Below, one piece after another: positions 1 to 64,000 of a stretch of DNA of 64,000 nucleotides. The position numbers and the translations under genes are program-made. The notes below the pieces were generated by a model, which worked only from the letters and a program-made list of their open reading frames with translations, was not told where the DNA came from and ran no database searches. Numbering within the stretch: the stretch's first letter is position 1; each line of letters opens with the position of its first letter. The DNA comes from an uncultured virus (IMG/VR IMGVR_UViG_3300027413_000005) (Duplodnaviria; Heunggongvirae; Uroviricota; Caudoviricetes): the IMG/VR virus record IMGVR_UViG_3300027413_000005, positions 1-64,000 of that record. The stretch is one strand, 5' to 3'.

Positions 1-63
1 TGGTACTTTGTCCTCAACTATTATTTTAATTCTGCTATTTCTTGGTACGTCGTATAATTTCAT
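1..63 (-). CDS. Hypothetical protein, 5' part only (MKLYDVPRNSRIKIIVEDKVP..., runs off the window start)
   Basis: ATG at 63-61, 11 nt after the stop of the 75..689 gene; frame open to base 1. Confidence 0.6.
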   Translation of the reverse strand, partial: MKLYDVPRNSRIKIIVEDKVP

Positions 64-74
64 AATTTCTAATT

Positions 75-689
75 TTAAATGTCTGTTGATCCTGTTGGTT
101 CTGATTCTTCTTCTTCCATAATTTCCATAAACGCTTCGTAGGTACGCTGATTGAGATAAGTTAGACTGTTTTGCATGTAAGTAATTCTATTTTGTCCTGA
201 CTTAACTGACATTGTAACTTTTTGCATTACCTCAAACTTTAAAGCTTTGATTAATTGCTCAGCAGTATGTTCTCCTTCTAAAAGTATCGCATCAAATTTA
301 ACTTTACATGAATTCTTGTCTTTTCTAATTGCTCTAGTTCCTTTAAAGCTCTTACCTTTATACTTAAATGTATCTGTGCTAGGATATTCTTTCCACCACT
401 CTTCAAAGTATGTGGACTTTGGTTTTTTCTTTACAAACTTTTTTTCCGTAGTGCTCTCATCTACAAACAATAATAGATCTTTACCCACTGTTGTAAGTTT
501 TTCTTCATCTTTTGTTATAAGACCTTTTCTTATAAGTGATTGATAGATAGCAGCAAGACGCATGCTGTTCTCATAAAGAGGCACTACGTCATACTGGTTT
601 TCTATTAATTTTAATAAGTATATTATGTCTAAGTTATAACTTTTTTTGATGAGCTCTTCGAACTTCTGTGGTGATATGTGTAACTTCAT
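75..689 (-). CDS. Replication initiator / replisome-organiser-like protein
   Basis: FEEWWKEYP and YMQNSLTYLNQRTYE resemble the 'FxxFWxxYP...YxxxxxTWLNQxRW' C-terminal signature of phage replisome organisers; N-terminal wHTH-like segment. Confidence 0.55.
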   Translation of the reverse strand: MKLHISPQKFEELIKKSYNLDIIYLLKLIENQYDVVPLYENSMRLAAIYQSLIRKGLITKDEEKLTTVGKDLLLFVDESTTEKKFVKKKPKSTYFEEWWKEYPSTDTFKYKGKSFKGTRAIRKDKNSCKVKFDAILLEGEHTAEQLIKALKFEVMQKVTMSVKSGQNRITYMQNSLTYLNQRTYEAFMEIMEEEESEPTGSTDI

Positions 690-855
690 CCTTTAATGGT
701 TTTATAACTTTAATAATAGCAGGCTTTCTATTTTTAGCCTCTTGACTTAGCCATTCTTGATATTCTAGTTCTATCAAGTACTGGCGTTCTGCAGCATACA
801 CTTTATCATTAGCGTACGCTGCATGTTCCCAGTCTTCGTTAATTAACCTAGACAT
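634..855 (-). CDS. Hypothetical protein (73 aa, MSRLINEDW...)
   Basis: Track ORF 634..981; the internal ATG at 855 overlaps the end of the upstream gene (ATGTCTAG), which makes it the more likely start. Confidence 0.6.
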   Translation of the reverse strand: MSRLINEDWEHAAYANDKVYAAERQYLIELEYQEWLSQEAKNRKPAIIKVIKPLKDEVTHITTEVRRAHQKKL

Positions 856-1042
856 TCTTTTTCTTGTTTTTAGATCCTTTAGGTCTTCCTGGTCCACGTT
901 TAGCATTCTTACTACCTTTTGGTCTACCTCTTTTGGATTTCTTAACTGGTTTTTGAATTGGTTCAGCTCTAAATATTTCATAAGCTGTATACGCTAATCC
1001 TAACATTAAAATTACTACTACTACTACTGTTACTGTTTTCAT
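848..1042 (-). CDS. Small membrane-anchored protein with two AT-hook-like motifs
   Basis: Hydrophobic N-terminus (VTVVVVVILMLGLAY), then KRGRPKGSKN and PGRPKGSKNK. Confidence 0.7.
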   Translation of the reverse strand: MKTVTVVVVVILMLGLAYTAYEIFRAEPIQKPVKKSKRGRPKGSKNAKRGPGRPKGSKNKKKNV

Positions 1043-1066
1043 TTTACTTGTTTTTATTTATTAATA

Positions 1067-1330
1067 TTAATCTTTAATTCTTAATCCGTATTGGAGGTTA
1101 AACCACTCGAATGTTGTATTTGCTTTACTTGTATTAAACTTGAACACTTTCTTTAGAGCTTTTATAGAATATTTCCTAAACTCTATAGATTGATCTTTTG
1201 TCATTGTCCAGTTAAAATACCACTTATCATCATCAAGAGTATCCACTAATCGTTTTCCAACTATATCTAGTTGATACTCAATCAAATGTCTTGTAATGGT
1301 TGATCTATTTATTTTAGATTTTCTTTTCAT
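1067..1330 (-). CDS. Hypothetical protein
   Basis: 87-aa ORF coupled to the polB stop (TAATG overlap). Confidence 0.75.
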   Translation of the reverse strand: MKRKSKINRSTITRHLIEYQLDIVGKRLVDTLDDDKWYFNWTMTKDQSIEFRKYSIKALKKVFKFNTSKANTTFEWFNLQYGLRIKD

Positions 1331-3294
1331 TAGAATAAACTTATTTGATTAGGAGCAGCATAAGATTTTTTAATTCTTTTGCCTCCTGTTGTAATCTTAG
1401 TTATTAATTTTTCAGCTTTATTTATATAATATGTATAGTTTATATTATCTAACTTACTTGCGTTTGGTAAATAATTACAAACATGACACAACCATTCTCC
1501 AGCTTCAGCTTGTGAACGTTTAGCAGCTTTACTTGTAGACTCATCATTTCTAAGCTTGTAAATCTTTTCTCCATCATTAGATACATAGTATCTTATAAGT
1601 TTATTATATTTACTAGCCTCTCCTGTAATTATATTGATACCTTCATAATGAAAGTCTTTAGAAGCTTTCTTTCTAATGCAAAAGTCAAACAAGTTCTTAT
1701 GTTTTTCTATAGTTTCCCTAACCGGAATGTTGTTTACATAATACTGTTCTAATGCAATAGGAACAATTCTAGCTGACTTGTTCTTGTGAAGTTCAAAGTC
1801 TGTAAGAAAGTCTCCTTTCTTTTTAACATAACCATTAGGCATAATAGCTATATAATCATTGACGGTTGAAAAGATTATCTTTTTGTAGTCTGTTCTTTCC
1901 AAAATATACTGTGTTGTCTCAGACCACTCTGCATTTATTTCATGCATTTTAGGTATTAGATCTTTCTTAACTCTTACAGTTACACCGTCTGTATTAGCAG
2001 AAATAATCTGAATGCCACTCATTTCATATAATTCAATAAGCATCATTAGACTAAGTTCACCAGTTATAGTAGTGAACATAGTTAACTGCCTATCATAAAT
2101 CCATGATAGCATATCAGATGACTTTCCATAAACAGAATTTACTGCAAGCTTAAGAGCTCCAATAATACCTTTAGTTTTACCATCCTTTGCTCCAGTAGCT
2201 TTCAGTTCAAGTCTTTTCTCAAACATCTGCTTGTAGCCAAATAGAAACTCTTTTCCTAAATGTGCAGGATATTTTGCATTGTTAATAATAATTGCAGGAT
2301 AATAACTAGCCACATCCCAATCAATAATTTCATATTCTTCATCTGCCTCAAAGACAGCTGGTTTATTTTCTGTATGTAACCCACCTCTCATAAAAGAATA
2401 AAGATTACCATAGAAATGAATATGTTCTTTAAAGTCATCTTGAAGACCAAGCTTCATACCTTTAATATTAATAAGAAACTTCTTTAGCTTTGTTGTTTTA
2501 AACTTAACATACGGTGCTATACAGTTTTTCATATCTATACTCTTTCTAAAGTATCCTTTTCTAGGAAGCTCTTTAATATCTATACCTTTCTCTTCACAGT
2601 AGTACTTCTTGATAATCTCATCACCAATTTTACTGTCAGAATAGTTAAGACATTCTATACCAAACTCTTCTTGTATGTTTAACCTTAACTGTATTTGATC
2701 ATTACTTTTATACAACGGATGATCAGTGTCACCCACAGTAACCTTATAAAACTCATAAGTAGCATCTACATCATTAAAACAATACTGGAGCGTTAAGAAC
2801 ACCTCGTCCTTAGTCATGTTTGTTTTAGTATAATGTATAGGCATTTCTTCGATGTTCTCTAAGTCCATCTCAAACTCTAACCTCTTGAGACTAACACGTC
2901 TGTTCTTGTTATCGTAGTGATGTATCTTAAATAAATCTAACTGTTTCAGACTTAACTCATGTTCTCTATACTCTGGAAAAACATCATAATTAGCATCATG
3001 TATAACATCTTGAGCTTTCTGTGCTATCATTGCACATATTTCTAGACCAGTACCTTCATGCCAGTTTTCACAGTTTCTAAGTATCCATTCTACAACTTGA
3101 GCATCAAAACGTAAGTTATTATAACCCACCCAATATGATTCTTTGTATGTTTCAGTATATTTTACGAATGAATCTAGTTGATTTTGCCACTTGCTAACTG
3201 TAAAGCTTCTAGGTGTTTTACCAGGCTGCATACATACAACTATGAAGCATTCTTGCATAGTTTCTATGTCATATATAATTACATCTTTAATCAT
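1330..3294 (-). CDS. polB: DNA polymerase family B (crAss-like type)
   Basis: Exonuclease motifs YDIET, GYNNLRFD and YCFNDV; polymerase motifs DWDVASYYP, KLAVNSVYG and ANTDG. Confidence 0.95.
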   Translation of the reverse strand: MIKDVIIYDIETMQECFIVVCMQPGKTPRSFTVSKWQNQLDSFVKYTETYKESYWVGYNNLRFDAQVVEWILRNCENWHEGTGLEICAMIAQKAQDVIHDANYDVFPEYREHELSLKQLDLFKIHHYDNKNRRVSLKRLEFEMDLENIEEMPIHYTKTNMTKDEVFLTLQYCFNDVDATYEFYKVTVGDTDHPLYKSNDQIQLRLNIQEEFGIECLNYSDSKIGDEIIKKYYCEEKGIDIKELPRKGYFRKSIDMKNCIAPYVKFKTTKLKKFLINIKGMKLGLQDDFKEHIHFYGNLYSFMRGGLHTENKPAVFEADEEYEIIDWDVASYYPAIIINNAKYPAHLGKEFLFGYKQMFEKRLELKATGAKDGKTKGIIGALKLAVNSVYGKSSDMLSWIYDRQLTMFTTITGELSLMMLIELYEMSGIQIISANTDGVTVRVKKDLIPKMHEINAEWSETTQYILERTDYKKIIFSTVNDYIAIMPNGYVKKKGDFLTDFELHKNKSARIVPIALEQYYVNNIPVRETIEKHKNLFDFCIRKKASKDFHYEGINIITGEASKYNKLIRYYVSNDGEKIYKLRNDESTSKAAKRSQAEAGEWLCHVCNYLPNASKLDNINYTYYINKAEKLITKITTGGKRIKKSYAAPNQISLF

Positions 3295-3484
3295 TTTGTT
3301 TGTTTTTATAGTCGTTATAGTCTAAATAGAACCCAATGCCTACAATTATATGCAAACCTACACTGCTTAGTAGTTCGTATAGGTCATGAAAATTATGTAT
3401 AGACAGGTGAATATGACCTACTATCCAGAATGGTATAGCTAGCTGTTGGCTTATCCATCTAATTAGAAAGATTAATAGTTTCAT
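3287..3484 (-). CDS. Small membrane protein
   Basis: 65 aa with two hydrophobic stretches; overlaps the polB start. Confidence 0.65.
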   Translation of the reverse strand: MKLLIFLIRWISQQLAIPFWIVGHIHLSIHNFHDLYELLSSVGLHIIVGIGFYLDYNDYKNKQND

Positions 3485-3505
3485 AAAATATGTTTAAGTA
3501 TGTTA

Positions 3506-3536
3506 CAAAAGTAATGAATTTAGTTAGATTACCAAA
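3506..3536 (-). promoter_or_regulatory. Bacteroidota sigma-A-type promoter for the polB operon
   Basis: Minus strand reads TTTG (3536-3533) - 19 nt - TACTTTTG (3513-3506), just upstream of the ATG at 3484. Confidence 0.7.
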
Positions 3537-4104
3537 TAGAAAACCCACCACAATTCTTAAGAAACTTAATAAATTCCTTAATCAACCACAGAGGTGTACC
3601 GTGTGAAGGGTAATATACATTTCCATCATCACTAACGATACTAGTAAACATAATTGTACCATAAGGATAATCTTTGTTAAGTTTCTCTGCTGTCTCATCA
3701 TCTATTAATCCCTGACTTCCTCTTTGGTTCCAAGAATTCATGTTACAATAAATTACATCCTCAGGATCTATTAAATTATCTTCTTGATCAACAACTTTTT
3801 CTAGTGCATCTGCTACAGCATTACACTCTTGCCAGTTATCTAACCCCATGCCATCATTACCCATCCATTCATCAAAGTTAAACTTAAGTTCATGTTGTTC
3901 TGCTGCATGTTTACATAACATAACTATCGGTCTCCAGGACCACCAATTACTTCTAAAGTAATAACCAGGGTTATTATGTTCCCATTTCTCTACTGCGTCC
4001 CAGTATTCTTTCTTTTGCTTATCAGTAACACTGTCATCATTGTAATCAATCTCAGGTTTCTTGCCTATTAACTTTGGCGCTTTGCCATAAATATCTACTC
4101 CCAT
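3529..4104 (-). CDS. Conserved-looking phage protein of unknown function
   Basis: 191 aa; MGVDIYG, YFRSNWWSWRP and EFIKFLKNCGGFSIW motifs. Confidence 0.8.
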   Translation of the reverse strand: MGVDIYGKAPKLIGKKPEIDYNDDSVTDKQKKEYWDAVEKWEHNNPGYYFRSNWWSWRPIVMLCKHAAEQHELKFNFDEWMGNDGMGLDNWQECNAVADALEKVVDQEDNLIDPEDVIYCNMNSWNQRGSQGLIDDETAEKLNKDYPYGTIMFTSIVSDDGNVYYPSHGTPLWLIKEFIKFLKNCGGFSIW

Positions 4105-4106
4105 AA

Positions 4107-4229
4107 TTATTTGATTTTTTTATATGCTGCTAGCATTTGTTTCTCGTTTTTAACGTATTTATTATTTATCTTAAGCATCCATCTTTGAAATGCTTGTCTT
4201 CTTAGTATTTTATTTGCACCTGTTGCCAT
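4107..4229 (-). CDS. Small basic protein (40 aa, MATGANKILRR...)
   Basis: Internal ATG of track ORF 4107..4346, 1 nt after the stop of the upstream small gene. Confidence 0.55.
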   Translation of the reverse strand: MATGANKILRRQAFQRWMLKINNKYVKNEKQMLAAYKKIK

Positions 4230-4230
4230 A

Positions 4231-4359
4231 TTAAATAGTATCTTCCCAATAAGGGTCTGGTTCTTCTTGTTCGTTAAACTCTGCATGTTCTTTACAATCA
4301 GAGCATCTATCTGTGTCATACCATCTTGATGCGCCACAGCAATCACTTAGCTCTTCCAT
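4231..4359 (-). CDS. Small zinc-ribbon-like protein (42 aa, MEELSDCCGASRWYDTDRCSDCKEHAEF...)
   Basis: Hand-translated; SxCCGA...CxxCxEH pattern; packed between neighbours. Confidence 0.7.
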   Translation of the reverse strand: MEELSDCCGASRWYDTDRCSDCKEHAEFNEQEEPDPYWEDTI

Positions 4360-4478
4360 TAGTATCTGTAATCATTATTATCAAAGTCTTCCCAATCTTC
4401 TGGCCATAGAAGTTTGCCTATAAATTTTCCTAGCACTAACGCTATAGCTGCTAAGCCTAACCACATAATTGTTTCCAT
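4359..4478 (-). CDS. Small single-pass membrane protein (39 aa, METIMWLGLAAIALVLG...)
   Basis: Hand-translated; TAATG coupling to the downstream gene. Confidence 0.6.
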   Translation of the reverse strand: METIMWLGLAAIALVLGKFIGKLLWPEDWEDFDNNDYRY

Positions 4479-4502
4479 AATTCTAATTGTTTAAGTTTAT
4501 TA

Positions 4503-4961
4503 TTAAATTTCTATATCTTCGTCTTCATCATCTAGTAATCCACGTAAAATGACAAGGTTTTCTTCGTAAATAGGAAGAATTCTACCCTTCTCTAACTCAT
4601 CATCATCTACAAGGATTTCAATGAGTCCATCAAAGTCTCTCATGACTATGTTCATTTCCTTGACTGTAAAGTCTTGTAGTTCTGTTTCATGCATAGGATG
4701 ATCGAACCATCCTATTTCATCAGGTGTTGCTACAACCTTACCATCCTCATCTATTAAATAGGGATAAACAGGGAAACCATTGTTCATGTAAACTATTTCT
4801 GTGCTATGTTCAGCAATATTAAATCCAGAACTACTTAATGAAAACAACTCTAGATGTTCTTTTTCTTCACTACCAGGGTATAAATGATTCATAAATATCA
4901 TTTCTTCGTTTAATTCATCTGCGTCATAATGACGAAAATGTAATTCAGTTGCTATCCACAT
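4503..4961 (-). CDS. Acidic hypothetical protein
   Basis: 152-aa ORF in operon orientation. Confidence 0.8.
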   Translation of the reverse strand: MWIATELHFRHYDADELNEEMIFMNHLYPGSEEKEHLELFSLSSSGFNIAEHSTEIVYMNNGFPVYPYLIDEDGKVVATPDEIGWFDHPMHETELQDFTVKEMNIVMRDFDGLIEILVDDDELEKGRILPIYEENLVILRGLLDDEDEDIEI

Positions 4962-5245
4962 TATATTCTCTTTTTAGGTGTTGGTGACATTAATTCATAA
5001 ACACTGTATTGTGATGACAGTCTTAGTAATATGTGAAGCATTTCAGCTTCTTCTATTGTCCATTGTTCTTGACCGGCAATCTCAAACACTTTTACATGTG
5101 TTTTATTTATGTCTAGCTGCATACATAATTTATCATCACAATATAACATGTGACTTTCTTGTAAATCATTATTCATTACTAAGTAATCATAAGCATGTAC
5201 ATCATCTACTATGACTTGCTCTTTGTGAAGGTGTTTTAGTTCCAT
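4961..5245 (-). CDS. Hypothetical protein
   Basis: 94-aa ORF, TAATG-coupled. Confidence 0.75.
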   Translation of the reverse strand: MELKHLHKEQVIVDDVHAYDYLVMNNDLQESHMLYCDDKLCMQLDINKTHVKVFEIAGQEQWTIEEAEMLHILLRLSSQYSVYELMSPTPKKRI

Positions 5246-5328
5246 TTTTTAAGTTTTATTTAATAGTTCGTTTTTTATTTTTAATAACTTCGGCAGCAAA
5301 CACTATTTAGTGACGAAGTATAGTTTTT

Positions 5329-5622
5329 CTAGAATAATCCATAGAGGTGATATTTAAGTTTTATTTCCTCACCTCGTTTTATATCTCTAATTGTTAAAAG
5401 ATGTAGTGTTTCTTCTACAACTATTAACTGCACATTAGGATCTTCACTATGATTAATGAATCCACCTAATGGAGTTCTTATATAATTGTGCTCATAATTT
5501 TCATTACGCACATGAGTTATTCCTAAGTCAATACCTTTAAGAAGTTTTTTTCTAGCAAACACACCTAACCCATGTATTGAAGATTTTCTTATTGTAAGAC
5601 TTTCTGGTAATGGTTTATACAT
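5329..5622 (-). CDS. Minimal SET-domain protein (putative lysine methyltransferase)
   Basis: SSIHGLGVFA, GGFINHSEDPN and RDIKRGEEIKLKY match the SET motifs GxG, RFINHSCxPN and ELxFDY. Confidence 0.88.
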   Translation of the reverse strand: MYKPLPESLTIRKSSIHGLGVFARKKLLKGIDLGITHVRNENYEHNYIRTPLGGFINHSEDPNVQLIVVEETLHLLTIRDIKRGEEIKLKYHLYGLF

Positions 5623-5641
5623 CTTTTATTATTTTAATCAT

Positions 5642-5866
5642 CTATAATATTGCTACTTCAACCCATCCTTTTTCTGAATAACTTATTTCTGCAACATAGC
5701 CATCATCTTTGAGTTCTTGTTCTAATTCTAATGCAGCTTCCCACAATTCTGGTTCAGGAATTTCATCATGTTCATTGTCATGACATATAGCACCTTGGCA
5801 CTCGTAAAATTCATGTTCTTGATTCCACTCAAATCTCCAGTTGTCAATTGTTTTGTATTTTTCCAT
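5642..5866 (-). CDS. Acidic hypothetical protein
   Basis: 74-aa ORF in operon. Confidence 0.7.
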   Translation of the reverse strand: MEKYKTIDNWRFEWNQEHEFYECQGAICHDNEHDEIPEPELWEAALELEQELKDDGYVAEISYSEKGWVEVAIL

Positions 5867-5867
5867 T

Positions 5868-6218
5868 TTATTTTTCTATTGATAATGTTATGTTATTCCA
5901 CTTTCCTCCTTTTAATGATTGATCAACTAAAAAGTCTATTCTTTTAGTCCATCTTTTATTCATTCTGTCTTGTACTGTCCATAGCCCATCCATTGAACCT
6001 GCTCCTTGAACACAAACAACAGTTCCAAAAGTATATCCTAGAGGTTCTAAATCTCTGGACACAGCAATCCATCTATGACCTCCAGGATTATCTTTATCTA
6101 TAACTTTGTTAGACGCTGTTATAAATGGTGTATCATCTGTTTGTCCAGGAACAGCATGATAAATTGTTGCTGTCACTGAAACTTTAAGTGTAAACAGTAT
6201 TAGTATTAACGTTTTCAT
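5868..6218 (-). CDS. 3D (Asp-Asp-Asp) domain protein with signal-like N-terminus; putative cell-wall-acting enzyme
   Basis: VTATIY...QTDDTPFITAS...IAVSRDL...FGTVV...VQDRMNKRW..RIDF matches the 3D/MltA-like double-psi barrel. Confidence 0.8.
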   Translation of the reverse strand: MKTLILILFTLKVSVTATIYHAVPGQTDDTPFITASNKVIDKDNPGGHRWIAVSRDLEPLGYTFGTVVCVQGAGSMDGLWTVQDRMNKRWTKRIDFLVDQSLKGGKWNNITLSIEK

Positions 6219-6451
6219 ATTTCCATTTTATTTAAGATTAATGCTTCTATTTCTTCTATAGTCTCATAATGTAGAATACCAATGATATCTTGATCTCCAC
6301 ATAATATTATATGTGACTCAAACTCTGCAGGTGCTCCTGGGTAACCACTACCATCAGATGATACGTAAGTTATTTCTGATTCACCTGGACTGTAATAACC
6401 AGTAACAGTAAGTGCTACTTCTAAGTATTTTATATCTATACTAATTTTCAT
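6215..6451 (-). CDS. Hypothetical protein
   Basis: 78-aa ORF; ATGA overlap with the downstream gene. Confidence 0.7.
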   Translation of the reverse strand: MKISIDIKYLEVALTVTGYYSPGESEITYVSSDGSGYPGAPAEFESHIILCGDQDIIGILHYETIEEIEALILNKMEI

Positions 6452-6453
6452 AA

Positions 6454-6630
6454 TTATTTATCTTTAATTTCTACATACTTTCCTTCAACCTTATCAATGC
6501 TATAAACATCAAGATATCTATAAAGAGTTCGCTCAGTTATTTCTAACTTTTTAGCAGCATTAGCTTTATGTCCATCACATCTGTTCATAGCTTTGATAAT
6601 AAGTATTATGTGTGCTTCTCTAATCGTCAT
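6454..6630 (-). CDS. Fis-type helix-turn-helix protein (58 aa)
   Basis: Hand-translated MTIREAHIILIIKAMNRCDGHKANAAKKLEITERTLYRYL..., matching HTH_8 'AL....GN...AA..LGI.R.TLYR'. Confidence 0.8.
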   Translation of the reverse strand: MTIREAHIILIIKAMNRCDGHKANAAKKLEITERTLYRYLDVYSIDKVEGKYVEIKDK

Positions 6631-6949
6631 TCATCAACTCTTCTAGCTCATCTATTGCCTCTTCTACAAAAACACTGTCCATATCATCTACATAGATAGT
6701 TACTGGTTTTTTAGATTTTGCACTGTCTTCAAAGTTGTACCTAATAAATTCTACCAAAGCATCACTTAAATCGCTATCATAGTAATTGACATTTTCATTT
6801 ACGTGAATATTATTAATGTCACTTGTAGCTATATACACTGAATAGCCATCAGCTGTTGATTCTTCGTAAATGTAATAAGCGTGACTATTTGCCCACTCAT
6901 CTGATATTGTAAACTTAAAATGTTTCTGTACTGCTTCTAGATTTTTCAT
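6620..6949 (-). CDS. Acidic hypothetical protein
   Basis: 109-aa ORF in operon. Confidence 0.75.
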   Translation of the reverse strand: MKNLEAVQKHFKFTISDEWANSHAYYIYEESTADGYSVYIATSDINNIHVNENVNYYDSDLSDALVEFIRYNFEDSAKSKKPVTIYVDDMDSVFVEEAIDELEELMNDD

Positions 6950-6954
6950 GTTTT

Positions 6955-7113
6955 TTATTTTATTAGTTGTGTTATAATTAGTGACATTCCTATAATTGCT
7001 ATCACTATTAGTACTATAAATTTACAGATTTCTTCTGTCTTTTGTTTACGTGCTTCAGACTCTTTTAGAGCCTTAACGTAATCTATTTTAAAATGTTTGT
7101 TCTTTTTTTTCAT
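6955..7113 (-). CDS. Small protein with a C-terminal TM helix (52 aa)
   Basis: Hand-translated MKKKNKHF...FIVLIVIAIIGMSLIITQLIK. Confidence 0.6.
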   Translation of the reverse strand: MKKKNKHFKIDYVKALKESEARKQKTEEICKFIVLIVIAIIGMSLIITQLIK

Positions 7114-7114
7114 A

Positions 7115-7261
7115 TCAGTATCCTATTTGTTCTAGAGCTTCATCTTTAGCTTCCACTGTGTAAATAGTGTTAGCAATGTTACACATGAATAACACTCCAT
7201 ATAGGAATGCAACTTTTCTAAATCTGTAAAACTCTACTGGTGTTAGTTTAATCTTTCTCAT
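7115..7261 (-). CDS. Small hypothetical protein (48 aa, MRKIKLTPVEFYRF...)
   Basis: Hand-translated; fills the gap between neighbours. Confidence 0.6.
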   Translation of the reverse strand: MRKIKLTPVEFYRFRKVAFLYGVLFMCNIANTIYTVEAKDEALEQIGY

Positions 7262-7271
7262 TTTGTATTTA

Positions 7272-7460
7272 TTAATGGTTTAACTTATTTATTACTTCTA
7301 TCCACTTATCACCTTGAGCAACTACTTGCTCATTATTAATGTCAAAGACATACCATCTATCAAAGACTTTAACCTTTGCTAATTGTACATCTATTTTTCT
7401 ACTCTTCAATCTAAATCTTCCTTTGTTAGGTATAGTAACCCAACGCTTCTTATCATTCAT
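7272..7460 (-). CDS. Hypothetical protein
   Basis: 62-aa ORF; ATGA overlap with the upstream gene. Confidence 0.65.
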   Translation of the reverse strand: MNDKKRWVTIPNKGRFRLKSRKIDVQLAKVKVFDRWYVFDINNEQVVAQGDKWIEVINKLNH

Positions 7461-7627
7461 TCTTTACTCTCTTTCAGAGCATCTTCAAGTCTTTGAAGTC
7501 TAAGTTTCTTTTCTTCTTGCCATTCCTCATAGCATTGTTGACATGTATGTACCTCATCACAGGTACAAGTTAGCTCAGGAGATATCTTATAGAGCTCCCA
7601 AGCAAATTGTGCATCTTCAAAGAACAT
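7457..7627 (-). CDS. Small Cys-containing protein (56 aa, CTCDEVHTCQQC)
   Basis: Hand-translated; CxC...CxxC putative Zn site. Confidence 0.65.
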   Translation of the reverse strand: MFFEDAQFAWELYKISPELTCTCDEVHTCQQCYEEWQEEKKLRLQRLEDALKESKE

Positions 7628-7630
7628 AAC

Positions 7631-7780
7631 CTAAACTATTTCTTTGACTTCAAATTCTTTTCCTTCTGAGTTGAATCTCTGAGAAAGGGCTTGCTTCATT
7701 ATATAAGCTTGTCCACGATTAGTGAAAATACCCCATTTAGTATTATCAGATCCTTGGACGTAATGTGTATATTCAAACAT
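7631..7780 (-). CDS. Small hypothetical protein (49 aa, MFEYTHYVQG...)
   Basis: Hand-translated; leader TAAGATT-ATG identical to that of the 8084..8533 gene. Confidence 0.6.
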   Translation of the reverse strand: MFEYTHYVQGSDNTKWGIFTNRGQAYIMKQALSQRFNSEGKEFEVKEIV

Positions 7781-8042
7781 AATCTTATTAGTACAATGCT
7801 CTTCAGCTTTAGAGCTCCCTAACTTAATATAAGCATAGAGAGAAAGTTATTAGGAGATAGTATAAGAATAGCATGTTAATGCTATATATATATTATAGGT
7901 GATGATTTGTATCACCGTGATAAATGTGGCAAATAGTATGGAGTGTGTACACTACCTCTCTTACATTCACACAAAACATATAGTTTTTGTTGTATAAGTA
8001 AGGCCCACACCTAAAGAAAGGCATCTTTCCCACCCTATATAT

Positions 8043-8072
8043 AAAGAAGAGAGGTGTTACGCTCTCCTCTTT
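8043..8072 (-). terminator. Hairpin after the 8084..8533 gene
   Basis: Minus strand AAAGAGGAGAG-8 nt-CTCTCTTCTTT, 11-bp stem with one G:U pair. Confidence 0.55.
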
Positions 8073-8083
8073 AAGGGTTTTGC

Positions 8084-8533
8084 TTAGAAAGCAAAGAGTT
8101 CATCAGACTCCAACGGTGCTGCGTACTCAACAACTTTCACGTCCTTAGCTTTAATCTCAATCACATTCTCTTCACCATCTGGCATTTGGATTTGCGCAAC
8201 TGGCACAAACAACTGCTCCCCAGTTTCCTCGTCAAACATTTGCTCACCGTTAGCATCACGCTGAAAAGCTTTTGACTCAAAGATGTCAAAAGACATTAAG
8301 TTACCAATGTTAATCGACTTGTCACGCACACCTGCACTAACTTCCTTGGAACAAGTAACATTTGCTTCCAGTCCTTTTTCATTAACAAGAGTAACGTAAA
8401 CACGCTTAGTTCCTTTTAAGTTCTTCTTGATGAACTTAATAGAACCGTTAGGTCCGATTGTTTCTGCAACATTTCCAATTACTACTCTTTCTACTGTGGT
8501 ACGTGTACCAAACTTGATTAATTCACTACTCAT
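8084..8533 (-). CDS. First gene of the leftward arm; possible ssDNA-binding protein
   Basis: 149 aa, beta-rich, acidic tail ending in aromatic residues (ESDELFAF); function is inference only. Confidence 0.6.
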   Translation of the reverse strand: MSSELIKFGTRTTVERVVIGNVAETIGPNGSIKFIKKNLKGTKRVYVTLVNEKGLEANVTCSKEVSAGVRDKSINIGNLMSFDIFESKAFQRDANGEQMFDEETGEQLFVPVAQIQMPDGEENVIEIKAKDVKVVEYAAPLESDELFAF

Positions 8534-8680
8534 AATCTTAGGTATTTAAATTTTTCGCATGTTCTATCAAAGGGGGGATACCCCCACCACGCTTTTTTTA
8601 TGTGGGGTTTCAATAGGAAGGGGTCTCCTGTCGCACACATAAGGTGGGTGGGGCGTTTTTTAAAAAAAGTTTTTTGAAAA

Positions 8681-8713
8681 TTTGGTAGTTAACCAAAAAA
8701 TGTCATACCTTTG
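8681..8713 (+). promoter_or_regulatory. Bacteroidota sigma-A-type promoter, rightward
   Basis: TTTG (8681-8684) - 21 nt - TACCTTTG (8706-8713). Confidence 0.7.
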
Positions 8714-8810
8714 GTGGGTGGGTGGGTTATTAATAAACCTCTTATTTAGGTTCTTAGTAACTACTATATTATGAATGCTTATACATAATATAGCTTTTAT
8801 AGAAAGATAA

Positions 8811-8844
8811 TTAGGATAAGTCAATTATATTTTTTATATATTTG
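8811..8844 (+). promoter_or_regulatory. Second rightward promoter
   Basis: TATATTTG at 8837-8844, 30 nt before the ATG at 8875; weak -33 element (TTAG). Confidence 0.55.
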
Positions 8845-8874
8845 CATATAGTATAAAGACAATACAACTAAATA

Positions 8875-9315
8875 ATGGAAGCACATAAATCAAAAGTAGT
8901 ACAAAAGCTAGGAAAAGAGTATGATGACAAGTATAATCTTGCTCAAAAGTACTATGCATTACTATCAGCTTTAAACAATTTGAAACTTACAGAAAGAGAG
9001 TTACAACTTGTATCTTATACAGCAATCAAGGGTACAATTACTTATGCTAACGCACGTGCAGAGTTTTGTGAAATGTACAACACTACAACAGCCACTATAA
9101 ACAACATAGTGAGTAAGCTAAAAAGAATGGGCATATTTATAAAAAAAGATGGAAAGATTAAAGTAAACCCTGTAATAGTTTTAGACTTTGATAAAAACAT
9201 AACTCTACTGATAAAACTAAATCATGAAGAAGATAGACAAAACACGGACATCCTTGAGGCAACACATAATCAAGAAGATGGCAATAGGGATGGTGATCTC
9301 AGAGAAAGTAATTGA
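8875..9315 (+). CDS. Winged-HTH protein (RepL-like)
   Basis: LTERELQLV...TTTATINNIVSKLKRMGIFIK...KVNP; position upstream of terminase. Confidence 0.6.
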   Translation: MEAHKSKVVQKLGKEYDDKYNLAQKYYALLSALNNLKLTERELQLVSYTAIKGTITYANARAEFCEMYNTTTATINNIVSKLKRMGIFIKKDGKIKVNPVIVLDFDKNITLLIKLNHEEDRQNTDILEATHNQEDGNRDGDLRESN

Positions 9316-9583
9316 TAGAGTGATAACACATCAGTTCAATTCCGCTGAAGACGCCACTAGAGATAAGAACAGTATCGAAATATCAGGGTTTGGAAAATTT
9401 GTTTTTAATCTAGCAAAAGCAAATAAAAAAATCGAAAAGCTTGAGATTGTTAAAGAGTCGTATATACGAATGCTAGCCGAAAACACATTGCCAGAAAAGA
9501 AACTGGATGTGATCAAGAGTAAACTAAGTAATCTAAATTTAACATTAAGTTCTATAAAACCAAAAGTACAAGATGAAACTTAA
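9224..9583 (+). CDS. HU/IHF-like DNA-binding protein
   Basis: N-terminal helices followed by SIEISGFGKF, the HU 'V.I.GFG.F' motif. Confidence 0.7.
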   Translation: MKKIDKTRTSLRQHIIKKMAIGMVISEKVIDRVITHQFNSAEDATRDKNSIEISGFGKFVFNLAKANKKIEKLEIVKESYIRMLAENTLPEKKLDVIKSKLSNLNLTLSSIKPKVQDET

Positions 9584-9863
9584 CATATCACAAATTTACG
9601 AAGGGTGGAAAAACAATTTACTTCCTGCTTCAGACATGAAAGAAGAGATTGAAAGAATAAGTAAGGAAAGGTTAGATATATGTAAAAGTTGTCCTAATCA
9701 TTCTAGTAATCATAAAACAGTGAGGCCAGATGAACATTGTGTTAGTTGCGGATGTACTTTGTCAGCTAAAACAAAATGCTTATCTTGCGAATGTCCTATT
9801 TTTAAATGGGTAGCTGTATTATCAGATGAACAACAAGATGTAATAGAAGATAAAAAGCTATGA
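9573..9863 (+). CDS. Cys-rich Zn-binding protein
   Basis: RLDICKSCP...CVSCGCTLSAK...CPIFKW. Confidence 0.75.
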   Translation: MKLNISQIYEGWKNNLLPASDMKEEIERISKERLDICKSCPNHSSNHKTVRPDEHCVSCGCTLSAKTKCLSCECPIFKWVAVLSDEQQDVIEDKKL

Positions 9864-10135
9864 GTAAAAAAGACAAAATGACAATGCGTAAGGTTTCTCT
9901 CATATCATTAATAGATTTACTAAAACAAATCTATGATGAAGGAGCTGATTACATAGACATAGAAGGAGAGCAAACTGACGGTGAAGAAGATATGTTAAAG
10001 ATTACAGTTAGACCTGAATACTTTACAGAAATCGAAAGTAATGAAGATGATCCAGATTATGTTGTAACAGAAATGGATTATGAGGAAGAGATCAACCCTA
10101 TAAAAGAGGATGATGATATAAACGATTTAATATAA
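9860..10135 (+). CDS. Acidic hypothetical protein
   Basis: 91-aa ORF; ATGA overlap. Confidence 0.75.
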   Translation: MSKKDKMTMRKVSLISLIDLLKQIYDEGADYIDIEGEQTDGEEDMLKITVRPEYFTEIESNEDDPDYVVTEMDYEEEINPIKEDDDINDLI

Positions 10136-10139
10136 ACCA

Positions 10140-10397
10140 ATGTACATAAAGCAAATTATAGAAACCATAAACTTACTAAAGGTGAATCACCCTAAGATTA
10201 GTATAGGAAAACATATTGCTACAGCTCTTGATGGAGAAAATATATGGAGCTTAACAGATAAAGAATTTGCTTCATTACTTGATGATTATCAATCTCAATT
10301 AGATGCAGTGGAAGTGTTCGATGAAAACTTTGACGTAGATAAAATAATTGAAGATAGTATGGATTTGACTATAGATGGTCCAGATGAGCTGTACTAA
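10140..10397 (+). CDS. Hypothetical protein
   Basis: 85-aa ORF in operon. Confidence 0.75.
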   Translation: MYIKQIIETINLLKVNHPKISIGKHIATALDGENIWSLTDKEFASLLDDYQSQLDAVEVFDENFDVDKIIEDSMDLTIDGPDELY

Positions 10398-10450
10398 TAA
10401 CAATGATCTAGTCTTTATATATTGGGAAGACGGATGGAATCAAGAAGAAA

Positions 10451-10783
10451 ATGGCAGTAAAACAAACTACATACATAAATGCAGAATTAGACTGGGCTGA
10501 AGGACAATTAGTCCAATGGAAAGCTTATGTTGATGCAAACCCATTACCTACTCTTAAGGATAGAATAGAATTTAAACAAACCGCAAACGGTGGTAGCATT
10601 CCTATGGTTGTAGCTTCTATTGAAGCACAAGGTAAGTTTATTCAAGACACAATGAAAAACTATTTAGCCCTACTAGGTCAAGTTGATTCGTTACGTGAAA
10701 AAGAAGAAAAGAAAAAAGTAGAAACTAGAGGTGGAGCAACATTAGGTAGTATGGCTGAAGACTTTCTAAAACAAAGAGATTAA
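10451..10783 (+). CDS. Probable terminase small subunit
   Basis: 110-aa helical protein directly upstream of TerL; positional inference. Confidence 0.5.
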   Translation: MAVKQTTYINAELDWAEGQLVQWKAYVDANPLPTLKDRIEFKQTANGGSIPMVVASIEAQGKFIQDTMKNYLALLGQVDSLREKEEKKKVETRGGATLGSMAEDFLKQRD

Positions 10784-10785
10784 GT

Positions 10786-12807
10786 ATGAAACTTCATAAT
10801 ATTCAACATAGTGAATGGTTCATTAATCAAAAACGTATTCCAGATAAAGACTCAGTAGACCATAAAGCTTTCTTTGATCTTCAAAAAGAGCTATGTATGA
10901 ATGGGTGCATGATGAATGGGGTGTATATAAATCCATTTTTGTACTGGCACTTAAATGTTTGGCACACAGAAGTAGATACTATAGATGACTATGGTAGAAT
11001 TAATCAGAAGTATGCAAACCCATTACTTAGAGATAACGAATGGCTTGTAACTAATGAGATAGATAGAGCACATAAAGAAAAGAAAGGACTGGTAATACTA
11101 GGAATCAGACGTTTTGCAAAGTCTGTTATAGAAGCTAGTTACATTGGACATGGTGCAACCTTTGATGAGAATTCACAAAACATTATAGCAGGTTTGAATG
11201 CGCCTGATATAAAACTAATTACAGATAAGATAGATAAAGGATTAAACTTTCTTCCTAAAGAGTGGAGATGGCAGAGAGTAGAAGATAACTGGAAAAATCA
11301 AGTTACACTAGGTATAAAAACTAAAGGTGGAACAAGAATTCCATTCTCACAAATCCTTATACGTAACTTAGACGGAGGTAATAACGAAGAAGCTATTGCA
11401 GGTACAAAACCTAGAAGACTTATTATCGATGAGATAGGTAAGGGTAGTTTTCTACGTGGACTACAAGCTGCAATTCCAGGATTCACAACACCTTTTGGTT
11501 GGGGATGTTCACCTATATTAACAGGTACAGGTGGTGACATGAAAATGTTTATGGATGCAAAAAGTTTAATGTTTGACGTAGATAATTTTAATTTTCTTAC
11601 GTACAACAATGCAAAAGATGATAAGCGTATTCACGGTTTGTTCATCTCTAATAAGTATAGAATGGAAGCCAAGGAAGAATCTTCTCTTGGTAAGTTTTTA
11701 GAAAAAGAAAAAACTTCTCCACTACATGAGGTACCTATGATGGTATCGAATCAAGAGTTAGCTGACAAGGTGACTAATGATAACTTAGAAAGATTAAAAA
11801 AAGCTGGTGATAGAGTTGCCTTCTTAAAAGAAAAGATGTACTACCCTCAAGAGGTAGATGACATATTCTTAAATGAGGATACAAACATCTTTGACATAGA
11901 AGCTGCTAAGAGGCAGAAGTATAGAATTAATGAACAAGAAAGAACAGGAGTGCCGGTAATATTGTACGATGATGGAGAAGGTGTAAAGCATGATTTTACT
12001 GATAAGTTACCAATAACTAATTTTCCATTAAAACAAACAGATCTAAAGGATGCACCTGTTGTTATATATGAATTTCCTATAGAAAATCCTCCATATGGTT
12101 TATATGTTGCAGGTATTGACCCTTATAGACAAGGTAAATCAGCATATAGTACATCGTTAGGTTCTATATACATATATAAACGTATGCATGCCATAGCTGG
12201 TGAGAAGTACCAAGATATGTTTGTTGCAAGCTATTGTGCTCGTCCTGAAAAGAAAGAAACATGGGATGAACAAGCTAGGTTGCTAATTAAGTATTTTAAT
12301 GCAAGAGCCTTGTGTGAAAATGATGAAATATCTTTTATTGACTATATGATTAGTAAAGGAGATGCTCATTATTTAGAAAGACAACCGGAATGGTTAAAAG
12401 AAATAGTACCAAACACTACGGTTAGGCGTGATTATGGTATACATAGATCTTCAGAAAAAGTAAGGGACTTCCTGCACGGATGTCTTAAGAAATATACGGA
12501 AGATGTTATACATACTGAACTTGATGATGAAGGGGAAGTAATCTCATCAGTAAAAGGTATGTCTAAAATATTAGATCCTGTATTACTAGAAGAGATGATA
12601 CAATATAATGAGACTGGTAACTTTGATAGAATTATTGCAGCTGAGTTAGCAATAGGATTAGCAATGAAACTAGATCCAATGATAGGTAGGGTTGGGGCAA
12701 AGGAAGATGAGAGAATAACCTCACTTTACAAAACAAATAAAAAAAATATTCTTTTTACCGAGTCACGAGGGCTTTTTGGAAGGAAAAAAAATAAACTTTT
12801 TTCATAA
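10786..12807 (+). CDS. terL: Terminase large subunit
   Basis: Walker A variant GIRRFAKS, Walker B LIIDEIGK, TGTGG, nuclease AGIDPY and NFDRIIA. Confidence 0.93.
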   Translation: MKLHNIQHSEWFINQKRIPDKDSVDHKAFFDLQKELCMNGCMMNGVYINPFLYWHLNVWHTEVDTIDDYGRINQKYANPLLRDNEWLVTNEIDRAHKEKKGLVILGIRRFAKSVIEASYIGHGATFDENSQNIIAGLNAPDIKLITDKIDKGLNFLPKEWRWQRVEDNWKNQVTLGIKTKGGTRIPFSQILIRNLDGGNNEEAIAGTKPRRLIIDEIGKGSFLRGLQAAIPGFTTPFGWGCSPILTGTGGDMKMFMDAKSLMFDVDNFNFLTYNNAKDDKRIHGLFISNKYRMEAKEESSLGKFLEKEKTSPLHEVPMMVSNQELADKVTNDNLERLKKAGDRVAFLKEKMYYPQEVDDIFLNEDTNIFDIEAAKRQKYRINEQERTGVPVILYDDGEGVKHDFTDKLPITNFPLKQTDLKDAPVVIYEFPIENPPYGLYVAGIDPYRQGKSAYSTSLGSIYIYKRMHAIAGEKYQDMFVASYCARPEKKETWDEQARLLIKYFNARALCENDEISFIDYMISKGDAHYLERQPEWLKEIVPNTTVRRDYGIHRSSEKVRDFLHGCLKKYTEDVIHTELDDEGEVISSVKGMSKILDPVLLEEMIQYNETGNFDRIIAAELAIGLAMKLDPMIGRVGAKEDERITSLYKTNKKNILFTESRGLFGRKKNKLFS

Positions 12808-15383
12808 TGGCAATTATAAGATATACAAAAGATGCATCTATAAGGTATGCGTACCTTAACATCTTTCCTGATCAGTTTAAAACTGAAAAACAAAAAAAAG
12901 ATGATAGTTGGGTTAAAAACACTATGGATTACTTTGCAAATCAATCATATGCAATGTATGTTAGAAATAGAGACACCTTTGTAAAGAACTATGATTTAAT
13001 GAAAGGTGTTCTCCGTAGAGAAGACTTTTATCAAGAACCAGAAGTAAGAAGTTTCACTGATCAACTTACTACAGATATAGATTTACCAGCATACGTTAAA
13101 ATGTATTCTATAGTAACTACACCTGTTAACGAATTAGTCGGAGAGATATCTAAACGTCCAGACTCATTTAGAGTTAAGGCTTTTGATGATGATAGTCAAG
13201 CAGAAGAGTTACAATTTAAAACAGACACATTACAGAAATATGTAATAACTAAAGTAAAAGAACAAGTAGTGGCAAAAGCTGCTATGGCTGGTGAAGAAAT
13301 ATCAGAAGAAGATATTGAAAAGATAACCTTTGAACAAGTTAAGGATCAATTAGATAGTTATACATCTGTTGCAGAAAAATGGGCTAATCATGTATTAACT
13401 GCTCAAAAAGCAGATTTTAACATTAAAGAAAAGTCAGAAGAAGCATTTAGAGATCTCCTTATATCTGCAAGACAGTTCTATCATATCTATGAAGACAATT
13501 CTAGATTAGGATATAACATTGAGGTTTGTAACCCTAAGAACACTTGGTTCTTAACTACTCCTGATAAGAAATATATATCTGACCCTACAGGAAGAAAACA
13601 GGGAGCTTATGCTGCTGGTACTGTACAAGTTATGGAACTTTCAGAAATAATTGAAGCTATTCCAGAATTAACAAAAGAAGAAATAGATCACTTAAGAACT
13701 TCACTACAGGATTACGGATTAATAAATGCTAGAGAATCTAATTTAGATAATCCTGGTGTAACTCCAGGTAATGATTCTATTACATACGACACGTATGATC
13801 CATTGGTTTTACAAACACGTATGATTATTGAATCAGAAATGAAAGAGAACGATGATGGTTTAAGAGACTTTCTTGGATTAACGAACAATGTATCTTCTTT
13901 TGGATATAAGTATGTTGTAATAAGGTCTTATTGGGTTTCTAAAAAGAAGATAGGTAAGTTAATATATATAGATGAGTTAGGTAACGAACAGTCTGTGCTA
14001 GTAGATGAAGACTATAAGTCAGGAACAATGCCTACACAACAGTCATTAGAGTGGGGTTGGATTAATCAATGGTATCAAGGAATTAAAATTGGTCCAGACA
14101 TCTATCATGTTAGACCTTATAAGCTTTTAGATTACTGCCCAATCATTGGTACAGTTTATGAGCAAAAGAACACAGAGGCAAAATCATTAGTAGATTTAAT
14201 GAAACCTTTCCAAACTATATATAATGTTTGTATGAATCAATTATACAAATTATTAGAGAAGGAAGTTGGTAAGGTACAATTAATGTCACTAAGACATATC
14301 CCAGTTCCTAAAGACGGAGATGCACAAGATGCTATTGACATCTGGGAAATGGAAGCACGTAATAGAGGAGTGGTATTTGTAGATGATAGTCCAGAGAATT
14401 TAAAAGCTCCAAGTTCATTTAATCAATTTAGTTCATTAGATCTTACACGTACACAGGAAATACAATCACGATATACCTTAGCTCAGCAAATGAAGATTGA
14501 ATGTTGGGAACTTATAGGTATGTCTAAACAGCGTATGGGTACTGTAGCTGCATCAGAAACAGCCACAGGTACAAATACAGCAATGCAACAAAGCTACTCT
14601 CAAACAGAGCCTCTATTTGTTGCACATGAATATGTTCAAGGGCAGTTATATCAAGCAATTGTAGATGCTGCTTTATATACTGAAAGCCATAAACCACAAT
14701 CTACATTATCATATATAACTAATGAAGGAGAATCTGCATTTGTACAAGTAAATGGAAGTGACCTATCGTTACGTGACCTTCAGGTATTTTTAACTAATAG
14801 ACCAGAAGACACTCAAATGTTTAATGAACTTAGACAATTGTCTCAAGCTATTATACAAAATGGTGGTACATTATATGATGTAATTGAATTATATAGTACT
14901 AAATCAATGAGAGAAATGAAAAAGACTTTCAAAGATCTTAGAGATAAACAAGAACAGCAACAACAAAAACAGATTCAACTTCAAGAACAACAACAGCAAG
15001 CTCAGCAGCAACAAGCTCAAGCAGCCCTAGAACAAGCTGAAAGAATGAAGATGGAAGAACAAGTTAACGAAGATAGACAGAATGATCTGGACAGAGTTAA
15101 TAAAAAAGAAGTTGCTCTTATTAATGCTATGGCTAAAGGAACAGAAGTTGGGGCAGATATGGATAATTCAGGTGCCCCTGATATTGTAGAACTTTCTAAA
15201 TTAGAAGCTGAGACTAATAAAGCTAATAAAGAATATAAAGGAAAGATGGCAGAAATTGATAATAGAAATTCTTTAGCACAACAAAAGTTACAATTGGAAA
15301 GAGATAAAATAAAATTAGCTCGTGAAAATCAGGCTAATGATCTAGCTGTAGCAAAACAAAACGCAAAAGGTCGAAATAAATAA
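12807..15383 (+). CDS. Portal protein (crAss-like)
   Basis: 858 aa, coupled to TerL; WINQWYQGIKIG and SLVDLMKPFQ..YN motifs; Gln-rich C-terminal coiled coil. Confidence 0.88.
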   Translation: MAIIRYTKDASIRYAYLNIFPDQFKTEKQKKDDSWVKNTMDYFANQSYAMYVRNRDTFVKNYDLMKGVLRREDFYQEPEVRSFTDQLTTDIDLPAYVKMYSIVTTPVNELVGEISKRPDSFRVKAFDDDSQAEELQFKTDTLQKYVITKVKEQVVAKAAMAGEEISEEDIEKITFEQVKDQLDSYTSVAEKWANHVLTAQKADFNIKEKSEEAFRDLLISARQFYHIYEDNSRLGYNIEVCNPKNTWFLTTPDKKYISDPTGRKQGAYAAGTVQVMELSEIIEAIPELTKEEIDHLRTSLQDYGLINARESNLDNPGVTPGNDSITYDTYDPLVLQTRMIIESEMKENDDGLRDFLGLTNNVSSFGYKYVVIRSYWVSKKKIGKLIYIDELGNEQSVLVDEDYKSGTMPTQQSLEWGWINQWYQGIKIGPDIYHVRPYKLLDYCPIIGTVYEQKNTEAKSLVDLMKPFQTIYNVCMNQLYKLLEKEVGKVQLMSLRHIPVPKDGDAQDAIDIWEMEARNRGVVFVDDSPENLKAPSSFNQFSSLDLTRTQEIQSRYTLAQQMKIECWELIGMSKQRMGTVAASETATGTNTAMQQSYSQTEPLFVAHEYVQGQLYQAIVDAALYTESHKPQSTLSYITNEGESAFVQVNGSDLSLRDLQVFLTNRPEDTQMFNELRQLSQAIIQNGGTLYDVIELYSTKSMREMKKTFKDLRDKQEQQQQKQIQLQEQQQQAQQQQAQAALEQAERMKMEEQVNEDRQNDLDRVNKKEVALINAMAKGTEVGADMDNSGAPDIVELSKLEAETNKANKEYKGKMAEIDNRNSLAQQKLQLERDKIKLARENQANDLAVAKQNAKGRNK

Positions 15384-15464
15384 GTAAATAATTACATTCA
15401 TTATAGCACGAAAATAGTTAATGCTATATTATCTCGAATATTTATAAAAATACATAAATAAAGT

Positions 15465-15495
15465 TTTGTAAATCAATATGACTGAATTAACTTTA
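15465..15495 (+). promoter_or_regulatory. Promoter of the capsid operon
   Basis: TTTG (15465-15468) - 19 nt - TAACTTTA (15488-15495). Confidence 0.6.
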
Positions 15496-15543
15496 CAGTC
15501 ATACAAGTAAAAAACCAAGTTTTAATAAAAAAAATAACTACAT

Positions 15544-16818
15544 ATGTCTGATAATTTACAGCCACAAGGTAACTTTGGCATCCAAGATACCGTAAATATG
15601 GGATCTGGAGATGCACAATTGCTAAATGATTTAATGGCTCCAGAAACTGCAAGTGGCAGTCCTGAGACCGTTGAACCAATAATAAAAGAAACTGAAGATG
15701 TTATACCAGCTACACAGGCACCGAAAGGTAAGGATATTATTCCTCCTAAAAGTGTAGATGGAAAAACAGATGAAGAAAAGCAAACAGGGGAATCTCTTAT
15801 TTCTGATTTTTTAAGTAATGATCCTGATGCAATTGAGGAAGAAGAAGTTGAAATTGATATACCTGAAGTCGAAGAACCTAAAGATGTTCTTGATGAAGTG
15901 GTAAACGATGAAGAAGCTGAAGTTGGTTCTGCAAACTTTGAAGCACTATCAAAAGATCTATTTGATCTAGGGGTGTTTAATAAAGAAGAAGGAGAAGAAG
16001 TAAGCATTGAAACTCCTGAAGATTTTTTAGCTCGATTTGAATCTGAAAAGAAAAAAGGAGCACAAAGTTTAGTCCAAGACTTTATAGGTCAATTTGGAGA
16101 AGATTATCAAAATGCATTTGAGTCCATCTTTGTAAAAGGTGTAGATCCAAAAGAATACTTTGGAGCATATAACCAGATAGTAAATTTCTCTGAAATGGAT
16201 CTATCCAAAGAAAACAATCAAAAGCAAGTAATGCGTGAAGCACTTCTTGCACAAGGATTTGAAAAAGAAGACATAGGTAAAGAAATAGAGAGATTAGAAA
16301 ATTACGGTGATCTCGAAACAGTATCTACTAGACATCATAAGGTGCTAGTAAAAAAGGAAGCTGCAAAGCTTGCGAAACTAGAAGCAAAGTCACAACAAGA
16401 GTTACAAGCAAAATCTGATATTAAAAATCAGTATGTAACAAATGTACAGGCTATACTTTCTGATAAAGTGAAAAATAAAGAGTTTGATGGTATACCTATT
16501 AACTCTAATTTAGCTAACGAACTACAAGACTTCTTAATAACAGATAAGTGGAAAACACCTACTGGAGAAACACTGACTGACTTTGATCGTTCTATTTTAG
16601 ATTTGAAAAGACCTGAGAACCATGAACAAAAAGTCAAAGTAGGTTTACTCCTTAAGATGTTAGAAAAAGATCCAACCTTATCAAGTATACAAAAAGCAGG
16701 CGTGACTAAAAAGTCAAACAAGCTATTTGGAGAAGTTGCGAGACAAGTTACTAAATCAAAAACAGTTGCTTCAACTAAAACAACGAGTAAACAGAAACCA
16801 AATTCATGGTTCATATAA
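15544..16818 (+). CDS. Putative scaffolding protein
   Basis: Acidic disordered N-half and helical C-half; lies between portal and MCP. Confidence 0.65.
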   Translation: MSDNLQPQGNFGIQDTVNMGSGDAQLLNDLMAPETASGSPETVEPIIKETEDVIPATQAPKGKDIIPPKSVDGKTDEEKQTGESLISDFLSNDPDAIEEEEVEIDIPEVEEPKDVLDEVVNDEEAEVGSANFEALSKDLFDLGVFNKEEGEEVSIETPEDFLARFESEKKKGAQSLVQDFIGQFGEDYQNAFESIFVKGVDPKEYFGAYNQIVNFSEMDLSKENNQKQVMREALLAQGFEKEDIGKEIERLENYGDLETVSTRHHKVLVKKEAAKLAKLEAKSQQELQAKSDIKNQYVTNVQAILSDKVKNKEFDGIPINSNLANELQDFLITDKWKTPTGETLTDFDRSILDLKRPENHEQKVKVGLLLKMLEKDPTLSSIQKAGVTKKSNKLFGEVARQVTKSKTVASTKTTSKQKPNSWFI

Positions 16819-16847
16819 TAATTATTAATTAATAAAAAACGAATAAA

Positions 16848-18413
16848 ATGGCAATTCAAACAATCCCAGGTTTAACTGGTTTTACTTATGCACGAGTAGC
16901 GTCTATGGATGCACGTGCTGTAGGTAAACTTACAGATTCAAACCACTTAGAGTCTTTTCACTCTACTGAGCCTGCAGATTATGATAAAAAGATTATCAGT
17001 CTGTATACTCAATCTTCATTGTATAGCAATGATTTCCTAGACATGATCAATAAGAGTACACCTTACTATATTGATACAAACAGTGATTCATGGAAATGGA
17101 ACATTGCAGTACCTTACAAATTCCCAAAAATTATTGACATTCCTAAATCTACGCAAGATACTATTGCTGCTACAGGTAAAGTAGGAATCGATGGACAAGA
17201 GTTCGAATTAATATTGAGTTCTAACGAATTCTCTAAGAATGCGATTATTTCTGTTGGTACACGTCAGTACGGACCACGTTTTTACGTGATCAAAGATCCA
17301 CAACCATGGAACATGGGATGGATATATAAATTTACACTTGTTAGTGATAACCCAACAGTAGATTTCGTTAATACTACATTTTTAACACAAGGTGTTGAAT
17401 TAGAATTAGTAGATGCTGCAATTGGAGAATTCGATCAAGATTTATTAGGTCTTCCAAGATTAGGTGAAGAGATCACTATGTTTGAATCATTAGGTTCTGC
17501 ATATGGATATGAGCACAAAATTACGGAATGGGCTGATGATAAAATGTTAAGAGACTCTTCTGGGAAACCATTAGATATTTTAGTATATGCACCACAACGA
17601 CGTAATCAACTTCCTTTAAGAAGAGAAGATGTTAAGTGGGAGCCGTTCATTGAATTCTGGATGCGTAAATCTATGTTAGAATTAAAAGTTAAACGTATGA
17701 TCTGGGCTTCTCCAGGTACAGTTAAGACTAATGGTTCTAAGCAAGAAGTAAAAAGAACTTCTGCTGGTGTATACCACAGAATGAGAAATAACGGAAACTT
17801 AGTACAATACAATAGAGGTGAATTCTCTGCAAACTTGATTCGTTCAGTATTTGGAGATTTATTCTACAGAAGAGTGGATGTTAAAGACCGTAGAGTTAAG
17901 ATGTATACTAATGAGGCTGGATTCGATGTATTCCAACAAGCTCTTAAGAATGATGCACTTAATTCTGGACTTACTTTCATGGCAGATTCTGGAAACAGAT
18001 ATATGCAAGGTGAAGGACAGAATATCACTTATAACTTTGCATTTGACGCAATGGTTACAAGAGAAACAGGTCGTGTTGAATTGATTCACTTAAAAGAACT
18101 TGATTTACCACAAACTAATTTAGAATTTGGACAAAACATGAAATCTACTCCAGTATTTATGGTGTTTGATGTTTCTCCACTATCTGATGGTGCAATGGTA
18201 AACAATATCCGTGAAGTTCGTATGAAGGGTGCACCTTCTATGACATGGGGTTATATTGATGGTACTCGTTCCCACTTAGGCTTTGCAAAGTCTCAAGGAA
18301 TGCAGTCTGCTAACAAATTCCCAGGTTATGAATTATGGATGAAAGATCGATGTGATGTATTCATTGAAGATTTATCAAGAACTGTACTTATAGAAGAAAT
18401 TCCACAGTTCTAG
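16848..18413 (+). CDS. Major capsid protein
   Basis: 521 aa in the TerL-portal-X-MCP order of crAss-like phages; codons typical of high expression; structured RNA downstream. Confidence 0.85.
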   Translation: MAIQTIPGLTGFTYARVASMDARAVGKLTDSNHLESFHSTEPADYDKKIISLYTQSSLYSNDFLDMINKSTPYYIDTNSDSWKWNIAVPYKFPKIIDIPKSTQDTIAATGKVGIDGQEFELILSSNEFSKNAIISVGTRQYGPRFYVIKDPQPWNMGWIYKFTLVSDNPTVDFVNTTFLTQGVELELVDAAIGEFDQDLLGLPRLGEEITMFESLGSAYGYEHKITEWADDKMLRDSSGKPLDILVYAPQRRNQLPLRREDVKWEPFIEFWMRKSMLELKVKRMIWASPGTVKTNGSKQEVKRTSAGVYHRMRNNGNLVQYNRGEFSANLIRSVFGDLFYRRVDVKDRRVKMYTNEAGFDVFQQALKNDALNSGLTFMADSGNRYMQGEGQNITYNFAFDAMVTRETGRVELIHLKELDLPQTNLEFGQNMKSTPVFMVFDVSPLSDGAMVNNIREVRMKGAPSMTWGYIDGTRSHLGFAKSQGMQSANKFPGYELWMKDRCDVFIEDLSRTVLIEEIPQF

Positions 18414-18424
18414 TAACAATATCC

Positions 18425-18526
18425 GAGAAGTATCCCCTCACCCACACTGTCCCTCCTCAGAGGGGATAACTTTCTCAACAACCAGAGTGCTGAATTAACT
18501 TTCTACCTATTGAATTAGAGCACTCT
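18425..18526 (+). other. Two-hairpin structured intergenic RNA element after the MCP gene
   Basis: TATCCCCTC/GAGGGGATA stem extended by GAGAA/TTCTC; AGAGTGCT/AGCACTCT stem. Confidence 0.6.
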
Positions 18527-18566
18527 ACAAATAGTAATAAACCAAATAAATTAATTAAACTACATT

Positions 18567-19535
18567 ATGGGTAAATTAGGAAAAATCTCTACGATTAAAA
18601 GAGAGTATAATGGTAATCAATTACAAACACTTCAAAGTGGCTTATCATCTCAAGGTATGACAAGAATTCCTGGAACAGGAGTTTTTAAATATCCTTATAA
18701 AGAATTAGATGGAAAATACAGAACAGGACTAGATCCTGATGCTGGTTATATTAAACGCATAGCAGATCCAACTGAAAGAGAACTTGAAATCGAAAGAGTT
18801 ACTGCTCTTAGAGACAGGTTACAATCATCATTGGGTGATATAGATTTAGGACCAAGAGCTAAGTTCTGGAATTACGGACTGTCTCAAGGAACTAATGATG
18901 ATCTACATGTAAAATCTGTAAAACTTTTAGATGGTGATAATTTTTATGACTTAAGTGTTCCTATTCAAGAAATTTGTTTTGCTTGGCTGAGAGTACATCC
19001 AACTATTGCATCTTCATACGGTGCATGGCAAAGAGGAGAATTTCCAGCTGATACACAGTTTTATGTTGTAAATGATGAAATTGAAAATCAACTTGTTTAT
19101 AAAAAGAAACAGTCTATCAACAAAGCAATTGTTAAGTTTGATGGAATGAGTCCAGAGAAGAAAAGAAAAGTCGGAAGGCTATTAGGACTTCCTGTAACAA
19201 ACGAATCTAAAGAAGAAGTGGTTTACAATTTAGTAGACAACATGTTAAAAGAAACCGAAATGAAAGGTGGAACATTCCAAGGATTAAATCCTATAGAAGT
19301 ATTTAACAGATTTGCTGACATGAAAGAAAATTTACTCCATATAAAAGATTTAATTAAACAAGCTATAACACACTCTATATATAGAATCAAACCAAGCGGT
19401 AAGGTTTATGAAGGAGAGTACGAAGTAGCAATGGACGAAGAAGAATTAGTAAAATATATGATTGACGAAGATAATCAAGATGACTTACTAGTACTTGAAA
19501 AGAAATTGAAATCTAAAAAACTAGCTTCTGTATAA
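18567..19535 (+). CDS. Conserved crAss-like protein downstream of MCP
   Basis: 322 aa; gene order; YRTGLD, FWN and WLRVHP motifs. Confidence 0.65.
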   Translation: MGKLGKISTIKREYNGNQLQTLQSGLSSQGMTRIPGTGVFKYPYKELDGKYRTGLDPDAGYIKRIADPTERELEIERVTALRDRLQSSLGDIDLGPRAKFWNYGLSQGTNDDLHVKSVKLLDGDNFYDLSVPIQEICFAWLRVHPTIASSYGAWQRGEFPADTQFYVVNDEIENQLVYKKKQSINKAIVKFDGMSPEKKRKVGRLLGLPVTNESKEEVVYNLVDNMLKETEMKGGTFQGLNPIEVFNRFADMKENLLHIKDLIKQAITHSIYRIKPSGKVYEGEYEVAMDEEELVKYMIDEDNQDDLLVLEKKLKSKKLASV

Positions 19536-19547
19536 GAAGTTAGTTTT
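19517..19547 (+). terminator. Hairpin overlapping the stop codon
   Basis: AAAACTAGCTTC-7 nt-GAAGTTAGTTTT. Confidence 0.5.
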
Positions 19548-19564
19548 AACAAACATAGTTAAAT

Positions 19565-20296
19565 ATGATACCAGTAGATAGTTTATTATATAAAATAGAT
19601 CAAAAACTAAATAAACTATCAACTAACGAGCACCAACAGATTGCATTAGAAGACAAAATCTTAAGCTTGAATGAAGCTCAGATTAAGTTGATAAAACAAA
19701 AAGTTGATGGTTTTAGTGTCCCTAACCGATTAGGTTATGATGCTTTTAAAAAAAGGTATGAGGATTTACAGAATCTAGTTATAGATTTTACAAATCAACC
19801 ACTTACGTTAGAGGAATCTAACAAAGAATTAAATCAATGGGATGCAGATCTTACTCTCCTAACACCTAAATACATGTTTTATGTAGATAGCTATGTGTTA
19901 GCAGACAAAGGTAGATGCAAAAATCGAAAGATATGGATTAATAAAGATCTAAGTAAACATGGAGATCTATCTATTTTACTTAACAATGATCATTATAAAC
20001 CAAGTTTTGAATATCAGGAAACCTTAAATGGCATATCCTCTAATTCAATAAGCATTTACACGGATGGAACTTTTACTCCCACAACTATACAAGTAATGTA
20101 CATGAGATATCCTGTCTATATAAATAAGGCAGGATACATTATGTTAGATGGAACACCATCGACAGATGTAAATTGCGAACTAGAACTATACTTAGAAGAT
20201 GAAATTGTAGATTTAACAGTTCAGAATCTAGCTATGTATACAGAGAATGCTGCTGCGGTTCAAAGTGCACAATTCAGAATTCAAACAAATGAATAA
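19565..20296 (+). CDS. Head-tail ring/connector protein
   Basis: 243 aa; LNEAQ...YMRYP...CEL...EIVDLTV pattern of crAss-like ring proteins; gene order. Confidence 0.65.
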   Translation: MIPVDSLLYKIDQKLNKLSTNEHQQIALEDKILSLNEAQIKLIKQKVDGFSVPNRLGYDAFKKRYEDLQNLVIDFTNQPLTLEESNKELNQWDADLTLLTPKYMFYVDSYVLADKGRCKNRKIWINKDLSKHGDLSILLNNDHYKPSFEYQETLNGISSNSISIYTDGTFTPTTIQVMYMRYPVYINKAGYIMLDGTPSTDVNCELELYLEDEIVDLTVQNLAMYTENAAAVQSAQFRIQTNE

Positions 20297-20323
20297 TTAT
20301 AACCCTAAAAAAAAGAATAAATT

Positions 20324-21460
20324 ATGAGTACATTCGCATTAACCACGTTATTCGTGGTGCCAGTAGGTCAGACAACTCTGCCTAGCACTGGTTCGACTCA
20401 AGACCTTACAAAAGGTCAAGTAGGATTTTTCAATAGCTCCTATGCTACAGTAAACGCTGGAACAATAGCTGCTTCTCCGTATTTCTACGTAGCACAAGGT
20501 AGAGAAAACACCTATTTACAAGGATCAAAAAGATCTGACAAAATTAAAGGATGCCCAACAGCTGGTGCTTCTTGCAACTCTAACGTTACAGAATGGTACA
20601 AAGCTTCTGGTTGTGATACTGCTGCTAACCAAATTACTGACGTTACAGACTTTAAAGTACAATGTGGTGAAATAGTAACATTAACACTACGTGCTTTTTC
20701 TAGTTATATTAATACTTTATACTTCAACGGATTTACACGTTCAGTAACCGTACAAGCTCCATGTTGTGAATGTGGAGGTGATGTATGTACTGATGTTGAC
20801 ACTAACGCATTAATCAACTCTTTAATTGCTAAGTTAAACCAAAGCGCTCCTGGAGATAATCCAGATAACGTATCTTTTAAAAGTTTCTTTACTTTTGAAA
20901 ATGTTGGTGGAACAATACTAAGAATCCACGGTAAACCATTAACTAAATATGGACAACCATGTGACGTTGCTGCATTCCCATTTGAATATGATAGAATGTA
21001 CTTCAACACATTTATATATGATGGACCAGCTACTACTGCTGATTTTATTGTTGCTGATTCTTGTAACATTGTTGCAACTTCTACCATAACTCAGACTTCT
21101 ACATATCCTTCAGGACTTTCTGCTGAATGGAAACAAGCAGAAATTAATTACTATAGCTACCAAGCTGGGTATTTAAAATCTCTATATAGAATGGGTGGAT
21201 ACAACGAGAACTTTGAGTCTTATGTGACTGAAGGAACTGTATATGATAGCTACTATATTCGTTTTAATGAATATGATAAAGGAGCATACCAATGGGGTGA
21301 CTATATCCATCAAGATTCTATCGTGATGATTGCTGTCCCAAATGAAGCGTCAGTTGCTGGTATTGCTACTGCTGTAGAGGCTGTCTTAGTTGGAGCTTTA
21401 GGGCCTGTTGTTGATAACAATGAGTGTATCACAACTACAACTACTACAACTGCTGCTTAA
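20324..21460 (+). CDS. Abundant virion protein (auxiliary capsid protein-like) ending in a poly-Thr tail
   Basis: 378 aa, beta-rich, Cys pairs; high-expression codons; strong terminator downstream. Confidence 0.6.
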   Translation: MSTFALTTLFVVPVGQTTLPSTGSTQDLTKGQVGFFNSSYATVNAGTIAASPYFYVAQGRENTYLQGSKRSDKIKGCPTAGASCNSNVTEWYKASGCDTAANQITDVTDFKVQCGEIVTLTLRAFSSYINTLYFNGFTRSVTVQAPCCECGGDVCTDVDTNALINSLIAKLNQSAPGDNPDNVSFKSFFTFENVGGTILRIHGKPLTKYGQPCDVAAFPFEYDRMYFNTFIYDGPATTADFIVADSCNIVATSTITQTSTYPSGLSAEWKQAEINYYSYQAGYLKSLYRMGGYNENFESYVTEGTVYDSYYIRFNEYDKGAYQWGDYIHQDSIVMIAVPNEASVAGIATAVEAVLVGALGPVVDNNECITTTTTTTAA

Positions 21461-21493
21461 TAAAAAAGTATATATAATACAATACTAACCTAT

Positions 21494-21540
21494 AATACCA
21501 GAGGTGTGAGGATAATACTCAATCCTCTGGTATTTTTTTT
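21494..21540 (+). terminator. Rho-independent terminator
   Basis: AATACCAGAGG...CCTCTGGTATT followed by a T-run. Confidence 0.85.
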
Positions 21541-21550
21541 AAATAAATTT

Positions 21551-22117
21551 ATGGCAGCTAATTTTCAGTTAGATCTTATTGTTCCTCCAAGTTATAGTGT
21601 AAATCTACTTGCTGTTACAGATGCATCTGTCTATCCAGACAGCCCTCCTGTAGTATCAGCACCTAGTATTGAGATTCAAATTCCTGGATTTGGAACAAAG
21701 ATAATCCCTTTTATACCTTTAGATACAAACATTTTTGCGTCAGATACCTTAGGCATTACTGAAGCTGGATGTAAACAACCTATTCCAGATGGAATTTACC
21801 ATTTGAAATATTCGGTTGCACCTTCATATTTAAACTATGTTGAGAAAACAATTATGCGCATAGACAAACTTCAAGAGAAATTTGACAATGCATTTTTAAA
21901 ACTTAACATGATGGAGTGTGCTAGTGAAATAAAAACACAGTCAAGTGTTACATTAAATACAATTAATTTCTTTATTCAAGGCTCTGTAGCAGCTGCTAAC
22001 AATTGTGCTGAAAAGGAATCAACAACATTATATAATCAAGCTAGTAACATGCTTGATACATTTATAAAATCAAACTGTGGTTGTACAGGTAACAACTACA
22101 CAATAAACTTTCATTAA
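21551..22117 (+). CDS. Structural (collar/hub-like) protein
   Basis: Track start 21506 lies inside the terminator, so ATG 21551 (MAANFQ) is preferred; IPDGIYHLKY motif. Confidence 0.65.
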   Translation: MAANFQLDLIVPPSYSVNLLAVTDASVYPDSPPVVSAPSIEIQIPGFGTKIIPFIPLDTNIFASDTLGITEAGCKQPIPDGIYHLKYSVAPSYLNYVEKTIMRIDKLQEKFDNAFLKLNMMECASEIKTQSSVTLNTINFFIQGSVAAANNCAEKESTTLYNQASNMLDTFIKSNCGCTGNNYTINFH

Positions 22118-22119
22118 TT

Positions 22120-22218
22120 ATGGCGCAATGTGCAGGATGTGGAGCTCAGGTGGGATGTGGTTGTAGACTAAGTAACGGTCTATGCAGCACCTGTCAGCCC
22201 AAAGTAAATAAAAAGTAA
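22120..22218 (+). CDS. Tiny Cys-rich protein (32 aa, MAQCAGCGAQVGCGCRLSNGLCSTCQPKVNKK)
   Basis: Hand-translated; 6 Cys; starts 2 nt after the upstream stop. Confidence 0.7.
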   Translation: MAQCAGCGAQVGCGCRLSNGLCSTCQPKVNKK

Positions 22219-22236
22219 AGTAAAAAAGTAAGACAT

Positions 22237-25200
22237 ATGTTATCACCAAGACTAACGAATTGTAAAGAATGTGCAAACATTCCTGATTTACTTAGAAAAA
22301 TAGATTGTAAATTAGCAGAGCTAGGAAACAACTTATACAACAATGTTGTATTTATGTTGAACAGACCTATTGCTGTTAGTCAGATTTCAGAACTGTTAGT
22401 ATACAAACGTGTACTAACTTTTCGTTATTGTGATACACATTATGCATCAGGATGTCCGGAGGTAAGTACAGAAGATATTGCAAGCAAGGTTATTCGTCTT
22501 ACTGCTGGTTGTGTTTCATTATGTAATGAACCTACAGTGTGTGAGATTACAACATGTGCTATAATTCCTTGTCCTAATCCAACAACAACAACTACAAGTA
22601 CCTCTAGTACCAGCACTACTACAACCACTAGCACCACAGCAACACCAACCACCACCACTACTACAACGATAACCCCAGATTGTAGAATAGAAGGATGCTT
22701 TGATATTATAGCTTTATCTACTACAACTACTTCAACATCTTCAACATCTTCGACTACTACTACTAGTACAACTGTTGTACCGTTTGATTGTGCAGAGCCA
22801 TTTAACTTAAGTTCTCCTGAAGCCTTTCCTAATGCTATCACTGGAAATGGAACTAAAGTATTGAGTAATGGAGTTTTGCTAACTACATCGTATACTCCAA
22901 ATACGTTTAACCAACCTCCTATCTATGTAGCTGGCGTCCCAGGCACAACAGAAGTATGTAATGGAGCATATGTAACTTCTCAGTCTGGTGGACAAGGAAC
23001 ATTGTCAATGCGTGGAGGTTCAACTGTTGTAATGGACTTTAATCCTCCAATAAATGCTATAGCGCTTGTCACTCAGGGTTATGGTTCTAGTAAAGATCCA
23101 TCAGCGCAAGAGACTGTGGTTATAACATCTACTGATGTAATTGTTGCTACTGAATTAACAGCATGTGGTGACTATGCAACAACACAAATAAGTCAAAATG
23201 AAATTAATTTAACTGGATCACAAGCTCTTTATCCAAACTATTCTGCAGGAGTTACAGCAATTTCACCAATTAGTGGAGGTATAAGTCAATTACAAATTAC
23301 AATTAACCCACCTGCTGATGCATTAGCTGGTATTGGTTTTGATTTTTATGTATGTCCTGGCAGTAGTCCAATAACTACGACAACAACTAGCACGTCTAGT
23401 ACAACTACTACTACAACAAGTAGTTCAACTAGTACAACTACTAGTACGACTACAATTGTACCAACAACAACTACAACTACAACAATTGCTGCATGTGTGG
23501 ATTGTATTCCTAGTGATGTAACAATTGGAACACAAACCTGGAGTAAGTGTAATTTAAATGTTGATACATATTTAAATGGTGATCCAATTCCAGAAGTAAC
23601 AGACCCAAGTGCTTGGGTAGGATTAACTACAGGAGCTTGGTGTTACCATAGCAATGATTCTGCAAATGAACCAACTTATGGAAAATTATATAATTGGTTT
23701 GCTGTTAATGATCCAAGAGGGTTAGCTCCTGCAGGTTATCATATTCCAACTAATGATGAACTAATTACATTAATTAATTATATTGACCCAGCTTCATCAG
23801 GAGGTGCAACTGTACCAAATAATGCAGGAGGTCCATTAAAAGAAGTACAATTCTGTCATTGGGATGCACCTAATACTGCAGCAACAAATAGTTCAGGTTT
23901 CACAGGTCTTCCAGGAGGTTTTCGTGAGCCTCTCTCTGGGGTGTTTGGTGGTATTAATGAGGGTGGTACATGGTGGAGTAGTACAGACGAGATAGTAGGG
24001 CCTGATGCTTTTGCTTTTAGTTTATACAATAATCAGACTTGGGCGTATAGAAATGACTGGAATCAAAATCACGGTTATTCAGTTCGTCTAATAAAAGATA
24101 CAGGAACTACAACAACCACCACTTTAGCACCAACAACCACTACAACTAGTACATCTAGTACATCAACTACAACTAGTACAACAACTGTTGCTCCTACTAC
24201 AACTAGTACAACAACTGTTGCTCCTACTACCACTACTACAACTACAGTGGTGGCACCAACAACAACTACAACCACAACGGTAACACCTACTACAACTACA
24301 ACAACAACTATTACACCACTAGTTGGATGTCTAGAGTTTGACTATTTAAGTCTTATAGTTAGTAGCGATTGGATTCTAGATCCACCTACTGACTCTCTAT
24401 TTGCTCGAGCAGATTATTTTACAGGACCAACTACAAACACAACAAGTTATACCAACTGGTCTCAAGTTCCAAATACCAACTATGATGTAGTATTTAATAT
24501 AGGAGGAGTAGACTATACAGCAGTGTATCAATTTATCAATGTTGGAACTGGAGGAGTTACTGTTCCTTATGGTAAATTTAGTGTTAACAGTGTCAACTTC
24601 TCAGCTATGTCTACATTCCAATTTTCAAAGATAGATGCAAATGGTAATGACTTATCATCAATACTTTCTACCTTTGATCATACAACTGGAGATGGTTATA
24701 AAGTTACTGCATATGGAGATTGTACAACACCAACAACAACAACTACAACCACTGTAGCTCCAACAACAACAACTACAACCACCTTACCTGTTTTCCTTTG
24801 TACAGATCCACTACTAACAGTATCTTTACCTGATGGAATTGTAGGAGATCCACTGAATGGAAGTGTTGTATATGATGGACTCAATCTAGCTATAACTGGT
24901 TACACTTATGGTGGGGGTAATACAACTGTATATATTGCTGGAACAGTTGCTTATACGCTTGCATTTATTGTTCCTTCAGGATATAGTAACTCAGGATCTG
25001 CTACTGGTTGCGCTGTTGCAGCAACTGGTACAACACCAACAACTACAACTACAACAACTGTTGCTCCTACTACTACAACTACAACCACTAGTGCAAAAAG
25101 CTACGATATTAATTGGCAAGTTGATGGAGGAGGAAATGGATTTAAAGAAGCAGAATTACAATTATTTAAAAATGGAGCGAGTGTAGTAACTCAAGTTATT

Positions 25201-25839
25201 ACTAATGGCACGCCTTCGGTACAAGGATTGTTTTCAAGTTCTAACGGTGATGTTATTAATGCTAAACTTACTACTAAGAACTTAACAAGTGAAGAGACTC
25301 AAGTGCAGAATAGTTTTTCATTGATAGGAGCAGGAGGTGGAGGTCTGCAAGAATTAGATACAGGTATACTACAACCACCTGCTGGTGGAGTCACAAATTC
25401 ACTTGCGACTAGTTTTAGTACTGGATATACTCAACCTGGTGTTACTAATGGTCCTTTATTATTATTTAAAGTAAATCAAGAACAAATAGCATCATCTGAA
25501 ATTACTATGTCGCTTACTAATAACGGTGCTAATTTTAACTTTGAAATAGAAGATAATGATCAGCCAGGTGATCCTGTAGTATTGAGTATACCAACAACTG
25601 GTCCACTTTGGAATGGTAATTATTATTATGACTTCTTAGTTGGTAGAGAATATACAGTTACATTTCCATATTCAAACAACGAAGTTGGAGGTGTATCTAC
25701 TGAACTAGTTATAAGCGGTGGTGGAATGACACCATTTAGCGATCAGGTGGATAATCCTTCTGGTTCAGTAAACACTATAACCCATACATTTACAGTATTA
25801 AATGCTACATCAATAGTAATTGAAGCATTTGAATATTAA
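22237..25839 (+). CDS. Modular Thr-tract virion protein including a Fib_succ_major (C-type-lectin-fold) domain
   Basis: Multiple poly-Thr linkers; VTIGTQTW..NL, YGKLYNW, GYHIPT, GFTGLPGGFR, WWSS and GYSVRLIKD at about 23515-24099. Confidence 0.85.
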   Translation: MLSPRLTNCKECANIPDLLRKIDCKLAELGNNLYNNVVFMLNRPIAVSQISELLVYKRVLTFRYCDTHYASGCPEVSTEDIASKVIRLTAGCVSLCNEPTVCEITTCAIIPCPNPTTTTTSTSSTSTTTTTSTTATPTTTTTTTITPDCRIEGCFDIIALSTTTTSTSSTSSTTTTSTTVVPFDCAEPFNLSSPEAFPNAITGNGTKVLSNGVLLTTSYTPNTFNQPPIYVAGVPGTTEVCNGAYVTSQSGGQGTLSMRGGSTVVMDFNPPINAIALVTQGYGSSKDPSAQETVVITSTDVIVATELTACGDYATTQISQNEINLTGSQALYPNYSAGVTAISPISGGISQLQITINPPADALAGIGFDFYVCPGSSPITTTTTSTSSTTTTTTSSSTSTTTSTTTIVPTTTTTTTIAACVDCIPSDVTIGTQTWSKCNLNVDTYLNGDPIPEVTDPSAWVGLTTGAWCYHSNDSANEPTYGKLYNWFAVNDPRGLAPAGYHIPTNDELITLINYIDPASSGGATVPNNAGGPLKEVQFCHWDAPNTAATNSSGFTGLPGGFREPLSGVFGGINEGGTWWSSTDEIVGPDAFAFSLYNNQTWAYRNDWNQNHGYSVRLIKDTGTTTTTTLAPTTTTTSTSSTSTTTSTTTVAPTTTSTTTVAPTTTTTTTVVAPTTTTTTTVTPTTTTTTTITPLVGCLEFDYLSLIVSSDWILDPPTDSLFARADYFTGPTTNTTSYTNWSQVPNTNYDVVFNIGGVDYTAVYQFINVGTGGVTVPYGKFSVNSVNFSAMSTFQFSKIDANGNDLSSILSTFDHTTGDGYKVTAYGDCTTPTTTTTTTVAPTTTTTTTLPVFLCTDPLLTVSLPDGIVGDPLNGSVVYDGLNLAITGYTYGGGNTTVYIAGTVAYTLAFIVPSGYSNSGSATGCAVAATGTTPTTTTTTTVAPTTTTTTTSAKSYDINWQVDGGGNGFKEAELQLFKNGASVVTQVITNGTPSVQGLFSSSNGDVINAKLTTKNLTSEETQVQNSFSLIGAGGGGLQELDTGILQPPAGGVTNSLATSFSTGYTQPGVTNGPLLLFKVNQEQIASSEITMSLTNNGANFNFEIEDNDQPGDPVVLSIPTTGPLWNGNYYYDFLVGREYTVTFPYSNNEVGGVSTELVISGGGMTPFSDQVDNPSGSVNTITHTFTVLNATSIVIEAFEY
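24166..24230 (+). repeat. Exact 30-bp tandem duplication in a Thr tract
   Basis: ACTACAACTAGTACAACAACTGTTGCTCCT twice; a 23-nt stretch of this repeat recurs at 25051-25073. Confidence 0.9.
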
Positions 25840-25861
25840 TAACAAATAAAATAAAAAAATT

Positions 25862-26944
25862 ATGTCAACACAAAATTGCTCAAATTGTTATAACGGATGC
25901 ACTGAAATTACTTCAGACAGATGTGTTAAATATACAGGAGTAGATGTTCCTATTTTAGGAATACAGACTGGGGACTCTCTATCTTTTGTAGAGCAGGCTA
26001 TTATAACTTTCTTAAGTTCTACAATTGATGGAACAGGAGTATTTCCTATAATACAACCAACTGATATATGTCCAATCGTAGAAGCTAACTTGCCAGTATG
26101 TGATCCGCTTTCTTTAAACAATTATCTTACAGGTATAGTTCAAACTATCTGTAACTTAAATGAACAAATACAACTTATAGAAGAAAGTGAACCAACCAGT
26201 GCATATGAGGTAGGATGTGTGTCAGGAGTAACAGATAACACTTCTACTCAAGATGTTTTACAACAAACTATAGTAAAGTTATGTGAAGTTGAGCAATCAC
26301 TAAATACTTTCATTACAGATGTTACTACTAACTATGTAAGAATCGTTGATATAAATACATATATAGATAACTATTTTAACACTAACCCTACACAACAATT
26401 AATAAATAATAGAATGGTTCCATTCTCTGCTCAACCTTATTTTGGAGACTTGTCTCCATTTAGTCAGTCAGGAGCTGGTATAGGCGTTTGGGATAGAATC
26501 TTTTTATGTAATGGGCAAAATGGAACACCTGATCTTAGAGGAAGAGTACCAGTTGGTACTACTAGTGGAATGGGAGGAGCTTCGTTAGATTCTGCAGTTG
26601 ACCCTAATGTAGCTGGAAACCCAACATATAATCTTAATACTCCTGTTGGAACTAACAGTGTTACATTAGGTATTACACAAATACCTTCACATACACATAC
26701 AATTACCATTGGACCATCAACGCCTACAATAACCCCTACAGGAAAGGCAGCAGGACCTTACGTTGGTAATAATATTGGTGGAGGATTTAAAGGTGGGGAT
26801 AATGACTTTAAAATGAGATCGTTTGTAGCAGATCCCCTTCCACCGCATTCACATTCTGCTACAATAAATGAGACAGGTGGAGGATTATCACATGATAATT
26901 TTCAACCTGGCCTTGGATCATATTATATAATTTACATACCTTAA
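25862..26944 (+). CDS. Tail fibre / tail-collar domain protein
   Basis: FLCNGQNGTPDLRGRVPVG, VTL...QIPSHTH and HDNFQP..YYII (phage tail collar family); Cys-rich coiled-coil N-terminus. Confidence 0.85.
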   Translation: MSTQNCSNCYNGCTEITSDRCVKYTGVDVPILGIQTGDSLSFVEQAIITFLSSTIDGTGVFPIIQPTDICPIVEANLPVCDPLSLNNYLTGIVQTICNLNEQIQLIEESEPTSAYEVGCVSGVTDNTSTQDVLQQTIVKLCEVEQSLNTFITDVTTNYVRIVDINTYIDNYFNTNPTQQLINNRMVPFSAQPYFGDLSPFSQSGAGIGVWDRIFLCNGQNGTPDLRGRVPVGTTSGMGGASLDSAVDPNVAGNPTYNLNTPVGTNSVTLGITQIPSHTHTITIGPSTPTITPTGKAAGPYVGNNIGGGFKGGDNDFKMRSFVADPLPPHSHSATINETGGGLSHDNFQPGLGSYYIIYIP

Positions 26945-26956
26945 AATAAAAACAAA

Positions 26957-27268
26957 ATGGCATACTTACCTGTAAATCCTTGTTGCACAGATGTAGTTTC
27001 AAACACTCCTTGTGGATGTTCAAGCACTACAAGCAATAATCCTTGTGCAACTGGGGTACATTATTCAAAGTCTATTACATACAATGGACCTGTATTACCT
27101 TGTTCAAATGTGCAACCTTGTGATGATTTAAACATTGCTTTGTCTAAAATTGACGCAATTATTTGTACATTGGTAAACCAACAAGCAATCAATACATCTG
27201 AAATTGCTACTATAAAGCAGCAAGTAATAAGTATAAATCAAACATTAACAACTTGTTGTGACTCATAA
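26957..27268 (+). CDS. Cys-rich small fibre-associated protein
   Basis: ITYNGPVLPC...DDLNIALSKID resembles the N-terminus of 25862..26944. Confidence 0.75.
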   Translation: MAYLPVNPCCTDVVSNTPCGCSSTTSNNPCATGVHYSKSITYNGPVLPCSNVQPCDDLNIALSKIDAIICTLVNQQAINTSEIATIKQQVISINQTLTTCCDS

Positions 27269-27516
27269 TGGAAGCAATCTTAACACTAAATACAGCAGGA
27301 AATAATACTGGATCTTTTAATCTGTTTTCAGACGTAGATGGATTTAGTGTTGCTTTTCAAACAAATGTAACTAAAACCCAGTTATTGAATGGGTATACAG
27401 CTGTGATGCCTGATTACACTACTATAGTAAAAGTAGCATCAGGTTCAGTTTGTAAAAATAGTATTGAGATAACACTAGAACAAACAACCACAACAACCAC
27501 CACAATAACACCGTAG
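27268..27516 (+). CDS. Stand-alone ~70-aa repeated module plus Thr tail
   Basis: TGSFNLFSD...FQTNVTKTQLLNGY...TTIVKVAS...C; paralogous to five other N-termini. Confidence 0.8.
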   Translation: MEAILTLNTAGNNTGSFNLFSDVDGFSVAFQTNVTKTQLLNGYTAVMPDYTTIVKVASGSVCKNSIEITLEQTTTTTTTITP

Positions 27517-27520
27517 GACA

Positions 27521-30286
27521 ATGACAATACTTATAACATTAACTTTAGCAGGCATAGATACAGGTCCATTTGATCTATATTCTGATGCAGATAATTATCA
27601 AAATGCATTTGAGACTAATGTTTCCAGACAAGATCTATTGAATGGTTACACTTCTAATAATGCCCCTGTTGGAACTACTACTGTTAGGTTAGATAGTACA
27701 AATCAGACTTGCGGTTCAGTGGATATATATTCTTGTGTTAGACCAAATTGTGATTTTACAGGAGAGATAATTTGTGATGTTACAACAACTACAACCAGTA
27801 CATCTTCATCTTCAACTACAACTACTACTACTACATCAAGTGGACCTGGACCAATTACTTCACTATGTCTTTGGTCAACTCTTAACGAAGGAACCTCCGG
27901 AGAACTAGGAGTATATAATATAGACACCAATGTAGTAACTACAGTATTAGTTCCTAATGACTTTTTAGTAACCCAAGGTGTAACTAGACCTATATGTAGT
28001 ACACAAAATAAACTTTGGTTAGCTAGTGAAACAGACCTTACCCAGAACAACTTTATAATTAGAGAATATGATGTAACTTTTACATCAGGTAATGTAGGTT
28101 TATCTTTTACAAGAGACATTACTGTTAGCACACAAGGTATCCTATCATACCCTGGTTATTCTAGAGTTGGTTCTGAATGTACGGCACTAACTGCTATTAA
28201 TGATACAAGTATAATAATAGTTTTTGGTGGACCAACTGCTACTGTTATTTCACCAGATGTATGGGGTTTTACTATTGATATAAGTCAAACAGGTAATATT
28301 GCTAAAAATCTAACATCTAGTATTGGAAGAACTGTTAAACCTGTAATAAATACCTATGGTAAGGTTGTTTCAAACCCTAGACTACTATATCTTAATAACG
28401 GTGATGTTATTACTAGTATGAGGATGGATGGCGAAGTTGATGGTCCTTATAATGGGAATTATCTACAACAATACAACATTTCAAATAATGATCGTATAAC
28501 TGGAACTATGAAGTTGCAGGATTTAGGCATTCCAGAATTTACCGTTAATTACACTTCTGAGAAATATATAGATATATTCTCAATAAATAGTAAATTATAT
28601 GCTCTTCAACCAGAATTAAATAGAGTATATGAAATATCACAAACTCCTGACTACCAACAACAATCATCAAATCTTGTAGGTACAAATGTAAAAAGTTTAT
28701 CTACAACTAGTGGTTGTGCAGATATTACCCTTTATGCAGAACCAGAATGTGAATCTACTACAATACCTAATATGTACGACCAAGCAGGAGATGTGTACAT
28801 AGGTCCAGTACCGTTTACGTATGCAGGTGTGACTGTTATGGCTAGTAGTACACTTGCTGCTGGATCTAACGGAATTGTTGGTACTGGTGGAGGGGTGACA
28901 CTATATAAGTTGTGCGCTTATACTGGACTAGTTATAGCCTATGACTTTGTTGTTCAAGGGTCCGTATTTGAAATTATACTAACGTTTGCTCAACCTGTAA
29001 ATAATATTCCAATAACAGCTGCAGTACTAAATACCGTATTAACTGAAGAAGGTGAATTTAGTAATGGAGACATTTATCAAGTAGATACAAATACAGAAAC
29101 TCCAACTCTTTCAATATCGACAGGTTATGGAGTTAAGGTTATTGGTAACCAGTTTGGAGGAATAGATTATTATAATAATGACAATAATGGAGAGTTTATT
29201 GTAACTTGTGAAACTGACTATACTATATTAACTTTATCAGGACAAGCTCCTACTGGTGGACCAGTTGGATTAGGATGTACTGTACCACCTCTAAATTGTA
29301 ATAGAATATTTAGTGAACCTAGTCAAGGAAGAGACTGTGTTCCTGGAGTGTGTGCTCCTCAAAACAACTGGCCATCTTCAGGTCCTGAATATAAAAAGCT
29401 CTACTCACACAATGTTGCAACAGGAGTTTTAGAAGAAATACCATACCCAGCAGCAAGCGCTTTCACGACTCCTAACAGTGATGTTAGTGAAACTTATTTA
29501 ATAAATCAACTACTGTTAACAAATGCAGAAAGTCTTACAACAAGTTTTAGATTTGCAAGATATAGATATAATGAGTCATCAACTGGGGTACCTCAAAACC
29601 TTGATTGGGACGGCATAGTTTATGAAATAGATAAAAATGATTTACCTGGTGTATTTAGTAATTTTATATATGGACTAAGTGCAATTAATGATGATGTAAT
29701 AAGTCTTAATTACCAACGCACTACTGCAGGTGGTGGTGGTCACATGGTGGTTGAAGCACAATTTGTACCAGGATCTACAACATTAGCAATAACTGAAAAA
29801 TTTACAATACCTGAGCCATTTAATGGAGGTAGTGAGAGTGTAGTAACTCTTAACGAAGATGGAACACCAAATAAATTTATAGCTTTACGATCAAACGAAC
29901 CTGTGATAATTTCACAATTTGATTATGCTACAGGTAATTTTGAAGGTGATGTTGAATTATCTGCTCCAGGAAACCCTGAAAACTATAGAACTGGAGGAGA
30001 CATGTGTGTAATTGGTGACTTCTTATATATTTCTATAAAAGATTTACCTAATAATAACACTGACTTATGGAAGGTTAGTTTCGATACACTAGAATGGAGC
30101 ATTGCAGAGTCTGATGATAGTTATAATGGTGGAAGTTCAGGAAGTAAACCAAGCTGTAGAATAAGTAATGGATTTACATCATTTGATCCACCGCCATCTA
30201 CTACAACTACTAGTACAACAACAGGGCTGCCAGCAGGAGTAAAAACAATATGGACTACATTTTCAGCCTACACATCCCCAATATAA
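27521..30286 (+). CDS. Modular virion protein: repeated module, Thr linker, two propeller-like and one beta-sandwich-like cassettes
   Basis: 921 aa; internal paralogy (LTAINDTSII / LSAINDDVIS); fold calls are inference. Confidence 0.8.
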   Translation: MTILITLTLAGIDTGPFDLYSDADNYQNAFETNVSRQDLLNGYTSNNAPVGTTTVRLDSTNQTCGSVDIYSCVRPNCDFTGEIICDVTTTTTSTSSSSTTTTTTTSSGPGPITSLCLWSTLNEGTSGELGVYNIDTNVVTTVLVPNDFLVTQGVTRPICSTQNKLWLASETDLTQNNFIIREYDVTFTSGNVGLSFTRDITVSTQGILSYPGYSRVGSECTALTAINDTSIIIVFGGPTATVISPDVWGFTIDISQTGNIAKNLTSSIGRTVKPVINTYGKVVSNPRLLYLNNGDVITSMRMDGEVDGPYNGNYLQQYNISNNDRITGTMKLQDLGIPEFTVNYTSEKYIDIFSINSKLYALQPELNRVYEISQTPDYQQQSSNLVGTNVKSLSTTSGCADITLYAEPECESTTIPNMYDQAGDVYIGPVPFTYAGVTVMASSTLAAGSNGIVGTGGGVTLYKLCAYTGLVIAYDFVVQGSVFEIILTFAQPVNNIPITAAVLNTVLTEEGEFSNGDIYQVDTNTETPTLSISTGYGVKVIGNQFGGIDYYNNDNNGEFIVTCETDYTILTLSGQAPTGGPVGLGCTVPPLNCNRIFSEPSQGRDCVPGVCAPQNNWPSSGPEYKKLYSHNVATGVLEEIPYPAASAFTTPNSDVSETYLINQLLLTNAESLTTSFRFARYRYNESSTGVPQNLDWDGIVYEIDKNDLPGVFSNFIYGLSAINDDVISLNYQRTTAGGGGHMVVEAQFVPGSTTLAITEKFTIPEPFNGGSESVVTLNEDGTPNKFIALRSNEPVIISQFDYATGNFEGDVELSAPGNPENYRTGGDMCVIGDFLYISIKDLPNNNTDLWKVSFDTLEWSIAESDDSYNGGSSGSKPSCRISNGFTSFDPPPSTTTTSTTTGLPAGVKTIWTTFSAYTSPI

Positions 30287-30293
30287 ATAAGCT

Positions 30294-31643
30294 ATGGAAG
30301 GAAAAATAACAAAAGAAGTATCAAAAAAGATTAAGGAATTAGCTATTCAATATCCTCAAGCAGTTTCTATTGGTTTGGGTAAAAAAATAACTAATGGAGT
30401 TGATACTGGAGAATTTGCTATAGTTATATCTATACCAAAAAAGAAGAAACTTTCTGAACTTACATCTTCTGAAATAATAGTTGATAATGTAACTATAGAA
30501 AATGAAGGAGTGGTAAAAGTAGATATTATAGAAGAAACTATTATACAACATTTAGGATGTGACGCATTTTGTGGTAACACAGCAGCAGGTTCAAATAATG
30601 CAGCTAATAGAGCAACCAATCAACTGATGCAAGGAGGTATTTCCTTCTCTAGCAGAAATAATACAAAAACTGTAGGAACATTAGGAGGAATGGTAAAACA
30701 TGTAGAAACTGGTACAACCGTAGGTTTAACTAATAATCATGTATCAATAAATGATGCTTTTTACACTTCAGATAGAGACATAAATAATCAATACTTAAAT
30801 GATGCATTTCCAGTTAATCGTGTGTATCAAAATGGAGAAAATGGTCCTAACACTCCTGTTAGTAATAATATGGGAGTTAGTCTAAGGTATGTACCTATTC
30901 ATAAAAAAAGTACAGGTATATGGAATCAAGTAGATGCAGCTATCTGTTCTATAGTTGAATCTAGATTTAATATAAATACTGCTTGGAATCAAATAGGGTT
31001 AGAATCTATATTAGGTAGTACTGCTCCACCTTTTGCTAGTACAGCTGAATTAGATTTATTATTAACTATCAATCCTCGTGTATATAGTTCTGGAAGAACA
31101 ACTGGACCAAAAGGATTAATGCCTGAATGTCCTATGACAATATCAGCAGTTGATGCACTTGTTACCAGTATAGGATACCAAATGCAGAATCCTACACAAG
31201 CAAACTTAGCAGATGCTCAGAATAGTCCTTATTATGTAGTCTGTCAATTTGATAGAGCTATTAAGTTTGTAAAACCAAATAACGATACACCTGACAGTAC
31301 AGTTCCAGGATGTATAAATCCTATATTTAGTGGAGATTCTGGATCTTTTCTTTTAGCAGAATTAAATGGGACTATTAAAATAATAGGACTTTGTTATGCA
31401 GGAAGTTCAAATAGTCAAGGTCAAGTAACCACAGGAATCGCCTGTAGGATAGATGATGTAGTACAACAATTAGGAATAGCTGCATATGATCCAGATGATG
31501 TATTAGCTGGAAGATTAGCTGACCCTGACAGTATAATATATATTACAGAACCAGGAACAAGTGATGATAAAATAAGATCTTGTAATTCCAAAACATACTG
31601 GCAAGCAGGTTTTACAGATACATTAGAAAATCAATGCGTATAA
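30294..31643 (+). CDS. Nal1-like trypsin-family serine protease
   Basis: GTLG, LTNNHV (His), VDAA (Asp), GRTTG, GDSGS (Ser) and IIGLCYAG; N-terminal VSIGLGKKITNG..TGEFAIVI..KK domain. Confidence 0.88.
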   Translation: MEGKITKEVSKKIKELAIQYPQAVSIGLGKKITNGVDTGEFAIVISIPKKKKLSELTSSEIIVDNVTIENEGVVKVDIIEETIIQHLGCDAFCGNTAAGSNNAANRATNQLMQGGISFSSRNNTKTVGTLGGMVKHVETGTTVGLTNNHVSINDAFYTSDRDINNQYLNDAFPVNRVYQNGENGPNTPVSNNMGVSLRYVPIHKKSTGIWNQVDAAICSIVESRFNINTAWNQIGLESILGSTAPPFASTAELDLLLTINPRVYSSGRTTGPKGLMPECPMTISAVDALVTSIGYQMQNPTQANLADAQNSPYYVVCQFDRAIKFVKPNNDTPDSTVPGCINPIFSGDSGSFLLAELNGTIKIIGLCYAGSSNSQGQVTTGIACRIDDVVQQLGIAAYDPDDVLAGRLADPDSIIYITEPGTSDDKIRSCNSKTYWQAGFTDTLENQCV

Positions 31644-31654
31644 TAAATTAAGAT

Positions 31655-32743
31655 ATGTTAATACAAATAAATATAACAATTCCTCCAACTGGCAGTGCTG
31701 GACCATTTGATTTATTTTCAGATGCAAATGCATACAGTTCTCCATTTCAAACACAAGTTCCAGCTACTGCTTTAGAAAATGGCTATGTGGTAACACTTCC
31801 TATAGGTGCAACTATTATTAGAGTGTGTTCTGTTGGTACGTGTGAAAACTGTATTGACTTACCAACTAATTGTCCAACTACAACTACAACATCTACTAGT
31901 TCAACAACAACAACTACAAGTACAAGTAGTACAACTACAACAACTACCACTGCACCTCCGCCATATGAATTTAACTTTGAGTTATATACACAAACTCCAG
32001 GTTATATAGGAACTGTAAATTTAGTAATAAATGTAGATGGTTCTCCTGTAACAAATACAACAATAACTAGTGGGGCTGATTTTGCATCTGGAACTATCAA
32101 TGTACTAGAAGGTCAAGTTGTAACCGCAACTATTACTAACTCTAATGTAGGAACTTGGGATCTACGAAATATAGTTAGCAAAGACGGTAGCGCTTATCAA
32201 CCTGAAGATGCTTGTGATGATTGTAATCAATTAATTACACCACTTTTTTCTTCATATACAATGGAGCCATTTAATACACTTTTTCAATTTGGAGGAAATA
32301 TAATTGTTCCAACAACAACTACAACAACAAGTACAAGCACAAGTACAAGTACAAGTACAACAAGTACGACAAGTACAACTACTACTATAGCGTGTTGTTT
32401 AAACGGTCCAGTTGCAGTAATTGTTCCACTTACTACCACCACTACAACTTCCTCAGGAGGCTTTCTTGAGCCAGCTCAGATTTCATCACAAGGTGCAAAC
32501 AGTAGCGGTGCAGCATGTGGTTTAAATATAAATACTAATATATGGGCAAGAACTGAAATTACAGGAGTAATTTCGCCAGGTGATTCCTTGTGGAATAATC
32601 CAACTGGAACTAGTCCTTATGTTGGAAATGATAACTTTAGACGTTTAAAACTAACAGAAAGCATAAGTGCTCAATCCGAAAAAGGAGTATATCTACCTGA
32701 AGGAGATAATGTGATCCAATCACCTTTCTCAATATGTTCATAA
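31655..32743 (+). CDS. Modular virion protein (repeated module plus Thr-linked cassettes)
   Basis: AGPFDLFSD...FQTQVP...LENGY module; three Thr/Ser tracts. Confidence 0.8.
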   Translation: MLIQINITIPPTGSAGPFDLFSDANAYSSPFQTQVPATALENGYVVTLPIGATIIRVCSVGTCENCIDLPTNCPTTTTTSTSSTTTTTSTSSTTTTTTTAPPPYEFNFELYTQTPGYIGTVNLVINVDGSPVTNTTITSGADFASGTINVLEGQVVTATITNSNVGTWDLRNIVSKDGSAYQPEDACDDCNQLITPLFSSYTMEPFNTLFQFGGNIIVPTTTTTTSTSTSTSTSTTSTTSTTTTIACCLNGPVAVIVPLTTTTTTSSGGFLEPAQISSQGANSSGAACGLNINTNIWARTEITGVISPGDSLWNNPTGTSPYVGNDNFRRLKLTESISAQSEKGVYLPEGDNVIQSPFSICS

Positions 32744-32762
32744 TCATTTAAAAAATAATAAA

Positions 32763-33014
32763 ATGGCACAACCACCACTAAAATTTCCTGTAAAAGTAAC
32801 TCTCGTAAGCGCTTGTTCAAGCTCAGGACCTTGTGACATATATGGAAACTCAGATAATTTTACAGTACCTCTTGTTCAAAATGTATTGATATCTACACTT
32901 ACTAGTCCTATTGGATATGTTTTTGTAGGAGGCGTTCCTTCTGGAACTACTATTTTAAGAATTCAAAATACAGGAACTTGTACAAACTATGTAGATGTGC
33001 CAATAACATTTTAA
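32763..33014 (+). CDS. Stand-alone repeated module
   Basis: SGPCDIY...VQNV...GY...VPSGTTILRIQNTGTCTNYVDV. Confidence 0.75.
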   Translation: MAQPPLKFPVKVTLVSACSSSGPCDIYGNSDNFTVPLVQNVLISTLTSPIGYVFVGGVPSGTTILRIQNTGTCTNYVDVPITF

Positions 33015-33019
33015 TAATT

Positions 33020-33688
33020 ATGACAGAATCAATACAAATACAATCAAATAACATTGGTATAGATGCAGGTCCATTTAATATATTTTCCCAAGTAAATGGA
33101 TTTACAGAAGCATTTGAAACTGATATAACACCTGTGCAATTACTTATCGGATTTATTTCTTATAATGCACCTGTTGGAACTACGACTATACGAGTGGTAT
33201 CAACTAGTGAGGATTGTAATGATTATGTAGAGGAGACAGTAGACGATGTTCCACTCTGTCAAGATAAGGTAGTGGTATTTCAAGTTTGTAACTCAAACGC
33301 TTTAGTAGATGATAATTTTGATGTTTTTCTAAATGGAGTTTTAATTGGAAACTTAGACTTGCAACAACCTGCTCAAGTTGGTTCAGTTTTCATAGGCAGT
33401 ACTTCTACTTTAACTATAGGAACTTCAGATTTCACATGTCCTTTAAACTTAATGCAGGAGTTCTTTTTTGACCCTGCTCTTATATCTACTACTAATGTTA
33501 TAGATATGGTAAATACCCAAAATAATGGAAACGGTAATGCAGGAACATTTGAAATAAGAAACTATGAATTAACCGGCACTGTGTTATCAAATGCTTGTAT
33601 TGTAAAAAATGCTAATTTTGAAGGAGTTAGTGGTGATAGTTTTCAATTCGATTGGAACTATACTCAATGTTGTCCAGACCCCACATAA
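33020..33688 (+). CDS. Repeated module plus beta-rich domain
   Basis: ATG 33020 (MTESIQ) preferred to 32978; AGPFNIFS...AFETDI...LLIGF...APVGTTTIRVVS. Confidence 0.8.
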   Translation: MTESIQIQSNNIGIDAGPFNIFSQVNGFTEAFETDITPVQLLIGFISYNAPVGTTTIRVVSTSEDCNDYVEETVDDVPLCQDKVVVFQVCNSNALVDDNFDVFLNGVLIGNLDLQQPAQVGSVFIGSTSTLTIGTSDFTCPLNLMQEFFFDPALISTTNVIDMVNTQNNGNGNAGTFEIRNYELTGTVLSNACIVKNANFEGVSGDSFQFDWNYTQCCPDPT

Positions 33689-33690
33689 AA

Positions 33691-33752
33691 AAGTTCTCTT
33701 TTGTTGGTTTTAGAGAACTTCTCCTAGGGACTACATGTCCTTAGGAGTTTTT
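33691..33752 (+). terminator. Tandem hairpins ending in a Rho-independent terminator
   Basis: AAGTTCTCT/AGAGAACTT, then CTCCTAGGGAC/GTCCTTAGGAG followed by TTTTT. Confidence 0.8.
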
Positions 33753-33755
33753 ATT

Positions 33756-33833
33756 TATAACGAGATTAGTTATAAAGAATAAGTGTCTCTAGTAAATTTA
33801 TTTGTAATATCCAAAATAAATTCCATATCTTTA
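33756..33833 (+). promoter_or_regulatory. Promoter with an upstream palindromic operator
   Basis: TATAAC-N7-GTTATA (33756-33774); TTTG (33801) - 21 nt - TATCTTTA (33826-33833). Confidence 0.7.
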
Positions 33834-33858
33834 CCATATTTAACTAAAACCACATACT

Positions 33859-35100
33859 ATGTCGTACTCTGAAGATTTACTCGTCCAGTTAAAATCAATG
33901 TTAGCTTGGAAGAAGAGTAAAAAGTTTTATGCTGAGAAGTTGCAAATTACAGAAGATGAAGTGAATGATTTGCTAAAAGATATTAAAAAGGAAAATAAAG
34001 ATCCTTTAGAAGAATTTACAAAAGAGTCAAGTAAGTTTGAAGAATTAGAATTTGTAAGGAAGGTAAACAAAGAAAAGGGTACAGTAGAAAGTACTGTTAC
34101 TTTAGACTTTGAACCAAAAAGTGAAATAGATTTAGCTGCATTGCACAAAATAGATCTATCTAAATATATAATTACTAATTACTGGTCTAAACTACTCCCT
34201 AGTGGAAAGTTTACATCTTCTGTGTTTTCTAAAAGAAAACAACCTAAAGATTATACACCAGAAGACTTTAAACAGTTTTTAGAAAACTATAAGTCAAACT
34301 ACATTCCAACTCCTACACCAGAAAGAAACGATCACAAAGATCTTGTAGATATTGAGTTATCTCTTTCAGATTTTCATTTAGCAAAACGATATGTAGATGG
34401 AGATAATGATCCTGGAACTAGAGCTGTTAGATTTATTAACGTAGCTCAAAAGCTAATAGACAAAGTTAAATCAGTATATGATATAAATAGAGTGGTCTTC
34501 CCTATATCAAATGATTTTTTCCATACCGATAATTATCAAAATCAAACAACAAATGGAACACCTCAAGATGTCATATTAGATTATGCCACTGAGTATGAAT
34601 TAGGATTTTCTATTCTTGTAGACACCATTAAGATGTTAAAGTCAAACTCTTTGGATGTTCAAGTGATATTGGTTCAAGGTAATCATGATAGAACTAAATC
34701 ATTTTATTTAGCACATGCGCTAGATGTATACTTTCAAGATGAACCAAATGTATTCTTTGATAGAGAAGAAGGTTTAGTAAAAGCAACCGTAATAGGTAAT
34801 ACATTCATTGGTTTTCATCACGGTAATTGTAAAATAGAGGCACTACCTTTATTATTTGCAACACACCCAAAGTATAGTAAATGGTTTGGAGATTCTACAT
34901 ATAGAGAAGTTCACACTGGTGATAAACATCACTATATGGCTAAAGAAATCAAAGGAGTGAGAATACAGCAAATGCCTAGTTTATCTGGAACAGATAGGTG
35001 GCATAAAGATAATAATTTTGTACATAGTGTACGAGCTGCTCTAGCTTTAGTCTATGACTTTAAAGTAGGAAAGGTAGCTGAATTTGAAGAAAGAATATAA
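33859..35100 (+). CDS. Calcineurin-like metallophosphoesterase with an N-terminal HTH-like segment
   Basis: SDFH, NDFFH, GNHD, FHHG and HTGDKHH metal-binding motifs. Confidence 0.85.
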   Translation: MSYSEDLLVQLKSMLAWKKSKKFYAEKLQITEDEVNDLLKDIKKENKDPLEEFTKESSKFEELEFVRKVNKEKGTVESTVTLDFEPKSEIDLAALHKIDLSKYIITNYWSKLLPSGKFTSSVFSKRKQPKDYTPEDFKQFLENYKSNYIPTPTPERNDHKDLVDIELSLSDFHLAKRYVDGDNDPGTRAVRFINVAQKLIDKVKSVYDINRVVFPISNDFFHTDNYQNQTTNGTPQDVILDYATEYELGFSILVDTIKMLKSNSLDVQVILVQGNHDRTKSFYLAHALDVYFQDEPNVFFDREEGLVKATVIGNTFIGFHHGNCKIEALPLLFATHPKYSKWFGDSTYREVHTGDKHHYMAKEIKGVRIQQMPSLSGTDRWHKDNNFVHSVRAALALVYDFKVGKVAEFEERI

Positions 35101-35102
35101 AC

Positions 35103-35246
35103 ATGGCAACAAAATACGGAAAACCTACCCCAGGTAAAAATGTAAAAGCTCCTAAGGTTCGTCCTTATAATATGAAAAATAATTATATGAGAGAGGCTGA
35201 TCAATTAGGAGGTATACTAGGTAACAGAACACGCAAAACACCATAA
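35103..35246 (+). CDS. Small basic protein (47 aa, MATKYGKPTPGKNVKAPKVRPY...)
   Basis: Hand-translated; fills the gap between 35100 and 35248. Confidence 0.65.
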   Translation: MATKYGKPTPGKNVKAPKVRPYNMKNNYMREADQLGGILGNRTRKTP

Positions 35247-35247
35247 G

Positions 35248-35976
35248 ATGGCAACACTAAGAAAATTAGTTTCAGATGTGCGATCTATGCACAAGATATT
35301 ATCAACAGACGCACTTATCACAGATCGAGCAATTGCTTCTGAGGTTAAGAATAATGCCCAATTGTTAATTAAGAGAGAAACTAATTTAAGAAAACTATGG
35401 GCTAGTGATACATTATTTACTACCATCCCATGTTTAGAAATGAAAGAAGTACCTATTTCAGAGTGCTGCGAGTATGCAGATGAATGTAATGTTTCAAGAA
35501 CAGTATTTAAATTACCCAGAATATCTGAAGGTAATTATCAATACATAATTCAAGGAGTATATTCTGTAGATGCTATGGGAGGTAGAGGTACTAAGTTAAA
35601 AGAAATAACTATTAACAGATTTATAAATTTGTTAAAGTTACCCATAGTAAAGAATGATTATTATTTTTGGATATCTAATGGATATTTATATGTTAATAAT
35701 CCTTTACTAAAAGCTATAAGATTAGCTGCATTTTTTGAAGAAGATGTACCTAATGAAATCATGTACCCAGAATGTGGGTGTGGAACTCCTGAATATACAG
35801 ATGAGGAATATTGTAAGAATCCTTTAGATAAAGAATATGCATTACCTGGTTATTTAGAACAGCAAGCATTGTCACTAACCTCTCAAAAACTTCTAGCTAC
35901 ATATTTTCAAATTAAAACAGACATGAGTAATGAGGGAATAGATGGTCAGTCACCAAACGCCCAACCTACTCAATAA
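35248..35976 (+). CDS. Tail ring-like structural protein
   Basis: 242 aa; gene order before the IHF-like/tubular/stabilisation genes. Confidence 0.6.
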   Translation: MATLRKLVSDVRSMHKILSTDALITDRAIASEVKNNAQLLIKRETNLRKLWASDTLFTTIPCLEMKEVPISECCEYADECNVSRTVFKLPRISEGNYQYIIQGVYSVDAMGGRGTKLKEITINRFINLLKLPIVKNDYYFWISNGYLYVNNPLLKAIRLAAFFEEDVPNEIMYPECGCGTPEYTDEEYCKNPLDKEYALPGYLEQQALSLTSQKLLATYFQIKTDMSNEGIDGQSPNAQPTQ

Positions 35977-35986
35977 TAAATTATAT

Positions 35987-36466
35987 ATGTCAAGAGTAGC
36001 AGTTGATTGGAGAAGTGCTAGTAAGAAAAGTTATGAGGATTTTTGTAAAAAGAACCCTCTAATATCTCTGAATTTTGATGAGTGGAAAAATATTCTTTAT
36101 TCATTTAATGAATCATTTAAACACTATATCTTAGAAACAGGAGAAAGGGAAAAACTCCCTACTGGTTTTGGAGAGTTTTCTATAAATAAAAAGAAAAGAA
36201 AAAGAAGTAAAGATATTGATGGTAAAGAGTTTGTAAACTTACCTATTGATTGGGTAAAAACTAAAGAGAAAGGTAAACGTATCTATAACTTTAACTATCA
36301 TACAGAGGGTTATTTCTTTGGATGGATGTGGTTTAAACAAACTGCAAGATTTAGAAACTCAGACCTTTGGTACTTTAAACCTTCTAGAAGAACATCTAGA
36401 GACCTGTCTCATTACTTAAAGACAGATTCTAAATATCAACACACTTACAATGAATGGAAAAAATAA
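35987..36466 (+). CDS. crAss-like IHF/HU-related protein
   Basis: LPTGFGEFSI, IDW.KT, IYNFNYHTEGY and YFKPSR; ATG 35987 preferred. Confidence 0.7.
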   Translation: MSRVAVDWRSASKKSYEDFCKKNPLISLNFDEWKNILYSFNESFKHYILETGEREKLPTGFGEFSINKKKRKRSKDIDGKEFVNLPIDWVKTKEKGKRIYNFNYHTEGYFFGWMWFKQTARFRNSDLWYFKPSRRTSRDLSHYLKTDSKYQHTYNEWKK

Positions 36467-36469
36467 GTT

Positions 36470-37474
36470 ATGTCATACTACTATAAATACGATTTTGTAT
36501 CCCCTGAACCTCTATACGCAACAGTAAAAGAAGAACTTAAAAGTTACTTTGATACTGGAGCTGTAGATGATTTATTATTTCCTACTTACTTAGACAAATG
36601 TCTTAGAAAGATGGGTAGGACAACTTATCAAATTACCACTGAAGTTTTACTTATAGATGACTATCAATCAAGACTTCCAGATAATTTTCATGCAGTTAGA
36701 GAAGCGTGGATGTGTGCAGTTATACCAGGAAACCCTTATCCTGCAGCATCTTCATTTTATTCACAAGCTGCCAATGCTACCACCATTCAAGTTGCTCCAT
36801 TAACTATTGGAGGTTCACCCTGTAATAGACCTGATTGTCAACATCCTAGTTGTGACGGAACTTGTATGCCAGAGGTTGTGCAAGCTGTTTATAAAACAAA
36901 TGCTGAGATACCTAGATCTTATAGACGAACATACTTACTTCAACCAGGTAATATATCTGCAAGAAAAAACTGTAACTTATCATATACTAGTTCTTTTGAT
37001 CAGTATAATCAATTAGCTGTAGCAGGTGCTAACTTTACTCCTGGTGCTTCTTCTTACGATTCTTTTGACATTAGAGATAATAAGTTTATAACAAATTTTA
37101 GAAATGGTGTAATACACTTAGTCTTTTATTCAACAGATTATGATAAAATAGGAAATCAATTAATTCCTGACAATTATCGTGTTCGAGAATATATTGAATC
37201 TTTTATTAAGTTTAAAGTTTTTGAGACTTTAACTAATCAAACAGTAGATGAAACATTTAATCAACTACAAACTAAGTTAGTTTACCATAAACAAGTAATG
37301 GATGAAGCTTGGATAATGGCTGAAACAGAACTTAAAAAACAAACAGTATATCAGAAACAAAGAGCAATTGTTACTGACTTAAATCGTTTTAATCAATATG
37401 AACTTCCTGACTCAAGATCTCAAGTATCTGGTAGATACACTAACAGGTACGGAAGACGTAATGGAAATAGTTAA
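36470..37474 (+). CDS. Tail tubular/ring protein
   Basis: LPDNFH, FITNFRNG.IHL.FY and LIPDN motifs; gene order. Confidence 0.7.
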   Translation: MSYYYKYDFVSPEPLYATVKEELKSYFDTGAVDDLLFPTYLDKCLRKMGRTTYQITTEVLLIDDYQSRLPDNFHAVREAWMCAVIPGNPYPAASSFYSQAANATTIQVAPLTIGGSPCNRPDCQHPSCDGTCMPEVVQAVYKTNAEIPRSYRRTYLLQPGNISARKNCNLSYTSSFDQYNQLAVAGANFTPGASSYDSFDIRDNKFITNFRNGVIHLVFYSTDYDKIGNQLIPDNYRVREYIESFIKFKVFETLTNQTVDETFNQLQTKLVYHKQVMDEAWIMAETELKKQTVYQKQRAIVTDLNRFNQYELPDSRSQVSGRYTNRYGRRNGNS

Positions 37475-37479
37475 TACAC

Positions 37480-40400
37480 ATGGCTACTAAAAAAGAAATT
37501 GAAGACGATAAGAAGAAGAAGGCAGCTTCTAAGGCAAAAACTGATAAAGCTCAACAAGGTCAAGTAAGACTAGAGTTTAATCAGGCAATGTCTGGCTTAA
37601 ATATGGATAGCACAATTAACCAAGTAGCGACAGGTAGTCTTACTTATGCGTTAAATGCAACTGTAGAAAACTTTGACTCTAGTTCTGTTAATTATCAAAA
37701 TGAACCTGGTAACGAACCTTGTTTTAGTTTTCCTGATGGTTATGAACTTATTGGAAAACATACTATTCCTGAAAAAGACAAAGACATATTCTTTTTAACT
37801 AACCCCACTACTGGAGGTAGTGAAATTGGCTTCATGTTTAATAATGATTGTCAATATAAAACGCTAATCAATGCTCCATGTTTAAACTTTAATGTAGATC
37901 ATCCTATACCAAAAGTCGTACATAGAATAACAAACTGTACTACAGAAATATATTGGACCGATGGATTTAATGCTAGAAGATATTTGGATATAGAAAACAT
38001 TCCTTATATACTTGCACCAGGAACAACTCCTACTTGTGATCCTGTAGAAACAGATCAACTAGACTGTAATCAACTTAAGATACAACCTGACTTTCCAATA
38101 CCATTTTTAAATGTAGATGAGGTGACTAATGTAGGATCATTAGTTGCTGGAACCTACCAATTTGCTATACAGTATTCTGATGCAGTAGGTAATGATTTAA
38201 CGTCATACTACTCAATAACCAACCCATGTCCAATAGCTGATGCACTTATAACAACAGTAAATTTTAACTATCCAGTAGGAAAATCTATAGTTGTAAAAAT
38301 ATCTAACTTAGATATCTCAGGACAATTTAATTACTTTAATTTAGCAGTAATTAAAACTATAAATAATATTTCCTCTGTTGAATTAGTAGGGACATATAAC
38401 ATTACAGACGTTAGTGAAGAAATAACATATACAGGTGCAGATCAAACAGCCAAAAGATTATCTATGTCTGATATATTTGAGAAATATCCGTATTATGACA
38501 TAGCACAAGATATAACATCTGTACAAGATATTCTAGTATGGGATAATTTAACTTCTATAGATAGGATAAATTATCAGCAGATAGCTAGTAACATAACTTT
38601 GAAGTGGGAATCTTATAGGATACCTCCTGGTGAAAATTATTCTGATGAGAATAATGCTACTAATTTACGTGGATACATGCGTGATGAAGTTTATGCATTT
38701 GAGATAGTGTTCCTTCTTAAGAATGGAAAACAAACTGATTCTTTTCACATTCCAGGACCTCCTAACCTTAATATAAATCCTGATGTACCTGACACAAATG
38801 ATGACTTTATTGGTGATCCAGATTATGTTGAGAATGGTATAGGGTATAGCTCATATTGGAAGATATATAACAACGCTATTAATTTAGGAGCTTCTCCAAC
38901 TGCTACAAGTGCTGACGATTACAAAGGACCATGGGAATATGGAGAATTTGCATATTGGGAATCAACAGAAAAATACCCTTGTAATACAGATGTATGGGGA
39001 GACTTAGCTGATCAACCAATCAGACATCATAAATTTCCAGATGTATTGGTTAGTCCTATTATAGAAAATAGCACAATCACTTATGATGGTAATAACATTG
39101 TTCCTACAATGCAGGATGATGCAGTTTTTCCTATTGGAGTAAAAATTAACAATAGTCAAATCTCAGGTCTGATACTAACCTCTGATCTAACACAAGACCA
39201 AAAAGATGATATTGTAGGGTTTAAGATTGTTAGAGGAGATCGTAGTACTAACAGGTCAGTAATAGCTAAGGGTATACTCAGAAACATGGGCAAGTATTCA
39301 AGAAATGATCAAGAGTACTATTACCCTAATTATCCCTATAATCAAGTTTCTGGAGAAGACTCTTTTCTTCAAGAAAACAATAATGCATGGAATTATAAAT
39401 CTAAAGCATGGCTCGTATATATGCCAGATCAAGAAACAACAAGTTTATTTGATTGGGGTTCTCTTAATTTTGGTAGTGTAGATATAGATGTTAATGTTGA
39501 AGAAGGTGTATTTACATATACAAGTATTGTTAATGGTAGAAATACACAAGCTAAGATTCTACCTAATTGTATTATAGAAGTATGTTCTCTTACACGACCT
39601 GTAGCACTTAGGGGTCTTATGACTGTAGGTCCTGCAGATTTTGATGCATGGCGTGGATTTCATGGGCAAAAAGTGTTTGCTGCAGGATATGCAATTAAAT
39701 CAGAAAATCCTTTTAATAACTTTAATTTTGATGGTACAGTAGCTTCTAGACGATGGTTGGATTATCAAGGTTCATTAACTTCAGGAGGTGGTGATACGTG
39801 TACTGTTCTTACCAATGTGGATTATGATTATGATTATGATAATTTATATGGACAGGTTACTGAAAGTGGAGATGGTCATATATGGAAACCTCAAGTTTCA
39901 GGAGCTAATTCTGGCTTATCAATTCCAAGAATAAATTTAAATGGTATTATTCCTGGTCCTTGTTTTGAAAGTGATGACATTTCTACTGAAGAAATAGAAG
40001 ATGACGCATTAATAACATATCCTCCAGGTACATTTGATCCAGCTAACGAATGTCCAGAAGGACAAAGTGCAGCTTGTCAAGAATGTATAAAAACAGAAAA
40101 TCCAGATAACATAACTCCTTGGCCACAAGCTGCTTTTGGGCAGCCTACAAATCCCCTTCCTCAACTTAGTAACGGTGTCCCATCACAATCTTTTCCGCTT
40201 CCAACAAATCAAACAAATACATTTACTCCAGCAGTTGATGTAAATCAAATGGACGGATCTATAAATGGGACAACTTCAAGATGGAGTAGAAGATCATGTT
40301 TAGCATGTGATAGAGATATACCTATTAAACCATTAGAGGGAGCAGAATATGATTCAGTAAAAGATATTTTAGAAAAACAAATATTTAATTCTCCTGACAC

Positions 40401-43400
40401 GTCTTTTGGACAACCTTTCTTAGGTAGTGTATTAAAACTAGAGAGTGTAATGTTTGGGGCAGGTAAAGGTCATTTTGTAGAAGTTAAAGATAATGCCAAA
40501 TACAAACTTTTATCTAAAGAAGCTCAAGAAGATGCACTTAGGAGTTCAGAAAGAATAGCTAGCATAGGTTCTGGTGGATTTAATGCTGGTATAATGTTTA
40601 CAGTTTATCAGTCCTATCTTACTATATATATAAATGGAATAACAAGAAAGAACTATGGAATGTCTTTCAATTCACGAGCAAACTATGACTACTCTTACCC
40701 TATTGATAATAATGTTAAAGGTGGCATCAAACAGAGAGAAATAGAACTTACAAGATATTTAATACCAGGAGTACAATCATTTAATAATAATGATTTGCCT
40801 ATAAATAACTGGAATAGAGAATCATCTGTATATATAAAAACAAAAATTAATGATGACATATTAGCTTTTCCTCTTCCACAAGATACGCCTAGTTTAACAT
40901 CACCTGATGGTACATCTAGCATGGTTGAGTTCTCTAGATTTAACATAAGTGAAATTGGAGCATGTGATGCACCAGAGAAAGAAAAGGACATGAAGGTGGT
41001 TTCATATTATGCTTCTATGAAAAACATTTTACCTAATCAATGGGGACAAATAAATTCATTCAAAAGAATTGATACTGGATATCAAAAAGGCATAGCTTCC
41101 TCAGGAGAGGATATTATATTTGGTGGAGATGTTTATATATCTAGATTTACATTTAAAACTAAACTACCATTTTTTATAGACAATAGAGTAAATGCGCCTG
41201 ATGATTCCGATATATTCTTTGATGAAATAGGCAACATTGCATATCCTAAATATTGGCACTCTGCTAGATCTATATTAAACGCTTATAGAGTTGAGGCTAA
41301 TGATTCAAACATGCTTAACCTTATATCTACTAAAGCACATAATTTAGATTGTCCAAGTGATCCTTCATTAATTACTGCACCATCAACTACTGCTCAACCT
41401 GTATCTACTTTTGCAGGGACATACAGATCATTCTATGATGGATTTATGTATTTATTTGCATACGGTGTACCAAACTTTTATTGTGAAAGTGTATACAATA
41501 CAGACTTAAGGCAAGCTTTTAATACTAAAGAAGGTGACTTTTGGCCCCATGTAAGCAGTAGTATTCCAGATGATTGGGTACAAGAAACAAACGTGCCTAT
41601 TGCTCAAGATAATACTTATTACTATAATGTAACATTCTCTAAACAAAATAAAGAGAATGTATTTACTCAACTCCCTCCAGATTGGGAAAATGATTTATGT
41701 TTTACATACTTTCCGTTTAGAGCTATTTATTCAGATACACAAGGAGACAGTCCTGACAATAGAGTAAATAACTGGTTAGTGTATAGAGCTATTTCTTATC
41801 ACGACTTTCCACAAAACTATGGTAATCTTACATCATTAGATGGTGTACAAGATAAGGCTATCTTGGCAAGATTTGAGAACAAGGCATTGCTGTATAATAA
41901 TTTATTAACTATTGATACAAGTAATCCTCAAGCAGCTTATGTAGGTAACTCTAGACTTTTTGATGGGTCACCCCCATTAGATTTTGCTGAAACAGACTTA
42001 GGTTACGTAGGGTCACAACATAAGTTTCTACTTAAGGTCCCTTATGGTCAAATTACTGCAGACGCTAAGAGGGGACAAATCTTTTTATTAAATGGAAATA
42101 AACCTGTTGACATGACAGCTTATGGGTCAGGGGTGAATAGATTTATGACAAGTAGTTTACCTTTTGAAATTTTAGAATACTTTCCAGAAGTAAATGTAGA
42201 CAATAATTTTACAGGATTTGGATTACACGGTGTGTACGATAGTAAGTTTGACAGAGTGATTATTACAAAAATTGATTATATTCCTACAGACAGTTCGGTA
42301 TTCTACGATAAAGATGATAAAAACTTTTATATACCAATAGAGGGTTATACTGATACTTCTGGTAATCAAACTATCAAACAAGAAGTATTCTTAAACGATA
42401 GAAAGTATTTCTGTAATAAGTCATGGACTATGTCATTTGATTTTAATACAAAAAGCTGGATATCGTTTCATAGTTATTTACCAAACTTTTATATAGGAGA
42501 AAATAACTTTTACTATTCAGGGATTAACGGATGCTGTACAAACTTTACTGCTATTCTTGATAATCCAAGTAGAAGTAAAATAGATACAGAGTCTCCTAAT
42601 TTAGAGATGATAGTTGGAGAACTTGATGGCGTTGTTAAAATTACTACAACAACCACCACTACAGGTCTTCCTTTATTTACCACTACTACTACAACAGCAT
42701 ATGTTCCTGATTGTGAGTTTGATATAAATGTAGTAAGTAAGTTAGATTGTCAAATGGAAGGAGTGGGTTACATTACTGTACCAACCCCTACTACTACAAC
42801 AATATGTGCTAGACCTGATAGTTTAGTTATTTCTAATTTTACAGAAGGTTATCAAATTACAGGACAAGCTTCTCCAGTTTTAGGTACACTCTCTGCACAG
42901 AAAGCTTGCGCAGTGGGTAGTTTTGTAAGAGTAGCAAATCCTCTAGAAACAGTAGATATAAATTTCCAATATCAATATGAATTTCCAAAACCAGTTACAG
43001 TGGGTCAGATTTTATATTTTGGAGGTGGTAGTGATTGCACATTTGTACCAGATGGCTGGTACACTAGTAGTGAAGATGGTTGGAATAAAGCCTACTATGT
43101 TGAAAATTCAAGATTAGAAGAAATAATACCATGTGATTGTAATACACTTACCACAACAACCACTCTTTATGATGGGGAATTAACAGAATGCTGTGGTATT
43201 ATATACAATGATGTAAATGGTAATGTAAAACTTTCAAACATAGCATCGTCTCACTCTGTAGATTCAGATAATTTTCACACTATAGTTATCCCAGGATACA
43301 CTACTGGTAAGTTAGCTGTTGGCCCAACTGCTCTATACGGAGTTTCACCAGGTATCAGTACATCATTTAAGAAATGGACAATTACAACAAGCCCATGGAC

Positions 43401-44172
43401 TGTAGTAGCAGATTCAGATTTAGTAATAGCTGATAATGCATTTGGTACAACTGCTGGAGTGGTAGTTAAAGATGACAGTGCAATTATTGCAATAGATACA
43501 GCTCAAGGATTTATAGTAGAAATAGATACAACAAGTGGAATTCCATCACAGAAAATTCTAGTGGGAGGTGGTTATACATACACTACAAATCTATTATATA
43601 CTACTAAAGGTAAACTAATAACAATAGGAGAAGATGGTGGAGGAGTGTTCCATTACTTCCAATGGGATTATGATAACGAAACAGTAACCCCAGAAATTGA
43701 TATAACAATCACTGCACCTGAATTTGGTAGTGAGGTTGTAGCAATATATGAATGTGATTGTGACATTACGATAATTACAAAAGAAGCTAATCAATATAAT
43801 GTATTTAGCGTATCACCAATATCTCCTTATGGTGTTATATTTTCAGGAAATATAACAGATGATAATCGAAGCATTTGGAACTCTTTTGATGCTACTAACG
43901 TAACTCAAATGCAATCATGCGTTAATCCAATTGGAGGACAAGAGTTTACAACAACTACAAGTACCACAGAAAGCCCAAGTACTACTACTACTACATCAAT
44001 ATACCCTTGTTATAAATGGGAGATAACAGGCCCTGTAGGAATTATTATTACTGACTGTAATGGGCTACCTGAAGTACTAAGTGTTCCTAGTGGAGTGACA
44101 CAACAATTTTGTACAAACGTTAATACTGGAGGACCTGCTGGAGCAACCTTTATAGGAAACTGTGATATATAA
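37480..44172 (+). CDS. Tail stabilisation/muzzle protein with insertions and C-terminal Thr-linked cassettes
   Basis: GLNMD, YALNA, NEPGN, IYWTDG, GTYQFAIQY, GYMRDEVYAF, IRHHKFP, FGGDVYISRF and SWISFHSYLP. Confidence 0.8.
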   Translation: MATKKEIEDDKKKKAASKAKTDKAQQGQVRLEFNQAMSGLNMDSTINQVATGSLTYALNATVENFDSSSVNYQNEPGNEPCFSFPDGYELIGKHTIPEKDKDIFFLTNPTTGGSEIGFMFNNDCQYKTLINAPCLNFNVDHPIPKVVHRITNCTTEIYWTDGFNARRYLDIENIPYILAPGTTPTCDPVETDQLDCNQLKIQPDFPIPFLNVDEVTNVGSLVAGTYQFAIQYSDAVGNDLTSYYSITNPCPIADALITTVNFNYPVGKSIVVKISNLDISGQFNYFNLAVIKTINNISSVELVGTYNITDVSEEITYTGADQTAKRLSMSDIFEKYPYYDIAQDITSVQDILVWDNLTSIDRINYQQIASNITLKWESYRIPPGENYSDENNATNLRGYMRDEVYAFEIVFLLKNGKQTDSFHIPGPPNLNINPDVPDTNDDFIGDPDYVENGIGYSSYWKIYNNAINLGASPTATSADDYKGPWEYGEFAYWESTEKYPCNTDVWGDLADQPIRHHKFPDVLVSPIIENSTITYDGNNIVPTMQDDAVFPIGVKINNSQISGLILTSDLTQDQKDDIVGFKIVRGDRSTNRSVIAKGILRNMGKYSRNDQEYYYPNYPYNQVSGEDSFLQENNNAWNYKSKAWLVYMPDQETTSLFDWGSLNFGSVDIDVNVEEGVFTYTSIVNGRNTQAKILPNCIIEVCSLTRPVALRGLMTVGPADFDAWRGFHGQKVFAAGYAIKSENPFNNFNFDGTVASRRWLDYQGSLTSGGGDTCTVLTNVDYDYDYDNLYGQVTESGDGHIWKPQVSGANSGLSIPRINLNGIIPGPCFESDDISTEEIEDDALITYPPGTFDPANECPEGQSAACQECIKTENPDNITPWPQAAFGQPTNPLPQLSNGVPSQSFPLPTNQTNTFTPAVDVNQMDGSINGTTSRWSRRSCLACDRDIPIKPLEGAEYDSVKDILEKQIFNSPDTSFGQPFLGSVLKLESVMFGAGKGHFVEVKDNAKYKLLSKEAQEDALRSSERIASIGSGGFNAGIMFTVYQSYLTIYINGITRKNYGMSFNSRANYDYSYPIDNNVKGGIKQREIELTRYLIPGVQSFNNNDLPINNWNRESSVYIKTKINDDILAFPLPQDTPSLTSPDGTSSMVEFSRFNISEIGACDAPEKEKDMKVVSYYASMKNILPNQWGQINSFKRIDTGYQKGIASSGEDIIFGGDVYISRFTFKTKLPFFIDNRVNAPDDSDIFFDEIGNIAYPKYWHSARSILNAYRVEANDSNMLNLISTKAHNLDCPSDPSLITAPSTTAQPVSTFAGTYRSFYDGFMYLFAYGVPNFYCESVYNTDLRQAFNTKEGDFWPHVSSSIPDDWVQETNVPIAQDNTYYYNVTFSKQNKENVFTQLPPDWENDLCFTYFPFRAIYSDTQGDSPDNRVNNWLVYRAISYHDFPQNYGNLTSLDGVQDKAILARFENKALLYNNLLTIDTSNPQAAYVGNSRLFDGSPPLDFAETDLGYVGSQHKFLLKVPYGQITADAKRGQIFLLNGNKPVDMTAYGSGVNRFMTSSLPFEILEYFPEVNVDNNFTGFGLHGVYDSKFDRVIITKIDYIPTDSSVFYDKDDKNFYIPIEGYTDTSGNQTIKQEVFLNDRKYFCNKSWTMSFDFNTKSWISFHSYLPNFYIGENNFYYSGINGCCTNFTAILDNPSRSKIDTESPNLEMIVGELDGVVKITTTTTTTGLPLFTTTTTTAYVPDCEFDINVVSKLDCQMEGVGYITVPTPTTTTICARPDSLVISNFTEGYQITGQASPVLGTLSAQKACAVGSFVRVANPLETVDINFQYQYEFPKPVTVGQILYFGGGSDCTFVPDGWYTSSEDGWNKAYYVENSRLEEIIPCDCNTLTTTTTLYDGELTECCGIIYNDVNGNVKLSNIASSHSVDSDNFHTIVIPGYTTGKLAVGPTALYGVSPGISTSFKKWTITTSPWTVVADSDLVIADNAFGTTAGVVVKDDSAIIAIDTAQGFIVEIDTTSGIPSQKILVGGGYTYTTNLLYTTKGKLITIGEDGGGVFHYFQWDYDNETVTPEIDITITAPEFGSEVVAIYECDCDITIITKEANQYNVFSVSPISPYGVIFSGNITDDNRSIWNSFDATNVTQMQSCVNPIGGQEFTTTTSTTESPSTTTTTSIYPCYKWEITGPVGIIITDCNGLPEVLSVPSGVTQQFCTNVNTGGPAGATFIGNCDI

Positions 44173-44174
44173 CT

Positions 44175-45047
44175 ATGGCAACTAAAATAATAAACTTAAA
44201 AATAACAAGCTCTAGTCCTCAAGTAGGACCTTTTGAGATTACGGATGACTTATCAAATGTCCTAGGAACCGATGTGTCTTTAAGTAGCCTTATTGTGGGC
44301 ATAAGCTATAGGGTAGATGTTTCAGTTTCAGTGATTACTTTAACCTCTTCAGGTGATTGTAATTTTGTAAAAGAATTTTCAGTTAGAGATTCAGTACCTA
44401 GTATAGAATATATAACAGCTACATATACTCAAATTAAAACAGGATGTGTATGGACACACTTAAGAAACGATACTTTATATAATTATTACTATGGAGATAT
44501 AGCTCCTTACATAATCGAGTATCCTTTTTCATATAAGTATCATGATCAAATATTACAGAATATAAAAGACTATAGTAAAGTGTATGTATATCTTCCATCT
44601 ACATTAGGGTCATTTGATTCTAATAGCAAGGTGCAAGTAGATGATAAATATTTTAATAAAGCTATTCTATATAACGATCAACAATCTACAGGAGTAATAG
44701 AACTTGTTCCTAAACCAATGAATGATTTAAGTTCATATTTAAATTATCCTATACTTAATTCTAATAGTAAAACTATTACTTTTGCAAAGACAGATAGTTT
44801 CTATCAATATAACACTTTCTGGGCACTACAAAAAAATGATAAGATTCCTTTATTTAAAACATCTTGTGAATCTGGCTCAATAGATAAAGTAGTTAATCAA
44901 GATAATATGAACTATGGTGACTTATCATTTAAGAAGTCACAACTAAGAGCTAAAGATTTAAAGGTGAGACACATACTAGACAACTCTTCTATAACACATA
45001 TAGTAAGTCAATTTATTGTAGCACCAGCACAAATATCATATAAGTAA
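44175..45047 (+). CDS. Repeated module fused to the probable C-terminal part of the stabilisation protein
   Basis: VGPFEI module, then WTH...YYG...PYIIE...FNKAILYNDQQSTG...LRAK. Confidence 0.65.
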   Translation: MATKIINLKITSSSPQVGPFEITDDLSNVLGTDVSLSSLIVGISYRVDVSVSVITLTSSGDCNFVKEFSVRDSVPSIEYITATYTQIKTGCVWTHLRNDTLYNYYYGDIAPYIIEYPFSYKYHDQILQNIKDYSKVYVYLPSTLGSFDSNSKVQVDDKYFNKAILYNDQQSTGVIELVPKPMNDLSSYLNYPILNSNSKTITFAKTDSFYQYNTFWALQKNDKIPLFKTSCESGSIDKVVNQDNMNYGDLSFKKSQLRAKDLKVRHILDNSSITHIVSQFIVAPAQISYK

Positions 45048-47566
45048 TGGCAAAAGGTTTATCAGCAGCAAAAGCTAAAAAGATACTACAAGATGGTTAC
45101 GTAAAAGGTAAGCCTCTCACAGCAAAGCAAAAGAAATACTTTGGAGCTATTGCTAGTGGTGGTACGCCCTTGAAAGCAATGAATGGTAATTGGCTAGATA
45201 AGTTTGCTATGGGAGGAAGTCTTCCAGGTGCATCAGGTATGATGTATTCACGTAACTCTGGTTCTTCTACAATGTCTCCTCCTAACCTTACTAAAGCTCA
45301 AGATGGAACAGTAGAATATGGTACACCTGAATATAAAAAAGCATATGAGGAAGGTAGATTTGCTGATGTACCTAATCAACTAGATGAAGTAGTTATAGAT
45401 AGTGGTGTAGATTATGAGAAATATCCTCTGTATGATAAACTCTCTGTACAAGAGAAAGAGTATTTTAATGACCCAGGAACAATTGGTAGGGGTGTAAGAA
45501 GAGCTGCTCAAACAGATAGAAGGTTATCTGAGGATACAAGAGATATGGTGACAGGAATGTTGGTGAAACAACCTTTAGCTGCATTACAAGTTCCTCAATC
45601 TTTAATGGTGGAAGGTATAGAAACTTTAAGGGGTAAAGATGCTAACTTTTTAAATGCACTTACATTTGACACACAAAGGTTACCGTCTCAAACAATGGGT
45701 TTTGAAACTACAAGTGATATGTCTTGGTATAACCCTAAAGTTATATCAAACTTTGCAATGGATGTTGTATCCGACCCATTGAATCTTGTTGGTGCAGGTA
45801 TAGTAGATGATGCTTTAAAACTTGGTTTAAGACAAGGATTAACAAATACAGTAGCAAGAAGTCTGGACAGACCAATTATAAATACGCTAGGAAATAAGTA
45901 TTTACCTAATGCAAATAAAATAAATCCTTGGGCATATCAATACAATCTTCCAAAAAATACCATGTGGAGAGGGTTGGGTCAAGAAGGTATGGAAGATGCT
46001 GTTAGTTCTGGTTTATTTAGATCAAAACAAAATGTTCCTGATCAGTTTTTTCCTGGATCAAGTTTAAAACTAAGTAAAAGTTTTGGAACTAATCCATACT
46101 TTACACCGAAGTTTAAAACTGCTGCAACTTATGGAGATAATTATTTAGCTGAAGTTCCAAGAGATGTTGCTAATTGGACACAAAGATACAAACGTAGTAA
46201 CTGGAGTCAGTTTGCAGATAGACCGATACCAACTTTAGAAGGTAGAATACTACAAAAAGATTGGTTAAGAGGATATAAACCAATTGAAATTCCTCAAGCT
46301 CCTTCTAGTTTTGTTGAAGCTGCAGCAAACCCTAGTGTTAGACAAAGTCTTAAAGATTTAAATGATAAATTAGGAATAAGTAATACAACTTCAGCACAAA
46401 TTAGATCTAGTGAGAAGTTCAACAAAAATTGGTTTAACAACCCTGAGACTATTAGAAGAACAGAAGAGATGATAAATCAACCCTCCTCTTTAAGATCTAA
46501 TATGAGTGAGATTGAGATTCTGCAAGACCTTAATCTTTATGAGACAATGCTTGATAAATCTCGTAATCTAACTCCAGCTCAAAAAGCTGGTATAGAAAGA
46601 CAAAAGAAAGATTTATATGCTGGATTAGCAAAAAGAAATCTTCAAACAGTACAACAGAAAGGAAGATTTACGGAAGTGTTTGATCCAGATAACATAAGAC
46701 ATCAAGATGTAGGTTTAACTTATGAAAAGAATCCCAACTATTTAGGACTTTACACAGGTAGAACAAACCAAGGAACAGTTAATGTACCACGTACAAAAAA
46801 AGCAGGCAAGGATACTGGTTCAACCTTTACACATGAAGACTTGCATGCAGTTACAGCAGGAAGAAAAGGATATACAGATGAAGCTACAGACATATTAAAA
46901 GATGCAGTGGGTAAAGATCAAGACTGGTGGCTTAATAAAATAAACACAACAAAAGATCAAAAAACAAGAGAAAAGTTAATTGATAGATTGGAATACCTAT
47001 CAAGACCTCAAGAGATGCATGCTAGAGTACATGAGCTTAGAAAAGCTTTTAATTTAAAACCTGGTCAAGAGGTTAGTGCTGCAAAGATTGACCAGATAAT
47101 GATGAAAGGGTTAAAAGGAGACACCCCTGTTGATGAAGACTTTTTTAGACTATTAGGTGACAAAGAGAAGTTTAGAAAGATATTTAACAAGCTTCCAGCA
47201 TATGTACCAGTAGCTGTAGGACTTGGTGCTGCTTCACAAAACAAAAATGGTGGATGGTTATCTAAGTATGAGAACGGTGGTGTGATAGAAGATAACAGAG
47301 GGCAATGGGCACACCCAGGAAAAATAACTAAAATAAACTCCAACAAAATAACAATGAAGGGTGTTAACTACCCTGTACTTGGAGTATCTGATAAAGGAGA
47401 TACTCAAATGATGTATCCTAATGGAGAATATCAATATGATGGAAACAGCGTTACAGAGTATCCTATGGCTAAAGATGGAAAGTCTTTGGTAGAACTAGAT
47501 CAATTGACTAACTTTACAAACTACAACACCTCACAACCAGGAGGCTGGTTAAACAAATATAATTAA
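45047..47566 (+). CDS. Polyvalent cargo protein with ADP-ribosyltransferase-like and zincin domains
   Basis: MWRG...PYFT...AATY...AEV; THEDLH...PQEMHAR; K-x-x-x-GG motifs. Confidence 0.7.
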   Translation: MAKGLSAAKAKKILQDGYVKGKPLTAKQKKYFGAIASGGTPLKAMNGNWLDKFAMGGSLPGASGMMYSRNSGSSTMSPPNLTKAQDGTVEYGTPEYKKAYEEGRFADVPNQLDEVVIDSGVDYEKYPLYDKLSVQEKEYFNDPGTIGRGVRRAAQTDRRLSEDTRDMVTGMLVKQPLAALQVPQSLMVEGIETLRGKDANFLNALTFDTQRLPSQTMGFETTSDMSWYNPKVISNFAMDVVSDPLNLVGAGIVDDALKLGLRQGLTNTVARSLDRPIINTLGNKYLPNANKINPWAYQYNLPKNTMWRGLGQEGMEDAVSSGLFRSKQNVPDQFFPGSSLKLSKSFGTNPYFTPKFKTAATYGDNYLAEVPRDVANWTQRYKRSNWSQFADRPIPTLEGRILQKDWLRGYKPIEIPQAPSSFVEAAANPSVRQSLKDLNDKLGISNTTSAQIRSSEKFNKNWFNNPETIRRTEEMINQPSSLRSNMSEIEILQDLNLYETMLDKSRNLTPAQKAGIERQKKDLYAGLAKRNLQTVQQKGRFTEVFDPDNIRHQDVGLTYEKNPNYLGLYTGRTNQGTVNVPRTKKAGKDTGSTFTHEDLHAVTAGRKGYTDEATDILKDAVGKDQDWWLNKINTTKDQKTREKLIDRLEYLSRPQEMHARVHELRKAFNLKPGQEVSAAKIDQIMMKGLKGDTPVDEDFFRLLGDKEKFRKIFNKLPAYVPVAVGLGAASQNKNGGWLSKYENGGVIEDNRGQWAHPGKITKINSNKITMKGVNYPVLGVSDKGDTQMMYPNGEYQYDGNSVTEYPMAKDGKSLVELDQLTNFTNYNTSQPGGWLNKYN

Positions 47567-47567
47567 T

Positions 47568-50500
47568 ATGAAAGCTCAAATTTTAAAAATAGCAGGCGTT
47601 AAGTCTGAAAAAGAATTCTATAAGAAGTTTCCTACGGAGGAGGCTTTCATGAAGAAATATGCAAAACAATTATCTAAACTTAAGAAAGCTGCAACAGGTG
47701 ATGTTCTAAATAACAACATTCAGCCAATGAATGGTACTGATCTTTTAGAAAGAAATAAGAAAAATGTTTTGTCTGGTTTGGGAGAATTTAAAGATAGAGC
47801 ATTTGAACTTGGAGTAGATTCTATGCTTACTCAAGATGAGTTAGAAGAATATGAGTACAAAGCAAAGATAGATGCATTATATAGTCAACAACAAGAAAAG
47901 AAAGGCGGTGGATTAATGTCTATGCTTACACCAGAAAATATGGAAAAAGCTAAAGGGCTTTTGGGTGGTTTATCTAAAGGAGGTGGTAATGGTGGTGGAA
48001 CTGTTGAGGTTGGAGAATTAGAGATGTTGAAAAAAGGTGGTAAAGTAAAGGGGTCAGAAAAAGATATGTTTGAGCCACATATGATGTATGATCCAAAAAC
48101 TAAAAAAGGTAAGAAAGCTATGACTTACAAAGAGCACTTAGCTCTTAAGAAAAAAGGATGGGGACATGAAGCACCTAAAGCTATGGGAGGTTTTAGTGGT
48201 GGAGGCGGTTCAACTGCTACACCTTCTTGGGGACAAGATATAGATATACCAGAAGGGGCTACTAGACAAGGTAGGTATAACTCTGATGGTTCAGCTGCAC
48301 CTTCAGTTGGAAGTCAGGTTCTTACACAAATTGAGGGTACTCCTATAATTGGTGACATTGCTATGGGTATAGGTAAGATACAGGGACAGAAAGATGCTTT
48401 AAAAGATCTTAAACAAATGAAGGAAGTCACTGGTATACAGTACCAAGCTGCCATGACTAAGCCAGAAGAAGTAGAAAGAGAGTACGTCCGTCCTGAAGAT
48501 GTTCAGAATACAGGAGAAGAATTCTTTCCAATATATGGAGTAGGTACAAATGTACTTGCAAAAAATGGTGCAACCTTATTTAATAATCCAGACTATACTC
48601 CTTTAATTAATGTAAATAAAGCAAAGTCATTTATGAATGGCGGCTATTTACCTAAGGCTATGGGAGGCTTTAGTGGTGGTTCTGGAGGTTCTGGTGGCGG
48701 AGGAATGACTTCTGGTGGATATGATCAAATTGGTAATATAGCTGGAAACATGGCCTACGGAGACAAAGCTGAAAGAGATGCAGGAAGTAACATAGGTGGA
48801 GGAGTTGGAAGAGGTATAGGTATGTTGGTTGGAGGACCAGCAGGAGGAGCTATTGGTGAATTTATTGGTAGTGGTATTGGAGATCTAGTTGATAGAAATG
48901 ATAGAAGACAACAACTGGAAAGGGATCAAATAGATCGAAATATATCAATGATGACTAACATGAAAATAGGACCTCAAATCCATTCAGGGTATGCATCACA
49001 CATGAAAGAAGGTGGAAGAGTGCCTGGACCTCAAGTAGTAAAATATATGGGAGGTAACTCTGTAAGTAAATTATTTAAACCGGATCCTAAAATGAACACT
49101 CTTAAAGAAGGTGGTTCTGTAGCTGCTAATGGAGATATTAAAACTCTATGGGGAGGTGAGGCTAATGCAGTTTCATATAATCCGTATGCTGGAGGTCAGA
49201 GTATATCATTTACTGGTAACTCTCACGATACTAAAGATGCTAAAACTGGTAAAACAGGAATAGGTGTTGCTTACGGACCACAATCTGTTGCTAATAATGA
49301 AGCAGTAGTAGAGGTAGAAAATGAACCAGCTCAAATTATGAAGGATGGTGGAAACCAAGAAAGCTTAGTAGTCTTCGGAGATTTAAAAATACCAAAAGGG
49401 TATGCACAAGAAATAGGTGATAAAAATGCTGGAGGTCAAAAGTTTAAAAAATATGTTGATAATCTTAATTCTGAAGAATCAAAAATAAATAAACAAATGG
49501 GGACTGCTGTAGACGCTGCTGCTGACATTGATAATACTAAGTGGGGAGAATTATTAAGATCCACATCTGATGTTATTGTAAATGGAGGTGACATGAAGCT
49601 AAAAGATATCGCAAATAAAAAAAGAGTATTAGCTGATATTCAAAGTGCATTAAATGATACCTTTGAAGAAAATAATATAGACGGTAATCAGTTTATAAGC
49701 AAAGGAGTACTTAAAGATGTTAAAGACACAGAGAACTATGCTAAGAATGGTAAGAAAGAAACCTACACTGAATATGCAGAAGATGGTAGAAAGATACCTA
49801 AAGCTCAAAAAGGTCTTACTTTAAATGAGTTACCTTTTAAATCAGCTGAAGAAGCAATCGCTGCTGGTTATACTTTAGACGAAGATAAAAACTCAGAAAA
49901 CTTTGGTAAATATTATATAGAGGAGGAGTCATCAGATACGGAGACAAACACTGAAGTTGATTTTATAAAAGATATTCCTGAAGATCAAAAGTTTGGAGGT
50001 TCCGATATAGGAAAAATGGTTAATAAAAAAATAACTGCTGAACAATATAATGATTGGAAAAAAGATAACAAATGGTTTTTTGATAAGAACCCTGATTGGA
50101 AAGCTGACACAAAAGAAGATGTAATGTTATTCCAAAGAGAATTTAATAAGATAAATCCTAATAGTATAAAGGTTGATGGATTATTTGGTGATCAAACAAT
50201 ATCAGCTAGATTTAAAAGTGAAGATAGTGAGACACCTAAAACAGAAAGAAGGTACAGAGATGTTGCTGTGGCGGAAGAAGAAGAAGAAGTTGTAACAACA
50301 GAAGAAACTACTACTGTTAAATCTAAAATACCGTTTGATGTAAATATGCTTAGACCTTTGTTTTCTGAAGAATTAGAAAATAATCTAGACTACAATCAGA
50401 TTATACCTGAGTTAAATGCAGCTGCAAACAATCAACTTGAACCTGTATATGCACAGACATTTGATCCTAGGCTAAGAGTACCTTATGACATAAGCTTACA

Positions 50501-51143
50501 AGATCAAATGAATGAAGTTACTGCAGCTTATAGAGCAGCAAGTCAAAATCCTGCAGCAATGAATAATCCAGCACTGCAAGCTTCTATGGCTGCACCTATG
50601 TATTCTGCAATTAATCAAACTAAAGGAGAAGAGTTTAGACAGAACCAAGCTATGAAAGATACTGTATACAGTGGAAACATTGAAGCGATCAATCAGGCCA
50701 AAAAAATGAATCTGGGCATTTATGACCAACAGCAACAAAGACAAGCTCAAGCCCTATCTAATACTAAAGCAACACAGCAAGAAATTGTTAAATCTATATC
50801 TGATAAGTATCAAGCAAACAAACAACTTAATCAGAGACAAAAGGTTCTAAGTGAATTATACAACCAATTTGGATATACTAAAAACTTAGACATTGTAAAC
50901 GATGGACCTCCTGCTGTATTTAATATACCAGGCATGGGACCTACAGGACAAGTTGGTACTGGTAATAAATATATGGATATGTTTAATATATTAACTGGTG
51001 GAGGATTTAATCCTAATGCTAATCAACAAACCACCACTGACACTACTACCGTAGCTGAATACGGTGCTAAATTAAAACCAATAAAAACAGTAAAAAGAAA
51101 TCAGAAAAATAGCAATGTTGTACGAGCGTACAAAAAACTATAA
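47568..51143 (+). CDS. Cargo/ejection protein with a glycine zipper and a peptidoglycan-binding-like motif
   Basis: GGGVGRGIGMLVGGPAGGAIGEFIGSGIG; DVMLFQREFN...VDGLFGDQT; GNSH...VEVE domain. Confidence 0.7.
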   Translation: MKAQILKIAGVKSEKEFYKKFPTEEAFMKKYAKQLSKLKKAATGDVLNNNIQPMNGTDLLERNKKNVLSGLGEFKDRAFELGVDSMLTQDELEEYEYKAKIDALYSQQQEKKGGGLMSMLTPENMEKAKGLLGGLSKGGGNGGGTVEVGELEMLKKGGKVKGSEKDMFEPHMMYDPKTKKGKKAMTYKEHLALKKKGWGHEAPKAMGGFSGGGGSTATPSWGQDIDIPEGATRQGRYNSDGSAAPSVGSQVLTQIEGTPIIGDIAMGIGKIQGQKDALKDLKQMKEVTGIQYQAAMTKPEEVEREYVRPEDVQNTGEEFFPIYGVGTNVLAKNGATLFNNPDYTPLINVNKAKSFMNGGYLPKAMGGFSGGSGGSGGGGMTSGGYDQIGNIAGNMAYGDKAERDAGSNIGGGVGRGIGMLVGGPAGGAIGEFIGSGIGDLVDRNDRRQQLERDQIDRNISMMTNMKIGPQIHSGYASHMKEGGRVPGPQVVKYMGGNSVSKLFKPDPKMNTLKEGGSVAANGDIKTLWGGEANAVSYNPYAGGQSISFTGNSHDTKDAKTGKTGIGVAYGPQSVANNEAVVEVENEPAQIMKDGGNQESLVVFGDLKIPKGYAQEIGDKNAGGQKFKKYVDNLNSEESKINKQMGTAVDAAADIDNTKWGELLRSTSDVIVNGGDMKLKDIANKKRVLADIQSALNDTFEENNIDGNQFISKGVLKDVKDTENYAKNGKKETYTEYAEDGRKIPKAQKGLTLNELPFKSAEEAIAAGYTLDEDKNSENFGKYYIEEESSDTETNTEVDFIKDIPEDQKFGGSDIGKMVNKKITAEQYNDWKKDNKWFFDKNPDWKADTKEDVMLFQREFNKINPNSIKVDGLFGDQTISARFKSEDSETPKTERRYRDVAVAEEEEEVVTTEETTTVKSKIPFDVNMLRPLFSEELENNLDYNQIIPELNAAANNQLEPVYAQTFDPRLRVPYDISLQDQMNEVTAAYRAASQNPAAMNNPALQASMAAPMYSAINQTKGEEFRQNQAMKDTVYSGNIEAINQAKKMNLGIYDQQQQRQAQALSNTKATQQEIVKSISDKYQANKQLNQRQKVLSELYNQFGYTKNLDIVNDGPPAVFNIPGMGPTGQVGTGNKYMDMFNILTGGGFNPNANQQTTTDTTTVAEYGAKLKPIKTVKRNQKNSNVVRAYKKL

Positions 51144-51216
51144 CGAACCTGGTGATAAAGAATTACTAGAATAGGTTATCCTATTTTGGAAAGTTCTATA
51201 AATAATAATACATTTG
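51139..51216 (+). promoter_or_regulatory. Promoter with an upstream operator copy, driving the cargo/vRNAP genes
   Basis: TATAAC-N7-GTGATA (51139-51157); TTTG (51185) - 20 nt - TACATTTG (51209-51216). Confidence 0.75.
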
Positions 51217-51223
51217 TTAAATT

Positions 51224-53920
51224 ATGGCATCATACTTAGATAACATACCTACCTTCAATGAATATAGAGAGCAACTTCCTGTGGAGGATATGCTTAAGGT
51301 TGGTCTGTTCAAACAACAACGTTATGAAGAGGGCGTACAGAAAATTCAAAAAAGCATAGATAATATTGCTGGACTGGATGTAGTAAGAGACGTAGATAAA
51401 AAGTATCTACAATCCAAACTAAACTCTCTTGGAGGACAATTACAAAGTGTAGCAGCTTCGGATTTTTCAAACTTTCAACTTGTTAATACTGTAGACGGTA
51501 TGACAAACCAATTAGTTAAAGATCCTAACATACTAAATGCTGTAGGGTCCGCAGCTAAATATAGAAAGCAACTAGAGAATCAAGAAAAGATTAACCTAGA
51601 TGGCAAAGGTTCAGAATCAAATGACTGGAACTTTAATAAGAGTGTACAACAATGGTATGAGGGAGGCATAGATGCTTCTTTTAATACACAGTTTAAACCT
51701 TATGTTAATTTCAATGAACAAGCTATGAAAATAGTTAAAGCTCTTGCTTCTGATAGCATTGAGGGAGATGTTTACATGGAGAAAGATAAGAATGGAAGAA
51801 CAGTAATATACAATGTACTTACAAGAGAAAAAGTAGAAGGCATATCTGCTGATAAAATACAAACTGCATTAATGGCTGGACTTACTCCAGATGCATTTAA
51901 TCAAATGAACATTGATGGACAATACCAATATTCAAATGTTTCTGATGATCAATTTGTAAATGATATTAATGAAAGTTATTCTAATACTTTTAATGCACTT
52001 TTAAAAGAAAGAAATTCTTTAGAAAGCATAATGAACGATGCATCTACTGCTTCAGAAAAGATTAGAATTCAAAATCAGATAGACCAATTAGATTCTCAAA
52101 CAAATCTTTTAAAGAATGAGTATGAAAATGTATCAGGTTCATTTACTGAAGGAGATGTAGAGAGTTCAAAAGCTAGGCTATATTCTACTAACTGGATGAG
52201 AGATTTTTCTAATTCTATGTCAAGTAAAAATGTTTCGCAAACTGTTCATAGTAATCCAGCAAGAGCAGATCAGTTAAAGGTACTACAAATGCAACAGGAT
52301 GCTGCTCAGTTTAATGCTAAATATTTACAGACTGAAAAAAATAATAAAATCAGAAATGCAATAGAAGAACGAAAAGCAGAAGTATTAGAAAAAGCAAATC
52401 AAGAAGGTTACGGTGGTGTTCCAATGCCAGGTGGAGAAGAAGAAGATGATGTGGATGTTGTGGCTTACGCAGAACTTGATAAAGATAACAGTGAAGCTTT
52501 ACGTGATCAGTACAAAGAAAAATACATGAAGACTCATGGAAAAAGTAAAGAGGAACTTGAAGACCTGTTGGCTAATTTCAAAAAAAGTCAAGGATCTGCT
52601 GTAGCCTCTGATCTTCATTCAGCACTTTCTGAAATAGTTAAGTTAGAGGAAGATTATACTCGTAAGGATGAAGTTATTACTAAGCTTCGTAAAGAGTCTT
52701 TATTACTATTTCCTACTCCTGTAGAGCTTGAAAGATTAAATAAAACAATTACAGTAAATTTTGATGATACATCAAATGGTCAAGTAATACCTAGTACTCT
52801 TTCTATAGATTATAACTCAATGGATGTCATGTTTGAGAAGTTTCAAAAATATGTATATTCTGACACAGATGGTGATGACATGCCTTTACCAGATAGTATA
52901 AATCAAAGAAGTATTGATAGAGCTCAAAGTGAATTAAGTGGTGAGGAATTAGCAGTGTTCAATCAAATTTTTGTTCCTGGATACGACAGAGGAGCTCTTT
53001 ATGGAGTTAGCAGCAGTAGTGGTTCAGACGTATATGATGACTGGGCTAATTCACGTAAACCAAGAGCAGCTATGAAAGATAATCTTGATGAAGATAGAAA
53101 CAAATATCTGGCTGATGAACTTAGACTTACTAGCATAGTTCCTCAATCAGTATCTTATAACATTCCACTAGAAGATAGTAAACAACAAAGAATTTTTGCA
53201 GGTACACTAGAAGGTTTAGCAAATGAGATTCAGAGTTTAGATGAAGACAAGGCTGAAAACATAAGAAGGATTAGCAGTAAGCTTGTAAGTTCAAATATTA
53301 TAACTAAAGGAATTGGAGATAACTATAGAGTAACTATAACTGGTTCTACTGGATCTGGGAATTCTGTTGAAACTGAAACTATAGATATGACACCTGAGTT
53401 GTATTCAACTGTGTTTGGTGAGACATATGAACCCAGTCCTTCTATTGAATATTTTAATAATAACTATCTTCCTTCTATGTTAGATACAAGACCAGACCTA
53501 GAAGAAGTTACAATTATTAATAGTGCAGGTAATAATGAAACTATTTATACAAGACCAGAACAAGACTTTTGGTCTACTTCTACAAACATGTCATACAATA
53601 CTACACCGGCTACTGCTGGATTAAAAGGTAGAAGAGATTTTCCTAATACAATATACTTTGGAGTTACTGGAGATTTGGTAACTAAGAGAAATCCTAAAGA
53701 CCCTAATAGTGTTTATTATTTAAAATTAAATATAACCAATCCTATAACTGGGGAGGTGACTTCAAACATTACACTTGATGTACCTTTTGTAAAAGAGAAA
53801 GTAGCAACAACATTACAAAAAATAAGCGATTCAGATATATATGAAATACTAAATGGTAGAGGTGCTACTATGACAGACGAATATATTGCTAATCTCAAAA
53901 AGGCTGCTGAAAGCAACTAA
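51224..53920 (+). CDS. Helical cargo/ejection protein
   Basis: 898 aa, coiled-coil-rich; directly precedes the vRNAP gene. Confidence 0.7.
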   Translation: MASYLDNIPTFNEYREQLPVEDMLKVGLFKQQRYEEGVQKIQKSIDNIAGLDVVRDVDKKYLQSKLNSLGGQLQSVAASDFSNFQLVNTVDGMTNQLVKDPNILNAVGSAAKYRKQLENQEKINLDGKGSESNDWNFNKSVQQWYEGGIDASFNTQFKPYVNFNEQAMKIVKALASDSIEGDVYMEKDKNGRTVIYNVLTREKVEGISADKIQTALMAGLTPDAFNQMNIDGQYQYSNVSDDQFVNDINESYSNTFNALLKERNSLESIMNDASTASEKIRIQNQIDQLDSQTNLLKNEYENVSGSFTEGDVESSKARLYSTNWMRDFSNSMSSKNVSQTVHSNPARADQLKVLQMQQDAAQFNAKYLQTEKNNKIRNAIEERKAEVLEKANQEGYGGVPMPGGEEEDDVDVVAYAELDKDNSEALRDQYKEKYMKTHGKSKEELEDLLANFKKSQGSAVASDLHSALSEIVKLEEDYTRKDEVITKLRKESLLLFPTPVELERLNKTITVNFDDTSNGQVIPSTLSIDYNSMDVMFEKFQKYVYSDTDGDDMPLPDSINQRSIDRAQSELSGEELAVFNQIFVPGYDRGALYGVSSSSGSDVYDDWANSRKPRAAMKDNLDEDRNKYLADELRLTSIVPQSVSYNIPLEDSKQQRIFAGTLEGLANEIQSLDEDKAENIRRISSKLVSSNIITKGIGDNYRVTITGSTGSGNSVETETIDMTPELYSTVFGETYEPSPSIEYFNNNYLPSMLDTRPDLEEVTIINSAGNNETIYTRPEQDFWSTSTNMSYNTTPATAGLKGRRDFPNTIYFGVTGDLVTKRNPKDPNSVYYLKLNITNPITGEVTSNITLDVPFVKEKVATTLQKISDSDIYEILNGRGATMTDEYIANLKKAAESN

Positions 53921-53930
53921 CAAAAACAAC

Positions 53931-56900
53931 ATGGCAAAAGATATAAAAAAAGCACAGACAGGTATAAACATACCTCCTATGGCAAATGTTCCTAGTCCTA
54001 CTAGTTCAAACCAATCTTTTATGCAAGAAAGATTTGGTGGATATAGAGAACCAGGAAATCCAAGACCCATGCCTAATATATCTACACGTCCCAACTTAGG
54101 GGTTGTTAAACCTAATAACGGTAATCAACCAAGTGGACTAGACTTGCTTTTAAGAGATGCTAGCACAAGAGGTGACCGAGGTAAGGGAGATAGGATAACT
54201 ACTGCAGATGAATATGAAGGAGCCGATAGATACGATTATTTTCAACCTTCGTCAATGGGAGTTGACAATGAAGACATGGCTGGACAATATCAATCTTTGG
54301 GCAGTAAAGCTGTAAACGGTGTAACTAAAGGACTTATTCTTGCAGGTACAACATTTATACAAGGTACAGCAGGACTTGTTAATGGCGTGTATCAAGCAAT
54401 AAATGATGGTAAGTTTTCGTCTTTCTATGATAATGAATTTAATAGAGGGTTAGATGGAATTAACAAGTGGTCTGAAGATGCTATGCCAAACTACTATACA
54501 GCAGCAGAAAGAGATGCTAATTTTTATTCTCCTAAATATTGGGCTACAGGAAATTTTGTATTTGATGGTGTAATTAAGAATCTTGGATTTGCAGCTGGTG
54601 CTTATTTAACAGGTGGTGCATACACTAATGTATTAAAAGCACTTCCAGGAACCTCTAGATTATTTTCTATGGGTAAGGCAGCAGAAACTTTAGCTGCTAC
54701 AGAAAAAGGATTAAGTGCAGCAAATAAAGGAGCTGGTGTATATGGTGAAATAAAAGCTTTATCAGATAGTTTCTTAGCACAATATAATTTACTTAACCCA
54801 GCAGGAAGAGCTGTGGTAGCAGGATTATCAACAACTGGTGAAGCAGGTATTGAGGCGCTACATAACAGTAATGAGTTTAGACAAGAACTTATAGATGAAT
54901 TTAAAAAAGAGTATGGTGTAGTTCCTGGTGCTGAACAAATGGATAATATTAATGCAGCTGTAGAAGGAGCAGGTAACGCTTCTTTTTATGCTAATGTAGG
55001 AATACTAACTGCAAGTAATTATGTTATCTTTCCACGTATTGCACGTTCTAGTTTTAAAGCAGATAAACGAGCAATCAATGGTCTTGTAAGAGAGATAGAT
55101 GATATTGCATATGAGGGAGGAAAGTATGCAGCAAAGACATCTAAGTTACATCCTATACTACGTACTCTAAACAATATTAGACCTTACACATTTACTGTCT
55201 CAGAAGGACTAGAGGAAGTTTCACAGTATGGAAGTAGTGTAGGAACACAAGATTATTACAATAAGCAATATAATAACGAAGCAACTAGTTGGTTAACATC
55301 TATAGGTGTAGGTTTAACTAAAGGTGTCTTTAGTGATGAGGGTGCAAAGAATGCATTGATTGGTGGATTGTCTGGTGGTATAATGACTGGACGAGGTAGG
55401 TATAGAAGAAATCAACAAAGAGCAGCAGATACAGCAGAGGCTATAGAGCTACTAAATGATTTTCAACTCTCTGACTTTACAAAAGAAAGTATATATTCTA
55501 ACAATAGAGCTGGTGTTTTAGGAGAAGAGCTTGAACAAGCTGCTGAACGTGGAGACATGTTGTCTTATAAAAACCTAGAAAGTCAATACATAATCAACTA
55601 CCTTACTCCTAGAATAAAATATGGTAGATTAGACTTAGTTATGCAAGACATAGCAGATATGAAAAAGCTGTCTTCTACTGAACAAGGATTTGCTCAACTG
55701 GTTGCAGAAGGAAAAGTTCAAGAAGGAGAAACAAAAGAAACTTTTATTGCACGTCTAGAAAACTTTAAACAAACAGCTAATGACGTAAATAGTCTATACC
55801 AATCTTTAGAGCTTAGGTATGGAGGAATTACTGAAGAAGGTGTTGATGGAAAAAGATATCGTACGTACGGACCAGCTGTAATAAATAAAATGATATACGC
55901 AGCTTCTACAGTTGCAGATACAGACAGTCGCATACCTCAACTATCAGCAGAGTTACAAGCTGCAATTCCCACTTTAAATATACAAGAGATATTACAAGAT
56001 CTAATAAGTGGAGAGGTTGAAAGCTTTAATAATGCTGTTAATCAAATACAAAACTTAGATATACTTTCTGATAAAAAAGATGTATTAGGAGAAAAGTTAA
56101 ACGACGTAGCTGCTCTAGCTAAGATTAGAGAACTAATGCTACAAGAGTATGAGCTTATAAAAACTAATCCTAAAAACTTTCAAGAGAAGCCATTACGTCA
56201 ACAAGATAGTGTTAAAACATACGAGGAAATATTAGAAGATGATGCCAATACTTTTGTAATTAAAGCTAAGAATGGAGAACAGTCATTACAAATAGGACAA
56301 GAGTATTTTGTAGGACAAGGTGTAAACTTTGAAGGGGAAACACCTCTTGATGAACCAGTAGTAATAAGTAGTTTTGTTCCAGTAGGACAGAATGAAGATG
56401 GAACTATTCAGATCAAAGATCAGTCTGGCCAGGTAAGGGATATATCACCAGATGTTTTATTAGATTATAATGTAGGTAGAAAATCTACATTAGTTAATAA
56501 CAAGACAGCTAACTTCTATTACAGGCATAGGGATAAAGTATTTGAATTTAACTTTGGTAAAAACTTTGGAGGTAAAAGAAAAGGAAGACTTATGTATGAT
56601 AATGGGAAACTGTTTTTTGTATATAAAGATTCTAATGGTACTATTCTTAAAAAAGAATTAGCTAATAAGTTTTTTGCACCACAACCTGGATTTGATCAAG
56701 CAAGAATTACTCCAGTAGGAAAAGTTACTGCTGAACAACAAGATGCTGCAAATCAGTTTCTTAGTCCAGAGGAGTTAGCAAAGAATGAACAAACTCTTCA
56801 GTCAAATAGAGAGAATAGGCTTAAGATAATGAATGACTTAGGCGTAGAGTCTAAGAGAAGATTAGAGGAGATAAATAAACAGTTAGAGAAGGATAGAAAG

Positions 56901-59900
56901 AAACTAGCTATCATTAAGAAAGATCTTGAGTCTATCTATACAATGAAAGAGGGAGGTTCTAGAATAAAACTAACATATTCTAAGGCACAAAAGAATTTTA
57001 CTAGAGCTATAAATAACTATACTGCTATGCAACAGGATACGCAAGATCGTATCACAGAGTTAGAAAGAGAGCAAGAAGAGCTTGATTTAAACACTTCATA
57101 CTTTGAAGCATTTGAAGTAGATCTATTAGACCTACCAGGAAACACTAAAGAGTTTTTAAAAGAATTAAAAGATCAACTATCTTTACTAGAACAAAATGGT
57201 AAAGCTGTAAACAACGAAATAAAAGCTAATAACAAATTACTAGACTCTATAAAGAAAGCTACTAAGAAGGCAGCTAAGTTACTTAAGAGTGCTTTAGAAA
57301 CTACATATGTATATGATGAAGATTATGGTGATTATTTAAAAGATCTTTTAGAAAAGTCTGTGACTGGAGAAGACTTATTAAATACATGGCCTTTATTAAA
57401 ACAAGAACTAGCTAACTTTAATCTTACTAACGACATACAAAAAGAAACTAATGTTTCTGAGAGAGATGTGTTTGATGCATTAGAAAGTCGTAAAGAATTA
57501 GAAGCTACATTAGAGAGTCTAAGAAAAGAGTATGTAGCTAAGAAAGTTATTGTAGATAGATTCCAAAGAGTAATGGATGAGTATGTTGTAGAAAAACAAA
57601 ATCAAGATAAGATTGCTAATAATACTAAGTTGCTAGCAGACTTACAACAAACTGCAAATACTGGTCCTGTAACAGATGCAGAACCAAAATCATTTGATCC
57701 TATTTCTAAAAAGTCTAATGACGTAATACCAAGAGCTAGTGTAGGTGAACCTACAGGCCCAATACAGGATCATCAAGTTAGAGCTAATACATTTGGAGTA
57801 AACTTAAATAAGTTTGCGAATAGAAAGAATATTCGTGCTATATATTTAACACTTAAGACCCAAGACCAAAAATTAGATGGGGTTGTACAAAGAATACTTG
57901 ATAATGGTAGTCCAGAACTTATGGAAAAGTTTGGAGATTCTATTATTGTTATGGTGATGATAGATACAGCTGGTAACTTAGTAGGAGTTGATGGTCAACC
58001 TATACCTAACACTAAGAATCAACTAGACAATGCTATCTATCAAACTATACCTGAATCATCTCTTACAAACACTAAAGGTAGTTTGTTTAGAGTAGAGGAT
58101 AGCGAAACAGCTGCAATTAAAAAACAGTTTGGTGTCTTTAGAAAAGGTATTCTAGACAGGAATATGGTAGGTGTACCATTTAATATAGAAGCATCTTTTG
58201 GTATACCTCAATATGAACAAGACTCTAATGGAAATAATGTCTTAGGAACTACATCTGTAGTAGAAGCAGACTTAATTAGTGAAACGGATTTATCTAAAAC
58301 TAATGTAATATTTATTCCTACGACTAACAAGAATATATTTAAAGGTACAGTTACGTACTCTCAACCTTTTGGTAGTGTATTTTTAGATCTACCTAATGGA
58401 TATGTTAAGTTAAGAAATAGAAAACATACTACACAAGAAGCAGAAGCTATATATGATTCTTTACATGCACTCTCTAAAGAGATAGTAGATTTAGATAAAG
58501 GAGCAACTAGTGATACATCAGTTCGATTATTTAACTTTTTAAAAGGTGTAACTTATTGGGGAATTCCTGTAGACACTAATGGTAATAGAAAAGCAACAGG
58601 ACAAAATAGTGTGTTCTTTGAAAGAGAAATTGGTGAATCAATATCAGGAATAAATTTTACTAAGTTATCATTAAAAATGGGAGCATTTCCATCAGTGGAT
58701 TTTAACCCTGTTTCTATATCAAAGAATAAAGAATTTATTATTGAGACGTTGGGCCAGATGTATAATAACATCGATAACTCTAATCTAAAAAACATAGACC
58801 AGTCCTTTGAGCAAATAACAAAAATAAATGAGAACGGTACAATAGAATCAATAACGTGGCCTAATTACCAAACCTATCTATTATCTAAAAACATACCAGG
58901 AGGAGGTACAAGACAAGATTTTCAACTTCCTTTACATACTACAATGAAACCTGTGGTAGAAGGTAGTGATGAGGTTAACAGAAGGGGTGTATATTTTGTA
59001 AATGAAGATAGTGCTGAAGATTTTATATCCGAAGTGGTGCCACCAAAGTCAACAAGAATTCAAGTAATAAGTCCAAAAGGACCAGCTGCGCCAACACAAC
59101 AAACTAGTGAGGTTAGTTTAAATAAACAATCATCTTTAAGTACTATAGTTTCTTCATGGTTACAAACAGAGGAAGGTTCTTTAGACAACCAAACTGCAGA
59201 AGAATCAGCATCTAAGTTTGCTTTAATCTACAACAGAAAAAACCCTGTAACAGGTGAAGACAATAGATCAGTAGCTGAGATTATAGAAGGCAACAAAAGC
59301 TTAACACCTGGTCAAAGAAAAGATAACGCAGGTCAAGTAGGTACAGATCTATTTAACACAATTGCTCAAGGCATGAGTGTTAGAGAAACTATATTGAATG
59401 AAATTAAAAATCAAACTTTATCTTTAAAACCAACACCACAAACTAGTGAGGTTGAAGTTGTATTAGATAACAAACAAACTAATACCTTTACCAGTCCTAA
59501 AGGCAAAAAGATTTTGTTTAAAGCTTCTCCAAGTACTACTGCTCAAAACTATAAGGAAAAGGGACAGATTTCAGTTATGATGAATGATGACTTGAAACAA
59601 TTACTTGCAGAAAATCCTGATGCTGCAACACAAGAAAAAATAAAGAAAAGTATAAAGTATGAGATCTATAATTATATAGCACCTGAGTTAGCTAAATTAA
59701 AAGAACAGGATGCAGAGGATGAAATGCAAATGACTCCTGAGATGTTTGATCAGATCATGGCTGCAAGAAAACAAAAAGGTAAATCATCTCCAAGTAGTGA
59801 TGTGCTAAACGCTTTAAAGAATGGACGTAATAATCAGAACAATGAAGTTCTACGTGAGGTTGTTACTGAGTCTATAGAGGGAATGAGTGAGGAGAACTGG

Positions 59901-62900
59901 AAAGATGCAAGAGCATGGATGTCTAAGAATTTACCTGGTGTTAGTTTCAATAGAGTTAAGAATATAATAAAAACTAAAGATGGAAAAAAAGCATGGGGAT
60001 TCTTTGAAAACAATAGTATATATGTATATGAAAATGCAGAAGTAGGTACAGTTTACCATGAAGCATTTGAAGCTGTCTTTGCACAATTCTTATCTCCACA
60101 AGAAAAGGAAAAACTATTTAATGAATTTACATCTCGCAAAGGAACTTTTGTAGACAGACCTACAGGAAGAACAGTAAAATATTCTCAAGCTACGAGAGAT
60201 GAAATGAGAGAACAGTTAGCAGAAGACTTTAGAGATTATATACAAGACAAGAAAAAACCAGAAGGTGGTTTCTTTTCTAGAGTATTTAAACAATTAAAGG
60301 ATCTTATTGAAAAATGGTTTCTTAGTCCACAGTCACAAACTTATAGTAATGAATTGTTTGACAAGATTGATGGAGGTGGCTTTGTGTCTTTGGATTACCT
60401 TCCTCTTTTACCTTTTGGGTTATTTAATTCTTATGATACTGTTGACTTTGCAACACCAGGAACTAGTGCTGTATTTAGAGTAGAAACAGGTCTTAGTGAT
60501 GTGCAAGTACATGATACGATTGAGCACATGACATATCTTACACTGAGAAATATAATTGCAAATAACGAAAGTTTATTCTCAGTACCAGAACTTAATCAAA
60601 CAGAGTTATATAGTAGATTAAAAGGTGAGGTTCTTGCTTCTGTAGGACAGGTGGCCCAACAGTATAAAGACATTCGTCCTCAGTTTGAAAAGTCAACTGG
60701 AGGTCAATTACAAGAAATAGATAATAAAATAGATGAGACTGTAGATCTAATGCAAAGAATAGATGACTCATGGACTTATCTTACTAAAAAGCATAAAGAA
60801 TATATACTATCTTTTGGGATTACTTTTGATGAAGCTGATCAGTTACAACTAGAAGAAGATAGATCTAATAAAGGGTATAATTCTGATGCTACAAAAATAG
60901 ATAACTTTAAAAAGACTGGAGCAGCAGTAAAATTATTACTAGCTACTGTTCCAGTAGTTACAGTTAATGAAAATGCAGATGTAAGATTTAGTCCTAGCAC
61001 TATAAACGGTGTTAAGCTTCTTCCTGTTACACAAACATTTATTACTGTTTTAGAAAATGTTTCTAATGCTACTAGCATGGAGAACATGTTAGAGAAGTTA
61101 AGGGATGTTGCTCTTAATGATCCTAATTACTTATCTTTATATAAACGTCTTAGTGGAAGAGGTGCTAATGAAGGTGCAGTTAGTCTTGACAATATTACTG
61201 AAAGACATCAGTTAACCTTACTAGCAGCATTGTTTAAAACATTTAAAAAACAAAATCCTATTGTTAAAATAGTAAATGTATTAGAGAATGGAGAAACTGT
61301 AGTTTCTGAAGCTAATTTATCTACAGCATCTCGTCAGATGTCTCAACAGTATCTAAACTCTATTGTTACTACATCTAAGAGAGGTAATGGAATATTTAAG
61401 CAAGTGGGTGGAGTATTTAATCCAGACACTAAAAAGTTATCTAAATATCCTTTAAATACTTTGCAGAACATGTTTAATTTCTTAGGAGGATTAGGCATAC
61501 CTTTTAATGCAAAAGAGTACAATAATTTTGATGTAGGTCAAAAGAAAAGATTTGCATCAGCTGTTAATGGAATAAAGAAAAGTATTGAACAATCAAAAGA
61601 TATTAAATTCTTTTCTACTAAATCATTAAACTTTGCTGGACAGATATTAAATTTAGCTACATTAAAAGTTATAGCTACTAACCCAGAGGTATCTAGTACA
61701 TACTTTAATATAGATGGTGAGAGAGTTCAAACTTATATTGGAACTAATGCTGCATCTGAAGTACATAACTTTATGACATCTGTAGGAAATAAGCAAGAAC
61801 TAGGAGATACTCCTTATTCTTATTTATTAACTGATGTATTCGCACAAAACTCTACTATAATAGAAAGAATATATGATGCAGAAGGTAACCTAAGAACAGA
61901 TAAAGTAAATTTATTTAAGCCAGGATATGCTGGAGGAATACTCAATGGACAAAAAGGTACTGCAAAGGGATCATCTCAGTTACAATTTCCTGATAGACTA
62001 CGACAAGAATTAAATCAAAACATAAATGGTCAATATCTAAACCTTGTTCCTGGAGATTCTTCTTTAGAGCATACGTTAGAAATGGGCAATCCTATTACTG
62101 AAAGAGACATAGTAAGTGGAGGTGCAGTATTAAACACTGTAATGAAAGGTTATTTTCTTTCTGAAGTAGAATTAGCTAGAGAAAAACGTGATATAGTTGA
62201 GATAGATAATAGACAAACTTCTGACTTAAGATTCTTTAAAGAGATATTAGGAGAAGAATTGCATGAAGAGATAAGACAAAATGTTTTAGATCCTGCTTTA
62301 ACAGCAGAACAAGTTTATGAACTCAGTGTAGATAAAATTATAGATGCTACTTCTTCTTATATACAAAGAAATAAAAATCAATATGCTACTTTTTTATTAA
62401 AGTACGGAGTTATACAACAAGCTGAAAATGAGCAATCAGGAGAACTTACAGATAGGTATACTGCATCAGGTGTAGAAGGTATGACAAATATGACTATACA
62501 AGAAATGGACAGAAAACTTCTTGTGCAGGAGATTAATTATATCATTTCTAACATAGAGATGCATAAAATACTATATGGAGATCCTTATGGATATAAAGAT
62601 GAACTTAAACGTATTAAAAGTTTCTTATCTCCTAGACAAGCTATAGTTAACAACTCTCCACAATGGAACAATAGAGCAAATGAAATATGGAATAGAGGAT
62701 TAGAAATAGATACTGTAGGTTATACTAAGTTTACTAGAGATTACTTTCGAACTGTAACAGGAGGAGATGTAAAAGGAGTAATAGATATACCTAATTATAA
62801 AGCATATACAGAGACTGATGGTGGAGGAATAATTTCTATAAAAGCTTATCGTAACTTTAGAATTAGAACTGCAGACTGGAATGATGCACAAGAGAGTCAA

Positions 62901-64000
62901 TATAGATATGATATAGCTTGGTACAAAAGACACAAGAGTTTACCACTTTCAAAATCAGAAAAAGATCTTTTAAAAGAAGGTAACCCTCAAGTACAGAGTA
63001 CATACGTAACTCTTAAACCTATTGTTTCTGGTGCTAAACTAGATAAAGACGGTAGTGTATCTGCTAATAATAATGTAGTGCTAGATAAATATGCATTATA
63101 TCCTCTTTCATACAGAGTGATGCATGAAATAAATCCTACATCTAATACTCTTAAGTTATATGATAAGATGCAAAAAGAAGATATAGATTATCTGGTCTTT
63201 GAGTCTGGTAGAAAAGTAGGAGCAGAAGGTATACATGATACATATAATGATGATGGTGAGTTTAATAATGCAGAATATGAAAGTGTTATAAATATACCGT
63301 TTAATATTATAAGTCTGCAATCAGAAGTACCTTCTAAGGAAGATGGAAGAGTAACACGTGCAAGTCAAATTACTAAACTTATAACTCTAGATTACTTAGA
63401 TAATGGTATGCCTATAGATTATAAAGGTGCACTTGATCAGTGGTTAACTTTAACTGAAGAACAAAAACAAAAAGCATCAGTTATATATGCAGAGATTCAG
63501 AATAACACAAAGCTCTTAGATGAGATGACCAAGGAAGGTCTTAATGTTATGATGAAAAAACTTGGTATTACCAGAGTAGGTAACGCATATAAAGTTACTG
63601 ATTTGGCTCCAGCTGCTAAAACATTACGTGAGGAATTATTTAAAAGAGAGACTAATGATAATATAAGTGATGCTCTAGATGGATTTTTAATGGGAGATGC
63701 AGTTCTAGAAGCTACCCAATCATATAATCAGATTAGAAATATATTATATTCTATAGTACAGAAAAGTATTGTACGTCCTAAGATAAACGGTGGACAGAAA
63801 GTGCAGATACCTTCAGCATTATTTGAGTCTACTCGTACAAAAAAAACCACTATTAATGGTAAGATAGGTTATACTTCTGAGGTACTTAAGTTTTACAATA
63901 ACTCAAAGGGAGAAAACGTAATGGAAGTTATGGTGGGTCGTTGGTTTGGTAGTAGCTTATCTGATGAGGCACTTCTAGAATACCTAAACAATACTGAGGA
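53931..64000 (+). CDS. Giant virion RNA polymerase polyprotein, 3' end beyond the window (>3350 aa)
   Basis: ATG 53931 (MAKDIKKAQTG). Spot-checked in frame: YHEAFEAVF (60054) and ETDGGG (62811); LKPIVSG, LDKYALYPL and FESGRKVG follow. The track lists no closed + strand ORF after 53920, consistent with one frame open to the end. Catalytic DxDxD not seen, expected downstream. Confidence 0.8.
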   Translation, partial: MAKDIKKAQTGINIPPMANVPSPTSSNQSFMQERFGGYREPGNPRPMPNISTRPNLGVVKPNNGNQPSGLDLLLRDASTRGDRGKGDRITTADEYEGADRYDYFQPSSMGVDNEDMAGQYQSLGSKAVNGVTKGLILAGTTFIQGTAGLVNGVYQAINDGKFSSFYDNEFNRGLDGINKWSEDAMPNYYTAAERDANFYSPKYWATGNFVFDGVIKNLGFAAGAYLTGGAYTNVLKALPGTSRLFSMGKAAETLAATEKGLSAANKGAGVYGEIKALSDSFLAQYNLLNPAGRAVVAGLSTTGEAGIEALHNSNEFRQELIDEFKKEYGVVPGAEQMDNINAAVEGAGNASFYANVGILTASNYVIFPRIARSSFKADKRAINGLVREIDDIAYEGGKYAAKTSKLHPILRTLNNIRPYTFTVSEGLEEVSQYGSSVGTQDYYNKQYNNEATSWLTSIGVGLTKGVFSDEGAKNALIGGLSGGIMTGRGRYRRNQQRAADTAEAIELLNDFQLSDFTKESIYSNNRAGVLGEELEQAAERGDMLSYKNLESQYIINYLTPRIKYGRLDLVMQDIADMKKLSSTEQGFAQLVAEGKVQEGETKETFIARLENFKQTANDVNSLYQSLELRYGGITEEGVDGKRYRTYGPAVINKMIYAASTVADTDSRIPQLSAELQAAIPTLNIQEILQDLISGEVESFNNAVNQIQNLDILSDKKDVLGEKLNDVAALAKIRELMLQEYELIKTNPKNFQEKPLRQQDSVKTYEEILEDDANTFVIKAKNGEQSLQIGQEYFVGQGVNFEGETPLDEPVVISSFVPVGQNEDGTIQIKDQSGQVRDISPDVLLDYNVGRKSTLVNNKTANFYYRHRDKVFEFNFGKNFGGKRKGRLMYDNGKLFFVYKDSNGTILKKELANKFFAPQPGFDQARITPVGKVTAEQQDAANQFLSPEELAKNEQTLQSNRENRLKIMNDLGVESKRRLEEINKQLEKDRKKLAIIKKDLESIYTMKEGGSRIKLTYSKAQKNFTRAINNYTAMQQDTQDRITELEREQEELDLNTSYFEAFEVDLLDLPGNTKEFLKELKDQLSLLEQNGKAVNNEIKANNKLLDSIKKATKKAAKLLKSALETTYVYDEDYGDYLKDLLEKSVTGEDLLNTWPLLKQELANFNLTNDIQKETNVSERDVFDALESRKELEATLESLRKEYVAKKVIVDRFQRVMDEYVVEKQNQDKIANNTKLLADLQQTANTGPVTDAEPKSFDPISKKSNDVIPRASVGEPTGPIQDHQVRANTFGVNLNKFANRKNIRAIYLTLKTQDQKLDGVVQRILDNGSPELMEKFGDSIIVMVMIDTAGNLVGVDGQPIPNTKNQLDNAIYQTIPESSLTNTKGSLFRVEDSETAAIKKQFGVFRKGILDRNMVGVPFNIEASFGIPQYEQDSNGNNVLGTTSVVEADLISETDLSKTNVIFIPTTNKNIFKGTVTYSQPFGSVFLDLPNGYVKLRNRKHTTQEAEAIYDSLHALSKEIVDLDKGATSDTSVRLFNFLKGVTYWGIPVDTNGNRKATGQNSVFFEREIGESISGINFTKLSLKMGAFPSVDFNPVSISKNKEFIIETLGQMYNNIDNSNLKNIDQSFEQITKINENGTIESITWPNYQTYLLSKNIPGGGTRQDFQLPLHTTMKPVVEGSDEVNRRGVYFVNEDSAEDFISEVVPPKSTRIQVISPKGPAAPTQQTSEVSLNKQSSLSTIVSSWLQTEEGSLDNQTAEESASKFALIYNRKNPVTGEDNRSVAEIIEGNKSLTPGQRKDNAGQVGTDLFNTIAQGMSVRETILNEIKNQTLSLKPTPQTSEVEVVLDNKQTNTFTSPKGKKILFKASPSTTAQNYKEKGQISVMMNDDLKQLLAENPDAATQEKIKKSIKYEIYNYIAPELAKLKEQDAEDEMQMTPEMFDQIMAARKQKGKSSPSSDVLNALKNGRNNQNNEVLREVVTESIEGMSEENWKDARAWMSKNLPGVSFNRVKNIIKTKDGKKAWGFFENNSIYVYENAEVGTVYHEAFEAVFAQFLSPQEKEKLFNEFTSRKGTFVDRPTGRTVKYSQATRDEMREQLAEDFRDYIQDKKKPEGGFFSRVFKQLKDLIEKWFLSPQSQTYSNELFDKIDGGGFVSLDYLPLLPFGLFNSYDTVDFATPGTSAVFRVETGLSDVQVHDTIEHMTYLTLRNIIANNESLFSVPELNQTELYSRLKGEVLASVGQVAQQYKDIRPQFEKSTGGQLQEIDNKIDETVDLMQRIDDSWTYLTKKHKEYILSFGITFDEADQLQLEEDRSNKGYNSDATKIDNFKKTGAAVKLLLATVPVVTVNENADVRFSPSTINGVKLLPVTQTFITVLENVSNATSMENMLEKLRDVALNDPNYLSLYKRLSGRGANEGAVSLDNITERHQLTLLAALFKTFKKQNPIVKIVNVLENGETVVSEANLSTASRQMSQQYLNSIVTTSKRGNGIFKQVGGVFNPDTKKLSKYPLNTLQNMFNFLGGLGIPFNAKEYNNFDVGQKKRFASAVNGIKKSIEQSKDIKFFSTKSLNFAGQILNLATLKVIATNPEVSSTYFNIDGERVQTYIGTNAASEVHNFMTSVGNKQELGDTPYSYLLTDVFAQNSTIIERIYDAEGNLRTDKVNLFKPGYAGGILNGQKGTAKGSSQLQFPDRLRQELNQNINGQYLNLVPGDSSLEHTLEMGNPITERDIVSGGAVLNTVMKGYFLSEVELAREKRDIVEIDNRQTSDLRFFKEILGEELHEEIRQNVLDPALTAEQVYELSVDKIIDATSSYIQRNKNQYATFLLKYGVIQQAENEQSGELTDRYTASGVEGMTNMTIQEMDRKLLVQEINYIISNIEMHKILYGDPYGYKDELKRIKSFLSPRQAIVNNSPQWNNRANEIWNRGLEIDTVGYTKFTRDYFRTVTGGDVKGVIDIPNYKAYTETDGGGIISIKAYRNFRIRTADWNDAQESQYRYDIAWYKRHKSLPLSKSEKDLLKEGNPQVQSTYVTLKPIVSGAKLDKDGSVSANNNVVLDKYALYPLSYRVMHEINPTSNTLKLYDKMQKEDIDYLVFESGRKVGAEGIHDTYNDDGEFNNAEYESVINIPFNIISLQSEVPSKEDGRVTRASQITKLITLDYLDNGMPIDYKGALDQWLTLTEEQKQKASVIYAEIQNNTKLLDEMTKEGLNVMMKKLGITRVGNAYKVTDLAPAAKTLREELFKRETNDNISDALDGFLMGDAVLEATQSYNQIRNILYSIVQKSIVRPKINGGQKVQIPSALFESTRTKKTTINGKIGYTSEVLKFYNNSKGENVMEVMVGRWFGSSLSDEALLEYLNNTE
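59091..59453 (+). repeat. 24-bp direct repeats (23/24 identical) flanking an in-frame cassette
   Basis: CCAACACAACAAACTAGTGAGGTT (59091-59114) and CCAACACCACAAACTAGTGAGGTT (59430-59453). Confidence 0.9.

Follow-up and report, generated by a model that had tools for sequence, protein, structure and literature searches.

Six genes headed by a common module

The window analyzed here (the whole 64,000-nucleotide stretch, positions 1 to 64,000 of IMG/VR record IMGVR_UViG_3300027413_000005) belongs to a crAss-like phage. Six of its open reading frames (ORFs), beginning at 27268, 27521, 31655, 32763, 33020 and 44175, open with a domain of ~72 amino acids that we refer to as the module. The module genes sit between tail-fiber-like genes and the ring and muzzle genes, among which the ring proteins R1 and R2 and the muzzle protein (MUZ) were identified. 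The features of the block are as follows:

27268..27516, + strand: stand-alone module protein, 82 aa (module residues 1-72, 27268-27483; short Thr-rich tail)
27521..30286, + strand: module, Thr/Ser linker and ~800-aa payload, 921 aa (module 27521-27736)
31655..32743, + strand: module and two Thr-linked payload domains, 362 aa (module 31655-31870)
32763..33014, + strand: stand-alone module protein, 83 aa (divergent; N-terminal extension, no Thr tail)
33020..33688, + strand: module and ~145-aa payload, 222 aa (module 33020-33244)
37480..44172, + strand: MUZ-N, the N-terminal muzzle gene, 2,230 aa (Pfam crAss_MUZ, PF25731, E = 3.3e-35)
44175..45047, + strand: module-MUZ_C, 290 aa (divergent module, residues 1-75, 44175-44399; MUZ_C residues ~88-290, 44436-45044)

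All six ORFs were confirmed at these starts. For the fifth, the ORF tool placed the start at a TTG (32978), and the module runs from an in-frame ATG at 33020, 6 nt past the stop of 32763. The ATG of 44175 falls 2 nt after the stop of MUZ-N. Linkers of Thr codons recur throughout the block, both after the module and within MUZ-N. The 31655 protein has many relatives of 356-383 aa, and the best representative in the module family search (P0001, 222 aa) matches the 33020 protein. The payload of 27521 belongs to no known family, gave no usable match or named look-alike in an atlas search, and has no similarity to the C-terminal extension of MUZ-N (best E = 1.5). Neither blastn of the ring and muzzle region nor tblastn of the module found a match among 50,697 phage records.

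All six N-termini fit the consensus given in the original prediction. Identity to the copy at 27268 is 39, 38, 25, 37 and 15% for 27521, 31655, 32763, 33020 and 44175, respectively. Six-frame translation of the 76,248-bp contig gives 903 ORFs of 30 aa or more, against all of which leave-one-out hidden Markov models (HMMs) were searched. The models recovered 27268 (E = 1.1e-18), 27521 (5.7e-20), 31655 (1.9e-16), 32763 (4e-11) and 33020 (1.7e-18), with the top unrelated ORF at E = 0.065 to 0.59; the copy on 44175 was marginal (0.0024). Although weak in its leave-one-out search, the homology of this last copy is secured by sequence profile comparisons. The module family (70 sequences) and the 44175 family (36 sequences) align over 67 columns in hhalign (probability 96.7%, E = 3.6e-10). 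A profile of the 44175-family N-terminus retrieves the remaining five copies (E = 1.6e-8 to 2.8e-4) and no further ORF at E ≤ 1. A profile of the five typical copies matches N-termini of the 44175 type in relatives, with E values as low as 1.9e-10. These profile searches yielded no seventh copy in the contig.

The family is unnamed in Pfam, PHROGs and NCBIfam. Searching the six proteins against Pfam left the module unmatched, with no family, Ig and FN3 included, at E ≤ 0.01 for any of the six, and it had no PHROG or NCBIfam match. Among PDB sequences, there was no match to the 44175 family at E ≤ 1, and the module family had a single weak match, to a chain named 'Capsid protein' (E = 0.11). 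The original prediction, made from the sequence alone, had proposed a common N-terminal module in six genes, two of them stand-alone, three with payloads and one fused to a core tail fragment, and had not recognized it as a named family; our analysis bears out all of these points.

A muzzle gene in two parts

By sequence alignment, 44175 is a split-off C-terminal piece of the muzzle with a module grafted at its N-terminus. It shares 64% identity over 205 residues with the C-terminus of a 1,866-aa protein carrying PF25731 (P0380). Two further proteins match it at their C-terminal ends, one annotated as 'Muzzle protein' in csAssE-Sib and the other a protein of 1,654 aa from phage Lbo-JY46. BLASTP aligns it with FpV4 gp29 (E = 2e-14), true homology beginning at about residue 88. 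The link to PF25729 (crAss_MUZ_C) is transitive: none of the 36 members of the 44175 family matches that Pfam family directly at E ≤ 1, but residues 1775-1884 of FpV4 gp29 do (E = 9.5e-10), and these align to residues ~97-215 of 44175.

The conserved core of MUZ-N reaches to about residue 1685 (about nt 42534), and residues 1644-1685 align with residues 1724-1765 of the FpV4 muzzle. Beyond the core lies a free C-terminal extension of about 545 residues, composed of Thr-linked extra domains. Among 99 related loci, this extension ranges from 39 to 785 aa. The muzzle-borne module is kept in all 33 split loci searched with three HMMs and in 123 of 154 searched with the type-A HMM alone.

Unsplit muzzle relatives are without the module, as judged from their alignments. 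All but one of 120 longer relatives cover only 64-74% of 44175, which is its module-free part, and no unsplit muzzle with an internal module, sought as an evolutionary intermediate, was found among the 120. Two apparent cases were rejected. The 96% coverage of P0464 is a spurious extension over a conserved 'WISFH' strand. The same artefact explains a tblastn alignment of FpV4 to query residues 17-290, and BLASTP aligns that stretch to MUZ-N residues 1644-1685.

Distribution, payloads and fold of the module

The module family comprises 1,639 cluster representatives in metagenomes. In all 150 representatives listed, the module is N-terminal, with the match starting within the first 24 residues. 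What follows it varies: some free module genes have no payload (73-113 aa) and the others carry unrelated domains, often on Thr-rich linkers, and 36 of 40 relatives scanned against Pfam had no family at all. The other four matched different ones (beta-propeller families, Ice_binding, a weak Lcl_C and a weak intein). Some payload domains belong to families that occur in surface or binding proteins. ORFs consisting of little more than the module (73-113 aa) are the sole free copy in minimal relatives, persist as intact ORFs in many genomes and are the most conserved free form. Across 70 aligned proteins, modules are ~40-55% identical, while columns past the Thr linker are unalignable. Conservation of the module in 1,639 representatives fits a conserved phage partner rather than variable host surfaces.

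An AlphaFold2 (AF2) model of the 27268 protein has seven strands (pLDDT 78.9). VIA-align matches it to FN3 domains at Z = 5.0-5.5 (rmsd 2.3-2.9 Å, 64-69 residues aligned), with none at Z ≥ 8, and Foldseek against the PDB returned none at E ≤ 0.001 (best E = 0.69). We therefore describe the module as a predicted seven-strand FN3/Ig-like sandwich, a resemblance shown at the level of fold only. The overall best VIA-align match, 8gl8_D (Z = 5.7), reflects this generic resemblance; it is a type IX secretion CTD structure, and such structures, including 8glk_D (Z = 5.1), resemble the module only at tie level. We rejected the module as a type IX secretion CTD of Bacteroidota, as it is N-terminal in all 150 relatives listed and has no match in Pfam or NCBIfam. 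The muzzle-borne copy is modeled at pLDDT 72-96 over residues 1-88, its MUZ_C part being unfolded when modeled alone. In this copy G18, P19, F20, G42, G60 and C62 are invariant, and the conservation of C62 reaches at least 90% in each of the three module subtypes. Complex prediction for residues 1-90 of 44175 with a stand-alone module scored 0.04 (mark, 0.32), which carries no weight for or against binding.

Muzzle-borne and free modules form lineages divided by a long branch (SH-aLRT 98), so the two do not exchange freely. Both types occur in 18 of 24 near-complete relatives; four have only the muzzle-borne copy and two have neither. Close relatives have anywhere from 0 to 5 free module genes. 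Of 188 split loci, 41 contain a free module gene nested between MUZ-N and module-MUZ_C. In 40 of these, the distance from the nested gene to the MUZ_C ORF is -57 to +18 nt; the remaining locus (L230) has two nested genes, the inner one at 0 nt. On the strength of these nested loci, a link between free modules and the muzzle is likely.

Two further points of the original prediction agree with these data: 44175 does carry a core tail fragment (residues ~88-290, the C-terminal muzzle piece), and payloads do appear interchangeable, with unrelated, exchangeable C-terminal parts following the module in the 150 relatives listed. Its proposal that payloads attach to the tail through the 44175 copy found no support in that form. 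Four genomes that are 99-100% complete (G030, G035, G038 and G041) have a muzzle-borne copy without any free module gene. Conversely, G028, a contig fragment only 19% complete, combines an unsplit, module-less muzzle with five free module genes. Neither partner thus strictly needs the other, and docking via the 44175 copy is not obligatory.

Possible roles of the module and known systems

We propose, with about an even chance of being right, that the module is a self-contained FN3/Ig-like virion-binding handle at the tail tip of an aquatic clade of crAss-like phages. Free module proteins would be putative virion components held on the tail by the module, probably on or beside the hexameric muzzle, and the candidate partners are the muzzle-borne copy and some different conserved site on the tail. 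The payload-less form would be a small decoration protein, whose binding site the payload-bearing paralogues would reuse to tether host-binding domains. Because the most conserved free form has no payload, serving as a handle for payloads cannot have been the original role. The muzzle-borne copy would itself need no anchor, since MUZ_C is integral to the muzzle, and the four genomes that have it alone indicate that it has a role without a free partner. The module's single nearly invariant cysteine, C62, may lock the contact by a disulfide; disulfides stabilize the tail barrel and fiber hubs of phicrAss001 (PMC10172136).

A more specific arrangement, in which modules pair and the free module proteins dock on six muzzle-borne copies, each supplied by one MUZ_C subunit, strikes us as unlikely. 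The co-occurrence of both copy types in most near-complete relatives, the free genes nested directly upstream of module-MUZ_C, and the same nearly invariant cysteine in both lineages all argue for it. However, it sits poorly with the four genomes having only a muzzle-borne copy, with the long branch between the lineages and with G028, although the latter, being so incomplete, could encode another module-bearing core protein. We assign a similarly low probability to the module being an exposed Ig-like surface domain, a spacer or a weak adhesin for glycans or surfaces, that decorates the tail tip on MUZ_C, while the free proteins attach otherwise or are not part of the virion. That FN3/Ig-like domains often serve simply as spacers or in weak adhesion counts against the handle, and Ig-like surface domains are present on many phage capsids and tails. 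The generic fold and the genomes with a muzzle-borne copy only are compatible with such a role, as is the layout of 44175, where the C-terminal MUZ_C is the virion-integral part and the module an added, presumably exposed one; the muzzle of phicrAss001 also has inserted Ig-like domains (PMC10172136). Against this, stand-alone copies possess no other part for attachment, the free proteins differ too much in their C-terminal parts for these to provide a common virion-binding element, and conservation across so many representatives would be unusual in a host-contacting domain.

Least probable, in our estimation, is that the module persists chiefly because it serves recombination, or as a relic, a conserved 5' coding sequence that moves payload cassettes between loci, the muzzle split included, and encodes a domain without a specific binding role. 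The fluctuating number of free module genes, the placement of cassettes at two alternative sites (the fiber block and the muzzle split) and the recurrent Thr-codon linkers would all be expected of such a sequence. Yet the window's paralogues, only 25-44% identical in protein, are now too diverged for homologous recombination, conservation acts at the protein level (invariant G, P, F and C) with a confident fold, and payload-less copies remain intact. There is also a bolder scheme, which we hold to be quite improbable. Here the muzzle cut would be a cassette site where module-headed genes shuttle in and out, their products fastened to the hexameric muzzle by cysteine-locked module pairing, so that the essential DNA-ejection gatekeeper doubles as a swappable host-recognition platform. 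A remoter variant, in which the sandwich mimics the type IX secretion CTD and engages the host secretion pore, is no more than a remote lead.

Crassvirales are among the most abundant phages, and how they carry and exchange host-recognition parts is mostly poorly understood; in the sole solved crassvirus virion, the tail fibers are reportedly largely unresolved. The module is a very widespread, unannotated domain and a candidate handle. The muzzle, which is essential at the tail tip, is divided at a single defined point, and it is there that extensions and additional genes collect. Were the handle to bind the muzzle, it would explain host-range diversification in the clade and offer a natural scaffold by which a phage tail could display binding domains of choice. 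Should it not bind, the split muzzle still shows clearly that a core structural gene can tolerate a break that is conserved.

Modular phage receptor-binding proteins attach to the virion by a conserved N-terminal domain and have C-terminal parts that can be exchanged, as in T7 gp17, the head-binding domain of the P22 tailspike, the multi-tailspike phages CBA120 and G7C, and the anchor-branch systems of Klebsiella phages. The module follows the same pattern of an N-terminal anchor domain in its sequence, tail binding being putative: several paralogues in one tail block share it, and their C-terminal parts are unrelated and differ between close relatives. In contrast to those proteins, it belongs to a different, unnamed family with no Pfam match, its payloads hang on flexible Thr-rich linkers and not on trimeric shafts, its payload-less copies are the most conserved free members, and one copy resides in a core tail protein.

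A structural comparison is offered by phicrAss001, which belongs to the same order of viruses and has the tail architecture indicated here by R1, R2 and MUZ. As described by Bayfield et al. 2023 (PMC10172136), residues 1-26 of the tail fiber protein gp22 are inserted in a THA2-THB hub on R1/R2. Appendages are attached by their N-termini in phicrAss001 and putatively here, and the phicrAss001 tail is disulfide-stabilized; unlike the 26-residue segment of gp22, however, the handle here is a folded 72-aa beta-sandwich. Gene position had suggested that the module genes might be equivalents of the THA/THB hub, an idea that found no support, as no phicrAss001 chain appeared among the 50 fold matches listed in either search. 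The module profile had no sequence match to phicrAss001 chains in the PDB, and a hub homologue was not identified. The phicrAss001 head fibers gp21 and gp29 pair an N-terminal capsid-binding domain with a C-terminal Ig-like or phi29 gp8.5-like domain (PMC10172136). They resemble the module proteins in being small, with the N-terminal domain on the particle and the C-terminal part outward (putatively so for the module proteins), but we found no sequence relation, and gene neighborhood and the muzzle-borne copy indicate the tail tip, not the capsid.

Two Ig-like domains, IG1 and IG2, are inserted within the beta-propeller of the phicrAss001 muzzle (PMC10172136), so that Ig-like additions are already known there. 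The muzzle genes here share with other crassvirus muzzles the PF25731 match of 37480 and the alignment of residues ~88-290 of 44175 with the C-terminal end of unsplit muzzles. The crassvirus muzzle protein is gp44 in phicrAss001 and is represented in Pfam by PF25731 (crAss_MUZ) and PF25729 (crAss_MUZ_C). Unlike that protein, the muzzle described here is divided between two translationally adjacent genes. Its upstream half ends in a variable extension, its downstream half opens with a module, and extra module genes can occupy the gap between them.

An N-terminal module common to six genes

Six ORFs of the window begin with a module of about 72 residues, in five typical copies (27268, 27521, 31655, 32763 and 33020) and one divergent copy (44175). 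Their starts are as the original prediction gave them, and all six N-termini align. An HMM of all six matched only these among 903 six-frame ORFs (next E 0.21); because this search is circular, we instead omitted each copy in turn. The five typical copies were recovered at E 4e-11 to 5.7e-20, and 44175 at only E 0.0024, yet above all unrelated ORFs. Three independent results settle its status: a profile-profile comparison of the module and 44175 families (96.7% probability, E 3.6e-10, 67 columns), recovery of the other five copies by a 44175-family N-terminal profile (E 1.6e-8 to 2.8e-4; no other ORF at E <= 1), and matches of a five-typical-copy profile to 44175-type N-termini of other genomes (best E 1.9e-10). 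Judged from these profiles, the N-terminus of 44175 is the sixth copy.

None of the six proteins matched any family in Pfam, PHROG or NCBIfam, the only sub-threshold line being OsmE (17.7 bits; cut-off 65). Searched with a profile, 1.84 billion cluster representatives yielded 1,639 matches at E <= 0.001, 1,234 of them at E <= 1e-10. In the 150 matches listed, proteins of 78 to 894 aa, the module never starts later than residue 24. Sources name these relatives just 'hypothetical protein', and in the protein atlas they fall into unnamed clusters that are entirely viral. A Pfam scan found no family in 36 of 40 relatives; the other four carry mutually unrelated ones (beta-propeller families, Ice_binding, a weak Lcl_C and a weak intein). 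Across a 70-sequence alignment the module is 40 to 55% identical, is often followed by a Thr-rich linker, and nothing aligns past that linker. One cysteine, C62, reaches 90% conservation or more in each subtype.

AlphaFold2 predicts seven strands and one short helix, arranged in the same order, for the module (pLDDT 78.9) and for the N-terminus of 44175 (residues 1-88; 10-residue block means of 72-96). The prediction is a sandwich of the generic FN3/Ig-like kind. No match to the module model was found by Foldseek at E <= 0.001; with an exhaustive structure aligner, 13 chains reached Z >= 5 but none Z >= 8, and type IX secretion C-terminal domains tied with FN3 domains at Z 5.0-5.7. By a slight margin, the top neighbour of the model (27268-27483) is 8gl8_D (Z 5.7, rmsd 2.6 Å, 64 residues), tied with many FN3 domains; in the SprA translocon complex this chain is the C-terminal secretion-signal domain of a substrate of type IX secretion. 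With FpV4 and kin, the cultured relatives found here, infecting Flavobacterium (Bacteroidota), the likeness is curious, but it is not discriminating.

Contigs assigned to MAGs (L169-L175) carry module genes as well, under the labels Chthoniobacter, Woesearchaeota, Cytophagales, Tissierellales, Sediminibacterium and others; a full-length 44175-type protein is also encoded in three of the four MAG assemblies checked. Probably phage contigs were drawn into these bins, so the labels are no reliable guide to hosts.

ORF 44175 and the muzzle gene

The gene order of the window is that of a crAss-like phage.

Annotated features of the window, by ORF start or range
12807: P22-like portal
16848: crassvirus major capsid protein (PF23898, E 1.2e-32)
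22237: Fib_succ_major-containing ORF (Pfam), in a tail-fibre-like block
25862: ORF in the tail-fibre-like block (PHROG tail fibre/tail protein)
35248: ring protein 2 (PF25702, E 1.7e-18)
36470: ring protein 1 (PF24228, E 5.8e-7)
37480: muzzle protein (PF25731, E 3.3e-35)
53886-63998: large ORF, open for more than 3,371 aa, running off the window end

The window is part of a 76,248-bp virus contig (about 33% G+C), which is probably incomplete because a 111,329-bp IMG/VR record encodes a 44175 protein of identical sequence.

The 44175 family is very conserved, with 2,556 proteins at E <= 0.001; the 120 matches listed measure 281-313 aa. Past its module, 44175 is, as read from alignments, the C-terminal piece of the muzzle protein. 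It matches the extreme end of the 1,961-aa gp29 of Flavobacterium phage FpV4, which itself matches both crAss_MUZ and crAss_MUZ_C, as well as the ends of a csAssE-Sib protein annotated 'Muzzle protein' and of a 1,654-aa protein of Leptolyngbya phage Lbo-JY46. Among single-chain muzzles the closest, P0380 (1,866 aa), lacks the module and matches 44175 at 64% identity from residue 86 through to the C-terminus. On these alignments, the muzzle gene is cut at a single point in this clade. The split point is located exactly, because two pairwise alignments to FpV4 meet there: window muzzle residues 1644-1685 with FpV4 1724-1765, and 44175 residues ~88-290 with FpV4 ~1766-1961. The C-terminal assignment rests on alignments, since PF25729 matched directly in 0 of 36 family members. 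An internal module was found in none of 120 longer relatives of 44175. Modelled alone, the muzzle C-terminal part shows no fold (pLDDT below 50), as expected of one part of a larger fold.

Upstream of the split, the muzzle gene carries a C-terminal extension of about 545 residues in Thr-linked domains (42544-44169), unrelated to the payload of 27521; its stop is followed after 2 nt by the gene for the module and muzzle C-terminal domain. The extension spans 39-785 residues across 99 related loci.

Free and muzzle-borne copies

We built a tree from 411 module hits covering at least 55 profile positions (266 unique; 156 after thinning at 75% identity dropped 110). One branch (SH-aLRT 98) divides free copies, which head separate genes, from muzzle-borne ones; three seeming exceptions are muzzle C-terminal ORFs truncated at the locus end. 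On this phylogeny, the muzzle-borne copy is therefore of single origin, inherited with the muzzle, and the free copies are a separate, duplicating lineage. Within the latter, a divergent 'type B' subfamily, with starts like MQV..L.. and a three-residue deletion, forms its own clade (SH-aLRT 98); it heads four genes in record G028 (L262 9114-15610, minus strand) and one nested gene in locus L230 (7257-7655).

Whole related records were searched with a broad profile of the six window copies and five G028 copies. Among 24 records at least 90% complete, 18 have muzzle-borne copies together with one to five free copies, four have a split muzzle with a muzzle-borne module and zero free module genes (G030, G035, G038 and G041; the G035 upstream extension is just 39 residues), and two have an unsplit muzzle and no module throughout (G029 and G034). 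In minimal genomes, the sole free copy, an ORF of 73-113 aa without payload, immediately precedes the exonuclease-like gene and ring protein 2. G028, the 22-kb contig encoding P0380 (19% complete), has an unsplit muzzle without module and five module-headed genes upstream, one typical and four of the divergent subtype, which has a three-residue deletion in common with the 44175 module. In four more loci with an unsplit muzzle, the flanking DNA of up to 10 kb to either side, as far as the contig extends, contains no module.

The best-fitting candidate role for the module, to which we give an even chance, is that of a virion-binding handle, because a conserved, confidently folded N-terminal sandwich precedes unrelated parts and lies in or beside muzzle genes. 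A payload-less module protein would then be a small tail decoration, and paralogues with payloads would use its site again, tethering binding domains. The original prediction instead had free modules docking on the copy of 44175. A link to the muzzle is favoured by the free module genes nested within the split in 41 of 188 loci (not dereplicated, some sharing one record), with gaps to the muzzle C-terminal ORF of -57 to +18 nt in 40 of the 41; L230 has two nested genes, the inner one abutting that ORF. However, each kind of copy exists without the other, free copies in G028 (a fragment) and muzzle-borne copies in the four records without free genes, so this docking is not an obligatory mechanism and we consider it unlikely. 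That the module is an exposed Ig-like domain for adhesion or spacing, without part in docking, also seems improbable, and that it is a recombination handle or relic very much so.

Neighbours of the module block

Upstream of the module block, the fibre-like ORFs 22237, 25862 and 26957 (22237-27268) have in common a second, different N-terminus, in which a coiled-coil-like 'LN..L.KID..IC' motif comes after Cys-rich segments; relatives L164-L167 have it too. These genes may encode the actual trimeric tail fibres, which would have an anchor of their own. Among the module genes sits a protease-like gene without a module (30294-31643, 449 aa; phrog_20754, E 6.7e-13; GDSGS motif). After the last module gene and before ring protein 2 lies an exonuclease/phosphoesterase-like gene (33859-35100, 413 aa; phrog_704, E 3.1e-52), an odd placement for a nuclease-like protein within a tail gene block. 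Its position is kept in the related loci inspected, and the FpV4 gene preceding ring protein 2 is annotated 'exonuclease'. Large ORFs lie downstream of the muzzle region, one of them (53886-63998) at the position that the virion RNA polymerase gene occupies in crassviruses.
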